From an uncultured Candidatus Bathyarchaeia archaeon (GTDB lineage: Archaea; Thermoproteota; Bathyarchaeia; 40CM-2-53-6), in NCBI GenBank assembly GCA_964601325.1, contig CAZRNA010000005.1, positions 1 to 53,893 on the forward strand: DNA of 53,893 nucleotides, in the 5' to 3' direction. The position numbers and the translations under genes are program-made. The notes under the pieces were generated by a model that searched no databases, had not been told where the DNA came from, and saw only the letters and a program-made list of their open reading frames with translations. Below, piece after piece: positions 1-53,893 of the stretch (within the stretch, counting starts at the first letter, position 1; every line of letters starts with the position of its first letter).

Positions 1-150
1 TGGGCGTGGATCTTAGCTCTCATCCTATTCATCATAGGCATCATAATGGATCTAGCCACTCTTCCAAGCGGCATCGTTGGCGTCGTGATAGACGCAATAG
101 TACTGTACCTGTTGATGCGGCCCGACACGAGAAGGTTCTGCGGCAAGTAG
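1..150 (+). CDS. 3' end of a small archaeal membrane protein (5' truncated by window edge)
   Basis: Frame 1 reads WAWILALILFIIGIIMDLATLPSGIVGVVIDAIVLYLLMRPDTRRFCGK*, two hydrophobic helices ending in a YL.RP....F.K tail. More protein-like than the listed 6..188 ORF. Confidence 0.7.
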   Translation, partial: WAWILALILFIIGIIMDLATLPSGIVGVVIDAIVLYLLMRPDTRRFCGK

Positions 151-215
151 ACGCGGAAAGACCACAATTCTTTTTCTTGCAAGGGTAAGGCGACTAGAAA
201 AGCTGGTGGAGAATC

Positions 216-632
216 TTGGAGAATGTGACTTTGAAGATGAGAATTGCAGTGCTGTGGATCTTCATGGCGGTGGCTATGTCGGTTTCCATGGAGCTGTCTG
301 TTTTCGAACCGGGCGTTGTTCAGCAAATAGTGTCCGGGAAGATGCAGATGGGTGACGAAACGCTTCTAGTTATGTCACTTTTCTGGCTGATTCCATTGAC
401 CATGGCTTACCTGTCTCTGACGCTGAAGGATGTGGCAAATCGTAGCGCAAATATCGCGCTAGGGATAGTGTTTACGGGTATCAACATCATTCATACGTTA
501 TTTGAACTCATGGTGCAACCATCTATTCATATGGTGCAATGGTCTTTTCACCAACTGCTGATTGATGGCGCGGCAGTTGTGGCTACAGCACTAATCGTGT
601 GGCACGCATGGAAGTGGCCTAAAGAGACCTAA
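216..632 (+). CDS. DUF6326-like integral membrane protein
   Basis: Four TM segments; K.RI..LW...PG...I.SG...IP..M.YLSL.LK...NR..NI pattern; GGTGGAG SD before TTG. Confidence 0.75.
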   Translation: MENVTLKMRIAVLWIFMAVAMSVSMELSVFEPGVVQQIVSGKMQMGDETLLVMSLFWLIPLTMAYLSLTLKDVANRSANIALGIVFTGINIIHTLFELMVQPSIHMVQWSFHQLLIDGAAVVATALIVWHAWKWPKET

Positions 633-858
633 GACTTCCACGATATCAGTGTACAATGGCATCGCTTGACTCCGCTCTCATGATGGTAGGCGAAACCAGT
701 TTCCCTCGATCATGCCTCGAGGGTCACGGTTTAGTCGAGTGATGGATTCTGTCCTGTTAGCGGATGCGAGGGCCACCGACAATGATCGTGCACGTGTCCC
801 CTGTGAACGGGGGGCGGAGGAATGATCCTTCGCTTAATCGTTGTTCGTCGTCGATGAG

Positions 859-1245
859 CTATTCTCGATAGACGTAGTTTATCGCGCCAGCGACTAGGAT
901 AAGAATCGAACTGGCGATTAGAATCTGGATTTTCAGGTCCGATCCGCTTAACAGTCCTATGACAAGAAGAATCGCACCGACTACTATTCCACGCATTCCT
1001 GCTTTGGTTGACATTCGCTTCGTCGCGAAGCTATAGCACTCAAGTGCCTCTATCGCGCAGATTGCACCTACAACCAAGGCGACTATCAGGATGAAACTTA
1101 TGCCCACTGTCAGCCTGAACGGATACACCGTGGAGATCGGAATCATCATGATCACGCTCACGAGACCGATTATGCCCCCTATCAGGAAGAGGATGGCCGA
1201 CAGATCCAAGACAGCTCGCTTCCAGACCGGCTCTTCTTTCACCAT
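859..1245 (-). CDS. hypothetical membrane protein (4 TM)
   Basis: 128 aa, strongly hydrophobic, ATG start with GGGGAGTGA upstream. Confidence 0.8.
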   Translation of the reverse strand: MVKEEPVWKRAVLDLSAILFLIGGIIGLVSVIMMIPISTVYPFRLTVGISFILIVALVVGAICAIEALECYSFATKRMSTKAGMRGIVVGAILLVIGLLSGSDLKIQILIASSILILVAGAINYVYRE

Positions 1246-1390
1246 GAACCGTCACTCCCCGAAGTGCCTACGTCTAATCATCTTTGACATATAAGCCAAG
1301 ATGTATGCATCTCACAGGTCACACTCGTTGAGAAGCCGTCGACTTCACAATCTCGCCCTCGCATGCCTTGTCGATCGAGTATGATGCATT

Positions 1391-1570
1391 TGGCGCGCGT
1401 CGTAATTGAACCGTCGTCTTTTCTTGTGTGGGTAGGCTGGTGGCCACACACAAAACAACCGATTCCAAGAGTTCAAATCCGGACGCCCGCAACATGAGAC
1501 CCACACACAAAATACCAAGAACGACGGTTAAAATCTGGACGCTCGCGACCGTCTGAATTTGAACGTCGTT
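1391..1570. repeat. repeat cluster 1: tRNA-3'-end-like units plus hairpin unit
   Basis: (-) GGTTCAATTACGACGCGCGCCA 1391-1412; hairpin 1421-1455; (+) GTTCAAATCCGGACGCCCGCAACATGAGACCCACACACAA 1471-1510; (+) GTTAAAATCTGGACGCTCGCG at 1527; (-) GTTCAAATTCAGACGGTCGCG within 1541-1564. Confidence 0.8.
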
Positions 1571-1656
1571 TCTATTGGGCGAGGCAAAGTATGATGAACA
1601 CTGTGCTGCTAAGAGAGTCGTCCAGCCGAATCGGTTTCGGAATACCTCTCCGGCTG

Positions 1657-1809
1657 CTAGACATTAGACTTCCCGCACTTGTTGCAGAATGTCTCGCTCT
1701 GAAGGATCCAAGCCCCGCAAAACTTGCACTTCCGAAGAGGGATGAATCTGTCGAAGACCTGGGAAATAGCTTCTCTTCGCGTACGATTTTGCGCGAGATC
1801 ACTTGACAT
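1657..1809 (-). CDS. small zinc-ribbon protein (50 aa), absent from ORF track
   Basis: Manual translation MSSDLAQNRTRREAISQVFDRFIPLRKCKFCGAWILQSETFCNKCGKSNV*; CxxCG-x9-CxxCG; GGGAGAGG SD just upstream of ATG. Confidence 0.75.
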   Translation of the reverse strand: MSSDLAQNRTRREAISQVFDRFIPLRKCKFCGAWILQSETFCNKCGKSNV

Positions 1810-1915
1810 TGCCTCTCCCGATCCCCGTCACACACAAGGACTATTACTCATCTCGTATGTGCAGTACATCATTACTCTTTTCCTCCAAACTGCAAACCGT
1901 CGCTAGGAGGAGTAG

Positions 1916-1960
1916 TTGTGTGTGGAGAGGCTCGTGCCAGCGTCGCAATTTGGACTCATG
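1916..1960 (-). repeat. repeat cluster 2: tRNA-3'-end-like unit
   Basis: Reverse complement CATGA-GTCCAAATTGCGACGCTGGCACGAGCCTCTCCACACACAA aligns with the 2960 and 3019 copies. Confidence 0.75.
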
Positions 1961-2160
1961 ATTCGTTTATATCTAGTATGGTAGTGCTTTCTCTTCGAGT
2001 TTTCGAATCAATTCCGGACTATCCCTCGCGTATCTGTCCACTACTTGAGAACACCCATCCTCCCGGGTCGCATTTGAAATGAGAGTAGACGGTTCGAGCG
2101 TCCATTAGTTGCGTAAACCTCTAGAGCCTGCGTAGATGATAGGCTAGGGAGGGAGTAGCT

Positions 2161-2346
2161 TTGGCTGAAGACAAAGGCGATGTTCTAGCTAAGATGGACG
2201 CCGCGGCGGAGGAAGCGGAAAGAGACCTCGGGACTCTCGACCGGGCAACTATTGAAGCTGTAGCTGCATGGTGGCTAAAGTGGTACATGAAAGCCGGACA
2301 TAAACGTCTTGGCCGGATCATGGTAAGAGTCGCAAAGAGCAAGTAA
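2161..2346 (+). CDS. small hypothetical protein (61 aa)
   Basis: Helical, with W..WY..AGHKRLGR motif; strong GGGAGGGAG SD before TTG. Confidence 0.7.
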   Translation: MAEDKGDVLAKMDAAAEEAERDLGTLDRATIEAVAAWWLKWYMKAGHKRLGRIMVRVAKSK

Positions 2347-2593
2347 AGTCTTCACTGTCACATTTCTTTTCTCTGCAACCCTTCTTGACAAGAAAAACGC
2401 GTGGATCTACCTCATAGTCCAACGAGTGAGACTCTCTTGTCAACCTCTGGGAAATGATATTTCCGAGGACTTGTAGCATGATTCTCGATTCAGGCAGACG
2501 ATACAGACACCGCACACATGCAAGCATCCGCTCTGGCAGACGGCAAGGCGTATTACGTGATGCGTCGTCTCTTTCATGTCAGAGGTGATTAGG

Positions 2594-2758
2594 ATGGGTT
2601 TCAGTGTGAAGTGTCCTATGTGCAGTGCTCAGATGAATGCTGAGACCTTGGACGACCTAATGAAGCAGGGGATGGAACACGCTAAGGCAGCTCATGGCAT
2701 AACCTCTGTCCCGCCAGCTGTTTTGGCACAGCTCCAGGCGGCTGTCAAGAAGACCTAG
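2594..2758 (+). CDS. DUF1059-family small metal-binding protein
   Basis: C..C....AET.D.LM....EHAK.AHG pattern; GAGGTGA SD favours ATG at 2594 over 2576. Confidence 0.75.
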   Translation: MGFSVKCPMCSAQMNAETLDDLMKQGMEHAKAAHGITSVPPAVLAQLQAAVKKT

Positions 2759-2826
2759 CTCGGCGACGCCGCAGCAGAATCCCCGTCTCCGATACTGTAG
2801 GAAGATCCGGGCGGGACCTGAGACTC

Positions 2827-3058
2827 TGTGTGGTCCTACGTGGGCGTCCTGATCTGAACCCTCATCCGTTGTCTTTTTGTGTGTGCGCACCAACCGTCGT
2901 CCGTCGCCTTTTCAGGTAATTCTTGGGGGGCAGGTGGTGCGCATACACACAAAACGAGAGTTCAAATTGCGACGCTCGCGCCATGAGACCCACACATAAT
3001 TATCCATCTCCCATGAGGGTTCAAATTGCGACGGCTGCACTAAGAGATCCACACAAAA
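2827..3058. repeat. repeat cluster 3: tRNA-3'-end-like units plus long inverted repeat
   Basis: (-) GTTCAGATCAGGACGCCCACGTAGGACCACACA 2827-2859; inverted arms TTTTGTGTGTGCGCACCA 2875-2892 / TGGTGCGCATACACACAAAA 2935-2954; (+) GTTCAAATTGCGACGCTCGCGCCATGAGACCCACAC at 2960; (+) GTTCAAATTGCGACGGCTGCACTAAGAGATCCACAC at 3019. Confidence 0.85.
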
Positions 3059-3194
3059 CGACTGCCTTGGAAGTCGCTAGGCGTGTACGCGCACAATTGG
3101 CCAGTTCAGGTCAACAGCGATAAGATTGATCAGTAGTCGAACAAACAGGGTCATCTAGCTGTGGAGTACAAACTGTCTGTCGGCGCGTTGCAAG

Positions 3195-4121
3195 ATGGGG
3201 AAGGTCAAGTTCGGTGTGCAGGCTTTGCAGGCGATGCCAGACTATGCAACTCTAAGAGAGGTTGTGTTGGAATGCGAACGGCTTGGTTTTGATTCAGTCT
3301 GGCTCTATGATCACCTTCAGTTCACCTACGGGCCGACCCTAGAGTGCTGGACAGTTCTGGCAGCGTTGGCTGAAGCAACGCGCAAGATACGAATTGGCCC
3401 TATGGTTACCTGCAACGCCTTTCGCCATCCATCCTTGTTGGCTAAGATGGCTGCTACGGTTGACATGGTTTCCAACGGAAGACTCAACTTCGGAATAGGG
3501 GCAGGATGGCACGAGGCTGAAGCTGCGGCTTACGGAATAACGTTCCCAAGAGCGGGTGTTAGAGTTGAAATGCTTGGTGAGGCACTTCAGATCATAAAGA
3601 GACTTTGGACAGAAAGCGAAGTGATCTTCAAAGGAAAGCACTATCAGCTTTGCAGGGCCGTTTCTCTACCGAAGCCAGTTCAGAAGCCTTATCCTCCGAT
3701 ATTGGTTGGAGGCGGTGGCGATAGGATGCTAAGACTCATCGCCAAACATGCAGACGCGTGGAACGGCGGTTTCACTAGCCCCGAAGGCTTCACGGAAGAA
3801 ATTGCGCGGTTGGACAAGGCTTGCAGGGAGACTGGTCGAGATCGTAATGAAATAGAGAATACTTTCCAGAGCCGCATTGTAGTAGCAGAGAAAGATGAAG
3901 ATGCTTTCAAGAGGGCAGAGGAGTGGAGAGAAGAACGCGAAGGAGCAGCAGATGAACCAGACTGGAAGTTTGCGGTAAAAGGCTCACCTCAGACTTGCGC
4001 AAGAATTCTGCAAACATACATCGATGTGGGAGTCACGCACTTCACCCTTCTTTTTGCAGATGCTCCGACACTGAAACCCCTTCAACTGTTTGCGAATGAA
4101 GTCATTCCAATGTTTCGATAG
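3195..4121 (+). CDS. LLM-class (luciferase-like), probably F420-dependent, oxidoreductase
   Basis: GFDSVWLYDH, RHPSLLAKMAATVD..SNGRL..GIGAGW, PKPVQKP.PPI.VGG.G motifs. Confidence 0.92.
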   Translation: MGKVKFGVQALQAMPDYATLREVVLECERLGFDSVWLYDHLQFTYGPTLECWTVLAALAEATRKIRIGPMVTCNAFRHPSLLAKMAATVDMVSNGRLNFGIGAGWHEAEAAAYGITFPRAGVRVEMLGEALQIIKRLWTESEVIFKGKHYQLCRAVSLPKPVQKPYPPILVGGGGDRMLRLIAKHADAWNGGFTSPEGFTEEIARLDKACRETGRDRNEIENTFQSRIVVAEKDEDAFKRAEEWREEREGAADEPDWKFAVKGSPQTCARILQTYIDVGVTHFTLLFADAPTLKPLQLFANEVIPMFR

Positions 4122-4235
4122 CATGCTTAGAGAATAAAGTACGCGTAATTGGCATTTTGATTTTGGCTTCTGCGATGAGACGTGTCTTCTTGGGGTTGGT
4201 GAGTATGGCACGGATCTGTTCGTCATTTGAGTTGA

Positions 4236-4272
4236 TTTGTGTGTGTGCGCATCATGAAGCCCACACACAAAA
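4236..4272 (+). repeat. repeat cluster 4: hairpin unit
   Basis: TTTGTGTGTGTGCGCATCATGAAGCCCACACACAAAA, between convergent genes. Confidence 0.75.
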
Positions 4273-4368
4273 GAAAAAGAACCGAAACGACCAACGGAAC
4301 AGTAACGGATGCGGAGGAATCTCACAAAGGCTCTTTCTTCTTACAGTTGAAACTCGTGGAGGGAGCGG

Positions 4369-5682
4369 CTATTGAGCAGCCTTAGGACCACTCGGTGCCT
4401 TCTCTAGTGAGATTGAGTAGACTTCTAATGGGGATTGTACGTTCTTTAGTTCTTGTTTTCCAAGGTCGATGATCTCATAATCGATCTTGTTCCAGACTTG
4501 ATCGTAGACCTGGCGTGAAATGCATATGCCGCCCGGCTCAGCCAACGGTTGTACCCGAGATGCGATATTGACGGCGTCGCCGAAAACGTCACCTTCACGA
4601 TGCACAACGTCTCCGAGGTGAATGCCAATCCGCAGTTGGGTCTCCTTTCCTGCGTGCGAAAGTGATCTTCTTTTTTGTAATGTTCTTTGGATGTCAACTG
4701 CACACCGGACAGCATCGAGAGTGCTGGCGAACTCCACTAGGAAGGCGTCTCCCATTGTCTTGATCTCTTGCCCTCGATGTTTCTCGAATATCGGGCGCAG
4801 TATGGTTTTCTGTTTCTCCAAGAGCTCAAGAGCTAGCACTTCATTCTCTTGTGCTAAGGCCGTGTAGCCTACAATGTCCGTGAACATAACGGCTGCTAGC
4901 CGTCGCTCATCTTTCGACGTAGGTCTCTTGTGAGGGAGATGAGATACAAGGATAACTTCGCCGCTATTCACTAACTGAAGCTGTCTCCAGCTCGAATCAA
5001 ATGTTCTGCCACGCATCGCCCTGATCCTGACGTTGTGTTCCATCCTTCCGCCCACGTCTTGGCTCTTGAAATCGATTATTCCATCACAGAGTGATTCGAA
5101 CTGCTTGTAGAACCCCTCCGAATACGCGCCCGCGACGAGGGAATGGATCATTATGTCCTCGCGGGTTCTCGCGAGTGGGACGAACCTGGTTCGCCATGCG
5201 TCGGCCATCTCTTTCTCTGAGTTGTATTGTAGTAAGACCGAGGTGTTGTCGTCGATGTGGAGGCGTCTCTTTTCGGGCTCGGGGACATCGTGCGGAGATT
5301 CCATGTCTTGCGCGGCGCTGATGTTCCAGTTTGATAGCACGGGATATTGCGTCTGATACGGTTGACGGCCTACTTTGGGTCTCTCAGGAACGCCTATTCC
5401 TGTGGTGGCCGTGTAAGTGTCCAGTAGTCTGAAGTTTCCTTCCCTCTCCAGCTTCTTGACATCTAGTCCAAAACGAGCCAGGGCTCCAAGAACCTCGTTT
5501 GGAATATGCTGAAATGTGTGATAGTCGGTTCTTGCTCCATTCCTCAATGCATGAGCTGCAATCGTCAACGATGTCTCGTACCAAAGCGAGTGTGGCTCGA
5601 ATTCAACAACTATGTTGAGACCGTACCGAAACCCACCCGGCACTAAGTCGGACAGTATCGGTAGGACAACGATATCGGACAA
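4369..5682 (-). CDS. degenerate KaiC/RAD55-like domain fused to class III adenylate cyclase
   Basis: N-half L..LVPGG.....I.V...D.YT...CDGIIDF......R.RAMRG (KaiC-like, Walker A lost). C-half [42 protein letters not shown]. Confidence 0.88.
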
Positions 5683-5780
5683 CCTAAGTCATCCTTTCGT
5701 TCGCATACCCTTTGAAGGCCATCAGACTTCTTGGCTATTTCTGTTTTGTGAACTTGAGCCCCGTGGTCCATCGTCTCTCG

Positions 5781-5816
5781 TGTGTGTGGGTAGGCTGGTG
5801 CGCACACACACAAAAA
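5781..5816 (-). repeat. repeat cluster 5: hairpin unit
   Basis: TGTGTGTGGGTAGGCTGGTGCGCACACACACAAAAA, near-identical to 1424-1455. Confidence 0.8.
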
Positions 5817-5914
5817 TCCAGCAAAAAGTAGCCTAGCGCGCGCTAGACCTGAACCGATTCTTTGACCGCATGATTCAGATTCCTAGCAAGCAGACCTTTG
5901 ATGAAGAAGCTTTA

Positions 5915-6565
5915 CTATTCGCCAAGTTTCTTTCTGAACTTGAGGAATCTGTAGCGTTTACTGGCTTCTACATAATTCCCCGACATGTGTTTACATTTGT
6001 CCTTTTTGGACACCGTCGCCCACTTTTGGAGGAAACCACCTCTCCGCTCGACTCTGAACCCTTCAAGTATTTTCTCCCACTCCGCGCGGTCTACAAAACC
6101 AAGAGGAGGAAGTGCACCTAGGCTGAGATGCGCCTGTCCTGTTGGCTTGAGGATGCGTTCTATTTCGTTCACAGCTAACTGTCTGTGATCAGCCATGTTA
6201 CATAATAGTCCATTCGCGAGCACAAAGTCAACTGACTCGGCTTTTATGAAGCTCAGGTCGGAGGCAGATGAAGCGTGCGCCTCAATGTTGCGGTAACCGC
6301 GTTCATTCGCCTTCTTCTCCAACGCTCTAATATGATTTTCATTCAAATCAACTGCGTAAACCTTTCCTTCAGGACCAACGCATTCGGCCAAAGCGAGCGT
6401 ATAGTAACCTAGGTTACACCCAAGGTCAGCAACCACCTGGCCGTTGCTCACGTAGGGTTCAACATGTCTTCTAGGGTCTTGAAATAATCTGGTTATTGGG
6501 TTCAGGCTTATTCGGTTTCTTGGCTGCTCAACGGCAACTTCATGTTTCTCTCTGCCCGCATCCAT
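5915..6565 (-). CDS. class I SAM-dependent methyltransferase
   Basis: VADLGCNLGYY motif I, VGPEGKVYAVD, SVDFV, RILKP.G. Confidence 0.88.
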   Translation of the reverse strand: MDAGREKHEVAVEQPRNRISLNPITRLFQDPRRHVEPYVSNGQVVADLGCNLGYYTLALAECVGPEGKVYAVDLNENHIRALEKKANERGYRNIEAHASSASDLSFIKAESVDFVLANGLLCNMADHRQLAVNEIERILKPTGQAHLSLGALPPLGFVDRAEWEKILEGFRVERRGGFLQKWATVSKKDKCKHMSGNYVEASKRYRFLKFRKKLGE

Positions 6566-6578
6566 TTAGTTACCCTAC

Positions 6579-7040
6579 CTAATGTGCTGAGCGCGCGTCT
6601 GTGCCACTGCTTCTAGAATTGGCATTGACCTTTAGGCCTGTCGACAGTGCAAGTGCACCGCCAACGATGCCGAGTATCGCGCCAACAAGGAATCCACCCA
6701 TGGATCCTCCGAAGAGGCTAACGATGGAGAAGACCAGTATGATACTTCCCCACCAAATGCAGCACGCGCGTAAGCCGTGCGTAGCTTCTCCGGGGCGAAT
6801 GTTAAGCATGATGGCAGAAATCAATACGATTATCCCTGATACTAATCCGAGAATCCATATGCCTGCCATTGCGCCGTATGGCTGTCCCATTATGCCACCT
6901 AATCCTCCCATCATCCAGCCGTATCCTCCACCCATCATTCCGGTCCCCCCAATCGTTGCATAGAGGCTGCCCAGAACAATCACGATACCAGCAACCAGTG
7001 AGACGATAGATGCTGTTGTCAGCTTCACAGTCTCTGGCAT
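6579..7040 (-). CDS. membrane protein with Gly/Met-rich loop
   Basis: 4 TM; GMMGGGYGWMMGG loop; C-terminal GGFLVGAILGIVGGALAL. Confidence 0.8.
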   Translation of the reverse strand: MPETVKLTTASIVSLVAGIVIVLGSLYATIGGTGMMGGGYGWMMGGLGGIMGQPYGAMAGIWILGLVSGIIVLISAIMLNIRPGEATHGLRACCIWWGSIILVFSIVSLFGGSMGGFLVGAILGIVGGALALSTGLKVNANSRSSGTDARSAH

Positions 7041-7100
7041 CTTTTCATCTCTGCGAAGATTTCAACAGAAATAGCCTCACTTCCATTCATACTTAACTGC

Positions 7101-7285
7101 TTTGTGCAGGACTGCTGGTGCACACACGGAACCAAAGCTCAACTCGCGATGCCCGCATCAATGAAAATCCTCTCCTCTTGTGCTGCTAGTTCTTGGTAGT
7201 GGTGCGCACCATGATACCCACACACACAATTCAAACTACGCAACGACGATTCAAATTGCGACTCCCGCACCAAGCGACTCACACT
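7101..7285. repeat. repeat cluster 6
   Basis: Partial hairpin 7101-7127; (+) GCTCAACTCGCGATGCCCGCATCA 7137-7160; TTGGTAGTGGTGCGCACCATGATACCCACACACACAA 7193-7229; (+) ATTCAAATTGCGACTCCCGCACCAAGCGACTCACAC at 7249. Confidence 0.8.
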
Positions 7286-7391
7286 CACGACTGCTCCTAT
7301 CCTACGAACAAAGAACGGGGAATACCACACAGTAGAGAGACATGAAATCGTAGTCTCAGAATGTAAGAGCGAAGGAAAGGGTGCGCATTAA

Positions 7392-7703
7392 CTATCGTTT
7401 CGGGCTGAACCTTATCACTCGGTCAAACACAAGTTCGTTCATCTCAATGATCCGACCTATGGAGCAATCATCCTAATTCACTTGGATAGCGGAAGGTACG
7501 TGGCCTATAGCTCGATCTGCACTCATGCGGGTTGTCAGGTGCAGTTTGATCCTTCCGCACGCGACATAGCCTGCCCTTGCCATGGCGCATTGTTTGACCC
7601 GTACAATGGTGCTCAAGTGCTTCGTGGACCCGCTCGAGCGCCGTTACAAAGCATTCCAATTCAGTATGATGCTTCAACCGGGAACATCTACGTAACCGGC
7701 TAA
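7392..7703 (+). pseudogene. Rieske [2Fe-2S] domain fragment, probably 5'-truncated
   Basis: CTHAGC and CPCHG boxes intact. Homologous-looking sequence (FVHLNDPTYGAIILIHL) extends upstream of TTG 7482 to an in-frame TAA at 7389 with no ATG/GTG start and no Tat/TM leader. Confidence 0.65.
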
Positions 7704-7801
7704 GCTACAGCACTCGTAGGAGTGGGCCACTGTTGCTTCGCGAAACTGCATGGCTCGTGCGACGCTTTCCTATCATTCAGCAATGCTGACAGGTCATAGG
7801 T

Positions 7802-8449
7802 TTAGGAATCGGATTCGTGTGCTCGTGCTGTTGTTCTGTTAGTCACTAGCGTGGTCTGGGTTATGATCAGTGACACAAACCAAAGATAGAATCGCAAGGG
7901 TATGTTCTGTATCGTCAGAGTCCAAAAGATGGGAAGGATAGTAAGCGCGAAAAGTAGAGCTGCGATCAAACGACTGATTTGAATACGTTTGTAATTGGAT
8001 AAGAGGCTCTTGTGGATTAGGCCCTTCTCCTCCACGGTCAATTGATGCGTGAAGAGGGCGAGAATCGCCATTAACCCTGCCATGTCTAGTGCGAAAGCTA
8101 CTGAAGCGGCGTTCAAGAGAATTTCATGGCCTGCGAGGTCAAAGACAGCGTTCAAGTAGAACAGGTACGGTTCAATAGAGACGAAAAAAAGCAGGATCAC
8201 ATTCAGTGTGATTGTAGTTGCGTCTTCCATCGGGAGAACGGACATGATGCTCGTGTAGCTGATCCACACAGTGATCAGAATCAGGAAGCTGAATCCAAAT
8301 TCTACTATGTCGTAGACAATTCCCACTGGAGAGCTGGGCAGTCTAGAGATCAGGGAGATCGTGCCTACCGAGAGAGCTAGACCGAACACTAGGTCTGAGA
8401 GAGATTCGATTCGTGGCCTGGGACGCTTCGAGTTCGCAGACAAAGCCAT
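7802..8449 (-). CDS. TMEM175-family potassium channel-like protein
   Basis: N-terminal RIESLSDLVFGLALS (variant of RxxxFSD), SF......W..Y, LN.ILLFFV...PY; 6 TM. Confidence 0.82.
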   Translation of the reverse strand: MALSANSKRPRPRIESLSDLVFGLALSVGTISLISRLPSSPVGIVYDIVEFGFSFLILITVWISYTSIMSVLPMEDATTITLNVILLFFVSIEPYLFYLNAVFDLAGHEILLNAASVAFALDMAGLMAILALFTHQLTVEEKGLIHKSLLSNYKRIQISRLIAALLFALTILPIFWTLTIQNIPLRFYLWFVSLIITQTTLVTNRTTARAHESDS

Positions 8450-8725
8450 TGAAACCTCGACTAGGTATCGGCAGAGGCTACAAAAGGCCTCTTACAGATG
8501 AACAGCTCCTGCTTTCTCCACGGCATTCCTCAGTTGCAAATCCAGTTGTGTTAAGGTTTTGGAATCGAGCACTTTCTCAATGACAGGCTACTCAATCCAT
8601 ACGTTTTTTATCGACTTTCCACCGGCGCGCGATAAGGAGCGGCCGAAAAGGTTCTGAGCCTTGGGGTTTACATCCACGATGCGGTTCTTCTTTATCTGAC
8701 TTCAGCTTGGCTGCTGAAGAGTCAA

Positions 8726-10327
8726 ATGAGCAACGTTAGAGTCAGCGCCGGCTTTGTGCTCATCGTTATGCTGGTAGCTAGTGTCAGCCTCGCAACAGAG
8801 GTGTCACCCATCTATGCGCAACCGCCATCCAAGATTCAGCACATCATTTTCATAGTGCAGGAAAATCATTCGTTCGACAATTACTTCGGAACGTATCCCA
8901 ATGCTAACGGTTTTCCATCTGCGTTGGCAATTCCGTTAGACCTCAACCAGACGACCCTTGGATCCGTCAGCCCCTTCCATCTAGATGTGAACCAACAAGT
9001 CTTGATTGTTGGTGACGAGCTTCCGCCCGGGATTTCTGACCCTCCAGAGTTAGATCCCGTTGACGCTACCGCTACGGCGCCTTATCATCTGAACAGCGAA
9101 TCGATCGGGACAGACATCAACCATTCTTGGCAAGTGGCGCATATGGCATATGACAACGGCAAGATGGATGGGTTCGTCGCCGCAGAGAAGACTACTTTAA
9201 CAATGGGTTATTACGACAACCGTGACATACCGAACTACTGGGCCTATGCAGATAACTTCGTGTTAGATGACAATTTCTTCTCATCGCTCATGGGTCCTAG
9301 TCTTCCGAATCATCTGTACATTGTATCTGGCACCAACGGCCCAACGACTCTGGATGAGAAGTGGATCTTGGAGGGTGGAGTGGTGAATAATCCTGGGAAC
9401 ACTGGGTTAGGAGTTTTGGAAATGCCCAGTGGGATTTCATTCTCGTGGGGAACTCTCGCTCAGGAACTCAGCAACAGTAATGTGCCATGGATGTGGTATA
9501 CTGGGTCCGCCAATCCGCTCAAACCCACAATCTGGGACGTGCTGCCGCTCTTCACATATTTCCAGAACCATCCGAATGAACTCAACGACCACGTCAAGAA
9601 CACCCAGAACTTTGTCTCAGATATTCAGAACGGAAAGCTCCCAGCGGTTTCTTGGATTATCCCAGGGGGATGGCTTCCGCCAAGCTTGCCTCAGGTATGT
9701 CTACTCGGGGGAGGGGCGAGTGAGCATCCACCTGCAAGAAGCGATTGTGGGATGGGCTATGTCACGTACCTGGTCAACCATGTGATGGATAGTCAATACT
9801 GGCAATCAACGGCTATCGTGATAACTTGGGACGATTACGGAGGATTCTACGATCATGTTCCACCACCACAGATCGACAAGTACGGCGAAGGATTCAGAGT
9901 CCCAACCCTCGTGGTCTCACCATGGGCAAAGCACGGCTTCGTTGATCACACGATGTACGAGTTCGGCTCGCTCTTGAAGCTCGCAGAAGTCAACTTCAAC
10001 CTCCCAACGTTGGGTACACGAGACGTAAACGCGAACGACATGATGAACTCCTTCAACTTCAATCAGCCGCCTCAACCAACGCTAGTTGAACCTACAAACT
10101 TTGTCGGCCCAGCCGCAGCAGCCAGCACGAGCATCCCCAAGAACACTCAGACCTCCGCAAGCACAACATCACACACAACAGAATCTATCGCCGGCACGAA
10201 TCAAATGTACCTGCAAGACCAAGTCTACCTCATAGCAATAATCGTCGTCTCGGCAGCCGCCATCTTGGCAGTCACCGTTCACAACTCGAGGCGCCGCCAA
10301 TCCTCAAGAAATGAATCCGCGAGTTAG
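8726..10327 (+). CDS. secreted, membrane-anchored phosphoesterase (phospholipase C/acid phosphatase family)
   Basis: Signal peptide; [53 protein letters not shown]; S/T linker and C-terminal TM. Confidence 0.92.
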
Positions 10328-10346
10328 CATCGTCGAGGGATCAACG

Positions 10347-10487
10347 CTACTTTCTGGAGTCCGAGGACTGAAGCAGACCATCAATACCATCCTTATTCTC
10401 AAGCGACCTCAATCCGCACATCTGGGTCTCCAGAGTTTCCAGGATAGTCTCGATGCGGTTGGGGGAGGGTGTATTCCACCCTTTCAT
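10347..10487 (-). CDS. possible small ORF (46 aa)
   Basis: MKGWNTPSPNRIETILETLETQMCGLRSLENKDGIDGLLQSSDSRK*; GGTGA SD upstream; no recognisable domain. Confidence 0.3.
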   Translation of the reverse strand: MKGWNTPSPNRIETILETLETQMCGLRSLENKDGIDGLLQSSDSRK

Positions 10488-10511
10488 GGGTGTATATCAC
10501 CCTTGAGGGTG
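10466..10511. promoter_or_regulatory. tandem GGGTG-N5-CACCC palindromes (candidate operator)
   Basis: GGGTGTATTCCACCC 10467-10481 and GGGTGTATATCACCC 10488-10502 (21 bp apart), plus half-site GGGTG at 10507. Confidence 0.4.
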
Positions 10512-11007
10512 CAAACTGGTAGAGTTTCGGGAGACTCGTCTCGTCATGTGAGGATGAACCGGTTCACTAGGCCACGGACCCGTTGTAATCGTACGTACGG
10601 TTCGTTTGAATTGTCAGACAATTCTTTTCTACCCACGAGCTGGAATCCTAGCAAGGATTAGGCTGTACTCGTTCCTTTCGGGGAGCTGTATGCGCTGACG
10701 CATACGATTCAACGTATTGACTCACATGCTCCGCGAGGATCCCGTGAGCCTGTTCGTAGTGATTCATGCCTTGCGTCTGGGCCAGCAAAGGTAACGCGTA
10801 GAGGTAGGGTCAGAAGCGTGGAAGGCGACGAAGGAGCGTCCGTGCTTGCCTGACTTGATTCTACATATTGAGCAGGGGTACCCCCCCTGGGGGGGTTGGG
10901 TCGACCTGTGACCAAGCATGAGGAACCATCACCCCACAAGCTAGCACGAGCAAGATGATTGCCAACGCTCTCCACTCACGGGTATACGGATGATATCCAC
11001 GACAACC

Positions 11008-11199
11008 GCGGACGTTTACAAGGTTGCGTTAGCCTGTGAGCACACAACTCAGTGGTTCAAATCCATTCGCCCGCACCAAGAGACCCACCACCACCAAAAT
11101 GAAGGTTCAAATTTCGATGCTCGCATCAAGAGAGCCACCACACCACCACCAAGAAATACCTAGACAACGACGAGCGAGGGGTCAAATTACGACGATCGA
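11008..11199 (+). repeat. repeat cluster 7, including the most tRNA-like copy
   Basis: AGTGG-TTCAAAT-CCATT-CGCCCGC-ACCA-AGAGACCCACCACC 11051-11092; GTTCAAATTTCGATGCTCGCATCAAGAGAGCCACCAC at 11105; GGTCAAATTACGACGATCG at 11180. Confidence 0.85.
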
Positions 11200-11301
11200 G
11201 CGGGCATGACGAGAAGGTAGACCAAAGGAAGCGACTGGAGGAATTGAAGAAGCTATGGTTCTATGAGATAGTACGAGGATAGCTCAGTGCAATGAGACTG
11301 T

Positions 11302-11697
11302 CTAATCCGGAAGCGGTCTGTGATCGCGCTGCAGTTGGCTGCCATATTTTATGAGAAGGGCTTGTCCTGTTTCGAAAGTTGGATAAATGGCCTCCAGGAT
11401 CTTCCAGAATCTCTTTGTGTGCTTTTTCGTGAGTGTATGCGCGATTTCATGAGCGATTATGTACCTTAAAGCACTCTTCGGCAAACGCGCTGCATTCAGC
11501 TGCACCAGTATTTTGTTGCCTTTCAGTTTGGCTATCCTATGTTTCTTGCCATCAACGCTTTTCACGACCTCGAAATCAAGCGTTCCAAAAACCTCGACCC
11601 TTCTTTCTCTTCTTATCTGCTCGTAAATGTCGCAGAGCCTCGAATAGAGCACTTCATTCTGCCCCTGGTTGGCAGCTTCATTGCTTGTTCTGTTCAT
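11302..11697 (-). CDS. M48/YgjP (DUF45)-like zinc metallopeptidase domain protein, short form
   Basis: YIIAHEIAH...HTKRFW; 4-bp overlap with hsdR stop, a common position for this family. Confidence 0.85.
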   Translation of the reverse strand: MNRTSNEAANQGQNEVLYSRLCDIYEQIRRERRVEVFGTLDFEVVKSVDGKKHRIAKLKGNKILVQLNAARLPKSALRYIIAHEIAHTLTKKHTKRFWKILEAIYPTFETGQALLIKYGSQLQRDHRPLPD

Positions 11698-14600
11698 CCC
11701 ATTCCCTCCATTGCTCCGAACAGTTGCTCGGTGAGTTCGTCGATCTTGTCGCGGTGTTCCCTGTAGTCAGACAAAATGATGAATCTTGTTTCAGATTTCA
11801 CCTTACGTCGTACATCTCTCTGAAGTTGCCACCCTTCGAAGAGCAGACCTGATTCTTCAAGATGGTCCTTAAGATGGTTGATGAAAACTATTGCTTTCTG
11901 TTTGTCCGCGTCGGGAAGTACGGTCTTGAGTGCCTCGTACAAAGGATACTTATCTTTCCCAATTTCATTCTCTTCGCTTTTCCATTGCGTTATTCTTTCA
12001 GAGAAATCCAGCGCCTTTCTCACTGCTTCCTCGGTGTCAATCCTTCTCGTTCTAAGTTCCTCGTAGGTTCTCTCGACTTCTCTACTCAGGTTAAGAAAGA
12101 ACGGTGAGTTAGAATGCGTCGTCACTTCGTGCTGGATGTTGGTAATGACATCTATCGCAGCGCCCATTGTTCTAGGTTTAGACCTCTTGAGGTGTTCAAC
12201 ATATTCTGCGTCAATGCGCAGAGTCGGATATGTATCTTCGATGTCTTTGACGTCGATTGTTTGTTGTATGAGTTCGAATGTCTTCTTCGAGAGTTCTATT
12301 ATTTTCAGCTCGTCTACATCTTTCTTCTTGAATCGCTTGTTGTATGCAACAAGTATCTTGACGAGCCATGTGTAGTCAGAGAGATACGGCTCAAGAAATT
12401 CGTCTCCACTGAGCATTTCGTAAGATTTCATTAGCGCTCTCATGGTAGTTTCAAATTGCTTAGCTATCATTGGATTCACAAGAACATGCATCGCGCTCTC
12501 TAGACTTTCTCGGGTATCCTCCTTCTTCACAGACTCGAAAATCCTCAGAGCCCTCTCAAGCAACTCTCTGAATTCGTCTTTCTCCTTGTCGAGCTGCCTA
12601 ATGACCACACGGATGTCTCTTGCTTCGCTTGCTTCGAATTTCTGGAACGCTTTCTGCATCTCTGCAAGGACGCCAATATAATCGATAATCAAGCCGAACT
12701 TCTTGTTCAGATACGGTCTATTGGTTCGTGCTATGGCTTGAAGAACTCTGTGCTCTTTCAACGGTTTGTCGAGGTACATCGTCCAAAGGACAGGAGCGTC
12801 AAATCCCGTGATCAGCATGTCAGTTACTATCAGAATCTTGAGTTCTTTGCCTTCCTTGAAGTTCTCAATGATCTTGTCATGAATTTCCTTTTGGTCTTTG
12901 GTGCCGTATTTCTTCCATAGTCTTTGGAAGTATGATCTGACAGGTTCCCTGTCAGCATAGGTCATCACAACCTCTGACCAATTCGCCGGCAGAATTTGGT
13001 CTAACGCATTCTTGTAACGGATACACGCATCTCTGTCTATGGTTACAACCATTGCCTTGAGGCCGGTGGGCTCGACTATGTCCTTGAAATGATGAGCTAT
13101 GTCTTCGGTGATTGCCTCTATCCGCTCCTTTTTCTTGACAAACGCGACGATTACCTTGACTTTTTTCCTGATTTCCTTCTGTTCTGCTTTCGATCGTGTC
13201 TTCAGCTCCTCCTCCTCGAATTTCACGAACTGTCGATACTGTATCTCGTTAAGATGATACTCAGGGAGTTTCGGCTCATAGGAGAGTTCGACAGTGAATC
13301 CATCCTTCAATGCGTCAAGCATCGAATACCTGTCGAGGTAGAGTTCTCCTCTCGGACAGAACTTCTGGAACGTGTTCCTTTCTGGTTTAGAAAGAGGCGT
13401 GCCCGTAAAACCGAAGATGAAGGCTTTCTTGAAAACACTTTTCATCACCGTTCTGAATTTCCCGTATTGGGTTCTATGCACCTCGTCCGCGAGAACAATC
13501 ACGTTCTCCCTTCTGATTTCTATCTTGCCGCTTTCTCTTTTCAGCTTCGCAAATTCCTTCGGTCTGAACTTTTCGATGGTTACTAGGAAGATCCCTCTTT
13601 TTCCTTCCTTCCCCCACTTCAGAACCTCAATCAGGTCGTCCACGTGCTCAATCTTCTCTATCGGCACTTCAATGAAACCAAAATCCTTCTCAATCTGCTC
13701 TTCAAGGTTCTTCCTGTCAACCAGCACGAAAATGCTCGGCCTTTCGGTCTCCGTCGAGTGATAGAGCTTCCACGCGGAGAAGGCCATCGTGTAGGTTTTT
13801 CCAGAGCCTTGCCAGTGCCATATCAGACCGAACTTGCTGTTTTCTTTTTTCTTCCCTAGATTGCTAGTTACTCTTCGATAGATCTTCTCCGATGCTCTGA
13901 ACTGCATATACCTTGTCATTATCTTAGTGGACTTGTCTGTCTCTTTCCTGATGAAAGTGAAATTCTCAATCATGTCGAGGAGATTTGTCTCTGACAAGAG
14001 ACCGTACACTGTGGTTTTCAGAATGTCGTCTTTGAAATCCTCGGCTTTGAAAGGGTACGGATCTTTCCATTCGCTAAGAAAATCCTTGTTCTCCTCGTTG
14101 AAGCCATTCGGGAAATAGCGAGTCTTGATGCCGTCGGTGGCTATCGAATACTGAACGTACTTGAAAAGCTCAGGAGCATCTCTCTCGTATCTCTTTATCT
14201 GGCCGTAGGCAGTCGTCCAATCGACGTTCTCCTGCGTCGGACTCTTGCATTCGATACAAACTAGGGGGATGCCGTTCACTAGAAGAACAATGTCCGCTCT
14301 GATATTGCCTTTAGAGCCTTCAACCCTGAATTGGTTCGTGACAACAAACTCGTTGTTGTCCGTATGTGACCTTGTGAGGTCGAATAGTCTGACGACTTTC
14401 TCCTCGTTTTGCTTCCGTATGGGGACAACCAAACCATTTCTGAAAATGTCGAGAAACCTTCTGATTCCTTCGAGATTCGAAGGTATGGTTCGCAGCGAAA
14501 CACCGACAAAGTCAAGATCGGCATCTGTGAAGTCTATATCTGGATTGAGCTTTCTAATAGAGTTCCTCAGGTCTTCTGGAACCAGTGGTTCCTCGAACCT

Positions 14601-14708
14601 ACTCTTTCGCCTTGCCTCCATTTCCTTTTGAGTTAGGTACTTCCATCCGACCTTCTTGAGTTCTTCAATGATGAAATCCTCAACAGTGCCTTTTTCGCTG
14701 TAAGTCAT
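11694..14708 (-). CDS. hsdR: type I restriction enzyme R subunit
   Basis: DIVLLVNGIPLVCIECK nuclease motif; WHWQGSGKT; DEVHR; FTGTP; MLITGFDAP; LQAIARTNR. Confidence 0.97.
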   Translation of the reverse strand: MTYSEKGTVEDFIIEELKKVGWKYLTQKEMEARRKSRFEEPLVPEDLRNSIRKLNPDIDFTDADLDFVGVSLRTIPSNLEGIRRFLDIFRNGLVVPIRKQNEEKVVRLFDLTRSHTDNNEFVVTNQFRVEGSKGNIRADIVLLVNGIPLVCIECKSPTQENVDWTTAYGQIKRYERDAPELFKYVQYSIATDGIKTRYFPNGFNEENKDFLSEWKDPYPFKAEDFKDDILKTTVYGLLSETNLLDMIENFTFIRKETDKSTKIMTRYMQFRASEKIYRRVTSNLGKKKENSKFGLIWHWQGSGKTYTMAFSAWKLYHSTETERPSIFVLVDRKNLEEQIEKDFGFIEVPIEKIEHVDDLIEVLKWGKEGKRGIFLVTIEKFRPKEFAKLKRESGKIEIRRENVIVLADEVHRTQYGKFRTVMKSVFKKAFIFGFTGTPLSKPERNTFQKFCPRGELYLDRYSMLDALKDGFTVELSYEPKLPEYHLNEIQYRQFVKFEEEELKTRSKAEQKEIRKKVKVIVAFVKKKERIEAITEDIAHHFKDIVEPTGLKAMVVTIDRDACIRYKNALDQILPANWSEVVMTYADREPVRSYFQRLWKKYGTKDQKEIHDKIIENFKEGKELKILIVTDMLITGFDAPVLWTMYLDKPLKEHRVLQAIARTNRPYLNKKFGLIIDYIGVLAEMQKAFQKFEASEARDIRVVIRQLDKEKDEFRELLERALRIFESVKKEDTRESLESAMHVLVNPMIAKQFETTMRALMKSYEMLSGDEFLEPYLSDYTWLVKILVAYNKRFKKKDVDELKIIELSKKTFELIQQTIDVKDIEDTYPTLRIDAEYVEHLKRSKPRTMGAAIDVITNIQHEVTTHSNSPFFLNLSREVERTYEELRTRRIDTEEAVRKALDFSERITQWKSEENEIGKDKYPLYEALKTVLPDADKQKAIVFINHLKDHLEESGLLFEGWQLQRDVRRKVKSETRFIILSDYREHRDKIDELTEQLFGAMEGMG

Positions 14709-15971
14709 TCAATCAACCTTAATTCTTACTTTCCCTGTGAGAAGTAGATCCATCAATGCCTGCTTGGCCTTCTCTAACTTTGCCTTTTGGTTTCTTTCGA
14801 GTTCGAGTTTCTTGGAGATAACCGAGAGATTCTCAGCGATCTTCTGCTGTTCTCGGACAGGCGGTATCGGCACTCTGAATAGTTTTAGTGTGCCAAGATA
14901 GATATTCGTTCGACCTACATCGCTGCTTGGATTCACCAACTGATTGAGCAGTTTGTTTCGCAAAAAGACCAAACAGTGCTGCATATACCGCGGTTCAAAA
15001 GATCCATCTTTAGGCAAGATTGCGCCAATAGCTTGGTTAGTTGCGGAATCGATTCCCAAGATTGCTGTCTTGCTAACGGTCCCTCGACCATATAGGGCCA
15101 TTAGCAATGTTCCCTTTGGAAAGACTTTCGCGCTCGACTTCTCCAATCCTAATTTAGTAATTCTTTCTTCGGTGTCGCGAATTTCCCCATCATTAAGTTC
15201 GCCAGACTTGAGCCATGGAACAGTCCCATTCCAATACTCGCGCTTCTTCCTGCTTGGTGTCCCTCCACTTTCCAGCTTGGCAACATCTCCGAGTCTGGAG
15301 GCGTCCCAATTTTCGGGAATCCTTCCAATCTCAGAATCCTTGAACTCTTTGTGTCCTATTCCTCTTGTTAGAAGTTTCTGCATCAGAGCTTTCTTGAGAC
15401 GTTCAGCTGTCGTGATGATGTCGTTGGTCTTCTGGATAGCCCTATCAACATTCCAGAGGATTTCGGACGCCCTTTGCTGCTCTCGCCGTGGAGGAACAAC
15501 AACGCTCAGACCTTCTAGATCACTCTTGACTATTGCCTTGAAAGTTGAACCTTTTCCAAGTCTATCTATCGCGCTCTTGATTAGCTGCAGATAGTAGAAG
15601 TAAAACAAATGGTCGGCAGTCTTCTGATTGAATCGTATTGCACCCAAGCCTCTTCCTATGCACAATTTGTACGGTGTCAGGTTGACATCTCCGACGGGAG
15701 CCCTGACAGACATCAAAATGTCATCTTTCTCTGCCATCTTCAGCGGATCAGAACAGTATACTACTGGGGACGGATAGATTTCACCGAACTCCATCTTTCC
15801 CTGCAGAAAAGGCAGGCCGACGCCTTCTTTGTTGTAGGTCGACGAGGGAGGCGATTGTCCCATGATTAATCTGGCCGCATCACCAAGCCTAACAACTTCC
15901 CAATCATTGGGAATGTTTCCGAGCGATGTCTCCCTGGTTTCATTCTCCCTATAGAAGACATCTGCTCTCAT
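14709..15971 (-). CDS. hsdS: type I RM specificity subunit
   Basis: Two TRD halves (IP.DW...RLGD.A; PP..EQ..I...L) separated by conserved helices (KKALMQKLLT / KQALMDLLLTG). Confidence 0.96.
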   Translation of the reverse strand: MRADVFYRENETRETSLGNIPNDWEVVRLGDAARLIMGQSPPSSTYNKEGVGLPFLQGKMEFGEIYPSPVVYCSDPLKMAEKDDILMSVRAPVGDVNLTPYKLCIGRGLGAIRFNQKTADHLFYFYYLQLIKSAIDRLGKGSTFKAIVKSDLEGLSVVVPPRREQQRASEILWNVDRAIQKTNDIITTAERLKKALMQKLLTRGIGHKEFKDSEIGRIPENWDASRLGDVAKLESGGTPSRKKREYWNGTVPWLKSGELNDGEIRDTEERITKLGLEKSSAKVFPKGTLLMALYGRGTVSKTAILGIDSATNQAIGAILPKDGSFEPRYMQHCLVFLRNKLLNQLVNPSSDVGRTNIYLGTLKLFRVPIPPVREQQKIAENLSVISKKLELERNQKAKLEKAKQALMDLLLTGKVRIKVD

Positions 15972-15974
15972 TTC

Positions 15975-16556
15975 TCAAATCACTTTCAAAACATTGTCAC
16001 GAAAAGTCTCTCGCTGAGCCTTATCCCTCAGGCTAAATGTGTTTAGCAGCTTACCAATCGCGCCTATGAGATCAGCGTCGCTTGACAGAAAGTACTTCAC
16101 GTTATTCGATATCGCCGTTGCGACTATAAGCGCATCTTGTGGCCGAAGGAGATGATTGTAAAGTAGTTTGTACAACTCCTCATAGTTCCAAGATTGGATA
16201 GAAGGAAGGGTGAGAACTTCGATATCGTTCTTGGTAATGAAGTCACGGACTTTGTTCGCCACTTTGTCTTTGTCTTTCTCGGCTATCTGCCTGTATAGTT
16301 CTTTGTCTCTGTTGAGTCTGCCGATTATTTCATCACCTGACATTCGATCGTTGATGCATTCTCCTATGAAGCGGATCTGGAACTCGGTGTCTATTAGTTC
16401 CGCGATAGTGAAAACCGATGTGGCTAGGAGAATTCTGCCTTTACTATGATAATGTAGCAATTGAGCGAGAATGTCTATGACATCTTGATTCCTCTTTTCT
16501 AGATAATCTAGGATCACATTCGTGTCCAAGAAGAAAATATCGGCCATCTCACTCAA
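15975..16556 (-). CDS. PIN-domain (VapC-like) nuclease embedded in the hsd operon
   Basis: FFLDTNVILDYL, TIAEL, LRPQDALIVATA, FLSSDADL (all four acidic catalytic positions present); overlaps hsdM stop and ends 3 bp before hsdS. Confidence 0.88.
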   Translation of the reverse strand: MSEMADIFFLDTNVILDYLEKRNQDVIDILAQLLHYHSKGRILLATSVFTIAELIDTEFQIRFIGECINDRMSGDEIIGRLNRDKELYRQIAEKDKDKVANKVRDFITKNDIEVLTLPSIQSWNYEELYKLLYNHLLRPQDALIVATAISNNVKYFLSSDADLIGAIGKLLNTFSLRDKAQRETFRDNVLKVI

Positions 16557-18093
16557 TCCCTCTTATCTGATTCAGCGCCTCCTCAAGCTCATTGTTGATT
16601 CTGTTCCTGTCCTCCTCTAGCTTCTTCAGGTCAGAGTAGACTTGGCTGACACTGACCCTCTCTGTCTCTTCAATCGGCATTACATAGAGGGACACATTCA
16701 GATTGTAGTCATTCTTGGCGAGTTCCTTCCTCTCAACGGCTCTGGAGAATCCCGAAACCTCCGAGAATTTGTCGTAAGCGTTTGCGATTTTCCTTATGTT
16801 ATCTGTTGACAGTGCATTCAATCGTCTGACAGATGGATGGGTCACAAAGTCGTTCGACGCATTGATGAAGAGTATCTTGTTCAGTCTCTCCTTCGGCTTC
16901 TTCCTGTTGAAGACGACGATTGCTCCAGGTGCTCCTGTGTTGTAGAACAGTTTTTCCGGAAGAAGAATAACGCATTCAATCCAACCTTTCCCTACAATCT
17001 TGCTTCTGGCAACCTTTTCCTGTCCTCGCCTAAACAGACACCCGTTGTCGACTACAACCGCAACTCTACCCTGCTCCTTCGCCGACGCAAGCATGTGCTG
17101 AACCCAAGCCCAATCAGCACTACTTTGAGGAGGATAACCGCCTAGTGTGAACCTTTCGCGGAAATTCGCTGCCTTGAGTCTTCCTTCATTATAGCCGTCC
17201 TGGTTCCAAGGAATATTCGCGATGACCACATCGAACTGCTTCAGTTTGCCGTTGTCCTTGAATCTGGGATTTTCAAGTGTATCTCCGTTTTCAAGGTGCG
17301 CGTTCTTGATATCATGAAGCAGTAAGTTCATCTCGCCTACGGCGTAAATCTCGGGATTTCTCTCCTGCCCATACAAGAACAGTCTTCGCGCTTCTTTCTC
17401 TCCATATTTTGGATTCTGAGCCAAGTGCAAATAGGAGATTATCAACATGCCACCGGAGCCACAACACGGGTCATACACATACTCGCCAGGTTTGGGGTCT
17501 AGAATCTCGACCATCAGTTTGATGACTTCTCTGGGGGTGTAGATCTCGCCCTCCTTTGCGCGTTCGGGTGCAAATTTCATGAGTATATGCTCGTATGCAT
17601 CTCCGAGCACATCGGGGGAAACTTCCTCGCCAGCCAGATCGTATTTGTTGAAAAGTTCCACGAGTTGATGCAGTAGATCCCTATTCTCTTGATTCCTAGC
17701 GAACTCTAAGAAGTCGACTCTATTGATGACGCCCTGGAGTTCGCTGTTCAGCTTCGCAATCTCGCCAATCGCTGTAGCGAGTTTCTCTGGAAGAGTTTTG
17801 ACGTCTTTAGTAATCTCATCCCAATGGAACTGTCTAGGAATGTTGAACGTATATAACTCGGCTTTCTCCATCTCTTTCTCAATTTCTTTCTCCGACATTC
17901 CTTCGATTTTCTTCAGTCGCTGCCTGTAACGGTCTCTTTCAATCCTCGAAAGGTCATTTACTCTCTTGAGGAAGAGCAGTACAAGAATGAACTTGTAATC
18001 CACGGCTGTCCTAATCAGATCTGCGGCTTTGTCGACGAGTGAATTCAACTCGTCTCGTGTGACTTTCCTCGGCAGCAGTTCACGTTGAGTCAT
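16549..18093 (-). CDS. hsdM: type I RM N6-adenine methyltransferase subunit
   Basis: LGDAYE, GEIYTPREV, VYDPCCGSGGML, LYGQE, ANIPW (motif IV variant), LFYNTG. Confidence 0.97.
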   Translation of the reverse strand: MTQRELLPRKVTRDELNSLVDKAADLIRTAVDYKFILVLLFLKRVNDLSRIERDRYRQRLKKIEGMSEKEIEKEMEKAELYTFNIPRQFHWDEITKDVKTLPEKLATAIGEIAKLNSELQGVINRVDFLEFARNQENRDLLHQLVELFNKYDLAGEEVSPDVLGDAYEHILMKFAPERAKEGEIYTPREVIKLMVEILDPKPGEYVYDPCCGSGGMLIISYLHLAQNPKYGEKEARRLFLYGQERNPEIYAVGEMNLLLHDIKNAHLENGDTLENPRFKDNGKLKQFDVVIANIPWNQDGYNEGRLKAANFRERFTLGGYPPQSSADWAWVQHMLASAKEQGRVAVVVDNGCLFRRGQEKVARSKIVGKGWIECVILLPEKLFYNTGAPGAIVVFNRKKPKERLNKILFINASNDFVTHPSVRRLNALSTDNIRKIANAYDKFSEVSGFSRAVERKELAKNDYNLNVSLYVMPIEETERVSVSQVYSDLKKLEEDRNRINNELEEALNQIRGIE

Positions 18094-18435
18094 TTTGTCC
18101 GTCTCCTCATAGAACTTCTACATGGTATTTCCTAGAGTGAGAATAGATCGTTTGTAACGAATGCTCGCAAACGGTTATCATGTCTTGCTTGAGAGCCCCA
18201 GCCCTTTCACAACCCCCCGTAGAGGTTCGACTGCTTATGATCGGAATCGCAATCGTGTCTATCACACTCGAGCCGCCAGCAACAATTCCTGCCTTTCGCA
18301 TCTCAACATCAACAACCCACCAACCCAGAGAACTAGCGCCAGAGCATAGTCCACGTCATTGCTTATAGAATCAGAGGCCTCCAAGGACAGAACCACCGAT
18401 TCGATCTCGTTCTTGCCCAAGGAGGAAGAATGTGG

Positions 18436-18498
18436 CTGGGCTTGTTGCCGCATGAGTTGCGGATACCTCTGGTTTCGATTAAGGGTTACACGGACGTA
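18436..18498 (+). pseudogene. eroded histidine-kinase (HisKA H-box) fragment
   Basis: LGLLPHELRIPLVSIKGYTDV matches the HELRTPLxSIxGY H-box; no HATPase domain follows. Confidence 0.5.
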
Positions 18499-18584
18499 GG
18501 GCATAACAAATCTCTACTTCGTTATCCCCCACCTACCTCGATGAGGGGTACAATGATTCTCAGCCTAGATTTCGTGAAAGTCTG

Positions 18585-18640
18585 TTTTTCGTCGTCGTCG
18601 CGCGCCAAGAGACAGCGCGCGCCAAGAGACCCGACGACGA
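18585..18640 (+). repeat. repeat cluster 8: hairpin variant with internal 15-bp duplication
   Basis: TTTTTCGTCGTCGT-CGCGCGCCAAGAGAC-AG-CGCGCGCCAAGAGAC-CCGACGACGA; the core matches the family tail CGCRCCAWGAGACCC. Confidence 0.7.
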
Positions 18641-18752
18641 TGCAGTCGTCTGTTCGTCATTTTTTGAAGCGACTAGATCCAGGCGTGACGCGGACGACGA
18701 AACTCGTATCTACCGAGTTGGTGCAAGAGCTCAGCGGAATGGGTGTTCTGTT

Positions 18753-20798
18753 CTGCGCCCTAGAACTGTCATCGCATGCGCCCTCTTCGTCTCTCTTGCC
18801 TTGGTAATGCCAAGGGCTGCGTCTGCAAGCGACTCGGGACCTACTATCGACTTCTATGTAGCAAAGTTCGTTGTCACTACAACTTCTGACTGGACGTCTG
18901 TTCGGGTTGCAACCGGGGCGGTAGCTGCAACCGTGAAACTCGAAATCACCAAGGGGAAGGAGGCGCCCGCTCTGAATTTCGGGAGTGACCCTGGGCGAGA
19001 TACGATTGTGAGTATTATCAAGAAGCCATATGATACAACACTCGTTCAGATTGAAGTTTTGGCAACTCTCACGAATCTACGAAACGACACCGACCTAGTT
19101 GGAGTGATCGAGAAAGGCGCTGTGGGCCATACTCTAGTAGCTGTGTTCAATCAAAATCGGGAGAATGCCGTGGCAATCTCGAGTTTCAATGATGTGATCG
19201 GTTCAAGTGAGCGAAATGCATATCGTTTCTCGATTCGCACCGCGGATCTCATGGCAGGCGGCCCACACTCTGTGCCCACGCACTCCAGTCCGAAACTGGT
19301 CTTGGCATTCTACTATCCATGGTACAGCTTCTCAGATTGGGCGCCTCCAGAAATGAATGATCTCCCACTGTTGGGCGCTTACTCGTCGGATCAGGATGCG
19401 ACGATCATCAAGCACATCAATCTCGCCAAGTCAGCTGGCATAGACGGATTCATTGTCTCTTGGTGGGGCCAATCCTCGGACACTGACGGTACTTTTAGGC
19501 GGATTCTTGCAAGGGCAGAGGAGCTGCACTTTCTTGTTACGATCTATCACGAGTATTCGGATGATCACCGAAGGACTCGTTCGTCGTACTTTGATGACAT
19601 TACATATCTGCTCGACAACTACGCAAGAAGTCCAAATTTCTTGAAGCTCGATGGTAAGCCGGTAATATTCACATACACTGCCGATGCACTGTCGGTTGAG
19701 GATTATGAGAGCGTCAGATCAGACTTGGAGCAGCATGGCTACGATTTCGTGAACATAGGGGACACCCTAGACACAAAGTACCTCAGCGTCTTTGATGGTC
19801 TTCACACGTATGCGACCAATCTTGGCGACGCGGATCTCTCGTCCGCGTACAGGTCAGTCTCTCTAGCCGCGAAGTCGTTCTCGATCGTGAACAATGGTGC
19901 AGGCCGGAAGATCTGGGCTGCAACTATCTGCCCTGGGTGGGACCTACGCTTCCTTCCTTCGGGTGGACCGGACCTTTTTCAACTGAGAGGTGAGGCTGAA
20001 TACTTCAATGGCACCTTCAAGGTTGCGATGGCAAGTGATCCTGATTGGGTGCTCATTACTAGCTTCAATGAGTGGTGGGAGAATACAGAGATCGAACCAA
20101 GCAAGACCTACGGTTACAGATACATCGACGTGACGACGAACTATGATTCTGAGTTCAAGCAGACCAGATATCTTCCCTTGCTGCAGGTCTCCACGGCAGT
20201 CACTGTGGAAGGCCTCACGGCTAAGCTGCATGTGACGATGGCGAACATTGGAAACGGCTCAGCCATCAACGTGAACGCACGAGACGCCATATCGATCGGG
20301 GGAGAGAACACAAGCAGAGTAATTGATAGGCTACTCCCGAACGAAGGGATCAACTACACTGTCGAGTTCAGCATCTCTTCCGACCAAGCGACACTGCGCG
20401 TCCCACAGGGTGAAGTCAGGCTCAAGGATGCCTACGGCCTCGCTTATGCAAAAGCAACAGACCTGATTCTCAAACATCGACTCTCTGTAGCATCACCTCA
20501 TGGCTTGGCTTCTGGCAGCGGATGGTATGACGCAGACACGGTTGCAGCCTTCTCGGTTTCGCCAACTTCCATCCGGGTTGAAGGAGTCTTAGGGATGTTG
20601 GGGGCGAGTTACGTGTTCGAGAGATGGTCCAACAACCAGTCAAACACATCACCAGACTCTACATTGGTCATGGACGGACCGAAAGCCGTCACCGCACAGT
20701 GGAGAACTGATTACACTTCGCTATACATCATCATGGGAGCAATAGCGGCCATGACTGTTGCTGCCGTCTACATGAGACGCAAGAGTCGGAGAACGTGA
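18753..20798 (+). CDS. cell-surface GH99-like glycoside hydrolase with C-terminal beta domains and TM anchor
   Basis: LAFYYPWY, GAYSSD, AGIDGFIVSWWG, LITSFNEWWENTEIEPS; C-terminal TM plus basic tail. Frame open upstream of TTG 18801 with a signal-peptide-like stretch starting at CTG 18753 (start uncertain). Confidence 0.85.
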   Translation: MRPRTVIACALFVSLALVMPRAASASDSGPTIDFYVAKFVVTTTSDWTSVRVATGAVAATVKLEITKGKEAPALNFGSDPGRDTIVSIIKKPYDTTLVQIEVLATLTNLRNDTDLVGVIEKGAVGHTLVAVFNQNRENAVAISSFNDVIGSSERNAYRFSIRTADLMAGGPHSVPTHSSPKLVLAFYYPWYSFSDWAPPEMNDLPLLGAYSSDQDATIIKHINLAKSAGIDGFIVSWWGQSSDTDGTFRRILARAEELHFLVTIYHEYSDDHRRTRSSYFDDITYLLDNYARSPNFLKLDGKPVIFTYTADALSVEDYESVRSDLEQHGYDFVNIGDTLDTKYLSVFDGLHTYATNLGDADLSSAYRSVSLAAKSFSIVNNGAGRKIWAATICPGWDLRFLPSGGPDLFQLRGEAEYFNGTFKVAMASDPDWVLITSFNEWWENTEIEPSKTYGYRYIDVTTNYDSEFKQTRYLPLLQVSTAVTVEGLTAKLHVTMANIGNGSAINVNARDAISIGGENTSRVIDRLLPNEGINYTVEFSISSDQATLRVPQGEVRLKDAYGLAYAKATDLILKHRLSVASPHGLASGSGWYDADTVAAFSVSPTSIRVEGVLGMLGASYVFERWSNNQSNTSPDSTLVMDGPKAVTAQWRTDYTSLYIIMGAIAAMTVAAVYMRRKSRRT

Positions 20799-20827
20799 TT
20801 CATAGCAGCCAATTGGCTAGAGTCTTC

Positions 20828-21880
20828 CTAGACTATTTCGCATGTGACTGGTCTGTGGTCGCTTGGCCTGTCGTCGCGGATGTGGTCCGGGTCAGTGCCA
20901 ACGTGGTTTCCCCATGCTTTGTGTTCCACTTTTCCTGAGCCTTTCTGGTACGTGAGTTCAGCCGTGCCGAGGAACATTCCTGGCGCCATCAGGATGTGGT
21001 CGATCAGTTCTCGCTTCTTCTTTCCACCCTCTTCTTTGTCCTCGTATTCGAGGCTGTAGGCGTCTGTTTGTAGGTTCTCGAGGACATGGTAGACGTTCAG
21101 GTCTGGGTTCAGCAATGTGCCTTGGATGACGTCGACAAGGTTTTGGAGCATGAACTCGGCTTCGAACCTATCCCTACCCGGGCCGTCGTTCATGTCGCCC
21201 ATCACCACAATTGATCGCGTCATCTCCTCTGTCAAAGCGTCGTCCAAGTAGTCTCTCACTTTCTTCATTTCAGAAGTGATCTCCTGTCGTGCGAGGATAG
21301 ATTTCTCATAGTACTCCTTCGTCTCGCTCTGTTTCAAGCCCGTGAATTTTGATTTGATATGAAGGAGTACGATGGTAAGCTTACGCGTATCGATCTGTAA
21401 TTCGGCGACTAGTGGTTCCCGGAAAAACGTGTGCGCTTTAGCTTCCGTTGGCATGTATGCGCCCCAGGGATAGAACTTCCACCGCTTAACCATCTCCTCG
21501 TAGCGTGGTTCATCATATAGGGTTCTAACCGAAGTTGCTGTGCCTCGTTTCACGAGGAGGTATTGTCGTTGGCTGCGCTCGCTGGGGCTCGCCACAACAT
21601 CATAGATCGGATTTCCAGATTGATCCTTCAGGTACTCCTGAACGAACTTCTCCATCTGCGACGGAAGCTTAGGCCCCTCCACAATACCCAAGATGTCAGG
21701 GTCGACCTCACGGATGGTTCCCTGAATTCTTGAACAGAGCGCGGCCACGTCCTTGATTGCCGGACCCGTATACTTGCCCTGCTTGTGGGAGGTCTTGAAG
21801 GGCGGCTCGTCAGGATAGAAAAGGTCGTTCATCCACTCAATATTGAAAGTTGTAATCCTCAAACCCACTGGTCCTATCAC
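20828..21880 (-). CDS. endonuclease/exonuclease/phosphatase (EEP) family protein
   Basis: TFNIEWM, DILGIVEG, H.KSK, MGDMND, IDHIL, SDHRPV. Confidence 0.92.
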   Translation of the reverse strand: MIGPVGLRITTFNIEWMNDLFYPDEPPFKTSHKQGKYTGPAIKDVAALCSRIQGTIREVDPDILGIVEGPKLPSQMEKFVQEYLKDQSGNPIYDVVASPSERSQRQYLLVKRGTATSVRTLYDEPRYEEMVKRWKFYPWGAYMPTEAKAHTFFREPLVAELQIDTRKLTIVLLHIKSKFTGLKQSETKEYYEKSILARQEITSEMKKVRDYLDDALTEEMTRSIVVMGDMNDGPGRDRFEAEFMLQNLVDVIQGTLLNPDLNVYHVLENLQTDAYSLEYEDKEEGGKKKRELIDHILMAPGMFLGTAELTYQKGSGKVEHKAWGNHVGTDPDHIRDDRPSDHRPVTCEIV

Positions 21881-22176
21881 CTCTCTTGCTCATGGGGATT
21901 CGTCATCACGTTCCCGTCGCTCCTGTATGCAGAGAAAGCAGCGTGCTCCAAACAGGCAGTCAGTGAATCGCAGAAAGCCACTGATTAATCCGCTTGTGTG
22001 AGGATTTCAGACTTTCTATTGGTACGTCTCGTTCAGAACCACCGAAAGGTAATACTGAAAGGTATCACAGAAAAGCGGCCCAAAATACAGTCCACGCACC
22101 ACGAGTGGAACACAAAGTGACCGTCGGTTCTAAGTAACCTCTGCGTATGATTTCTGGCGTCGGTTGTGGCTGGGGA

Positions 22177-23217
22177 ATGGGGGAACGAATGAAGGCCGCT
22201 AGGATGCATCGGGTAGGAGAGAAGCTGAAGATAGACAGTGTAGAAGTACCAGAAGTTGGATCGAATGATGTGCTAGTCGACATCAAGGCCAGCGGCATAT
22301 GCCATTCGGACTTGAACTATCGCGACGGCGTGAGCCCGGTCAGCAAACTGCCGCTAATCCTGGGACATGAGATCGCCGGACTCGTATCTAAGACAGGAGA
22401 ACGCGTGAAGGGAATAGAGGAAGGCGACCGAGTATGTGTACACTACATAAGAAGTTGTGGAAACTGCTCATACTGTAAAGCTGACCGAGAGAACTTCTGT
22501 GAGGAATATCAGATGATAGGAAAGGACGTTGATGGGGGATTTGCGGAATACATAGCGGTTCCAGCATCCAACGTCTTGAAACTGCCCGGCGCCCTTCCAT
22601 TTGAGCAAGCATGCATACTTGGATGCGCAGTCTCAACAACCTATCACGCCCTGAAGCGAGGCAGAATCCGTGCGGGAGACACTGTTGTAGTCTATGGTGT
22701 GGGCGGGCTTGGCGCACAAGCGATACAACTTGCTAAGATATTCAATGCAGGGAAGGTCGTTGCCGTCGACACGTCTGAGGAGAAGCTGAAGCTAGCAAGG
22801 AAGCTCGGAGCCGACGAGCTCGTGAATGCTGCGGTTGAGGATCCGGCTCAACGGATAGAATCGATGACGGAAGGGAAGCTTGCCGACCTTGTGCTGGACT
22901 TTGTGGGTGCCGCGAAAGTTGTGGAACAGGAGATCCGTTGCGTTGGGAAAGGTGGGAGAATGGTGCTTGTCGGTATAGGTCAACATGACATCAGGATATC
23001 TCCATACAAGAGTATCATTGGCAAAGAGATGGAACTCATAGGCGTAAACGACCATCTCAGATCCGAACTAGTCCAACTGATTGACATCGTCGGATCCGGG
23101 ATGATGGATCTCTCAGCATCAATCACACATCGAGTGCCCCTGGATGAAGTGAACACTGGACTCAAGATTCTTGAAGAGAGAATTGGAAATCCCATCAGGG
23201 TCGTCGTCGTGAAATAG
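22177..23217 (+). CDS. zinc-dependent (MDR) alcohol dehydrogenase
   Basis: GICHSD, GHEIAG, CGNCSYC...C structural zinc site, GVGGLG; start at ATG 22177 or 22189. Confidence 0.95.
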   Translation: MGERMKAARMHRVGEKLKIDSVEVPEVGSNDVLVDIKASGICHSDLNYRDGVSPVSKLPLILGHEIAGLVSKTGERVKGIEEGDRVCVHYIRSCGNCSYCKADRENFCEEYQMIGKDVDGGFAEYIAVPASNVLKLPGALPFEQACILGCAVSTTYHALKRGRIRAGDTVVVYGVGGLGAQAIQLAKIFNAGKVVAVDTSEEKLKLARKLGADELVNAAVEDPAQRIESMTEGKLADLVLDFVGAAKVVEQEIRCVGKGGRMVLVGIGQHDIRISPYKSIIGKEMELIGVNDHLRSELVQLIDIVGSGMMDLSASITHRVPLDEVNTGLKILEERIGNPIRVVVVK

Positions 23218-23275
23218 CACAGCGTGGGCTCACGTACACGGGAATCTGGTTTCGGATAGAGCTATCTTCCCTGAC

Positions 23276-23902
23276 ATGCACGTTAGTTGGTTGGGGGAGT
23301 CAAGGTTGTCAAGGAATGTTACGTGGCCCATACTTTCAGTTGCAGGCGTCGCGGTCATCATCTTCTACTGCGTCTTCACGTTTACCTCGATCGCTTTGTT
23401 TCCGACCGCATTCAGTCCCATCGACAACTGGTTGAGCGACCTGGGCAACTCAAGTTTCAGCCCACGTGGCGCCATATTCTACAATGTCGGTTGCATCCTT
23501 ACGGGCTTGGCGTTGATGCCGTTCTTTGCCGGACTGTACAAGTGGTACACGAACGAGAGGCTTCGAAAGGTCATGATAATGGTCACGCAAGCGGCTGGGC
23601 TCTTCTCGGGGTTCGCATTGATCATGATCGGCGTCTTCTCGGAAGACTCCGTTGCACAACACGTGTTCTGGTCAGACGTCTTCTTCGCCTTCAACCTCAT
23701 CGTCCTGGTCTTGGCGAACGTTTCGCTGATGACACACCCGAAATTCCTGAGACCGATCGCGTACTATGGCTTCATAGTGGCGCTGATCAACCTGCTCTTC
23801 GTCGTCGCCAGTAACACGCCAGTGCTCGAATGGTTTACTGTCTTCACGGCGCTAGGCTACGTCGCGTTGCTCTCGTACAACACGCTTAGGCTCCGGGCAT
23901 AG
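23276..23902 (+). CDS. DUF998-like membrane protein
   Basis: FSP..NWLSDLGN, .YN.G.I..G, L.MIGVFSED...H; 6 TM. Confidence 0.8.
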   Translation: MHVSWLGESRLSRNVTWPILSVAGVAVIIFYCVFTFTSIALFPTAFSPIDNWLSDLGNSSFSPRGAIFYNVGCILTGLALMPFFAGLYKWYTNERLRKVMIMVTQAAGLFSGFALIMIGVFSEDSVAQHVFWSDVFFAFNLIVLVLANVSLMTHPKFLRPIAYYGFIVALINLLFVVASNTPVLEWFTVFTALGYVALLSYNTLRLRA

Positions 23903-24015
23903 TTCACATCATCCGCGTGGGGATTGACACAGCAGCTCAATCCTAGCAGGAAGCAAGCCTGCAAGAGAAAGGTGACAGGAAGAGGCAGCGTCCTCGCCGC
24001 CTGATGATTAGATAC

Positions 24016-24031
24016 AAGAAAAAAAGGAAAG
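24016..24031 (-). terminator. oligo-T archaeal terminator candidate
   Basis: Minus strand reads TTTCCTTTTTTTCTTG about 30 nt after the stop at 24062. Confidence 0.5.
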
Positions 24032-24061
24032 GGTGGGTGTTGGTTTGTTGTGGTGTTTGGT

Positions 24062-24211
24062 TTAGGTCTGCTTGTACTCGTTGATCCAGCTCTTGCCTTT
24101 GTCAACGAGAGACTTTCTGGTTGCGTCGTTGCCTATGACTGCGCCTAGGGCTACTCCCACGCCGAGTGCGAGTGCGCTAAGGGCGATATCCTTCTTCGAG
24201 TCGCCATTCAT
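24062..24211 (-). CDS. small single-TM protein (49 aa)
   Basis: MNGDSKKDIALSALALGVGVALGAVIGNDATRKSLVDKGKSWINEYKQT; GGAGGG SD; T-rich tract downstream. Confidence 0.7.
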   Translation of the reverse strand: MNGDSKKDIALSALALGVGVALGAVIGNDATRKSLVDKGKSWINEYKQT

Positions 24212-24487
24212 TGTTTCTTTTTCCCTCCTGCATCGGTGACTGAGTACGGTACAATGGTGTACCACAATAAGAACATTATTATGCCACCCGTAAGCATCGT
24301 CACGTGCAAACCACCAGAGCAACTAACCCTAGTCTTGCATCAAGGGCGAGTAGGTCTTCGGTTTGTAGCCCACATCAACGTGGTAATCGTCAGCCGGACC
24401 AGCCCGTTTCCCATGGTACCCCGCGCACATGCGGTGTACATGCCAATCTGGCGAAAAGCAGCGAAGACATGTCATGCCAATTGGGAC

Positions 24488-25378
24488 TCAGCGGACCATT
24501 TTCCTAGCCAACGCTATCGCACCTAAGACTCCGGCCCGACCGCCTAAGGCTGCCGGGACAATATACTGGTCGATTTGCTCCAGAATCGCCGGTACTTGTA
24601 TGTACCCGTTCAATAGTTGCTGAACGTTATGTCGTACCATCTGAAAGAGTCCGGTCTGCTGCATGACCCCGCCGCCTAGAATGATTCGCTGCGGCGAAAG
24701 CGTGCAAATCAAGTTCGCCAGCCCCAAGGCGAGATAGTGTGCCTCCAATCTCCACGCCGCATGATCGGGAGGCAGTTCCTCAGCGCGACGACCCCATCGT
24801 CCAAGCAACGCCGGTCCTGCCGCTAAGCCTTCGAGGCAATCGCCGTGGAATGGACACGCGCCCGGGTAGGGATCCTTGGTCAAGTCATGTGGGACTCGGA
24901 GGTGACCCATCTCCGCGTGTAGAAGCCCATGTAACAGTTGGCCGTTGACCATTCCTCCTCCACCGATGCCTGTGCCGACGGTTAGGTACACGAAAGTTTC
25001 CAGCCCCTTGGCCGCTCCCCATGTTGCTTCGCCTAGGGCTGCGGCGTTCACGTCGGTGTCAAACCCGACCGGCACATGCAAGGCTCGATTGATCCGCCCG
25101 AGGAATTCTGTGTTAGCCCAGCCTGGTTTCGGTGTGGCAGTGATGTAGCCGAACTTCGGCGACTTGGGATTCAAGTCGACAGGTCCAAAGGAGCCAACGC
25201 CGACCGCCGACAGCGGTTCTCTCCCTCGATATTGTTGGAAGAAGGCCATTGTCCGGTCGATGGTCTCTTGAGGTGTTGTGGTGGCGAATGATGTTTCAGC
25301 CTCGAGGCTACCAGGGCTGTAACCTATTGCGCATACGAATCTTGTCCCGCCGGCTTCAACGCCTCCATAGACCGACAT
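24488..25378 (-). CDS. ROK-family sugar kinase (fructokinase-like)
   Basis: [52 protein letters not shown]. Confidence 0.95.
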
Positions 25379-25496
25379 TCTGCTCTCCTCCTCGAAGCAT
25401 CACAAGAGACAACCGACGATGGCCTATTCTTTGGTCTCTTCATCAAATATGCTAATAGGGATACACTGCGAACCGGCTGGAGTGTGACGGTAGGCC

Positions 25497-26105
25497 GTGG
25501 CGTCGGATATCGTTCAGAAAACGTTTGCGGAATGGACCAAGGACCTAAGCGGTAGGAATGCCCGGGTCAGTATCTTTGACCACATACGTGACATTCCCTA
25601 TGCTGTGATTCCTGAGATCAGCAACCCTGTGGACGGGCCGCAGGGGGTCCTGAAGGGGATGAAGGGTTCTTGCACGCCGAAACACTTCCTTCTGGGCCGC
25701 ATGTTCGAGATGCTCCAGGTTCCGATCAAATACGTGACCTATCCATTTTCGTGGAACGCCGAGTCTGTGGCGTATCTTCCGGAACTGAGGAAGTTGGCGG
25801 AAGTTGTCCCTGTTGACTATCACTTGGCATGTAAGGCGAGAATCGAAAACAAATGGGTGGTTATCGACGCCACGTGGGATCGCCCGCTCGCCCGTGTAGG
25901 ATTTCCGATCAATGAAAGCTGGGACGGTGTCAGCGACACGAAACTCGCTGTCGAATCTCTTGACGAAATAGTCCACCAGAGCGTTCAGGAGCGAGTGAAT
26001 TTCGTACAGGTCCGCAAGGCTTCATGGACTCCTGACGACAACGCTTGGAGGAGCCATTTCATCGACGCGCTTAACAAGTGGCTGGAAGACGTGAGAAGAA
26101 ACTGA
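25497..26105 (+). CDS. transglutaminase-like (Cys-His-Asp) protein
   Basis: GSCTPKH, YHLAC, WVVIDATWD. Confidence 0.75.
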   Translation: MASDIVQKTFAEWTKDLSGRNARVSIFDHIRDIPYAVIPEISNPVDGPQGVLKGMKGSCTPKHFLLGRMFEMLQVPIKYVTYPFSWNAESVAYLPELRKLAEVVPVDYHLACKARIENKWVVIDATWDRPLARVGFPINESWDGVSDTKLAVESLDEIVHQSVQERVNFVQVRKASWTPDDNAWRSHFIDALNKWLEDVRRN

Positions 26106-26159
26106 AGTTCGCCGTTCCAGTTTGACGGTGATATTCACCCGTTTTGCTATGGGCAATCG

Positions 26160-27143
26160 TTAGTAGCGGGCATGTACCTCAGGTCGTATCAGTCGATCGT
26201 AGATTGTTTGAACCTTGCTCATAGTCTCGGTGCTCAGCGGTGGGAGAACGGCAGCCTTCACATTCTCATCGACTTGTCCAGGTCGCTTTGCTCCGGGGAT
26301 CGCGCACGTGACCGAATCGAACATGAGGATCCAGCGTAGCGCGATCTGAGCGAGCGTTGCGCCTTGCGGGACGATGGTTTTCAGCTCCTCGACTGCTTTC
26401 AGTCCCGTCTCCAAATTGACGCCTGAGAATGTTTCTCCCACGTCGAACGCTTGGCCCTGGCGGTTGAAGTTTCGGTGATCGTCCTCTGGAAACTTCGTTT
26501 GCGCGGTTATCTTGCCTGCAAGGAGACCGCTTGCCAATGGAACACGGACTATTACTCCAACTTTCCGCTCCTTTGCTGTGGGAAAGAATTCTGTGGCGGG
26601 CTTCAATCGGAACATGTTGAAGATGATTTGCACGCTCTGGAGGTCCGCGTATTCTGTGGCCTTGAGCGCCTCGGCGACCTTCTCGACACTAACTCCATAG
26701 TATCGTATCTTGCCTTTGTGTTTCAGTTCATCAAGCGCCTTGAAAACTTCAGGTCGATGGTAGACCTCGGTGGGCGGGCAGTGCAACTGCAGCAAGTCAA
26801 TGCAGTCTACGCCCAAGTTTCTGAGACTTCGATCCACAAAAGCCTCAAGGTTGGTTCGGTTATATCCGTCGGCGGTGTGAGGTGAGAGTCTTCTGCCGGC
26901 TTTTGTGGCAACGAAGATCTCTTCCTTGCGCTCGTTGAGCAGCCTTGCGATCAGTTGCTCGCTTCGTCCGTCGCCGTAAACGTCGGCCGTGTCAATGAAA
27001 TTCACTCCGAGGTCGACGGCACGATTCAGCGCTGCGTAGGACTCCTCATCTTTGACAGGTCCCCAGCTGCCGCCGATTGCCCAAGCGCCAAAGCTGACCT
27101 CGGAGACACGCATGTCAGTCCTGCCAAGCTGACGGTAATTCAT
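26160..27143 (-). CDS. aldo/keto reductase
   Basis: GVNFIDTADVYGDGRSE, ATKAG, IDLLQLH, PLASGLL, IPGAK. Confidence 0.95.
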   Translation of the reverse strand: MNYRQLGRTDMRVSEVSFGAWAIGGSWGPVKDEESYAALNRAVDLGVNFIDTADVYGDGRSEQLIARLLNERKEEIFVATKAGRRLSPHTADGYNRTNLEAFVDRSLRNLGVDCIDLLQLHCPPTEVYHRPEVFKALDELKHKGKIRYYGVSVEKVAEALKATEYADLQSVQIIFNMFRLKPATEFFPTAKERKVGVIVRVPLASGLLAGKITAQTKFPEDDHRNFNRQGQAFDVGETFSGVNLETGLKAVEELKTIVPQGATLAQIALRWILMFDSVTCAIPGAKRPGQVDENVKAAVLPPLSTETMSKVQTIYDRLIRPEVHARY

Positions 27144-27335
27144 ACACCCAAAACCCGCGGAAAGGAGAGATCTTGAGGCTATTAAGCGATTAAGGTTGAC
27201 ATTTCGGACCTTACGCTCGCGTCAATAACTCACAGTCTTCACAAGGGGAACTCACGGACCGTAACGCTTCGGGAGAAGCGTGGATAGCGGCATCGTAACT
27301 GGGATGTCGCCTCTCGCGTGCTGTTGGAGAGCCGC

Positions 27336-27905
27336 TCATGCGACTGGAGGTCTTTGCTGTAAACGTCTGGTCCAATCAACCAGGGCCAGAAGAAGATCTC
27401 GGATGAACCCGCGTGCGGTCTCGTCTATCAGCCGCCCATTTGCGTCAAACTTCTCCCGAGCACGCATCAACAGCACTTCAGGCTTGTTGAGAGGGAACAT
27501 GTTGCAGAAGACGCAGACCTGCCTTAGATGCATCTGTGCCCGCACCGTGCCGAAATTGCCTGTGCTCGCGCCCATGATCGCTACTGGCTTTCCATTCAGA
27601 GGCGGATCCGGTGGACGCGAGGCCCAGTCGATGGCGTTCTTCAGGACTCCCGGAATCGAGAAGTTGTATTCAGGCGTGGCGATCAACAGCGCATCTGCCG
27701 CGACGATGCCTTCTCGGAATTGCTGAACTGGTTTCGGGAATCCGACGACGCGTACATCATCGTTGTAGAGCGGAATAGGCGAGAGGTCGAAGGTCTCCAG
27801 AGTCATGCCTTCTGGTAGCAACTCTGAGGCAGCGGTCAACAGTCTCGTGTTGTAAGAGCCTTTGCGCAAGCTGCCCGAAATGCCAAGAACGTGGATATTC
27901 GCCAT
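27336..27905 (-). CDS. NADPH-dependent FMN reductase (ChrR/SsuE-like)
   Basis: GSLRKGSYN, TPEYNFSIPGVLKNAIDWASRP, GTVRAQ.HLR. Confidence 0.95.
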   Translation of the reverse strand: MANIHVLGISGSLRKGSYNTRLLTAASELLPEGMTLETFDLSPIPLYNDDVRVVGFPKPVQQFREGIVAADALLIATPEYNFSIPGVLKNAIDWASRPPDPPLNGKPVAIMGASTGNFGTVRAQMHLRQVCVFCNMFPLNKPEVLLMRAREKFDANGRLIDETARGFIRDLLLALVDWTRRLQQRPPVA

Positions 27906-28142
27906 CCGAACCACCCGTCATTTCATTCGCGCATGAAAGTTCATTCGCCATGGAGCTGCACGGAGAGCCAGTAGGCTACGCTCCTGCTCTTTCACGGACA
28001 CCTACTTCGTAACATGACGGAATGAATGTTGTGAGAGTCTTCTTGAAGGTGTGTTTCGTCGCAGCGTGGAACGTCGCTCGATATCCAAACCGTCGCCTTG
28101 GGAGTCGGACGAGCGAAGCTAAAAGGACGGACCATGTGTCGC

Positions 28143-28349
28143 ATGAGTGATGCGATCATGACGCGCGCTCTGTCAAGGATTGCGAAGTATCTTGGAGGCT
28201 TGGTCTGTACATTCGGTGGAGTCTACCTAGGAAACGCGTACGGGGCAGCCTACTGGCGGTTCGGGCCCTTCAACCTCGCTTGGGATACCCTATTCCGGGG
28301 GAGCGTCTTGGTACTCATCGGATTCTTGTTGATCCGACTCAGCAAGTAG
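28143..28349 (+). CDS. small membrane protein (2 TM)
   Basis: Two hydrophobic segments; start uncertain (28098-28158). Confidence 0.55.
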   Translation: MSDAIMTRALSRIAKYLGGLVCTFGGVYLGNAYGAAYWRFGPFNLAWDTLFRGSVLVLIGFLLIRLSK

Positions 28350-28370
28350 CTCTCTCCTAGTAGATGCGGT

Positions 28371-30305
28371 TCATTCCTTCAGGTTCTCGATCTTAACCGG
28401 CTCGATGTGCTCTGCGAGTTTGAAGCCGAATATCTTCGAGTAGAAGTATAGCTCGGCGTCGCGGGCGCGCTTGATGTTTTCTTTTCGTCTGAAACCGTGC
28501 TGTTCGCCCGCGAACGTGAGATACGCGTATGGCAATCCTTTCGCCTGTAGTGCTTTCACCATCAATTCTGCTTGGTTTGGTGTAACGATCTTGTCTTCAA
28601 GTCCTTGGAAGATTATCATTGGACAGGAGATGCGGTCGGCGAAGTGTATCGGCGATCGTTCCAGGTACAGGTCGCGTCGCTCCGGATAGGGACCTATGAG
28701 TTTCACATTGTAGTGTGATTCGAACTTGTGGGTCTCCTTGTCAAGGACCTCTAGGTCGCAGACGCCGTAGTAGCTGGCGCCGGCCTTGAAGGTGTCCCGG
28801 AAGGTCAGAGCGCATAGCGTTGTGTAGCCACCAGCGCTTCCTCCTCGAATCGCAAGCCGGTTGGCGTCAACCAATCCAGCCTTGACTAAGTATTTCGCGG
28901 CATTGACGCAATCGTCAACGTCTACCACGCCCCATTGTCCATACAAGCGCTGCCGATACTCGCGGCCGTATCCGGTGCTGCCACCGTAGTTCACATCCAC
29001 CACCGCGAAGCCCCGCGTCGTCCAGAACTGAACCGCTAGGCTCAGCGTTGTGCCTGTTGCTCCCGTGGGACCTCCGTGAGAGATGACCATCAAGGGCGGA
29101 CGTTCGCCCTGAGGCGCCGTGAAGTCTCGGTTCCTCGGCGCGTAGAAAAACGCGTACGCTTTCAGATTGTTTGTCGTGGGGAACTCTATCGTCTGCGGCG
29201 CCGACATGTATCCCGCGTCGATTGTTGCAGACCGAGAACGATAGACGACACTGAACTTCCCCGTTGCGAAATCGTATTGAACTATGGCTTCAGATGTCGT
29301 TGGACCCCCTGCCAAGAAAACCGCGCGTCCGCCCCCGGCTCCGAGATACCATATGTCGCTGTAAGGGTTCTCGATCGGTCTAAACTGAAGAGTCGTCGTG
29401 TTTAGTTCTGCCAGATTCCATGTCCCTTTGGTCGCGTAGGTACAAATGATTCGCTCTGGTGACGCCCAAGCGTACGTGGACAGTCCAAACACCCAATGCG
29501 GCCTGCCAAAGTCTGCGTGCATTTCATGCAGCGGTTCAATTCGGTTTCCGCGCCATCGGTAGAGGTTCCACCAGCCCGTCCGGTCCGAGACAAAATGCAG
29601 TATCCCGTCAGGCGACCATTCGGGCTGGAAGATGGATTCGTTGAGGCCACCGGCGACTAGCTGAGTTCGGCCGAGGGAACCATTCGCGTTCAGTTCGGCC
29701 ACCCAAAGTTCCGTGCCGTCCCAGGGCATGTTGGGGTGGTTCCAAGTGATCCATGCAAGATGCGAGCCGTCAGGACTCAGACGAGGCGACGAGTAGAAGT
29801 CATTTCCAGAAACAAGCACTCTACCGCTGTCTTTCCCATCAAGGCTAAGACTCGCTACGGTGTTCACCGCTTTCTGATCGGAGAGCCTGTGATCTTCTCG
29901 GATACAGATCATCCGACCTCGATGTCGATCCATCACCCCATCTGCATACCGCATATTGATTTCTGGAGTGACTGGTCGAGGTTCCGCTCCGGGTTTCAGC
30001 ATGTAGATGCGCTGGTCGGAAAAGTTCGAGAAATAAACAGCATCATCGGCGACGACGAAGCTGCCCCCTCCGTACTCGTGCACAGTGGTCCGAGCATTGA
30101 ACGGAGCAGGCGTAAGGTCCACAATCCGACCATCCGCCCCCTGCTTCATGATTCCGAAGCGTCCTTTCTCTTCTGGACGCAGTTCCCTCCAGTAGACCTC
30201 GCCCGCGGCAAAGCCCACCTCGGTAAGCTGGGTCGCAGAAGCAGCGAGCTCTGACGTGATCGGAGACTTCCAAGAACCGTACGGCACGACTTTCTGCTCA
30301 GACAT
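28371..30305 (-). CDS. S9-family (prolyl oligopeptidase/acylaminoacyl peptidase-like) peptidase
   Basis: [21 protein letters not shown] nucleophile, [14 protein letters not shown]. Confidence 0.96.
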
Positions 30306-30423
30306 TAGGTGCAGATCCTTACTAGGAATAGTGAAGCCCGAGGCGTACTAATTACTATTTGGCGTTACTCGACCGAGCTGTGATTGGAAATCTTTTTCTT
30401 CCGAACGGCTCTCTCGCACGTTC

Positions 30424-30897
30424 ATGATCAATGATCCCGAATCCGTCGCCACAGCGCTCAGGCCAATGTCCGGAGTGAAGGACGTCGACATAGTACACTT
30501 TCCATCAGAAAAGGAACTCTGGATAGTGCTGAAAGAACCCGTGAGTCTCGATCGGCTTAGGAAAGCTTCCGAGCGCTTGGGCTACATTGTGGCGAAGCGA
30601 GGCTCATGGGCGTCGATGCTTCCTCGAAGCCTAGCTGAGATGATCTGGGACGGAGTCATGTTCGTCGTCGCCAAACACACGCACGTTCCCGGAAAAGGGG
30701 AATACTCTGCTCGCGTCGTGAGAGATTTTGCAACGGGAGACACAATCTACCACGTCATAGACGCAGACGGACTTGAGATCCTGAAAGATTACCTGAGAGC
30801 TCGATCATGCATCTGCGACGAAACACATAGCAAGACGCAGAATGTGTGCAGCGGCGATTGTTCTACTCCTTCACGTACGCCACATACAGGATCGTGA
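30424..30897 (+). CDS. hypothetical protein
   Basis: 157-aa globular-looking ORF filling the gap; 3' end overlaps the convergent gene by 35 bp. Confidence 0.7.
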   Translation: MINDPESVATALRPMSGVKDVDIVHFPSEKELWIVLKEPVSLDRLRKASERLGYIVAKRGSWASMLPRSLAEMIWDGVMFVVAKHTHVPGKGEYSARVVRDFATGDTIYHVIDADGLEILKDYLRARSCICDETHSKTQNVCSGDCSTPSRTPHTGS

Positions 30898-31987
30898 GGA
30901 GGAGTCCGAAGAATACTCCGAATCCAACTATGAAGATGCCGACTGCGGAAAATGGGAATCCGGCGTTCAGGAGGTCTGACGCCTTGAAACGGTCAATGAT
31001 GAGATATGGGAGGTGGCTGTACTCCTGCATCGTTTCGCCGATCAGTATGATGCCGGACGCAAGAAGGCCTACAGTCGCTGCCACCGCAATGCCGAGCTTT
31101 GATGGGGTCCGTCGCTCGCTTGTGCTCCTCAACCACATGCCGGCGAGGATAAGGTAGCCGACGAAGGTCAACTTCAGGGCGAAGACGTTAGGCAGGAATA
31201 GTTGGGTATCAGCAACGCCCGAGTACTGTATGTATAGGCCTGTGACGGCTGCGAACATTCTAGGCACGTTCTGTCCTAGAGTCCAGAGATACCATGCGCC
31301 TGCTAGAGCCTGAGGTACAAGGAATCCAACTCCCACGGTTACTCCTTGTCTGAAGAGGCTGCTGTTGACCGCGGCGCTTCCACGTTTCATGTAGATTCCC
31401 AGTGCCGCGGCCGCACATATGACGAATCCTCCGGTTGAGAGGGATGCAAAGATCGTGTGAGCGTATAGCGGCGGTAAGCTCGGGTTCGCGTATAGCAGGA
31501 TTGGTTCAACTGCGTTCTCGGACAACCCAACCGTTTGATTTGTGAATGCGATCATGGTCCTGAAGTTTAGGGGGATCAGTGAAGAAGTCAAGGCCATGAA
31601 GAAACCTACAGCCAAGTGTAAGCTCGTTCCGATTCTGTCGAAGGTGTACCAATAGATAGCAATCATGAGGAAGTTCGCAATGATGCTCGTCGCTACGAAT
31701 GCGAATGGCCACCAAAGCAATGTGCCGAGAGTCTTCGTGAAGTCTGGCCAGAGCGCAAACAGTTCAACCGTTATTGCAGTCCCGAGCGAGCCTATTGTGG
31801 CGTAGATCAGTACAATTGCCTTCGAGATCGCCTTGCTTGAGTCAACGTAGGTTCTCTCGTTCCGTCTTCGACCGGCCAATTCAAGCCCGAATGCAAGCCA
31901 CGAGAAGCCGAGTACGAGGCTCGCGCCGAGAACGTGGGTGAACATTGTGAATGCAAACAGGGTCAATGCGGAGTCTAGCGGCGTCAT
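30863..31987 (-). CDS. cytochrome bd-type oxidase second subunit, CydA' (CydA paralog)
   Basis: Colinear with upstream CydA: THV...LVLG, GT...VE....WP.F, AHT, E....PY.I; not CydB-like. Confidence 0.8.
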   Translation of the reverse strand: MTPLDSALTLFAFTMFTHVLGASLVLGFSWLAFGLELAGRRRNERTYVDSSKAISKAIVLIYATIGSLGTAITVELFALWPDFTKTLGTLLWWPFAFVATSIIANFLMIAIYWYTFDRIGTSLHLAVGFFMALTSSLIPLNFRTMIAFTNQTVGLSENAVEPILLYANPSLPPLYAHTIFASLSTGGFVICAAAALGIYMKRGSAAVNSSLFRQGVTVGVGFLVPQALAGAWYLWTLGQNVPRMFAAVTGLYIQYSGVADTQLFLPNVFALKLTFVGYLILAGMWLRSTSERRTPSKLGIAVAATVGLLASGIILIGETMQEYSHLPYLIIDRFKASDLLNAGFPFSAVGIFIVGFGVFFGLLLTILYVAYVKE

Positions 31988-31994
31988 CCTGTTC

Positions 31995-33233
31995 TCACTC
32001 CTTCAGGGCTATCGTGTAGACGGTGTAGGATATTCCGAGAATCGCTAGGACGAGCATTCCCGCCACCGCTGCAACGGCAATGGGAGTTATTGTGAAAGTG
32101 GGCGACAGGATATCGGTGACTTTGACCAGGCCGTAGATAACCCAAGGTTGTCTCCCTACCTCTTTGACGTACCAACCAAGAATGTTGACGACTATCCCAA
32201 AGAAGGCGGCGAGTATGGATAGCGAAAGCCAAGTCCTCGAGATTCTCTTGCCTCTGATTACTTTCAACGCGATGAATAACGCGATCAGGCCCATGATCAC
32301 GGCGAGGCCGATCTTCGAGTACCATTGAAGGTAGAGCAACGGATGCTGGAAATCCACCGGATACTCGATGAGACCTTTGATCGGTCTGTCCCAGTCACCG
32401 TACGCCAGCAAATTCGGGAACCCAGAAGGAATCGTATTGTATGCGCCCTCCAAGGCAGCTAATGTTGCTGGAGTATATTTTGCGAGCAGCTTGCCCTGCT
32501 GGTCGCCAAGGAAAGCAAGAACCGGAATTGGAATTGAAAAGGCCAAGCTTGTCAGCTTGAAAGCTGCCCAGTTCGTCTGTTCGTCGCCCTTGGCTCGGAG
32601 TAGTCTGTATGCGTACATTGCCATTACCAGCCCAAATGAGTAAACCCATCCGCCAAGCACGGCATGCGCGCCAGTGATCGCGGATGCTTCATTCAGGAAA
32701 GCTCGAACAACGTCCACCTGCAACTGGCCATTCACGACAGATGCGCCAATCATCGGGTATTGCATGAAGACATTCACGCTTGTGATGAGGAATCCGGAAA
32801 TGTTCGAGCCAAGTGCTAACCCGACGCCGATTGCGACGTGCGTCCAAGTTCCTGCGAGCTTATCCCACGATACCCAGTACAGCACGATCAGAGTGACTTC
32901 TGATAGGAATGCGAAGACCTCTAGGAAGAATGGGTAGAACAGGTATTGGCCTCCAAGTCTGATGAACTCAGGCCAGACGGTGAAGAGCCCGAACTCCATC
33001 AGCGTTCCCGAGGCCGCGCCTGTACCGAAAATGATCGCTAGTATCTTCGTCCACTTGGACGCCAATTGCTTGTAGCATGCGTCATGTCTCGTGATCCACA
33101 AGCACTCCGAGGCTACGATAAGCCACGGAATTCCAAGGACGAGCCCAAGAAGTATGCCGTGTCCGTAGATGCCAAATGCTGAGAGGAATCTTGCAAGATA
33201 GAAGCCTGTCAGATCAGACAAGGGACTTGTCAC
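31995..33233 (-). CDS. cydA: cytochrome bd-type oxidase subunit I
   Basis: GH...G...G (His19 equivalent), GT.MEF, EVFAFLSE, N.FMQYP, AH (His186 equivalent), LAALEG, GW...EVGRQPW.IYG. Confidence 0.92.
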   Translation of the reverse strand: MTSPLSDLTGFYLARFLSAFGIYGHGILLGLVLGIPWLIVASECLWITRHDACYKQLASKWTKILAIIFGTGAASGTLMEFGLFTVWPEFIRLGGQYLFYPFFLEVFAFLSEVTLIVLYWVSWDKLAGTWTHVAIGVGLALGSNISGFLITSVNVFMQYPMIGASVVNGQLQVDVVRAFLNEASAITGAHAVLGGWVYSFGLVMAMYAYRLLRAKGDEQTNWAAFKLTSLAFSIPIPVLAFLGDQQGKLLAKYTPATLAALEGAYNTIPSGFPNLLAYGDWDRPIKGLIEYPVDFQHPLLYLQWYSKIGLAVIMGLIALFIALKVIRGKRISRTWLSLSILAAFFGIVVNILGWYVKEVGRQPWVIYGLVKVTDILSPTFTITPIAVAAVAGMLVLAILGISYTVYTIALKE

Positions 33234-33383
33234 AAGCTCCGTGAATCCACTACATTCAGAGGTTTTTCCTTCCGGACTGATAAATGCCTTTGCAGTCTTC
33301 TACTGTTTTGTGGTTGCTGATTGAGACGAGAACGAGCCCTTTCGACCCTTCGCGTTCACTGCCCATTCAACCGTGTTTGGCAG

Positions 33384-33857
33384 TCAGTCTTCCTTCAACA
33401 CGTGCTGGTCGTATTCTCGTTCGAGTCTGTTCTTGTGAATCAGTTCTTCTTCCGCGAGTTTGGAGAAGAGTTGGCCAGCGGTCGGAAAATAGCGGGCGAA
33501 AGGTCCAGCAGCCAACGACCGGTAGTGCTCATACGTGTCTTTCTCTCGTTGGGCAGCGAACAACAACAGTGTCGGGTAGTCTGCATCCTCTGAGAGCGCA
33601 GTCTTCTCCTTGAAGTCCACTATCTTGAGGTCCTCGATTCGTCCTGTGGGCGAGCCTAGTTTTGAGATGTCCGCTTTGCCTTGCATTATCGCTAAGAGTT
33701 TCTCCTTATGACCGGCCTCAGCCTGCGCGAGTTCTTTGAGTAGAACCTTAGCGGAATGCAGCGTCACCTTCTCGTACGCCTTCGCATAGAGAACGTAGGA
33801 CTGCTCTTCGATTCTGACCGCATTTTCAAGGAGCTTCTTCAGCAGGGATTCCGGCAT
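33384..33857 (-). CDS. rubrerythrin/ferritin-like diiron protein
   Basis: A...EE....LY, ELAQAEAGH, A..REK.T.EHY, LAEEE..H; start at MPESLL (ATG 33857). Confidence 0.88.
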   Translation of the reverse strand: MPESLLKKLLENAVRIEEQSYVLYAKAYEKVTLHSAKVLLKELAQAEAGHKEKLLAIMQGKADISKLGSPTGRIEDLKIVDFKEKTALSEDADYPTLLLFAAQREKDTYEHYRSLAAGPFARYFPTAGQLFSKLAEEELIHKNRLEREYDQHVLKED

Positions 33858-33958
33858 GGCTGTTGTCTCGCGTGCCCTCCTGATCTTCTCAACAGAAAAA
33901 GGTTGAGTTGCACTTAGTAGACAGCGACGCAGATAACACTTCAAACCTGTGCGGGCGG

Positions 33959-34927
33959 ATGGCTTTGGACACAATTGGGATCGCAACGACCGGCGGAGAC
34001 GCTCCGGGAATGAACGCTGCGCTTAGAGCGGCTGTGAGAACAGCTGTCGCAAACGGTCTACGAGTAATCGGTTTTGAAAGGGGATATGCAGGAATCCTCG
34101 CCAACGAATCCCGGCTTTTGGACGCGAGAACGGTCGGCGGCATAATTCATCTTGGCGGCACTTTGCTCAAGACAGCTAGGGCTGATGAGATGAAGACCCC
34201 GGAAGGAATGTCGCAGGCAGTGAAAGTGCTGAAACAAAATCGACTGGACGGCTTGGTAGTGCTTGGAGGTAATGGTTCGATGAGGGCGGCTTGCCAGCTT
34301 CATGAAGTATGCGGCATCCCCATTGTCGGCATTCCTGCAACGATCGACAACGATCTCGTCGGCACGGATACCACTATCGGTTTCGACACAGCCGTGAACA
34401 CCGGCCTCGAGGCCCTTGACAAGATACGAGACACAGCAACATCTCACGAGAGGGTTTTCGTCGTCGAAGTCATGGGTCGGAACCGAGGCTTCGTAGCTTT
34501 AGAGGTCGGTATAGGCGCGGGCGCCGAGGTGATACTCGTACCCGAGATCAAGTATGATATCGACAAAGTGTGCCAGTCGCTTGTCGAGAGTAATCGTCAC
34601 GGCAAGAAATCCGCAATAATAGTCATGGCTGAAGGCGCTGGGGACTCCGCAGAGGTCGCTCAGGCGATAAGGGAAAAGACCGTATTCGAAGTTAGGCTCA
34701 CGCGGCTCGGGCATGTGCAGAGGGGAGGACACCCGACGGCTCAGAGCAGGCTCGTCGCATGCGAGATGGGTGCAGCAAGCATCCAGTTCCTACTCGACGG
34801 CAAGAAGAAGCATATGACAGGAATCCAGAACGGTCGCATAGTCCCGGTTGACCTCGAATATGCGTCGACAGTCGAGAAACCCATAGACGAGCGACTGTAC
34901 AAGTTGGCACTGGCGCTAGCGACCTAA
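33959..34927 (+). CDS. pfkA: ATP-dependent 6-phosphofructokinase (bacterial PfkA type)
   Basis: TTGGDAPGMNAA, GGT.L.TAR, GGNGS, PATIDND, VEVMGR, LGHVQRGG. Confidence 0.95.
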   Translation: MALDTIGIATTGGDAPGMNAALRAAVRTAVANGLRVIGFERGYAGILANESRLLDARTVGGIIHLGGTLLKTARADEMKTPEGMSQAVKVLKQNRLDGLVVLGGNGSMRAACQLHEVCGIPIVGIPATIDNDLVGTDTTIGFDTAVNTGLEALDKIRDTATSHERVFVVEVMGRNRGFVALEVGIGAGAEVILVPEIKYDIDKVCQSLVESNRHGKKSAIIVMAEGAGDSAEVAQAIREKTVFEVRLTRLGHVQRGGHPTAQSRLVACEMGAASIQFLLDGKKKHMTGIQNGRIVPVDLEYASTVEKPIDERLYKLALALAT

Positions 34928-35007
34928 CATCATACGCCAACCTGAGTGCCAAATGTCGTGTGCAGGATTCGCAGCCGTACATCCAATATGCGTCGGGATG
35001 ATATTGC

Positions 35008-35718
35008 ATGGACAAGTCCCTTTGGCATAGCGTGATCTCGTCCATCGAAGAGACAGCGCCGCTCTATGATGAGGTCAATGAGATCATCAGCCTCAGACGT
35101 GCCGGCAAGGCCAGAGCGTACGCTGCGCAGAGACTCATGGAAGATAATCCGAAACTGGTTCTCGACTCAGGTGTGGGGCCGGGCAGCATGAGCATGATTC
35201 TTCTACAGCAGCATCCACACTCGGATGTTGTAGCTCTCGACTATTCGAGCCAGCTTCTAAGAAGCTTCAAGGAGAGGACGAAGAACTACCGTGACAGGCT
35301 CCATTTCGTTCGTGCTTGTTTTGAAGAACTTCCATTCAGACCAAACTCACTCGACGCGGTCGTATCAGCATACGCGCTACGTGATTCAACTAATCTCGAG
35401 CAGGCAATCGGTGAGTATGCGAGATCTATCAAGAGCAAAGGACGCTTAGCGATCGTTGAGTTGGGGAAGCCAGACAACACAGTCAAGAGATTCTTCGCGA
35501 CGATTTATGTGAGATTCATTGTGCCTCTGGTTGCGAAGATCCGGATCTCAGGAAGACTGGAAGGTAACCCGTGGCGAATGATAGCGCCGACCTACCAGAA
35601 CCTGCCAACGACGGGTAGGCTTCTCGAAATGCTTGAGGCAAGGTTCGATCTGCTGGAAAGGAGAACTTTTCTCGCCGGAGGCGTGTTGGTTATACTTCTG
35701 CGATCTCGCAGTTCATGA
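35008..35718 (+). CDS. UbiE/MenG-family methyltransferase
   Basis: A..YD.VN.IIS, VLDSGVGPG, FEELPF...S.D.V.SAYALRD, E.GKP. Confidence 0.85.
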   Translation: MDKSLWHSVISSIEETAPLYDEVNEIISLRRAGKARAYAAQRLMEDNPKLVLDSGVGPGSMSMILLQQHPHSDVVALDYSSQLLRSFKERTKNYRDRLHFVRACFEELPFRPNSLDAVVSAYALRDSTNLEQAIGEYARSIKSKGRLAIVELGKPDNTVKRFFATIYVRFIVPLVAKIRISGRLEGNPWRMIAPTYQNLPTTGRLLEMLEARFDLLERRTFLAGGVLVILLRSRSS

Positions 35719-35729
35719 AGAGCGCGTAT

Positions 35730-36203
35730 CTAGAGGTACTTCCAGCCCATCAATGGTGGTTCGATTTCCATCTGCCACAGGAGAGCGATGAGTTCTCCCC
35801 GGTGATGGACTTCCTCTTCGAAGACATGGATCAGAACGTCTTCAGCAGTGACACGAACCACTTCGCCCAAGTCGTTGGTGACATCATATTCCTTCAGAAG
35901 TCCTTCGGGGGTCAGTGAGGCCGTGTATGTTCGCATGCGCGCCTCCACATGTGCCATGTACTTGCCGATATCTTCAGTAGTTTTGTAGTCATCGAACGCT
36001 CGTTTCGTTCGAAGTTTCTCGTTCAGCAGGAAATCCAGCCAGTGGTCTACTGCGCCGAGAGTGTGGATGAATATGTTGCGGAGGGAGTGGAAGCTGGCTT
36101 CACGATTCTTCGTCAGTTCTTCCCATGGGAGCTTCGCAAGTGAGTCAAAGTATCTATGTCTCACTTCCATGTTGTATTCAATGAGTTTCCTCACATCAAC
36201 CAT
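35730..36203 (-). CDS. DinB-family protein
   Basis: S.RNIF.H, H.FEEE.HHRGE...L.Q....P. Confidence 0.9.
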   Translation of the reverse strand: MVDVRKLIEYNMEVRHRYFDSLAKLPWEELTKNREASFHSLRNIFIHTLGAVDHWLDFLLNEKLRTKRAFDDYKTTEDIGKYMAHVEARMRTYTASLTPEGLLKEYDVTNDLGEVVRVTAEDVLIHVFEEEVHHRGELIALLWQMEIEPPLMGWKYL

Positions 36204-36307
36204 TCATTTCACCGCATGCGCACCGCACAAGACCCAATGCACGAGGGAGTGTATAGCGTGTTCTTCTTTGCGGGAAGCATTTGGAACTTGTCAAGAGGAT
36301 GGTTTCC

Positions 36308-37048
36308 TCAGTTGATTCTGATTCCTATCATGCGCAGAAGGATCGGCATCAGACTACCTAAGACATATCCGGCTCCGCCGGAGAACGCGCCGATAACCAT
36401 GACCTCCAATCCTCCTTTCAGCATCTTTCCATGTGCAAGTCTGGATTTGTAGACTCCCAGCCCGAATAGCGCCGCCAGTGTCAGGCCTACTGAAAAGAGG
36501 AGTGCCGTATGTAGAGGTAATAGGAGATACGGACCTATCGGGAAAAGCGATCCGCCGAGATAAGAGAGGGCCATGACCAGTGCGTCTCTGCGTCCGCTAT
36601 GAATAGGCTCGTTGGACAGCCCGAGTTCTTTCTCTACCATGGTTCTGATCCAGGACTTCTTCGAAGTGGTGATCAGGTCGGCTACCTTGGAACTGTCGAC
36701 AGGCGAGAGTCCTTCACTCTCGAAGAGTACAGCAATCTCCTTCTTCTCTTCATCTGGAACCGTCTCTACTTCATTCATTTCCTTGGTGATCGCCCATTCT
36801 TGGACCTCGCGTTCCGCCTTCGATGACAAATATGCGCCAGCGCCCATCGATATGGATCCGGCAAAAGCTTCTGCGAGTCCAGCTATCAGCACGTAGAAGT
36901 TGTTGGTTGTGGCTCCGGCGACTCCGGAAACGACGCCTAATGGTACAAGAAGTCCGTCTTCTGCGCCGAAAACGATCTCTCTGATTTGTGAAAGCCTCGA
37001 AACTCTGTTCTTTTCGTCGAAGAGTTTCTCCAAATCCGAATGGCTCAT
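36308..37048 (-). CDS. VIT1/CCC1-family Fe/Mn transporter
   Basis: REIVFGAEDGL, AGSISMGAGAYLSSKAERE, M..ELGL, G...P..PY. Confidence 0.93.
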   Translation of the reverse strand: MSHSDLEKLFDEKNRVSRLSQIREIVFGAEDGLLVPLGVVSGVAGATTNNFYVLIAGLAEAFAGSISMGAGAYLSSKAEREVQEWAITKEMNEVETVPDEEKKEIAVLFESEGLSPVDSSKVADLITTSKKSWIRTMVEKELGLSNEPIHSGRRDALVMALSYLGGSLFPIGPYLLLPLHTALLFSVGLTLAALFGLGVYKSRLAHGKMLKGGLEVMVIGAFSGGAGYVLGSLMPILLRMIGIRIN

Positions 37049-37176
37049 CTTGGATTCCACTTCATCTAGTAGGCTGTGAGGTTGCAAACAGGGATTTATG
37101 CACGAGCTTCTGAACCAAGGAGTATGAATACGCCGAGCTACTAGAGAGGATGGGTTGACTCAAGCTGGGTGAGAGC

Positions 37177-38556
37177 GTGGACAGATCCATAGTGGACGGC
37201 TTAGAAAACATCGTGGGGAAAGCCCACGTCATAACCGACCGCGCGCAATTGCAGAACTTTCTTGCTGATGAGACCTCCGCAGCGATCAGACCTAAGCCGG
37301 CGAATGACCTCGTCTTGGTAAGGCCAGCAGATGCGCAGCAAGTTTCTGCCGTGCTCCAACTTGCGAACAGGCATAGCATCGCTGTCTTCCCTAGAGGTGG
37401 AGGAACAGGCTTCGTGGGCGGAGCCGTCCCGACCCGAGACGGCATAATCCTCTCCTTCGAGAGAATGAACAAAATCGAGATCGACAAGGACAACATGATG
37501 GCCATCGGAGAGGCAGGAGTGACACTTGGAATGCTCGCAAATGCAGCCGGCGAGGCCGGCCTATTCTTTCCACCTCATCCTGGCGACGAGAACGCGCAGT
37601 TCGGAGGACTTGTGGCCACAAATGCAGGAGGATCAAGAGCAGTGAAGTACGGCGTAATGCGGAGTCAAGTCAAAGCTCTGGAAATCGTAACTCCTACAGG
37701 AAAGGTGCTGAACCTTGGTGGAAGGCTCTACAAGAACAACGTCGGCTACGACCTAATGCAGCTCATAACCGGAAGCGAAGGAACGTTAGCAGTGATAACC
37801 AAAGTGACTCTTCGACTGTATCCAAAACCTGCGGCAACAGCGAGCATGGTCCTACCCTACGATAGCCGAAACGACGCGATGTCCTCTGTGCAGAAGATAC
37901 TACGAGATGTGGGCACACCGCTCGCGATAGAGTATGTGGAAAAAGATGTCCTTGAGATTACCGCGAAACATCTCGGCGAGAAATGGCCTGTAACTGTCGG
38001 CAACTATTATCTCATCATAATAATAGCTGAAGCGAGCAGAGATCAGGTAATTCCACAAAGCGTGAGAATACGTGAGATATGCCGAGAAAATGGGGGCCTC
38101 GAGCCATTCTACGTAGAGTCACAAAGAGATCAAGACAAGATCCTGAGGATAAGAAGCAACGTCTTCTACGCCCTGAAAGCCAAAACGCTCGACATTCTAG
38201 ACATATCCGTCCCCGTCTCCGAATTAGTGACCGTGATAGACTCCATAGAGAGGATCGCGAAACGAGACAAGCTCTTTCTTCCGGTTTTCGGACACGCGGC
38301 TGACGGTAATCTGCATATTCACCTGATGGAGAGAGAAGGCGATACCCTAGACGACATGGTGGGGCTGAGGAACGAGATATACAATATCGCCATTGACGCC
38401 AAAGGAGTAATCACGGGCGAGCACGGTATAGGAAAGATCAGAACAGACACACTTCAATTGTGCCTTGCGAAGGAAGAGATCGCGCTCATGGTCGCGATAA
38501 AGAGACTCTTCGATCCGAACAACGTGCTGAATCCTGGAACCAAGATACCCGTCTAG
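37177..38556 (+). CDS. FAD-linked 2-hydroxyacid dehydrogenase (GlcD/D-lactate dehydrogenase-like)
   Basis: PRGGGTG..GG, GG.VATNAGG, GYDL..L..GSEGTL, GHAADGNLH, TGEHGIG, FDPNNVLNPG. Confidence 0.93.
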   Translation: MDRSIVDGLENIVGKAHVITDRAQLQNFLADETSAAIRPKPANDLVLVRPADAQQVSAVLQLANRHSIAVFPRGGGTGFVGGAVPTRDGIILSFERMNKIEIDKDNMMAIGEAGVTLGMLANAAGEAGLFFPPHPGDENAQFGGLVATNAGGSRAVKYGVMRSQVKALEIVTPTGKVLNLGGRLYKNNVGYDLMQLITGSEGTLAVITKVTLRLYPKPAATASMVLPYDSRNDAMSSVQKILRDVGTPLAIEYVEKDVLEITAKHLGEKWPVTVGNYYLIIIIAEASRDQVIPQSVRIREICRENGGLEPFYVESQRDQDKILRIRSNVFYALKAKTLDILDISVPVSELVTVIDSIERIAKRDKLFLPVFGHAADGNLHIHLMEREGDTLDDMVGLRNEIYNIAIDAKGVITGEHGIGKIRTDTLQLCLAKEEIALMVAIKRLFDPNNVLNPGTKIPV

Positions 38557-38630
38557 ACTTTGGCACGGTTCTTTCGCGCTTTGAGATTCGCCGTCAAACA
38601 AGACTCCACGAGCCTTCCGATGCATGCAAT

Positions 38631-39800
38631 CTATCGTTCGCGGTAGTCTGCCAAGACGATGCGCATCTCGCGTGTGTGCGTTGCCTCTTTGAGAATCGCC
38701 TCAACCTCTGCCTTGTCTTGAGGGTTGCTGATGCGTCGCACGTAGGGCTGGTATCCTCTCAGAACGCAGTCGAGCACGCGGTCTTGCACTGGTTGGCCGC
38801 CAGTCGCCGCTGCTTTTCCGTCAGCAAAGACTAAGACTTTCAACGGAGTTCCGCGATTGGCTGCCTCCACTAGGCCGAGGTGGCCTGCGGCGACGAATGA
38901 GAAGTCTCCAGTCAGAGCCCACACGTCATGATAGCCGGCCATGTAGGCGCCGATAGCGAGCGGAATGCTGCCACCCATGTATGTTCCGACATCAATACAG
39001 TCGTACGGTGGAAACGCGAAGAGCATCGAGATGCCCGTGTCTCCGGTTACGATTCTGCCGCGTAGTCTTCTGAAGACTTCGAAGAGGGGCATGTATGATC
39101 GTGCAGTCGGTTGGAACGCCTCCGGAAGATCATCGGGGATCCTAGGGAGAGTTGGCTTCTTGATCAGTCGCCAATCTTGCTCCGACAGTTTGGTCTCCAA
39201 CACTCGTTGCTGGTATTGGGCCAGCTGAGGGCAAACCACATGCTGAGACACATCTCTCCGGTAGGCTGGTGAGGGGGCTCTCTTCCGGACAGGTGAGTAT
39301 TCCGCTGCTTGGTCAAGATCGTCTGCATCCACTACCAAGACGATAGGTAATCTCAGCTCCTCAGATCGCCTGAACGCATCCAAGACGTCCAAGTATGCGT
39401 GGCGCGGCTGCAATACTCGGTATGGCGTGCCGAGTCCGCGTAGAAGGGCAGTGAGATCGAAGACACTGTCCGAATGCTCTCCGAGTTTGTCGTCAAATAC
39501 CATCACAACGAAGCCTGCGGTCGTTCCAGCCGAAAGTGAATCGATCACAGCGTTTGCAGCCTTGGCAAATCCATGCGCTTTCACTAGAGTCGCAGAGCGC
39601 TGTCCGAGAAGGCTTGCACCATGCGCAATGGAATAGGCTACCTCTTCATGAAGAGAAATCGGATGGACTGAACGAGTGATCTTTAGGTACTCAGCAAGAA
39701 CCTGTGAGCCCCCAAATCCGGGCACGTTTGTGACTATGCCTAACCTAGCATCATCCACTGCGCGAGCAATAACTTGAGCCACATTGTTAGCGCGCCTCAA
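38631..39800 (-). CDS. compact IorA-like thiamine-diphosphate-dependent protein
   Basis: VPG.....E.VA...A.GAS..G.R....KAHG; GDTG; YMGGSI..A.G; GDFSF...G; TGGQ. Confidence 0.8.
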   Translation of the reverse strand: MRRANNVAQVIARAVDDARLGIVTNVPGFGGSQVLAEYLKITRSVHPISLHEEVAYSIAHGASLLGQRSATLVKAHGFAKAANAVIDSLSAGTTAGFVVMVFDDKLGEHSDSVFDLTALLRGLGTPYRVLQPRHAYLDVLDAFRRSEELRLPIVLVVDADDLDQAAEYSPVRKRAPSPAYRRDVSQHVVCPQLAQYQQRVLETKLSEQDWRLIKKPTLPRIPDDLPEAFQPTARSYMPLFEVFRRLRGRIVTGDTGISMLFAFPPYDCIDVGTYMGGSIPLAIGAYMAGYHDVWALTGDFSFVAAGHLGLVEAANRGTPLKVLVFADGKAAATGGQPVQDRVLDCVLRGYQPYVRRISNPQDKAEVEAILKEATHTREMRIVLADYRER

Positions 39801-39925
39801 AACCTTTCACAGGAAGCTTTCAGCGCAGGCTTTCATAAGTCTAGCATCGGCCTTTGGCTCAAGATTCTTTTTCTTGTGGGATGACCATTAGGCGCCCTCA
39901 GGAGCAGCAGGGAGGTTGCTCGATT

Positions 39926-40858
39926 GTGCCAGTTGACAAGCAAGCCCGAGCATTGATAGAGAGATTCGTGCGCGAAGGCAGTCCACCGGTGAGCAAACTG
40001 ACGCCGGCTGAGGCGCGCCGTCTCACTCGAGAAGTGAATCGTAGATTGACGTCACCGCCGGAAGCAGTTGCAGTCGTAAAGAACATGAGAATGTCAGATA
40101 CGTCGGCCCAAATTCCTGCACGCGTGTATATTCCCCGAGAAGGCGAAGTCCTCCCGGTTCTTGTATACTTCCACGGAGGCGGTTGGGTCTTAGGCGATCT
40201 CGACAGCGTAGATTCCCTATGCCGATCCCTTGCCAACGCAGCAGATTGCGTGGTCGTGTCAGTGGACTATAGGTTGGCTCCGGAACACAAATTCCCTGCA
40301 GCAGTTGAAGACGCATACTCCGCAACAAAATGGACCGCAAACAACGCAACTAGTTTCAGTGGTGATCCGAAGCGGATCGCAGTCGGAGGAGACAGTGCAG
40401 GAGGAAATCTAGCAGCAGCGGTATCACTCATGGCGCGTGATAAGCACGGTCCGCCCATCGTGTTCCAGCTTCTCATATATCCGGCAACGAATCACGCATT
40501 TGACACCATTTCGTACAGCGACAATGCAGAAGGCTACTGGCTTTCAAAGGACGACATGAGATGGTTTTGGAATCACTACTTGCGCGGCGAGGAGGATGGA
40601 AGGAACCCGTACGCGTCGCCATCACGTGCAGCAGATCTGAGCTCTCTGCCTCCAGCCTTCGTGATGACTGCGGAGTTTGATCCGCTGAGGGATGAAGGTG
40701 AAGCTTACGCGGCTCGGTTGCGTGAGTACGGAGTCCCTGTAAAGGTGGCTCGTTACGATGGCATGATACATGACTTTGTCAACATTGCTGAACTGCGACA
40801 GAGTCGGGTTGCTATCGGCGAGGCTGCCGCAGAAATGCGCAAGGTTTTCGCGACATAG
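39926..40858 (+). CDS. HSL-family alpha/beta hydrolase (esterase)
   Basis: HGGGW, DYRLAPEH, GDSAGG, DPLRDEG, HDF; GGAGGT SD before GTG 39926. Confidence 0.95.
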   Translation: MPVDKQARALIERFVREGSPPVSKLTPAEARRLTREVNRRLTSPPEAVAVVKNMRMSDTSAQIPARVYIPREGEVLPVLVYFHGGGWVLGDLDSVDSLCRSLANAADCVVVSVDYRLAPEHKFPAAVEDAYSATKWTANNATSFSGDPKRIAVGGDSAGGNLAAAVSLMARDKHGPPIVFQLLIYPATNHAFDTISYSDNAEGYWLSKDDMRWFWNHYLRGEEDGRNPYASPSRAADLSSLPPAFVMTAEFDPLRDEGEAYAARLREYGVPVKVARYDGMIHDFVNIAELRQSRVAIGEAAAEMRKVFAT

Positions 40859-40861
40859 CGG

Positions 40862-41641
40862 TTATTTGCCTTGGAAATGGGGTGATCGTTTCTCGCGAAA
40901 GGCTCGAATGCCTTCTCCGTAGTCTTGGCTGTCGTAGACGCGGCGACGTATTGCCTGGATCTCCTCACCGGTCTCAGCGTCGATTGGATGACCTTTCGAG
41001 AGCAAGCGGAATTGCTCCTTCAAGGCTCGAACAGCCAGCGGAGCATTCCTCAGAATCTTGCCGGCCAAGTCTCGTGTGAAGTGTTCTAGGTCGGCGGTTG
41101 GGACGAGGTGATTCAGGATGCCCGCGCTAAGCGCGTCTGAGGCGATGATGGGTTCGGCGGTGAAGAACTTCTCCTTCGCTTTGTTGAGTCCAAGGATGTT
41201 GATGAAGTGGATCAAGCCTGATGCGTTGTATGGAATCCCGATCTTTGCAGGAGTTACAGTGAAAGATGCGGTTTCACAGCCGATCAGGATATCGCAGGTA
41301 AGCGCCAGATCGCACGCTCCGCCCCAAACGCTCCCCTCGATCATGGCAATTACCGGCCCAGGATAGTCCTGCACTCGACGCAGGAGACGCTCAAATGGGG
41401 ACGCATAAGGAAGCGGATCTCGACCAGGTTGAGGGAGCTCGTTAACGTCGTGGCCGGCCGACCAAACCTTTGCACCCGGCGGGGCGCGCAAGATCACCAC
41501 ACGAATATCAGATGCCTCAAACTGGTCCAATGTCTTGAACAGCTCATTAATGAGCGAGGCATTGAGGCAGTTGCGTTTGGCTGGGTTGTTCAGAGTAATG
41601 ATACCAAGGTGACCTTCCGTCTCGCTGAGAACTAGCGGCAT
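40862..41641 (-). CDS. scpB: methylmalonyl-CoA decarboxylase (crotonase family)
   Basis: KVWSAGHDV.ELP..GRDPL.Y..P, GSVWGGA, TPA..G.PYN, RR.VYDS.DY.EG, closely resembling E. coli ScpB/YgfG. Confidence 0.85.
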   Translation of the reverse strand: MPLVLSETEGHLGIITLNNPAKRNCLNASLINELFKTLDQFEASDIRVVILRAPPGAKVWSAGHDVNELPQPGRDPLPYASPFERLLRRVQDYPGPVIAMIEGSVWGGACDLALTCDILIGCETASFTVTPAKIGIPYNASGLIHFINILGLNKAKEKFFTAEPIIASDALSAGILNHLVPTADLEHFTRDLAGKILRNAPLAVRALKEQFRLLSKGHPIDAETGEEIQAIRRRVYDSQDYGEGIRAFREKRSPHFQGK

Positions 41642-41978
41642 AACCTCCACCTTCTCTGTGATTACTTAGTGGGAGACGGGAATAAGCTTCTCTACGAATG
41701 AGCTGTCGCAGGCATCGCGTGTGCACTAAGGCCTTTGTCAGGATGCTTTGTAGGAATCTTGCAACGAAACAGAAGTACGCTCTAATGGACACGAAAAGGA
41801 ATTGTTCCTACTATAGCTGTAATCCGAGGGGTCCTACTTTTACTCGATTCCACGAGATGCTCAATCTGAAGAGATTCAAGATTCGACGAAAAGCCTTAGT
41901 TACGGAAGCACTTGCCAAGGGCACTCAGTGCTTGTGTGAGGATGACCAGGAAGGGCTACCATAGAAGGCAATGCGTTT

Positions 41979-42851
41979 TTGAAGCATTCTAGGAATTGGA
42001 TTCTGTTTCTATTCGTGGTCTTCGTTTGGAGTTCGGGCTGGTCTGTCATGAAAGTCGCGCTTGCCTATGTTGATCCGTTGAACTTTGCACTTCAGAGATT
42101 TGTGCTGTCGGCTCTTGTGCTGTCGCCGCTCCTTGTCTATGCACGGAAAAAGATCCGGGTCAACAAGACAGCAATCCCGAAACTGCTGGTGTTGGCCGCA
42201 GTCAACACTGCATCAATTATCCCATTGTATTGGGGATTGGTCTATGAGACATCAGGGATAGGTGCAATCCTAACCTACACTCAGCCTCTGTTCGTGTTCT
42301 GCCTCTGTGTTCTGTTCTTGAAGAGTGAAGCGAAGCCTGTGAGGTTTCTGGGGGCGTTCGTGGGCTTCTCCGGCGTCGTCGTGCTCTCGGTTGAAAGAGC
42401 GGGTTCGATTCAAGTCTCTCCAAGTATCGGAGATGTGCTGTTGTTGCTTGGGGCTTTCCTTTGGGCTGTTGCTATCGTTTACTACAAGAAGAGCTTGAGC
42501 GATGTCGACCCGGTTTTTACGAGCGTGATTCAGCAAGCCCTCGGCGCTGCTATCGTAGCACCGTTCGCTCTGGGCGTGGAGGGCTTCTCGTTACCCTTGA
42601 CACCATCCTATTTTATGATGGTTCTGTATCTCGGGATCTTCGGGAGCGGAATAACCGTGTATCTTTGGCTATTCCTGATAAGAGACGAAGACGTCACGGT
42701 TCTCGCTTTATCGAGCTTCCTGATTCCGATGGTTGCAGTGTTTCTCGGATGGCTATTCCTGGCGGAGAATGTCCAGCCAATATCCTTTCTCGGTGTCGCG
42801 ATGATACTCATAGGCCTGTACCTTACCAACAGGTCAGGATCCCCTTCCTAG
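41979..42851 (+). CDS. DMT/EamA-family transporter
   Basis: 10 TM in two EamA repeats; A..L.YTQPLF, P..A..LGWLFL.E. Confidence 0.92.
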   Translation: MKHSRNWILFLFVVFVWSSGWSVMKVALAYVDPLNFALQRFVLSALVLSPLLVYARKKIRVNKTAIPKLLVLAAVNTASIIPLYWGLVYETSGIGAILTYTQPLFVFCLCVLFLKSEAKPVRFLGAFVGFSGVVVLSVERAGSIQVSPSIGDVLLLLGAFLWAVAIVYYKKSLSDVDPVFTSVIQQALGAAIVAPFALGVEGFSLPLTPSYFMMVLYLGIFGSGITVYLWLFLIRDEDVTVLALSSFLIPMVAVFLGWLFLAENVQPISFLGVAMILIGLYLTNRSGSPS

Positions 42852-42916
42852 GAGCTACAAGAGCGCTACACTGAGATTTAGTCCAGGAAGGCAAACTTGC
42901 AGTCATAATTACCGTC

Positions 42917-43297
42917 TTATTCGGGCTCCAGCTGGAACGTCCCGTAGTGAGTGAATCCTTTCGGCTTCAGGAGCCGGCCAAGTCTGGCGGACAGGTACTT
43001 CTTCGAGTAGAGATCATTGACATGTTGCCTATCCGAGTCCGTCTCTAGTGGCAGCAATTTCATTCTGTGTGTTGCCCCGCCGATCGTAATCTCGACGGAC
43101 GGGTTCTTCATCGCATTCCTAACCCAGTCTCTCCTCGTGTCCTGTGTTGCAACGAAGAGCCTTCCATCACCATCTACGGCGAACCATGTAGTCACATCAT
43201 GCCTTCCGCCGGTTCTTCTGCCAATTGTTGAGATCTTGAGAGTTCCCTTCTTCTCGAACCCAGCTGGCCATCCTGCTCGCATGTGAAATCCATCCAT
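42917..43297 (-). CDS. deazaflavin-dependent nitroreductase-like (split beta-barrel) protein
   Basis: STIGRRTG..H, DWVRN...NP.V.I, Y..KY. Confidence 0.8.
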   Translation of the reverse strand: MDGFHMRAGWPAGFEKKGTLKISTIGRRTGGRHDVTTWFAVDGDGRLFVATQDTRRDWVRNAMKNPSVEITIGGATHRMKLLPLETDSDRQHVNDLYSKKYLSARLGRLLKPKGFTHYGTFQLEPE

Positions 43298-43402
43298 ATC
43301 ATGGTTGACGACTATCTAGGATTAGCTTAACGGAAGATGCGATGTCGGTTCACATTCGGCAAACGTAGGAATCATGGCAACTGATTCCTAGAGACTAACG
43401 CC

Positions 43403-44305
43403 TTAGCCGTCTTCCTTGACAGACAGTTTGCACGTTATCGAACCCGCAATTACGAGCAGGCACCCGGCCCACAGATTCCATCCAGTTCCCACTCCAAGGT
43501 ACAGGGTCCCAATGATGATCGACAGGAGAGGAGTAAGATACGACAGGGAGGCTACTAGAGTCACATTTCCTTTTCGCATTGCCGCATCCCAGAATGCGTA
43601 GGCAAGGATTGTGGGAAAGACTGCCATGTAGGCAAGTTCAAGCATTGACTGACTTGTCCATTCAGTTCGCTCCGGAAACAGGAAGCGCAATCCGACGAGC
43701 ACCAAGCCACTAGCGAGAAGGAACACAGGCACCGCCCCACTCTCCACGTCTCTTGCCCATCGTCGGGTTAGATTCGAGTAAAGCGCCCAACAGACTGCCG
43801 CTACGATGGCAAACATGTATGGAGCCCAGTTGCTTCCGAGATTCCAGACAAACGTCTCCCACGATCCGCCAAATTGTGCGGAGGCAAGCAGTACGCCGCC
43901 GAATCCGAGAAGGCACCCGGGGATCAATGTGAAGCGAGCCTTGCTCCTGAGAATAGGAATCGTCATGACGAGAGTCAGGCTCGGCCACAGGTAATTGACG
44001 AGACCCACTTCAAGTGTCTGCAGACGATTCGCCGCAGTTCCAATCGCCAGATAGAGGCTCGCCATGTAAACGACGAACAAGATGCCGCATCCGAAGAGGT
44101 AGAATCTGGAGACACGAACGATCCTCTGGAGCCGGTGCGAGACGATGAGATACGTGCAGGAGAGACCGCCTGCCAACAGGAAAATGCAGGACGCAGATGT
44201 CAGCGTTCCGAGTCTTTCTGCGAGGCTCCTTGAGAAGGCGATTGTGGAACCCCAGAATAGTAGTGCAAAGATCGCTTGAACTGTGCTACGCGTTTTCTCA
44301 TCCAC
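43403..44305 (-). CDS. YddG-like EamA transporter
   Basis: L.LAIG.A.NR.Q.LEVGLVNYLWPSLT, WA.YS.LTRR, SYLTPLLS. Confidence 0.88.
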   Translation of the reverse strand: MDEKTRSTVQAIFALLFWGSTIAFSRSLAERLGTLTSASCIFLLAGGLSCTYLIVSHRLQRIVRVSRFYLFGCGILFVVYMASLYLAIGTAANRLQTLEVGLVNYLWPSLTLVMTIPILRSKARFTLIPGCLLGFGGVLLASAQFGGSWETFVWNLGSNWAPYMFAIVAAVCWALYSNLTRRWARDVESGAVPVFLLASGLVLVGLRFLFPERTEWTSQSMLELAYMAVFPTILAYAFWDAAMRKGNVTLVASLSYLTPLLSIIIGTLYLGVGTGWNLWAGCLLVIAGSITCKLSVKEDG

Positions 44306-44449
44306 AGGAAATGCCTCGTGTTCTACTGAGACGCTTCGCCTCTAGCCCGACTAACCTTCTCCGCCACGGAAGGTTGGTCTTGCTTGCAAGAAGTCTTTTT
44401 CTATGGCATATCTGAACTGTCGTGGCTGCAAGCAGTTGAGGTTCAGACA

Positions 44450-44620
44450 ATGGCTGACATGAGCAAGTATCAGTGCAATGTCTGCGGCTATATCTACGAT
44501 CCAGCTGAGGGCGACCCAAGCAATGGCGTGCAGCCTGGAACAGCTTTCAGCGAGCTTCCGGAGGAATGGCGCTGTCCGCTCTGCGGTGCTGACAAGTCTC
44601 AGTTCACGAAGCTTGAGTGA
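44450..44620 (+). CDS. rubredoxin
   Basis: [32 protein letters not shown]; start at ATG 44450 or 44459. Confidence 0.96.
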
Positions 44621-44633
44621 ATACGGCTTGAGG

Positions 44634-45269
44634 CTATGGTTTCTTTCCGATCACTATTGAATTGCTTCCATACGGAATTGTCTGGGTGAATCTGAACCCA
44701 GCCTGTTCCAACTCTCGAATCAGTTCGTTCTGATCGATGATTGGCGGGCCTGACGCCCATGCAAGCGGCCCGCCACGGGTTTTCTCAACGATGGCTAATC
44801 TTCCGGATCGTTTCATGATCCTTAGAAACTCGTTAAGGACCTTTGGTCTGTTGGCGACCTCATGAAAGACATGACTCAGGAAAATCAGATCCACGATTCC
44901 GTTATCGAGCTTGATCGCAGTTCCGTCACTCACCAAGACCTCGACGGTCACATGGTTCTTCTTTGCGTTTGAGACGGTCTTCTCCAGCATGCGCGAAGAG
45001 ACATCAACCGCAATTGTCCTTGCCGCACTCCTCGCTATCGGAATCGTGTAGAAACCTGGACCACAGCCGAAATCCACAACAACATCGGTCGCCTTCAGGC
45101 CAAGCTTCGAGATTAGCTGCTCAGGAGGCTCAAGGAATCTTCTGAATCGATTGTTCAGCGTGAAAGCTAGCCTTTCAGGATAACGCTTGTGCACGTGCTC
45201 CCCTTGAGACTCCAATCCAATACACATTCCACAAATCAACAGCTCACACCGATAAGAGCTTGATTCCAT
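44634..45269 (-). CDS. class I SAM-dependent methyltransferase
   Basis: VVDFGCGPGFY, AVDVS, VD.IFL.HVFHE, R.MK..GRL; true start probably downstream of 45269. Confidence 0.88.
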   Translation of the reverse strand: MESSSYRCELLICGMCIGLESQGEHVHKRYPERLAFTLNNRFRRFLEPPEQLISKLGLKATDVVVDFGCGPGFYTIPIARSAARTIAVDVSSRMLEKTVSNAKKNHVTVEVLVSDGTAIKLDNGIVDLIFLSHVFHEVANRPKVLNEFLRIMKRSGRLAIVEKTRGGPLAWASGPPIIDQNELIRELEQAGFRFTQTIPYGSNSIVIGKKP

Positions 45270-45375
45270 TAGTCAGGCAACATTTCCAGTGTCTACGTCT
45301 TACAAGGAAAGAGACAAAGCTACTTATGAGAGGCGGGGCGAACGAGGCCCAAATAGAAAGCGCTGAGAATCCACC

Positions 45376-46554
45376 GTGGCCGAAACGAAAGCTGCGAAGT
45401 CGAAGACGGGCTTTTCGCCCTTCCTTGTTCTGGGACACGCAGTCAACGACACATCTGCTAACCTGTTTACTGGCCTGTTGCCAGTGTTCACAAGCCTCTT
45501 CGGCCTCTCCTACCTGCTCGCGGGCCTCGTCGCCATGGTCTTCAACATTACATCCTCAATCATGCAACCGCTGTTCGGCCGCTGGTTTGATCGAACCCAA
45601 GCGGTCTGGCTTCTCGAAGTCGGTATCGCTGTGAATTGTGTAGCGATGAGCCTCACAGGTATCGTTCCAAACTACTCAGCTTTGTTGCTGCTCGTCGGGA
45701 TTGCAGGCCTAGGTTCCGCAGCGTTTCATCCACCGTCATTCTCTACGGTCGTGAGATCTGGCGGCCCCGCAAGAGGTCGCGCAATGGGAATCTTCCTTTC
45801 CGGAGGGAACACCGGTTATTTCCTAGGCCCGCTTGTGGCGGGAGTACTAGTCTCCACGCTCGGATTGCCGGGATCATTGCTGCTATTACCGATCGGTTTG
45901 GTCACGGCTGCGCTTCTCTTCAGAATCCGCGTCGGAGAACATCACAGTGCACCGCAAACGACCGATCAGAAGCGACCAGCTAACATGCGACTTGTCGCCC
46001 TGTTGGCGACAGTCACGGCCTTCAGATCCATTGCCACACAGGCCATCGTGACCTTCCTGCCACTGTATTTCGTCGCAAGAGGCGAGCCGCTCTTGCTTGC
46101 CACATCAATCGCGTCCCTATGGTTGGGTATCGGAGTCCTAGGTCAACTGGGAGGCGGGTATCTCTCGGACCGGGTCGGACGACGATCAGTCATAGTGGTC
46201 TCGCTCATTGCAGGTGGACTGTGCTTCTATGCGTTCCTGAACTCATCAGGCTCCATCTCCATACTCCTGCTGGCTCTCTCAGCCATTTTCCTCTACGCAA
46301 GCTGGTCCGTGATCGTGGTGATGTCCTCGGAAGCGGCACCAAGCAATGTCGGAACAGTAACCGGCTTCATGCTAGGATTCTCCGTCGGCGTAGGAGGCTT
46401 CGGAGCCCTAGGCTTCGGAGCAGCCGCAGACAAACTGGGCCTAGACTTTGCTTTCACTCTGACCATAGCATCTGCTCTAGTTGGGGGACTGATGGCGCTC
46501 CTTCTGCCGCGATCGAAGAGACTTGAATCGCGCAAGACCACTACCCTTCAATAA
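45376..46554 (+). CDS. MFS transporter (Fsr-like)
   Basis: H..ND, QPLFG...DR, G.AAFHP, RGRAMG.F..GGN.G...GP, GG.LSDR.GRR; 12 TM. Confidence 0.93.
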   Translation: MAETKAAKSKTGFSPFLVLGHAVNDTSANLFTGLLPVFTSLFGLSYLLAGLVAMVFNITSSIMQPLFGRWFDRTQAVWLLEVGIAVNCVAMSLTGIVPNYSALLLLVGIAGLGSAAFHPPSFSTVVRSGGPARGRAMGIFLSGGNTGYFLGPLVAGVLVSTLGLPGSLLLLPIGLVTAALLFRIRVGEHHSAPQTTDQKRPANMRLVALLATVTAFRSIATQAIVTFLPLYFVARGEPLLLATSIASLWLGIGVLGQLGGGYLSDRVGRRSVIVVSLIAGGLCFYAFLNSSGSISILLLALSAIFLYASWSVIVVMSSEAAPSNVGTVTGFMLGFSVGVGGFGALGFGAAADKLGLDFAFTLTIASALVGGLMALLLPRSKRLESRKTTTLQ

Positions 46555-46693
46555 CCCGTCTACAACCCAAACCCGCGCCAGGAAACCTAGGGCCAAAATA
46601 GGTGTGAACATGCGAACGCGCGCTGGGTAAGGCCGCATGATCGTGACACAAGTCTTAAGTTCACATGACCCAAAACTGGTCTATGTGATGAAC

Positions 46694-46879
46694 ATGGCAG
46701 ACGCACATTTTGAAGTCTTCAAAGACGCTTCAGGACAATTCAGATTCAGACTGAGGGCTCCCAACGGAGAGCCGATAGCATCCAGCGAATCCTACAAGAC
46801 AAAGGAAGCCTGTATGGACGGCATCAAGTCAGTCCAGAAGAATGCTCCAATTGCGAAAGTGAAGGACATGACGGCCTAG
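46694..46879 (+). CDS. YegP/DUF1508-family protein
   Basis: FEVFKD..GQFRFRL.A.NGE.IA.SE.Y..K..C..GI.SV.KNAP. Confidence 0.92.
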   Translation: MADAHFEVFKDASGQFRFRLRAPNGEPIASSESYKTKEACMDGIKSVQKNAPIAKVKDMTA

Positions 46880-47018
46880 AGGCATCGCTGCCTCACTGAG
46901 ACATCAGGCATCTATCCCCCAATTCTTTCTTAGCGGCTTCCTACCGTAGGTCATCCTGCTCGTAGTGACACACGGGGTGCAACACGCTCTGGTTCGCGCC
47001 TAGGTCGGTTGCTGTTCT

Positions 47019-49538
47019 TCAGTAGGCTCTCAAGAGTTCGGTGCGAACGTTGCCTTGCCGATCGCGGTAAGCAAGTTGCCAATTCGGCGCCCACGCCAGT
47101 GCGACCGTCTCCACCTCAATGTCGCTCCTGGCCGGTCTTACGGGAACTTCATCAAATGCTTTCGTAGCGTCGTCCCAACGTGCTGTGATGGCAGTCGTCT
47201 CCTGCTGGAGCTCGCCTTCTAGCTGATCAATGTCTTTCTGCAAGGTTTCCACGCTATCAGCCGCTTCTTGAGCCCGCATCTCAGCCGCGCCCTTCTGACG
47301 ATACTTGCTTAGAGCGGTGGAAGCGGAGCGCATTGATCGTCGGCCTAGGAACATACCCAGCACCGACTCACCAGCAGAAACCACGACTTCTCGCTTTCGT
47401 GCCTCGGCATCCGCCTGTCTCATAGCAACGGCTGTTTGCGCGCGCCGTAGTCGATCCTGAAGCGTTCGCAGACGTGTTTCGTAGCTCTGATTGACCTTGT
47501 CCACTTCCTCGTCTCGTTTCTCGCGTGCGGACTGGCTCAGTCGCATGCGGAAATCGCGTTCGGTCTCATTAGATTGAGAGTACGTTTTGAGAGTCGAGCT
47601 GTAAAGCAGTTTCAAACTACTGTTGTGGTAGAGGTGATCGGTCAGGTCATCCTTGAGCGTGTTGAGCTCTCGTGCCTCGTTGATAGAGTCAGGCAGCTGG
47701 TCGAAACGAGCATCTGGCTCTGGATGGTTCAGTAGATCGCGCGATGTCAGACTCAGTGACTGTGCGTCTTCCCAGCGTAGCGGTCCGGTACCGCTCGACG
47801 GCTGAGCGAGCAGCGCAAAATCTTGTGAGGTATCCACATTGAGGCGCCGGTCTGCAAAACGGATGCGGCCAATTCCCAACGCGGCCGGCACATAGAGAAT
47901 AAAACGATTCTGCACCTCAACTGGCCCGCCAGCTTGTTTCTCGATATCCTGCTGGACTTCAGCCGAGCCCCTACGCGTCGGGACATAGACCTGTTGAATC
48001 TCAGATGGAAGGACCGGGGGTGACGCCGACAACTGTCGTGCTATGGCGGTCGGTGTAGGCGCAACCATGGCAGGCGTTCCGAGCGATGTTCCAGCCTTCG
48101 CCATAGGTGTAGCCACGGACGTGTCAGGCTGTCTTCCGTTCATCAAGACATGGATCTGGTCCTTGGTCAGCGGTCCGCGTAGGTAACTCATCGCCCACCT
48201 AGACTGAAAAGTCACGGGCGCATCCTCGTGTACGTTATGCAACAAGAAGACTCGGTTGGCCAGTGAAGAGATGATTTTGTCCATCGTATTCCGATTCATT
48301 GTCTTGCCGGCGACCGAAGTGGCACTCTCGAGACCTTCGAGCAGGCGCATCTTGTCTCGCTCAGCTTGCAGCCGGCCGATGAGCCACGTGCCCGCGTTCG
48401 TGAGCCCCTTGTAGTCCAAGTCAACAGGGTTCTGCGTAGTCAACACGACGCCTAGGCCGAAAGCTCTGGCTTGTTTCAGCAAGGTAAGCATGGGTTGCTT
48501 GCTAGGAGGATTAGCCACCGGCGGGAAGTAGCCGAAGATCTCATCCATGTACAGAAGCGCACGTAGGCTGGTTGTGCCGGGTTGAGCACGCATCCAAGTA
48601 ATCACTTGGTTCAGCAGCATCGTCACAAAGAACATCCTCTCGCGATCGCTCAGGTGAGCAATATAGAAGATTGAGTGGCGAGGTTTGCCGTCCGGCGTGC
48701 TGAAGAAGCTGGCCGCGTCCAAGGGCGATCCTTTGAGCCAGCTTTGAAAACTCGGTGCAGCAATTATGTTGTTGAGGCTGATCGCGAGTTCGAAACGGTC
48801 TTTCTGGGGGAAGAACGTGTCGACAGGAAGGACACCGAGTTGACTGATAGGAGGATTCTGAATCGCCAAAATGAGCTTCGCAAGATCCAAGTCTTGGCCT
48901 TGACGCCAGAAATACTGAAACAGATTAGCCAACAGTATGTGCTCCCGAGACCGCACCGGATCAGCATCAATCCCAATGAGCCCCAGGAGCGCGCTCACGG
49001 TTCCTTGAATGCGCTCAAGAATGAATTCAGAGTCAGTCTCCCAGCTTAGTGCTGGTGCAACAAAAGACTGCAGGATAGACACTGGAACGCCTGCGTCGCT
49101 ACCTGGAGTGTAGATCACAAAATCTGTTGAGTCTCGCAGCATTTTGATCCGAGCTTTGTCTTGACCCCAATCAGCGAGCCCCTTGCTCCACATATCCGCC
49201 TGTTGAGCAGCGAACTGATCTTCGCTGAGGCCTTTGCGTTGCGCGTCGTCCACGTTGATCCAAGGCCGGAAATCTTCCGGGCGCAACTCGGGAAATGTAA
49301 GCAGCAGGTTCGTCATGTCGCCTTTCGGATCAATTATGATCGCCGGCACATGGTCAATCGCGGCCTCCTCAAGGAGACATAGGCACAGGCCGGTTTTGCC
49401 ACTGCCGGTCATTCCGACGCAGACGGCGTGGGTCGTCAGGTCGCGAGCGTCGTACATCACGAGCTGATCTAGCAGTTTTCCCTTCTTCAGATCGTACTCT
49501 TTGCCCAGATAGAATGAGCCTAGTTTCTCAAAGTCCAA
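47019..49538 (-). CDS. HerA/FtsK-superfamily (DUF87-type) ATPase with C-terminal coiled coil
   Basis: GMTGSGKT, IIDPKGD, YMDEIFG, ARAFG.G.VL.TQNP.D; long C-terminal helical region. Confidence 0.88.
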   Translation of the reverse strand: MDFEKLGSFYLGKEYDLKKGKLLDQLVMYDARDLTTHAVCVGMTGSGKTGLCLCLLEEAAIDHVPAIIIDPKGDMTNLLLTFPELRPEDFRPWINVDDAQRKGLSEDQFAAQQADMWSKGLADWGQDKARIKMLRDSTDFVIYTPGSDAGVPVSILQSFVAPALSWETDSEFILERIQGTVSALLGLIGIDADPVRSREHILLANLFQYFWRQGQDLDLAKLILAIQNPPISQLGVLPVDTFFPQKDRFELAISLNNIIAAPSFQSWLKGSPLDAASFFSTPDGKPRHSIFYIAHLSDRERMFFVTMLLNQVITWMRAQPGTTSLRALLYMDEIFGYFPPVANPPSKQPMLTLLKQARAFGLGVVLTTQNPVDLDYKGLTNAGTWLIGRLQAERDKMRLLEGLESATSVAGKTMNRNTMDKIISSLANRVFLLHNVHEDAPVTFQSRWAMSYLRGPLTKDQIHVLMNGRQPDTSVATPMAKAGTSLGTPAMVAPTPTAIARQLSASPPVLPSEIQQVYVPTRRGSAEVQQDIEKQAGGPVEVQNRFILYVPAALGIGRIRFADRRLNVDTSQDFALLAQPSSGTGPLRWEDAQSLSLTSRDLLNHPEPDARFDQLPDSINEARELNTLKDDLTDHLYHNSSLKLLYSSTLKTYSQSNETERDFRMRLSQSAREKRDEEVDKVNQSYETRLRTLQDRLRRAQTAVAMRQADAEARKREVVVSAGESVLGMFLGRRSMRSASTALSKYRQKGAAEMRAQEAADSVETLQKDIDQLEGELQQETTAITARWDDATKAFDEVPVRPARSDIEVETVALAWAPNWQLAYRDRQGNVRTELLRAY

Positions 49539-49617
49539 CGTCTATCTTCCAACAATAATGTGAATCCGAACTATACAAGTGTGATATTTCAGCCGGCCGG
49601 TATAGCTGCGCCAGAGC

Positions 49618-50169
49618 TTACTCTAGAGCTTCGGCCATCGTTATCTCGTCCACGTATCTTCCATCCTTGAAGAACTTCTTCGGAATCCGGCCGGTCTCCA
49701 CGAAGCCGAGTTTCTGGTAGACGTGCTTCGCGCGTTCGTTGGTCGCATAGACGCTTAGTGTTAGAAGTTTCAAGCCCACAGAGCGAGCCTGTTCGATCAA
49801 GGTCTTCATTATCTCTGTCCCGATTCGCGAGTCTCTGTAACCGTTGCCGATTATGATCCCTAGTATCCCGACATGCTTATCGTAACCACTGGTCTTTCTA
49901 CCGAAGTCGGCGCTCCCAACAACCTTGCCATTCACCTCAGCAACCAAGTGGAATGTCTCATCCTTCTCAAGACGAGCTAGAGTCTTCGATAACCAGTCGA
50001 TCTCCTCATCCCTCGAAATCTTCTCGTCAATGAGTATGTCGGCTCGTTCTTCGACAAGCGAATTGATCAGCCCCAATAGATCATCAAGATCATTCCACGT
50101 GGGGGTCCTCAGGACTACTTCTCGCCCATCCTTTGCAGAGAACGTTCGAATAATTCTCCCCGCCTTCAT
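49618..50169 (-). CDS. GNAT-family N-acetyltransferase
   Basis: H.G.LGI.I...YR..RIGT, L.V...N.RA...Y.KLGF.E.G. Confidence 0.92.
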   Translation of the reverse strand: MKAGRIIRTFSAKDGREVVLRTPTWNDLDDLLGLINSLVEERADILIDEKISRDEEIDWLSKTLARLEKDETFHLVAEVNGKVVGSADFGRKTSGYDKHVGILGIIIGNGYRDSRIGTEIMKTLIEQARSVGLKLLTLSVYATNERAKHVYQKLGFVETGRIPKKFFKDGRYVDEITMAEALE

Positions 50170-50332
50170 GGCAGATCAGACTAGGTGACTGCAGCTGGCT
50201 ATTTGGTGCCTATGTTCTATCTCGATGTGTTTATGGTTCAGAACCAGGCATCCTATGCTCGTAGGCGCTAGTCATGTCTCATGTTGCCCGTTACATAGAA
50301 TCCGTAATCTTGGAGTCTGGGTGGCGCTAGAA

Positions 50333-51334
50333 ATGGGGAGAATGGCTCTCTACCTTCAGGATAAGCATCCGATCAGAGATGGCATCATATATGCTCAGTT
50401 TGCCGAGAAGCATGGGTTTGAGGCGGTGTGGCAGGCTGAGTCGCGTCTCGCAAGAGATGCGATAACCCCGCTGGCTGCCATGGCGACGGTGACGAGCAAG
50501 ATCAAGCTTGGCACAGGCGTGATCAACAACTGGACCCGGAACGTGGCTTTGACAGCACAGACATTTCTCAGCCTTGACGAGCTGTCGGGCGGCAGGATGA
50601 TCTTGGGCATAGGCGCTTGGTGGGATCCGCTCGCCTGGAAAGTGGGTATCGATCGCTCACGACCGCTGAAGGCGATGAGAGAGTACGTGGAAGTTCTCAG
50701 GCGTCTCTTCAGGATGGAGACGGTGACATTCGATGGCGAGCACGTCAAGGTGAGAGATATCAGGCTGGATGTGGTCCACGGCGACCCTGACACTCCGCGG
50801 AACATTCCAATCTACATAGGCGCGACCGGATGGCAGATGATGGAGCTCACAGGAGAGATCGCTGACGGTGTGGTTCTGAACTATCTCGTCTCACCACAGT
50901 ACGACCAAACCGCCATGGAGTACCTGAAGTCGGGCGCAAAGAAGGCCGGCAAGAAGGTCGAGGACATTGACCGACCTCAACTTGTCGTATGCTCACTTGA
51001 TGAGGACGCTGACAAGGCCATGGACGGAGCGCGCCCATTGATCGCACAATACCTCGGACAACAACCGCACATCGCCAAAGCCAGCGGCGTCAAGGACACA
51101 CTGATCAAAGAGGTTACGGAGGCCCTGGGAGGATGGCCGGCAAAACCAGGCGGCCTCGAGAAGGCAATGGAGCTCATCGACGACAAGCTCGTTCAGCTGA
51201 TCACTGCATCAGGGACAGCCGACGATTGCCGCAGGAAAGTCGAAGAGTACAGCCGAAGCGCGTGCACTTGCCCGATTCTATACCCGCTGGGAGAAGACGT
51301 TGAAGCGATGATCTCAGCCTTCTCTCAAACATGA
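50333..51334 (+). CDS. LLM-class, Mer-like (probably F420-dependent) oxidoreductase
   Basis: [52 protein letters not shown]; start at ATG 50333. Confidence 0.92.
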
Positions 51335-51379
51335 GAGCCAAGCAACGAGAAGATACCAGAAAACTTGACTTTCCAATTC

Positions 51380-52993
51380 CTATTCTGGAGGAATTAGTGC
51401 AAACGTAGCCTGCATGTCAATCTTCTCGCTCAGTCTCTTGCGCTGAATCCAGTAGTACACGCTCGCTCCCACTGCGGACCATACGACGAAAAGCAGGAAC
51501 GAATCACGAGAGCCTAACACGAATTCGCCGAAGAGGACGAGACATGTGGCGAAGGCCAAGACCGCTACTGGAATGTTGAACCATCTGAGGTTGAACGTTG
51601 CCTTCTTCAGGATCAGTGGTTTCTCAAACCAGACTGAGAGAATGCTCAGCGACACCAGAATGTATGTCCACAACATACTCAACGTTGCAAGATCGAGGAC
51701 TTTGAAGTAACCAGTATAGTTGCATTCAATCGCGGCTAGGAAGGCGACAAAGTAACTCAAGACGAGTGCATGAGATGGGACGCCCCGCGTGTTCAATTTG
51801 GTGAATGTTCGAGGAGCCATGCTGTCAAATGACCATGCGAAAACGATTCTCGATACGCTCATCATCAACGGAAAGATGTCGCTGAGAACTGAGATAGCCA
51901 ACGCAAATGAAACAAACAATAATGCATACGGCGGCAGCACGAATGCGTACAGATCCAACACGCTAGAATCGGGATGGGCGTTCACGTATCCCGCCGCGAA
52001 TTCCCAAGGCACCAGGTGATACACACTGAACGAGTAGAGGAAGTAATAGACTGCTGTGAAGATGACAGCCGCCACAATTCCTTTCGGGACCGCCCTCTCG
52101 GGATTCCTCACCTCCCCTGAACCTGCGATCGCGGTCTCCAGTCCCCAATAAGCAAAGAACAGTATCGCTGCAGCTTGCAGGAGCACCGCCAGACTGAATT
52201 GGTTTCCTGATCCAACCGTTCGTCCCGCTTCCAAGATAGATGAGACTGCCTGATCTCCCAGTTTCGATTCGACGTTCTGAAGGAAGAATGATTGTCCGTA
52301 AATGAGTCCTATGATCGTCGTCAGTATTCCGCCGGCAATGAAGACTACGAAGGAAAGCCTAGTTGCCCACTTGAGGACTCTCGCCCCGGTGAGGTTGACT
52401 AGGAAGCAGATCGTCAGTACAACCAACGTGAGGATCGTGTTCCAAGCTGGCGAGTACCCGCGGGAAACGCCGAGTAGGCTAAGGGAATCTGAGAAAAGAA
52501 ACGCGGTCGTGTAGGCGATGAAACCGAGAGCTGTCGTGACGCCGAACCACTTGGTCCATGATGCCCAGAACCCGAGGAACGGGTGAAACCCCCTAGAAAT
52601 GAAAACGTAGTCCCCTCCAGAACGTGGAATCGAGGAGGCGAAGATCGCGTAGCAGAGAGCCACAAGGATCGCTGGTATTCCAGCAACAAGAAACGCGAGC
52701 GGAACGAACGATTGTATCCCTGGGACGAGATTCTGGATCGATATACTGCGGACGGCGATTGCCAAGCCGATGAGTGTACAGCAAGTCATGACGAAGACAT
52801 CGAATGCGCCGAACTGCCGCTTCAGCCCCGTTTTAGCGCCCGCGAAGCCTACATCGTAGTCCTGCATTCGTTCCCTGAGTCTCTTCGTTTCAGCCTGAAT
52901 GTACTGGAAGTACAAGCTCTTCGTTATCTTGTCAGCTTCCGCCCGGACTTGCTCCTCATCAATCAGGATGTCGCCTTGAGTCACACGGCTCAC
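51380..52993 (-). CDS. APC-family amino acid permease
   Basis: LKR, YA......PRSGGDY.F.SR, FFAYWG.E......EV.NP.R.VP, SR..FA.S.D...P..F; 12 TM. Confidence 0.92.
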   Translation of the reverse strand: MSRVTQGDILIDEEQVRAEADKITKSLYFQYIQAETKRLRERMQDYDVGFAGAKTGLKRQFGAFDVFVMTCCTLIGLAIAVRSISIQNLVPGIQSFVPLAFLVAGIPAILVALCYAIFASSIPRSGGDYVFISRGFHPFLGFWASWTKWFGVTTALGFIAYTTAFLFSDSLSLLGVSRGYSPAWNTILTLVVLTICFLVNLTGARVLKWATRLSFVVFIAGGILTTIIGLIYGQSFFLQNVESKLGDQAVSSILEAGRTVGSGNQFSLAVLLQAAAILFFAYWGLETAIAGSGEVRNPERAVPKGIVAAVIFTAVYYFLYSFSVYHLVPWEFAAGYVNAHPDSSVLDLYAFVLPPYALLFVSFALAISVLSDIFPLMMSVSRIVFAWSFDSMAPRTFTKLNTRGVPSHALVLSYFVAFLAAIECNYTGYFKVLDLATLSMLWTYILVSLSILSVWFEKPLILKKATFNLRWFNIPVAVLAFATCLVLFGEFVLGSRDSFLLFVVWSAVGASVYYWIQRKRLSEKIDMQATFALIPPE

Positions 52994-53158
52994 CGAGAGG
53001 CACGTCCACTAGTCCTCCCCCGAGGGCTCTTAATCTTGCGTTCGATCCTTGGGATATGCACAGGACAAAGCGGTTGCGAGCGGGGGGGCCACGAAAAGCT
53101 TGAGAGTCGGCATGTGAGTGGCTCTCGCTGCGTGGAGGTTCAGCCAATCCAGCCGAAC

Positions 53159-53767
53159 ATGAGGAAGGGGCTCCTAGTTCTGATATTCGTTATCGCCGCA
53201 GCATCCGGGATCTATGCCGGGGCCGCATTGGGTCCCAGTCTTCCTTGGCACGCAGCGTCGGGAACCACAACAGTCTCGTTCACGGCCACAACGACCGTCA
53301 CATCAATTGTAACACTCGCAGCCACGACCGAACAGGCAGTAGTGGAGGGAGACTTCACGTTGCCCATCGTTGGCTCCAAAGGGCTGACCGGCAGTAACTT
53401 AACGCTATCCAGTTTCCGGGGCAACGTGATAGTGCTTGAATTCATGAGACCTTCGTGTCCGTTCTCACAGAAAGCAGCACCATTCATGGAGAAGCTCTAC
53501 GAGCAATACGCGAAGAAAGGAGTCATCTTCATCGCGATTGCTGGACGCTGGGATGCTTCATCCGCCGCCGTTGCAGAGTTCATCCAAACGTACAACTCGA
53601 GCCTGACCTACGTCTACGACGCAACGGGCGAAGTATTCCAAACGTACGGCGTAAAGGCAGTCCCGACATTGTTTGTCCTATCGAGAAGCGGAGCCGTTTC
53701 GTCATCTTATCTGGGCGCGCCTTCCTATGATATCATCGCAAAGGCAATAGACGAACAGCTCGGATGA
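53159..53767 (+). CDS. membrane-anchored TlpA/redoxin-family protein (CxxS)
   Basis: N-terminal TM and Thr-rich linker; DFTL, LS.FRG.V.VLEF...SCPFS, YGV.AVPTLF. The 52583 start in the ORF track is a shadow over the APC gene. Confidence 0.85.
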   Translation: MRKGLLVLIFVIAAASGIYAGAALGPSLPWHAASGTTTVSFTATTTVTSIVTLAATTEQAVVEGDFTLPIVGSKGLTGSNLTLSSFRGNVIVLEFMRPSCPFSQKAAPFMEKLYEQYAKKGVIFIAIAGRWDASSAAVAEFIQTYNSSLTYVYDATGEVFQTYGVKAVPTLFVLSRSGAVSSSYLGAPSYDIIAKAIDEQLG

Positions 53768-53818
53768 GTGCTCCTCTAGTTCCAGTGAAGGAACAATAGC
53801 CGGAACTTTGGGCGACTG

Positions 53819-53857
53819 ACATTTGACAACAAGAGGATACATTTGACAACAAGAGGA
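53819..53857. repeat. perfect 19-bp tandem direct repeat
   Basis: ACATTTGACAACAAGAGGA-T-ACATTTGACAACAAGAGGA. Confidence 0.9.
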
Positions 53858-53893
53858 CGCCGCTACAGGCGCGGATATCCTCTAGCTGTTCTG

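Follow-up and report, generated by a model that had tools for sequence, protein, structure and literature searches.

The question raised by this locus is why a short sequence resembling the 3' end of a tRNA recurs between unrelated genes of an archaeon. It stands in the window, by which we mean the whole 53,893-nt stretch of Bathyarchaeia DNA that was analysed, and a preliminary description had read the copies as a repeat family that divides one accessory region into gene modules.

An HMM was seeded from the window copies by iterated nhmmer and applied at a cut-off of E<0.01. The case for a family had been made to depend on such a model outscoring a control, and it does: the 1.85-Mb genome gives 52 matches, its reversed sequence none. 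The 52 are spread over 16 contigs, and one is the genuine tRNA-Gly gene. Eight window copies pass the cut-off, and five that had been listed earlier are degenerate (E 0.03 to 3.3 with the seed model). The motif GTTCAAATNNNGACG, with two mismatches or fewer, has 15 matches in the window against 5.1 +/- 2.2 in shuffled sequence, where none of 100 shuffles reaches 15; eleven of the 15 are previously listed copies, and the remaining four (8978, 18655, 29019 and 41389) look like chance. Both scans bear out the copy positions first proposed. The reported lack of copies from about 18.7 to 53.9 kb agrees with the HMM, which gave zero matches in 11.2-53.9 kb and placed the next at contig position 56710, outside the window. 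The tail motif alone is at chance level in the window (18 matches against 15.1 +/- 3.9), and ARAGORN found no tRNAs there. The consensus first proposed is better written as aYGAs-GGTTCAAATyNNGAyGCyCGC-ACCA-N4-ACC-(CA)n or (CGA)n.

Table 1. Repeat units and related elements in the window
Feature	Position	Strand	Evidence
Degenerate unit head (GGTTCAATTACGACGCGCGCC)	1391..1417	-	sequence; seed-model nhmmer E 0.81
Hairpin-type relative: (TG)n, inverted CCA-plus-tail segment, (CA)nAAAA	1425..1455	+	weak fold, z -0.65
Full unit, core 1470-1494	1461..1512	+	nhmmer E 8.9e-9
Head-on pair of degenerate units that overlap within a 38-nt palindrome (1520-1547+, 1544-1564-)	1520..1564	.	E 0.032, 0.19; DNA fold -11.4 kcal/mol, z -2.3
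Full unit marking left edge of 61-aa plus DUF1059 module	1913..1966	-	nhmmer E 9.2e-7
Degenerate unit	2824..2872	-	nhmmer E 0.0037
Half hairpin (2874-2895) and hairpin-type element (2924-2954)	2874..2954	.	repeat-family comparison
Full unit, core 2959-2983	2946..3003	+	nhmmer E 1.3e-11
Full unit, tandem, 59 nt past unit 2946..3003	3006..3062	+	nhmmer E 4.6e-10
Hairpin-type element, CGCATCA-tail loop	4236..4274	+	DNA fold -10.4 kcal/mol, z -3.9
Hairpin-type element	5780..5815	+	fold z -3.4
Hairpin-like element, degenerate unit (7139-7160), tail-only copy (7202-7234)	7103..7234	+	E 3.3 for degenerate unit, seed model
Full unit, core 7248-7272	7238..7291	+	nhmmer E 6.9e-9
363-nt multi-copy non-coding element ending in pseudo-tRNA (GCGGACG ... 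CGCCCGCACCA)	10716..11078	+	
Two tandem full units, cores 11054-11078 and 11104-11128 (11042-11095, 11094-11139)	11042..11139	+	nhmmer E 5e-7, 4e-9
Degenerate third unit of tandem set	11175..11198	+	1 mismatch to motif; seed-model E 3.1
Tail-only copies inside (GTC)n/(GAC)n hairpin	18590..18640	+	
Flexible island containing all window units	1..22033	.	

The conserved part of the unit is a 25-nt core, GGTTCAAATyNNGAyGCyCGCACCA (positions 0-24), which runs from the T-loop through the CCA of tRNA-Gly. Information falls from about 1.5 bits in the core to about 0.1 bit directly past CCA in 260 aligned units, whose unit strand is strongly A+C-rich, and the same sharp core boundary is seen in the set of 52 units from the HMM alone. 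The genome's own tRNA-Gly is the sole tRNA matched by the unit model at E<0.01, agreeing with the unit consensus at about 23 of 25 positions, and genuine tRNA-Gly genes of the order encode CCA and have the 3' end GGTTCAAATCCCGGCGGCCGCACCA. The tRNA-3'-end geometry claimed for the head of the repeat thus holds, the expected resemblance to a host tRNA is there, and the units descend from the 3' end of tRNA-Gly. Two positions that differ from the resident gene are nevertheless conserved among units, A at 13 (190/260) and C at 16 (227/260), and the unit consensus equals a tRNA-Gly(GCC) of Methanomassiliicoccales at every conserved position; a tRNA-Gly(GCC) of that type was sought in 301 Bathyarchaeia genomes and not found. 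In one congener (G034), a canonical unit tail lies directly 3' of one real tRNA-Gly, and another tRNA-Gly has a unit in the same orientation 175 nt downstream.

As tRNA genes the units were rejected, since 231 of 253 have at most three of five T-stem pairs compared with five of five in the genuine tRNAs of the genome. The units are neither tRNA genes, promoters nor terminators. A related proposal, which we regard as very unlikely, is that they act as RNA: a unit transcript with a tRNA-like T-loop, acceptor and CCA would be read by tRNA enzymes (RNase Z, the CCA-adding enzyme or T-loop modifiers), or be antisense to tRNA-Gly, and so have a role in RNA processing or regulation. This would fit conservation that ends exactly at CCA, the end of a mature tRNA, the A+C-rich unit strand, and the finding that all genuine tRNA genes of this genome encode CCA. 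It would also fit the copy at 11008-11078, a pseudo-tRNA with paired acceptor and T stems that scores 17.9 bits against RF00005, under the gathering score, and has as its 3' end the unit at 11054-11078. The T-stem counts argue the other way, as do upstream acceptor complements that are only slightly enriched at the 253 units, an Rfam scan in which no family reached its gathering score, and the lack of orientation bias relative to neighbouring genes among 270 unique units. Nor do single units fold: when five full units were folded as single-stranded DNA, the six folds gave z between -0.62 and +1.08. Finally, the association with islands and synteny breaks, described below, has no rationale at the RNA level.

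A different origin for such a block is suggested by integration at tRNA genes, within which Williams reportedly distinguished sublocation classes in 2002. Contig C2 of the congener G008 carries an intact tRNA-Gly and an element of 5,067 bp, bounded by two direct and identical copies of a 26-nt sequence, GGGTCCAAATCCCGGCGGCCGCACCA. The element encodes a tyrosine integrase (PF00589, 50.6 bits, with SAM-like N-terminal and archaeal phage integrase domains). The 26-nt repeat covers unit positions -1 to +24, so that the extent of the unit core is nearly identical to the att duplication of a real tRNA-Gly element in a congener. Like an att site, the core corresponds to the stretch of tRNA that begins in the T-loop and finishes at the 3' end; direct copies that bracket an integrase-encoding element, one of them inside an intact tRNA, were found only at the G008 locus and not in the window. 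Integration of mobile elements is described as leaving partial tRNA genes in archaea (PMC9897764), and the units resemble such attL and attR fragments in having the 3' portion of a tRNA as core and in bordering acquired DNA. They differ in being present 30-70 times per genome, not once for each integration, in having a consensus of their own that is two conserved positions off the resident tRNA-Gly, in occurring in both orientations, in tandem arrays of about 60 nt and with a conserved simple-repeat tail, and in standing, in the window, with no tRNA or integrase nearby.

The repeats are scattered intergenically in variable islands of peat and sediment archaea. As had been claimed for the window, copies are intergenic (257 of 270 unique units, or 95%, where coding DNA makes up 78% of the pooled sequence). 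They were not, as first thought, tied to one accessory region: the family is genome-wide and genus-wide, being present in all nine other searched genomes of the genus (Bathyarchaeia MAGs) with 3-69 matches each. On the 346-kb contig C5 of G008, where unit orientations are mixed, 22 of 26 units lie inside 208.9-261.3 kb, the counterpart of window 1-22 kb; both adjoin the same 18-kb core block, and in the window collinearity with G008 (91-94% identity) starts at 22033. Of the intergenic regions whose flank could be matched in this relative, the alignment spans 205 of the 301 that lack units and none of the nine that have them (Fisher p 4.6e-5). Units are therefore confined to intergenic DNA, clustered in islands and placed at synteny breaks, and the coincidence with breakpoints and the link to gene gain or loss that had been anticipated were both found.

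Homology breaks fall inside units or at their edges. Among 253 units, no two distinct loci have both flanks in common and at least 13 pairs have one long flank in common, with the one-sided homology stopping at -10, just past the T-loop (two cases), at CCA (three to four cases) or in the tail. In the window, homology of the 61-aa plus DUF1059 module to G008:C5:218575-219556 begins at 1918, and the right edge of this common module is 2895, the end of the half hairpin. Homology of the 363-nt element in three other loci stops exactly at CCA, 11078, and a 2407-nt contig of run X4 departs from the window's sequence at 18617, among tail-only copies of which one (18615-18632) has 89% identity to an 18-nt reference. 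Junction positions vary from -10 to +45 within the unit range and so fit no single fixed crossover point. The modules between units are small (0.4-7 kb) and lack hallmark mobile-element genes; no cluster among the 462 ORFs flanking units exceeds five members, so the accessory genes that units adjoin are a highly varied set. These breaks bear on a further explanation, that units are binding sites of a host DNA-binding protein (a silencer or insulator of foreign DNA, or a chromosome organiser) whose likeness to tRNA is merely historical. An asymmetric, unstructured 25-bp motif with invariant positions alternating with free ones would suit it, as would tandem arrays resembling clustered binding sites, independence of orientation, concentration in acquired DNA, and persistence in genomes where no recombinase was detected. 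We consider it highly improbable: there is no candidate protein, copy number varies more than 20-fold in one genus, and neither the homology breaks within units nor the att-site extent of the motif is accounted for.

We put at about even the chance that the units are att-derived repeats acting as recombination joints between gene modules. They would be lineage-specific DNA repeats of about 55-65 bp that arose from the att core of integrative elements targeting tRNA-Gly, and recombination between two of them, acting at the DNA level, would insert, delete, invert or swap the module between. We infer that recombination acts on the units themselves. The enzyme acting on them may be the integrase of a passing mobile element, possibly with relaxed specificity; alternatively, ordinary homology-driven exchange may operate over the 25-45 bp or so common to units. 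In Thermococcales, an integrase is reported to recombine chromosomal copies and rearrange genomes ('Flipping chromosomes in deep-sea archaea', PMC5495485).

Several observations sit less easily with units as joints. Simple integration and excision does not yield arrays of direct tandems 39-142 nt apart, the genome gave no integrase match, and its units depart from the resident tRNA-Gly at two positions. Orientations are mixed, modules are small and lack mobile hallmarks, and among about 2.9 million viral contigs scanned for the exact core a single one matched. In the accretion model, integrative elements and cis-mobilisable islands gather site-specifically at tRNA att sites, and repeated att use builds composite islands with internal att sites. 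The window differs in its modules of 0.4-7 kb without mobile-element genes and its genome in the lack of a resident integrase, and that model would not predict tandem sites spaced 60 nt from each other.

The cassette-accretion scaffold proposed earlier stands as regards the att-like core extent and the synteny breaks and is not supported as an active system, as no tested recombinase family tracks the units; the expected co-occurrence with a tyrosine recombinase or HUH/RAYT genes was likewise not found, neither PF00589 nor PF01797 following them. No PF00589 match at E<=1e-5 occurs in the genome itself (90.6% complete) or in the unit-carrying G003-G006 and G034. Across 41 relatives, whether a genome has an integrase does not predict whether it has units, and in genera g2 (6/6 genomes) and g3 (3/3) integrases are present and units absent. 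There is no serine recombinase in the genus, and neither TnpB nor reverse transcriptase tracks units.

A recombinase outside PF00589, PF00239, PF01797 and TnpB could still operate integron-like cassette exchange on a site made of the 25-bp tRNA-Gly-derived core and a simple-repeat tail, a site that may first have been acquired from a mobile element in co-resident Methanomassiliicoccales; we judge this quite unlikely. Integrase-less cassette arrays (CALINs) are reported to outnumber complete integrons (10.1101/2022.02.06.479319). Integrons and CALINs, the latter reported in archaea, share with the islands short sites between small diverse modules, a hypervariable array and a fixed chromosomal place, and in CALINs a nearby integrase may be lacking. 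Unlike integrons, the islands have no IntI, their genome having no PF00589 match; genes and sites are in mixed orientations with no single crossover point; and in the folds given above units do not form the imperfect hairpin with R''/L''-L'/R' boxes that marks attC. The unit segments GTTCAAAT and ATTTGAAC do not fit the attC R'/R'' consensus.

It is also possible, though on balance unlikely, that the units are selfish mobile repeats of a non-autonomous kind (REP/BIME- or MITE-like) that arose from the tRNA-Gly 3' end; some transposase would copy them in trans, and they would tend to insert beside existing copies and build up in islands because insertions there are harmless. Copy number is high and very uneven among congeners (3 to 69), as such a repeat would predict, units are strictly intergenic and in both orientations, and position-specific conservation is as expected from enzyme recognition. 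Like REP/BIME elements with RAYT, units are short, high-copy and extragenic, often in small clusters, and have a hairpin variant (z -3.4 to -3.9). The main unit, however, is not palindromic, its clusters are direct rather than alternating, and it concentrates in islands. The REP/BIME-like structure once proposed is not seen, single units folding at z of about 0. Single units showed neither terminal inverted repeats nor target duplications. The comparison with 865 kb of G008, about 45% of that one relative, turned up no site filled in one genome and empty in the other, and none of the nine unit-bearing regions was otherwise collinear there. No gene family is linked to units. The Y1 transposase (PF01797), which has any match in three of five genomes of the genus checked, is missing from the unit-carrying G008 and G004 and present in the own genome only as a C-terminal fragment.

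The arrays count against units as joints and for units as selfish repeats. Of 63 close pairs, 51 are direct tandems 39-142 nt apart, 47 of these within 39-75 nt, and the head-to-tail arrays hold 2-4 units. Neighbouring units resemble each other no more closely than units paired at random (0.44 and 0.51, respectively), which fits independent insertion next to a copy. The hairpin-type element at 5780..5815 has copies 94-97% identical (31-41-nt matches) in at least six other genomes of the genus.

A dispersed repeat family had been proposed for the window in the preliminary description, and its copy positions were borne out on inspection of 1300-3100 and of other intergenic stretches. The head pattern GTTCAAATNNNGACG, with at most two mismatches, matched the window 15 times against 5.1 +/- 2.2 times in shuffled sequence, with none of 100 shuffles reaching 15; the count of the tail motif on its own was not beyond chance in the window. 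A profile HMM seeded with eight window copies and iterated once (cut-off E<0.01) found 52 matches on 16 contigs of the source genome (1.85 Mb in 108 contigs), and scored none at E<1 on the reversed genome. Eight of the window copies were significant in this search, while five of those proposed were degenerate (E 0.03-3.3), and there were no HMM matches from 11.2 to 53.9 kb of the window. All of the genomes compared are MAGs, and 21 of 51 units lay no more than 2.5 kb from the end of a contig, against an expectation of 29%. In practice, the units lead to false partial-tRNA calls and assembly breaks.

Alignment of 260 units defined the core GGTTCAAATyNNGAyGCyCGCACCA, with 1.1-1.9 bits across positions 0-24, positions 10 and 11 being almost unconstrained, and with a sharp fall to ~0.1 bit immediately past the CCA. 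Eighty of the aligned loci had been retrieved using the core pattern itself; an HMM-only set of 52 units from the source genome and its congener G008 had an identical conservation profile. The core is preceded by a weak leader, aYGAs, and followed by a weaker tail, N4-ACC-(CA)n-AAA, with (CGA)n in one subfamily. Hairpin-type relatives, in which the CGCACCA-tail segment is flanked by (TG)n and (CA)n arms, fold stably (z -3.4 and -3.9); single units showed no fold (z -0.62 to +1.08), and a role at the RNA level, judged from sequence, appears improbable for the units.

Close pairs of units were mostly direct tandems (51 of 63), spaced at 39-142 nt and in 47 of the 51 cases at 39-75 nt. Recent local duplication was rejected as the source of these arrays because neighbouring units were no closer to one another than random pairs (likeness at variable positions of 0.44 versus 0.51). 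Nor are they CRISPR-like mini-arrays, as the inter-core stretches have a common simple-repeat tail and each array holds just 2-4 units.

We detected no tRNA genes in the window, and no family reached threshold in an Rfam scan of it. Genuine tRNA genes of the source genome contain one or more introns, encode CCA and form five of five T-stem pairs; 231 of 253 units form three or fewer. ARAGORN and RF00005 recovered only 10-16 tRNAs (the source genome being 90% complete) because the genes are intron-bearing and CCA-encoding; such genes were observed on contigs C26 and C39, and the tRNA-Gly at C69:294-428 spans ~135 nt. The exact recurrence of GGTTCAAATCCCGGCGGCCGCACCA across distant members of the order was traced to tRNA-Gly genes, of which it forms the 3' end. 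A host tRNA resembling the core, as the preliminary description supposed, does exist: the source genome carries its own tRNA-Gly copy at C69:404-428, in the only tRNA matched by the unit model at E<0.01. The unit consensus has two conserved differences from this gene, at core positions 13 (A) and 16 (C), and agrees at all conserved positions with the tRNA-Gly(GCC) 3' end of two Methanomassiliicoccales MAGs. No tRNA-Gly of the Methanomassiliicoccales type was found in the 10 genomes of the genus or in 301 Bathyarchaeia genomes using an exact pattern with intron-free spacing. This match to a methanogen-lineage gene hints at mobile-element traffic between co-habiting archaeal phyla. The units descend from tRNA-Gly but are not tRNAs. 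They were also rejected as pieces of split or permuted tRNAs, since they have no conserved leader and the 10 genomes of the genus contain no intact tRNA whose acceptor is GCGGGC...GCCCGCACCA.

Partial tRNA genes in archaea are treated as footprints of integration in passages of PMC9897764, and an integrated element in G008 provided a direct comparison. On contig G008:C2, a 5,067-bp element (G008:C2:282207-287299, L211 6207-11299) lies after an intact tRNA-Gly that contains an intron. The 26 nt GGGTCCAAATCCCGGCGGCCGCACCA recur without change at the far end of this element, which encodes a tyrosine integrase with SAM-like N-terminal, Phage_integrase and archaeal phage integrase domains. This duplication corresponds to unit positions -1 to +24, so that the core of the units matches a real att site of the same genus in extent. 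The element also carries an RNase H / RVT_3-like gene, and its right att copy is overlapped by the integrase ORF. In G034, a genome of another family, the canonical tail AGGTACCCACACACACC lies directly 3' of one genuine tRNA-Gly (Rfam 39 bits), and a second tRNA-Gly is followed after 175 nt by a unit in its own orientation that also bears this tail. The flank of the source genome's tRNA-Gly(UCC), GCCTCCCA, is similar to the commonest unit tail, GCCTACCCA. A viral attP was rejected as the identity of the units, the exact core occurring in only one IMG/VR record (G304, L217/L218), without an integrase match. The record's classification is provirus fragment (33% complete), and its two typical units, at 888-912 and 2475-2499, lie within 2.5 kb of one end.

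By gene calls from an ORF and codon-usage heuristic, 257 of 270 unique units were intergenic, from a pool that is 78% coding. Orientation was near-neutral, with the downstream gene on the same strand as the unit in 87 cases and opposite in 112, and the upstream gene in 98 and 101, respectively; this argues against a promoter, suggested by a BRE/TATA-like head, and against a terminator. The copies at 1527-1564 lie face-to-face, further weakening the promoter reading. A role in binding a host protein seems very improbable. No unit-linked gene family emerged, as the largest cluster among 462 flanking ORFs had five members.

The units cluster in flexible islands. Window positions 22,033-40,000 are collinear with G008:C5:185,479-204,578 at 91-94% identity, and to the left of this block lies an island in both genomes; the few modules common to the two islands are 79-87% identical and their order has changed. 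On G008:C5 (346 kb), 22 of 26 units fall within 208.9-261.3 kb. The preliminary description had proposed a test of the repeats against synteny breakpoints, and the two coincided: in a comparison with 865 kb of G008 (about 45% of that relative), requiring at least one matched flank, a single alignment spanned none of nine unit-bearing intergenic regions of the source genome versus 205 of 301 unit-free ones (Fisher p 4.6e-5). Exactly at the border of the island with the conserved core, at 21915-22015, we observed a ~100-nt repeat with copies 72-83% identical in at least five congeners and at C33:1790-1909 of the source genome. Elsewhere, a 3.3-kb segment (G008:C1:384352-387626) holding nitroreductase, thioredoxin and TMEM175-like genes and two units, and without a transposase, is absent at C40:7295-7303 of the source genome; its flanks are a 9-bp direct repeat, TTTAACTCT.

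One long flank was common to at least 13 pairs among 253 units. No case was found among these 253 in which two distinct loci had both flanks in common, apparent both-flank pairs being neighbours within one array every time. The one-sided homology ended at -10 in one case, just past the T-loop in two (C10 versus G008:C5:163254; C33 versus G008:C5:246634), at the CCA in three to four, among them three loci homologous to 10716-11078, and otherwise in the tail at +30 to +45, tail-to-tail similarity making some of these positions fuzzy. Because the homology stops at several places, the units are break points without a single fixed nucleotide. A contig from another metagenome tracks the window from 19470 to the tail-only copies at 18617 and then continues for ~1.5 kb unlike the window. 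Runs X1 and X2, from the source samples, contain 96% of the window. In four other metagenomes the restriction-modification stretch 11340-18676 was almost uncovered, with both sides covered in two runs (X4 and X5); we do not count this low coverage as a finding, since no contig among those listed bridges the gap. Most of the joints listed fall at units or hairpins, with sides of just 20-41 letters on short metagenome contigs in which the repeats themselves produce ambiguous joints. They were not taken as evidence of excision because such short sides may stem from repeat copies elsewhere.

The extent of the core, the att site of the congener, the tRNA-Gly adjacency in G034, the restriction of units to islands and the breaks in homology agree, and there is thus about an even chance, in our view, that the units are att-derived DNA repeats serving as joints between gene modules. 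At such joints, modules would be inserted, lost, inverted or exchanged. Exchange might proceed through transient integrases, an unknown dedicated enzyme or homology alone; all three routes are retained because there is no resident recombinase, the junctions are variable and the arrays are tandem.

The co-occurring recombinase sought on the strength of the preliminary description did not materialize: integrases, serine recombinases, TnpB, Y1 transposases and reverse transcriptases do not co-occur with the units in searches of 41 relatives (PF00589, PF00239, PF07282) and of five genomes (PF01797, PF00078). PF00589 had no match at E<=1e-5 in the source genome, G003-G006 or G034, and integrases were present in unit-free genera (6/6 and 3/3 genomes). 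Serine recombinases were found in none of nine other congeners. TnpB was found in five of these nine and also in unit-free genera, Y1 transposase matches in three of five genomes and a reverse transcriptase in one of five. A selfish repeat transposing independently seems unlikely. The boldest reading, an integron-like system with a novel site type and an unknown recombinase, also seems unlikely. The sole reverse transcriptase among the five genomes of the genus searched is at C36:926-1615 of the source genome (PF00078, 137 bits, 587-aa frame), and two TnpB-type matches share its contig.

Matches to the exact pattern in the genome collection came, by record title, nearly all from Bathyarchaeia/Bathyarchaeota MAGs. 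With at most two mismatches, the 25-nt core occurred 33 times in the source genome, 3-69 times in each of the nine other congeners, in four of five genomes of a sister genus and 14 times in G034; two other genera in the family of the source genome lacked it (0/6 and 0/3 genomes), and the reversed pattern gave no match in any genome searched. A literature search found no earlier description of tRNA-derived repeats in Bathyarchaeia, and no paper listed concerned such repeats by its title or abstract. In at least one genus, the units can be used as sequence landmarks of flexible islands and of the edges of swapped blocks, which include defence genes such as the type I restriction-modification operon. 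Bathyarchaeia are abundant and uncultured, and to our knowledge little is known of their accessory-gene turnover. If the units are recombination substrates, a tRNA attachment site would have been turned into a dispersed joint that can serve gene exchange repeatedly. It would be an archaeal analogue of integron attC sites with a separate origin.

Genes and non-coding elements of the flexible island in the window
Feature	Position	Strand	Remarks
Type I restriction-modification (RM) operon, complete	11302-18093	minus	Units on both sides
HsdM	16549-18093	minus	RM operon
PIN-domain protein, HsdS, HsdR (1004 aa), YgjP-like metallopeptidase		minus	Rest of RM operon
KaiC-like ATPase fused to adenylate/guanylate cyclase domain	4369-5682
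Multi-copy non-coding element	10378-10632		At least 6 other loci have homology, which stops at 10629-10632, TTTTCTAC
77-nt element	10638-10714		Two clear hairpins (CTCGTTCCTTTCGGGGAG and GTATGCGCTGACGCATAC)
363-nt multi-copy non-coding element	10716-11078		3' end is a 71-nt pseudo-tRNA

Several of the tabulated features are themselves repeated. The last 60 nt of the first multi-copy element resemble domain V/VI by eye; a group II intron was rejected, as none of the intron models in Rfam gave a match at E<=10 and a reverse transcriptase occurs in only one of five genomes, and this reading stays a guess. The 77-nt element, a candidate small RNA or terminator, had no Rfam match at E<=10 and has copies 90-94% identical at C86:824-900 and C86:6229-6305 of the source genome and at G008:C1:136721-136797. 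Copies of the 363-nt element occur in G008 (C1, C5), G009 and G003, and ORFs over it give low-complexity peptides. The first 570 nt of the KaiC-cyclase fusion have many paralogous matches (65-81%) in islands of the source genome, G002, G004 and G008.
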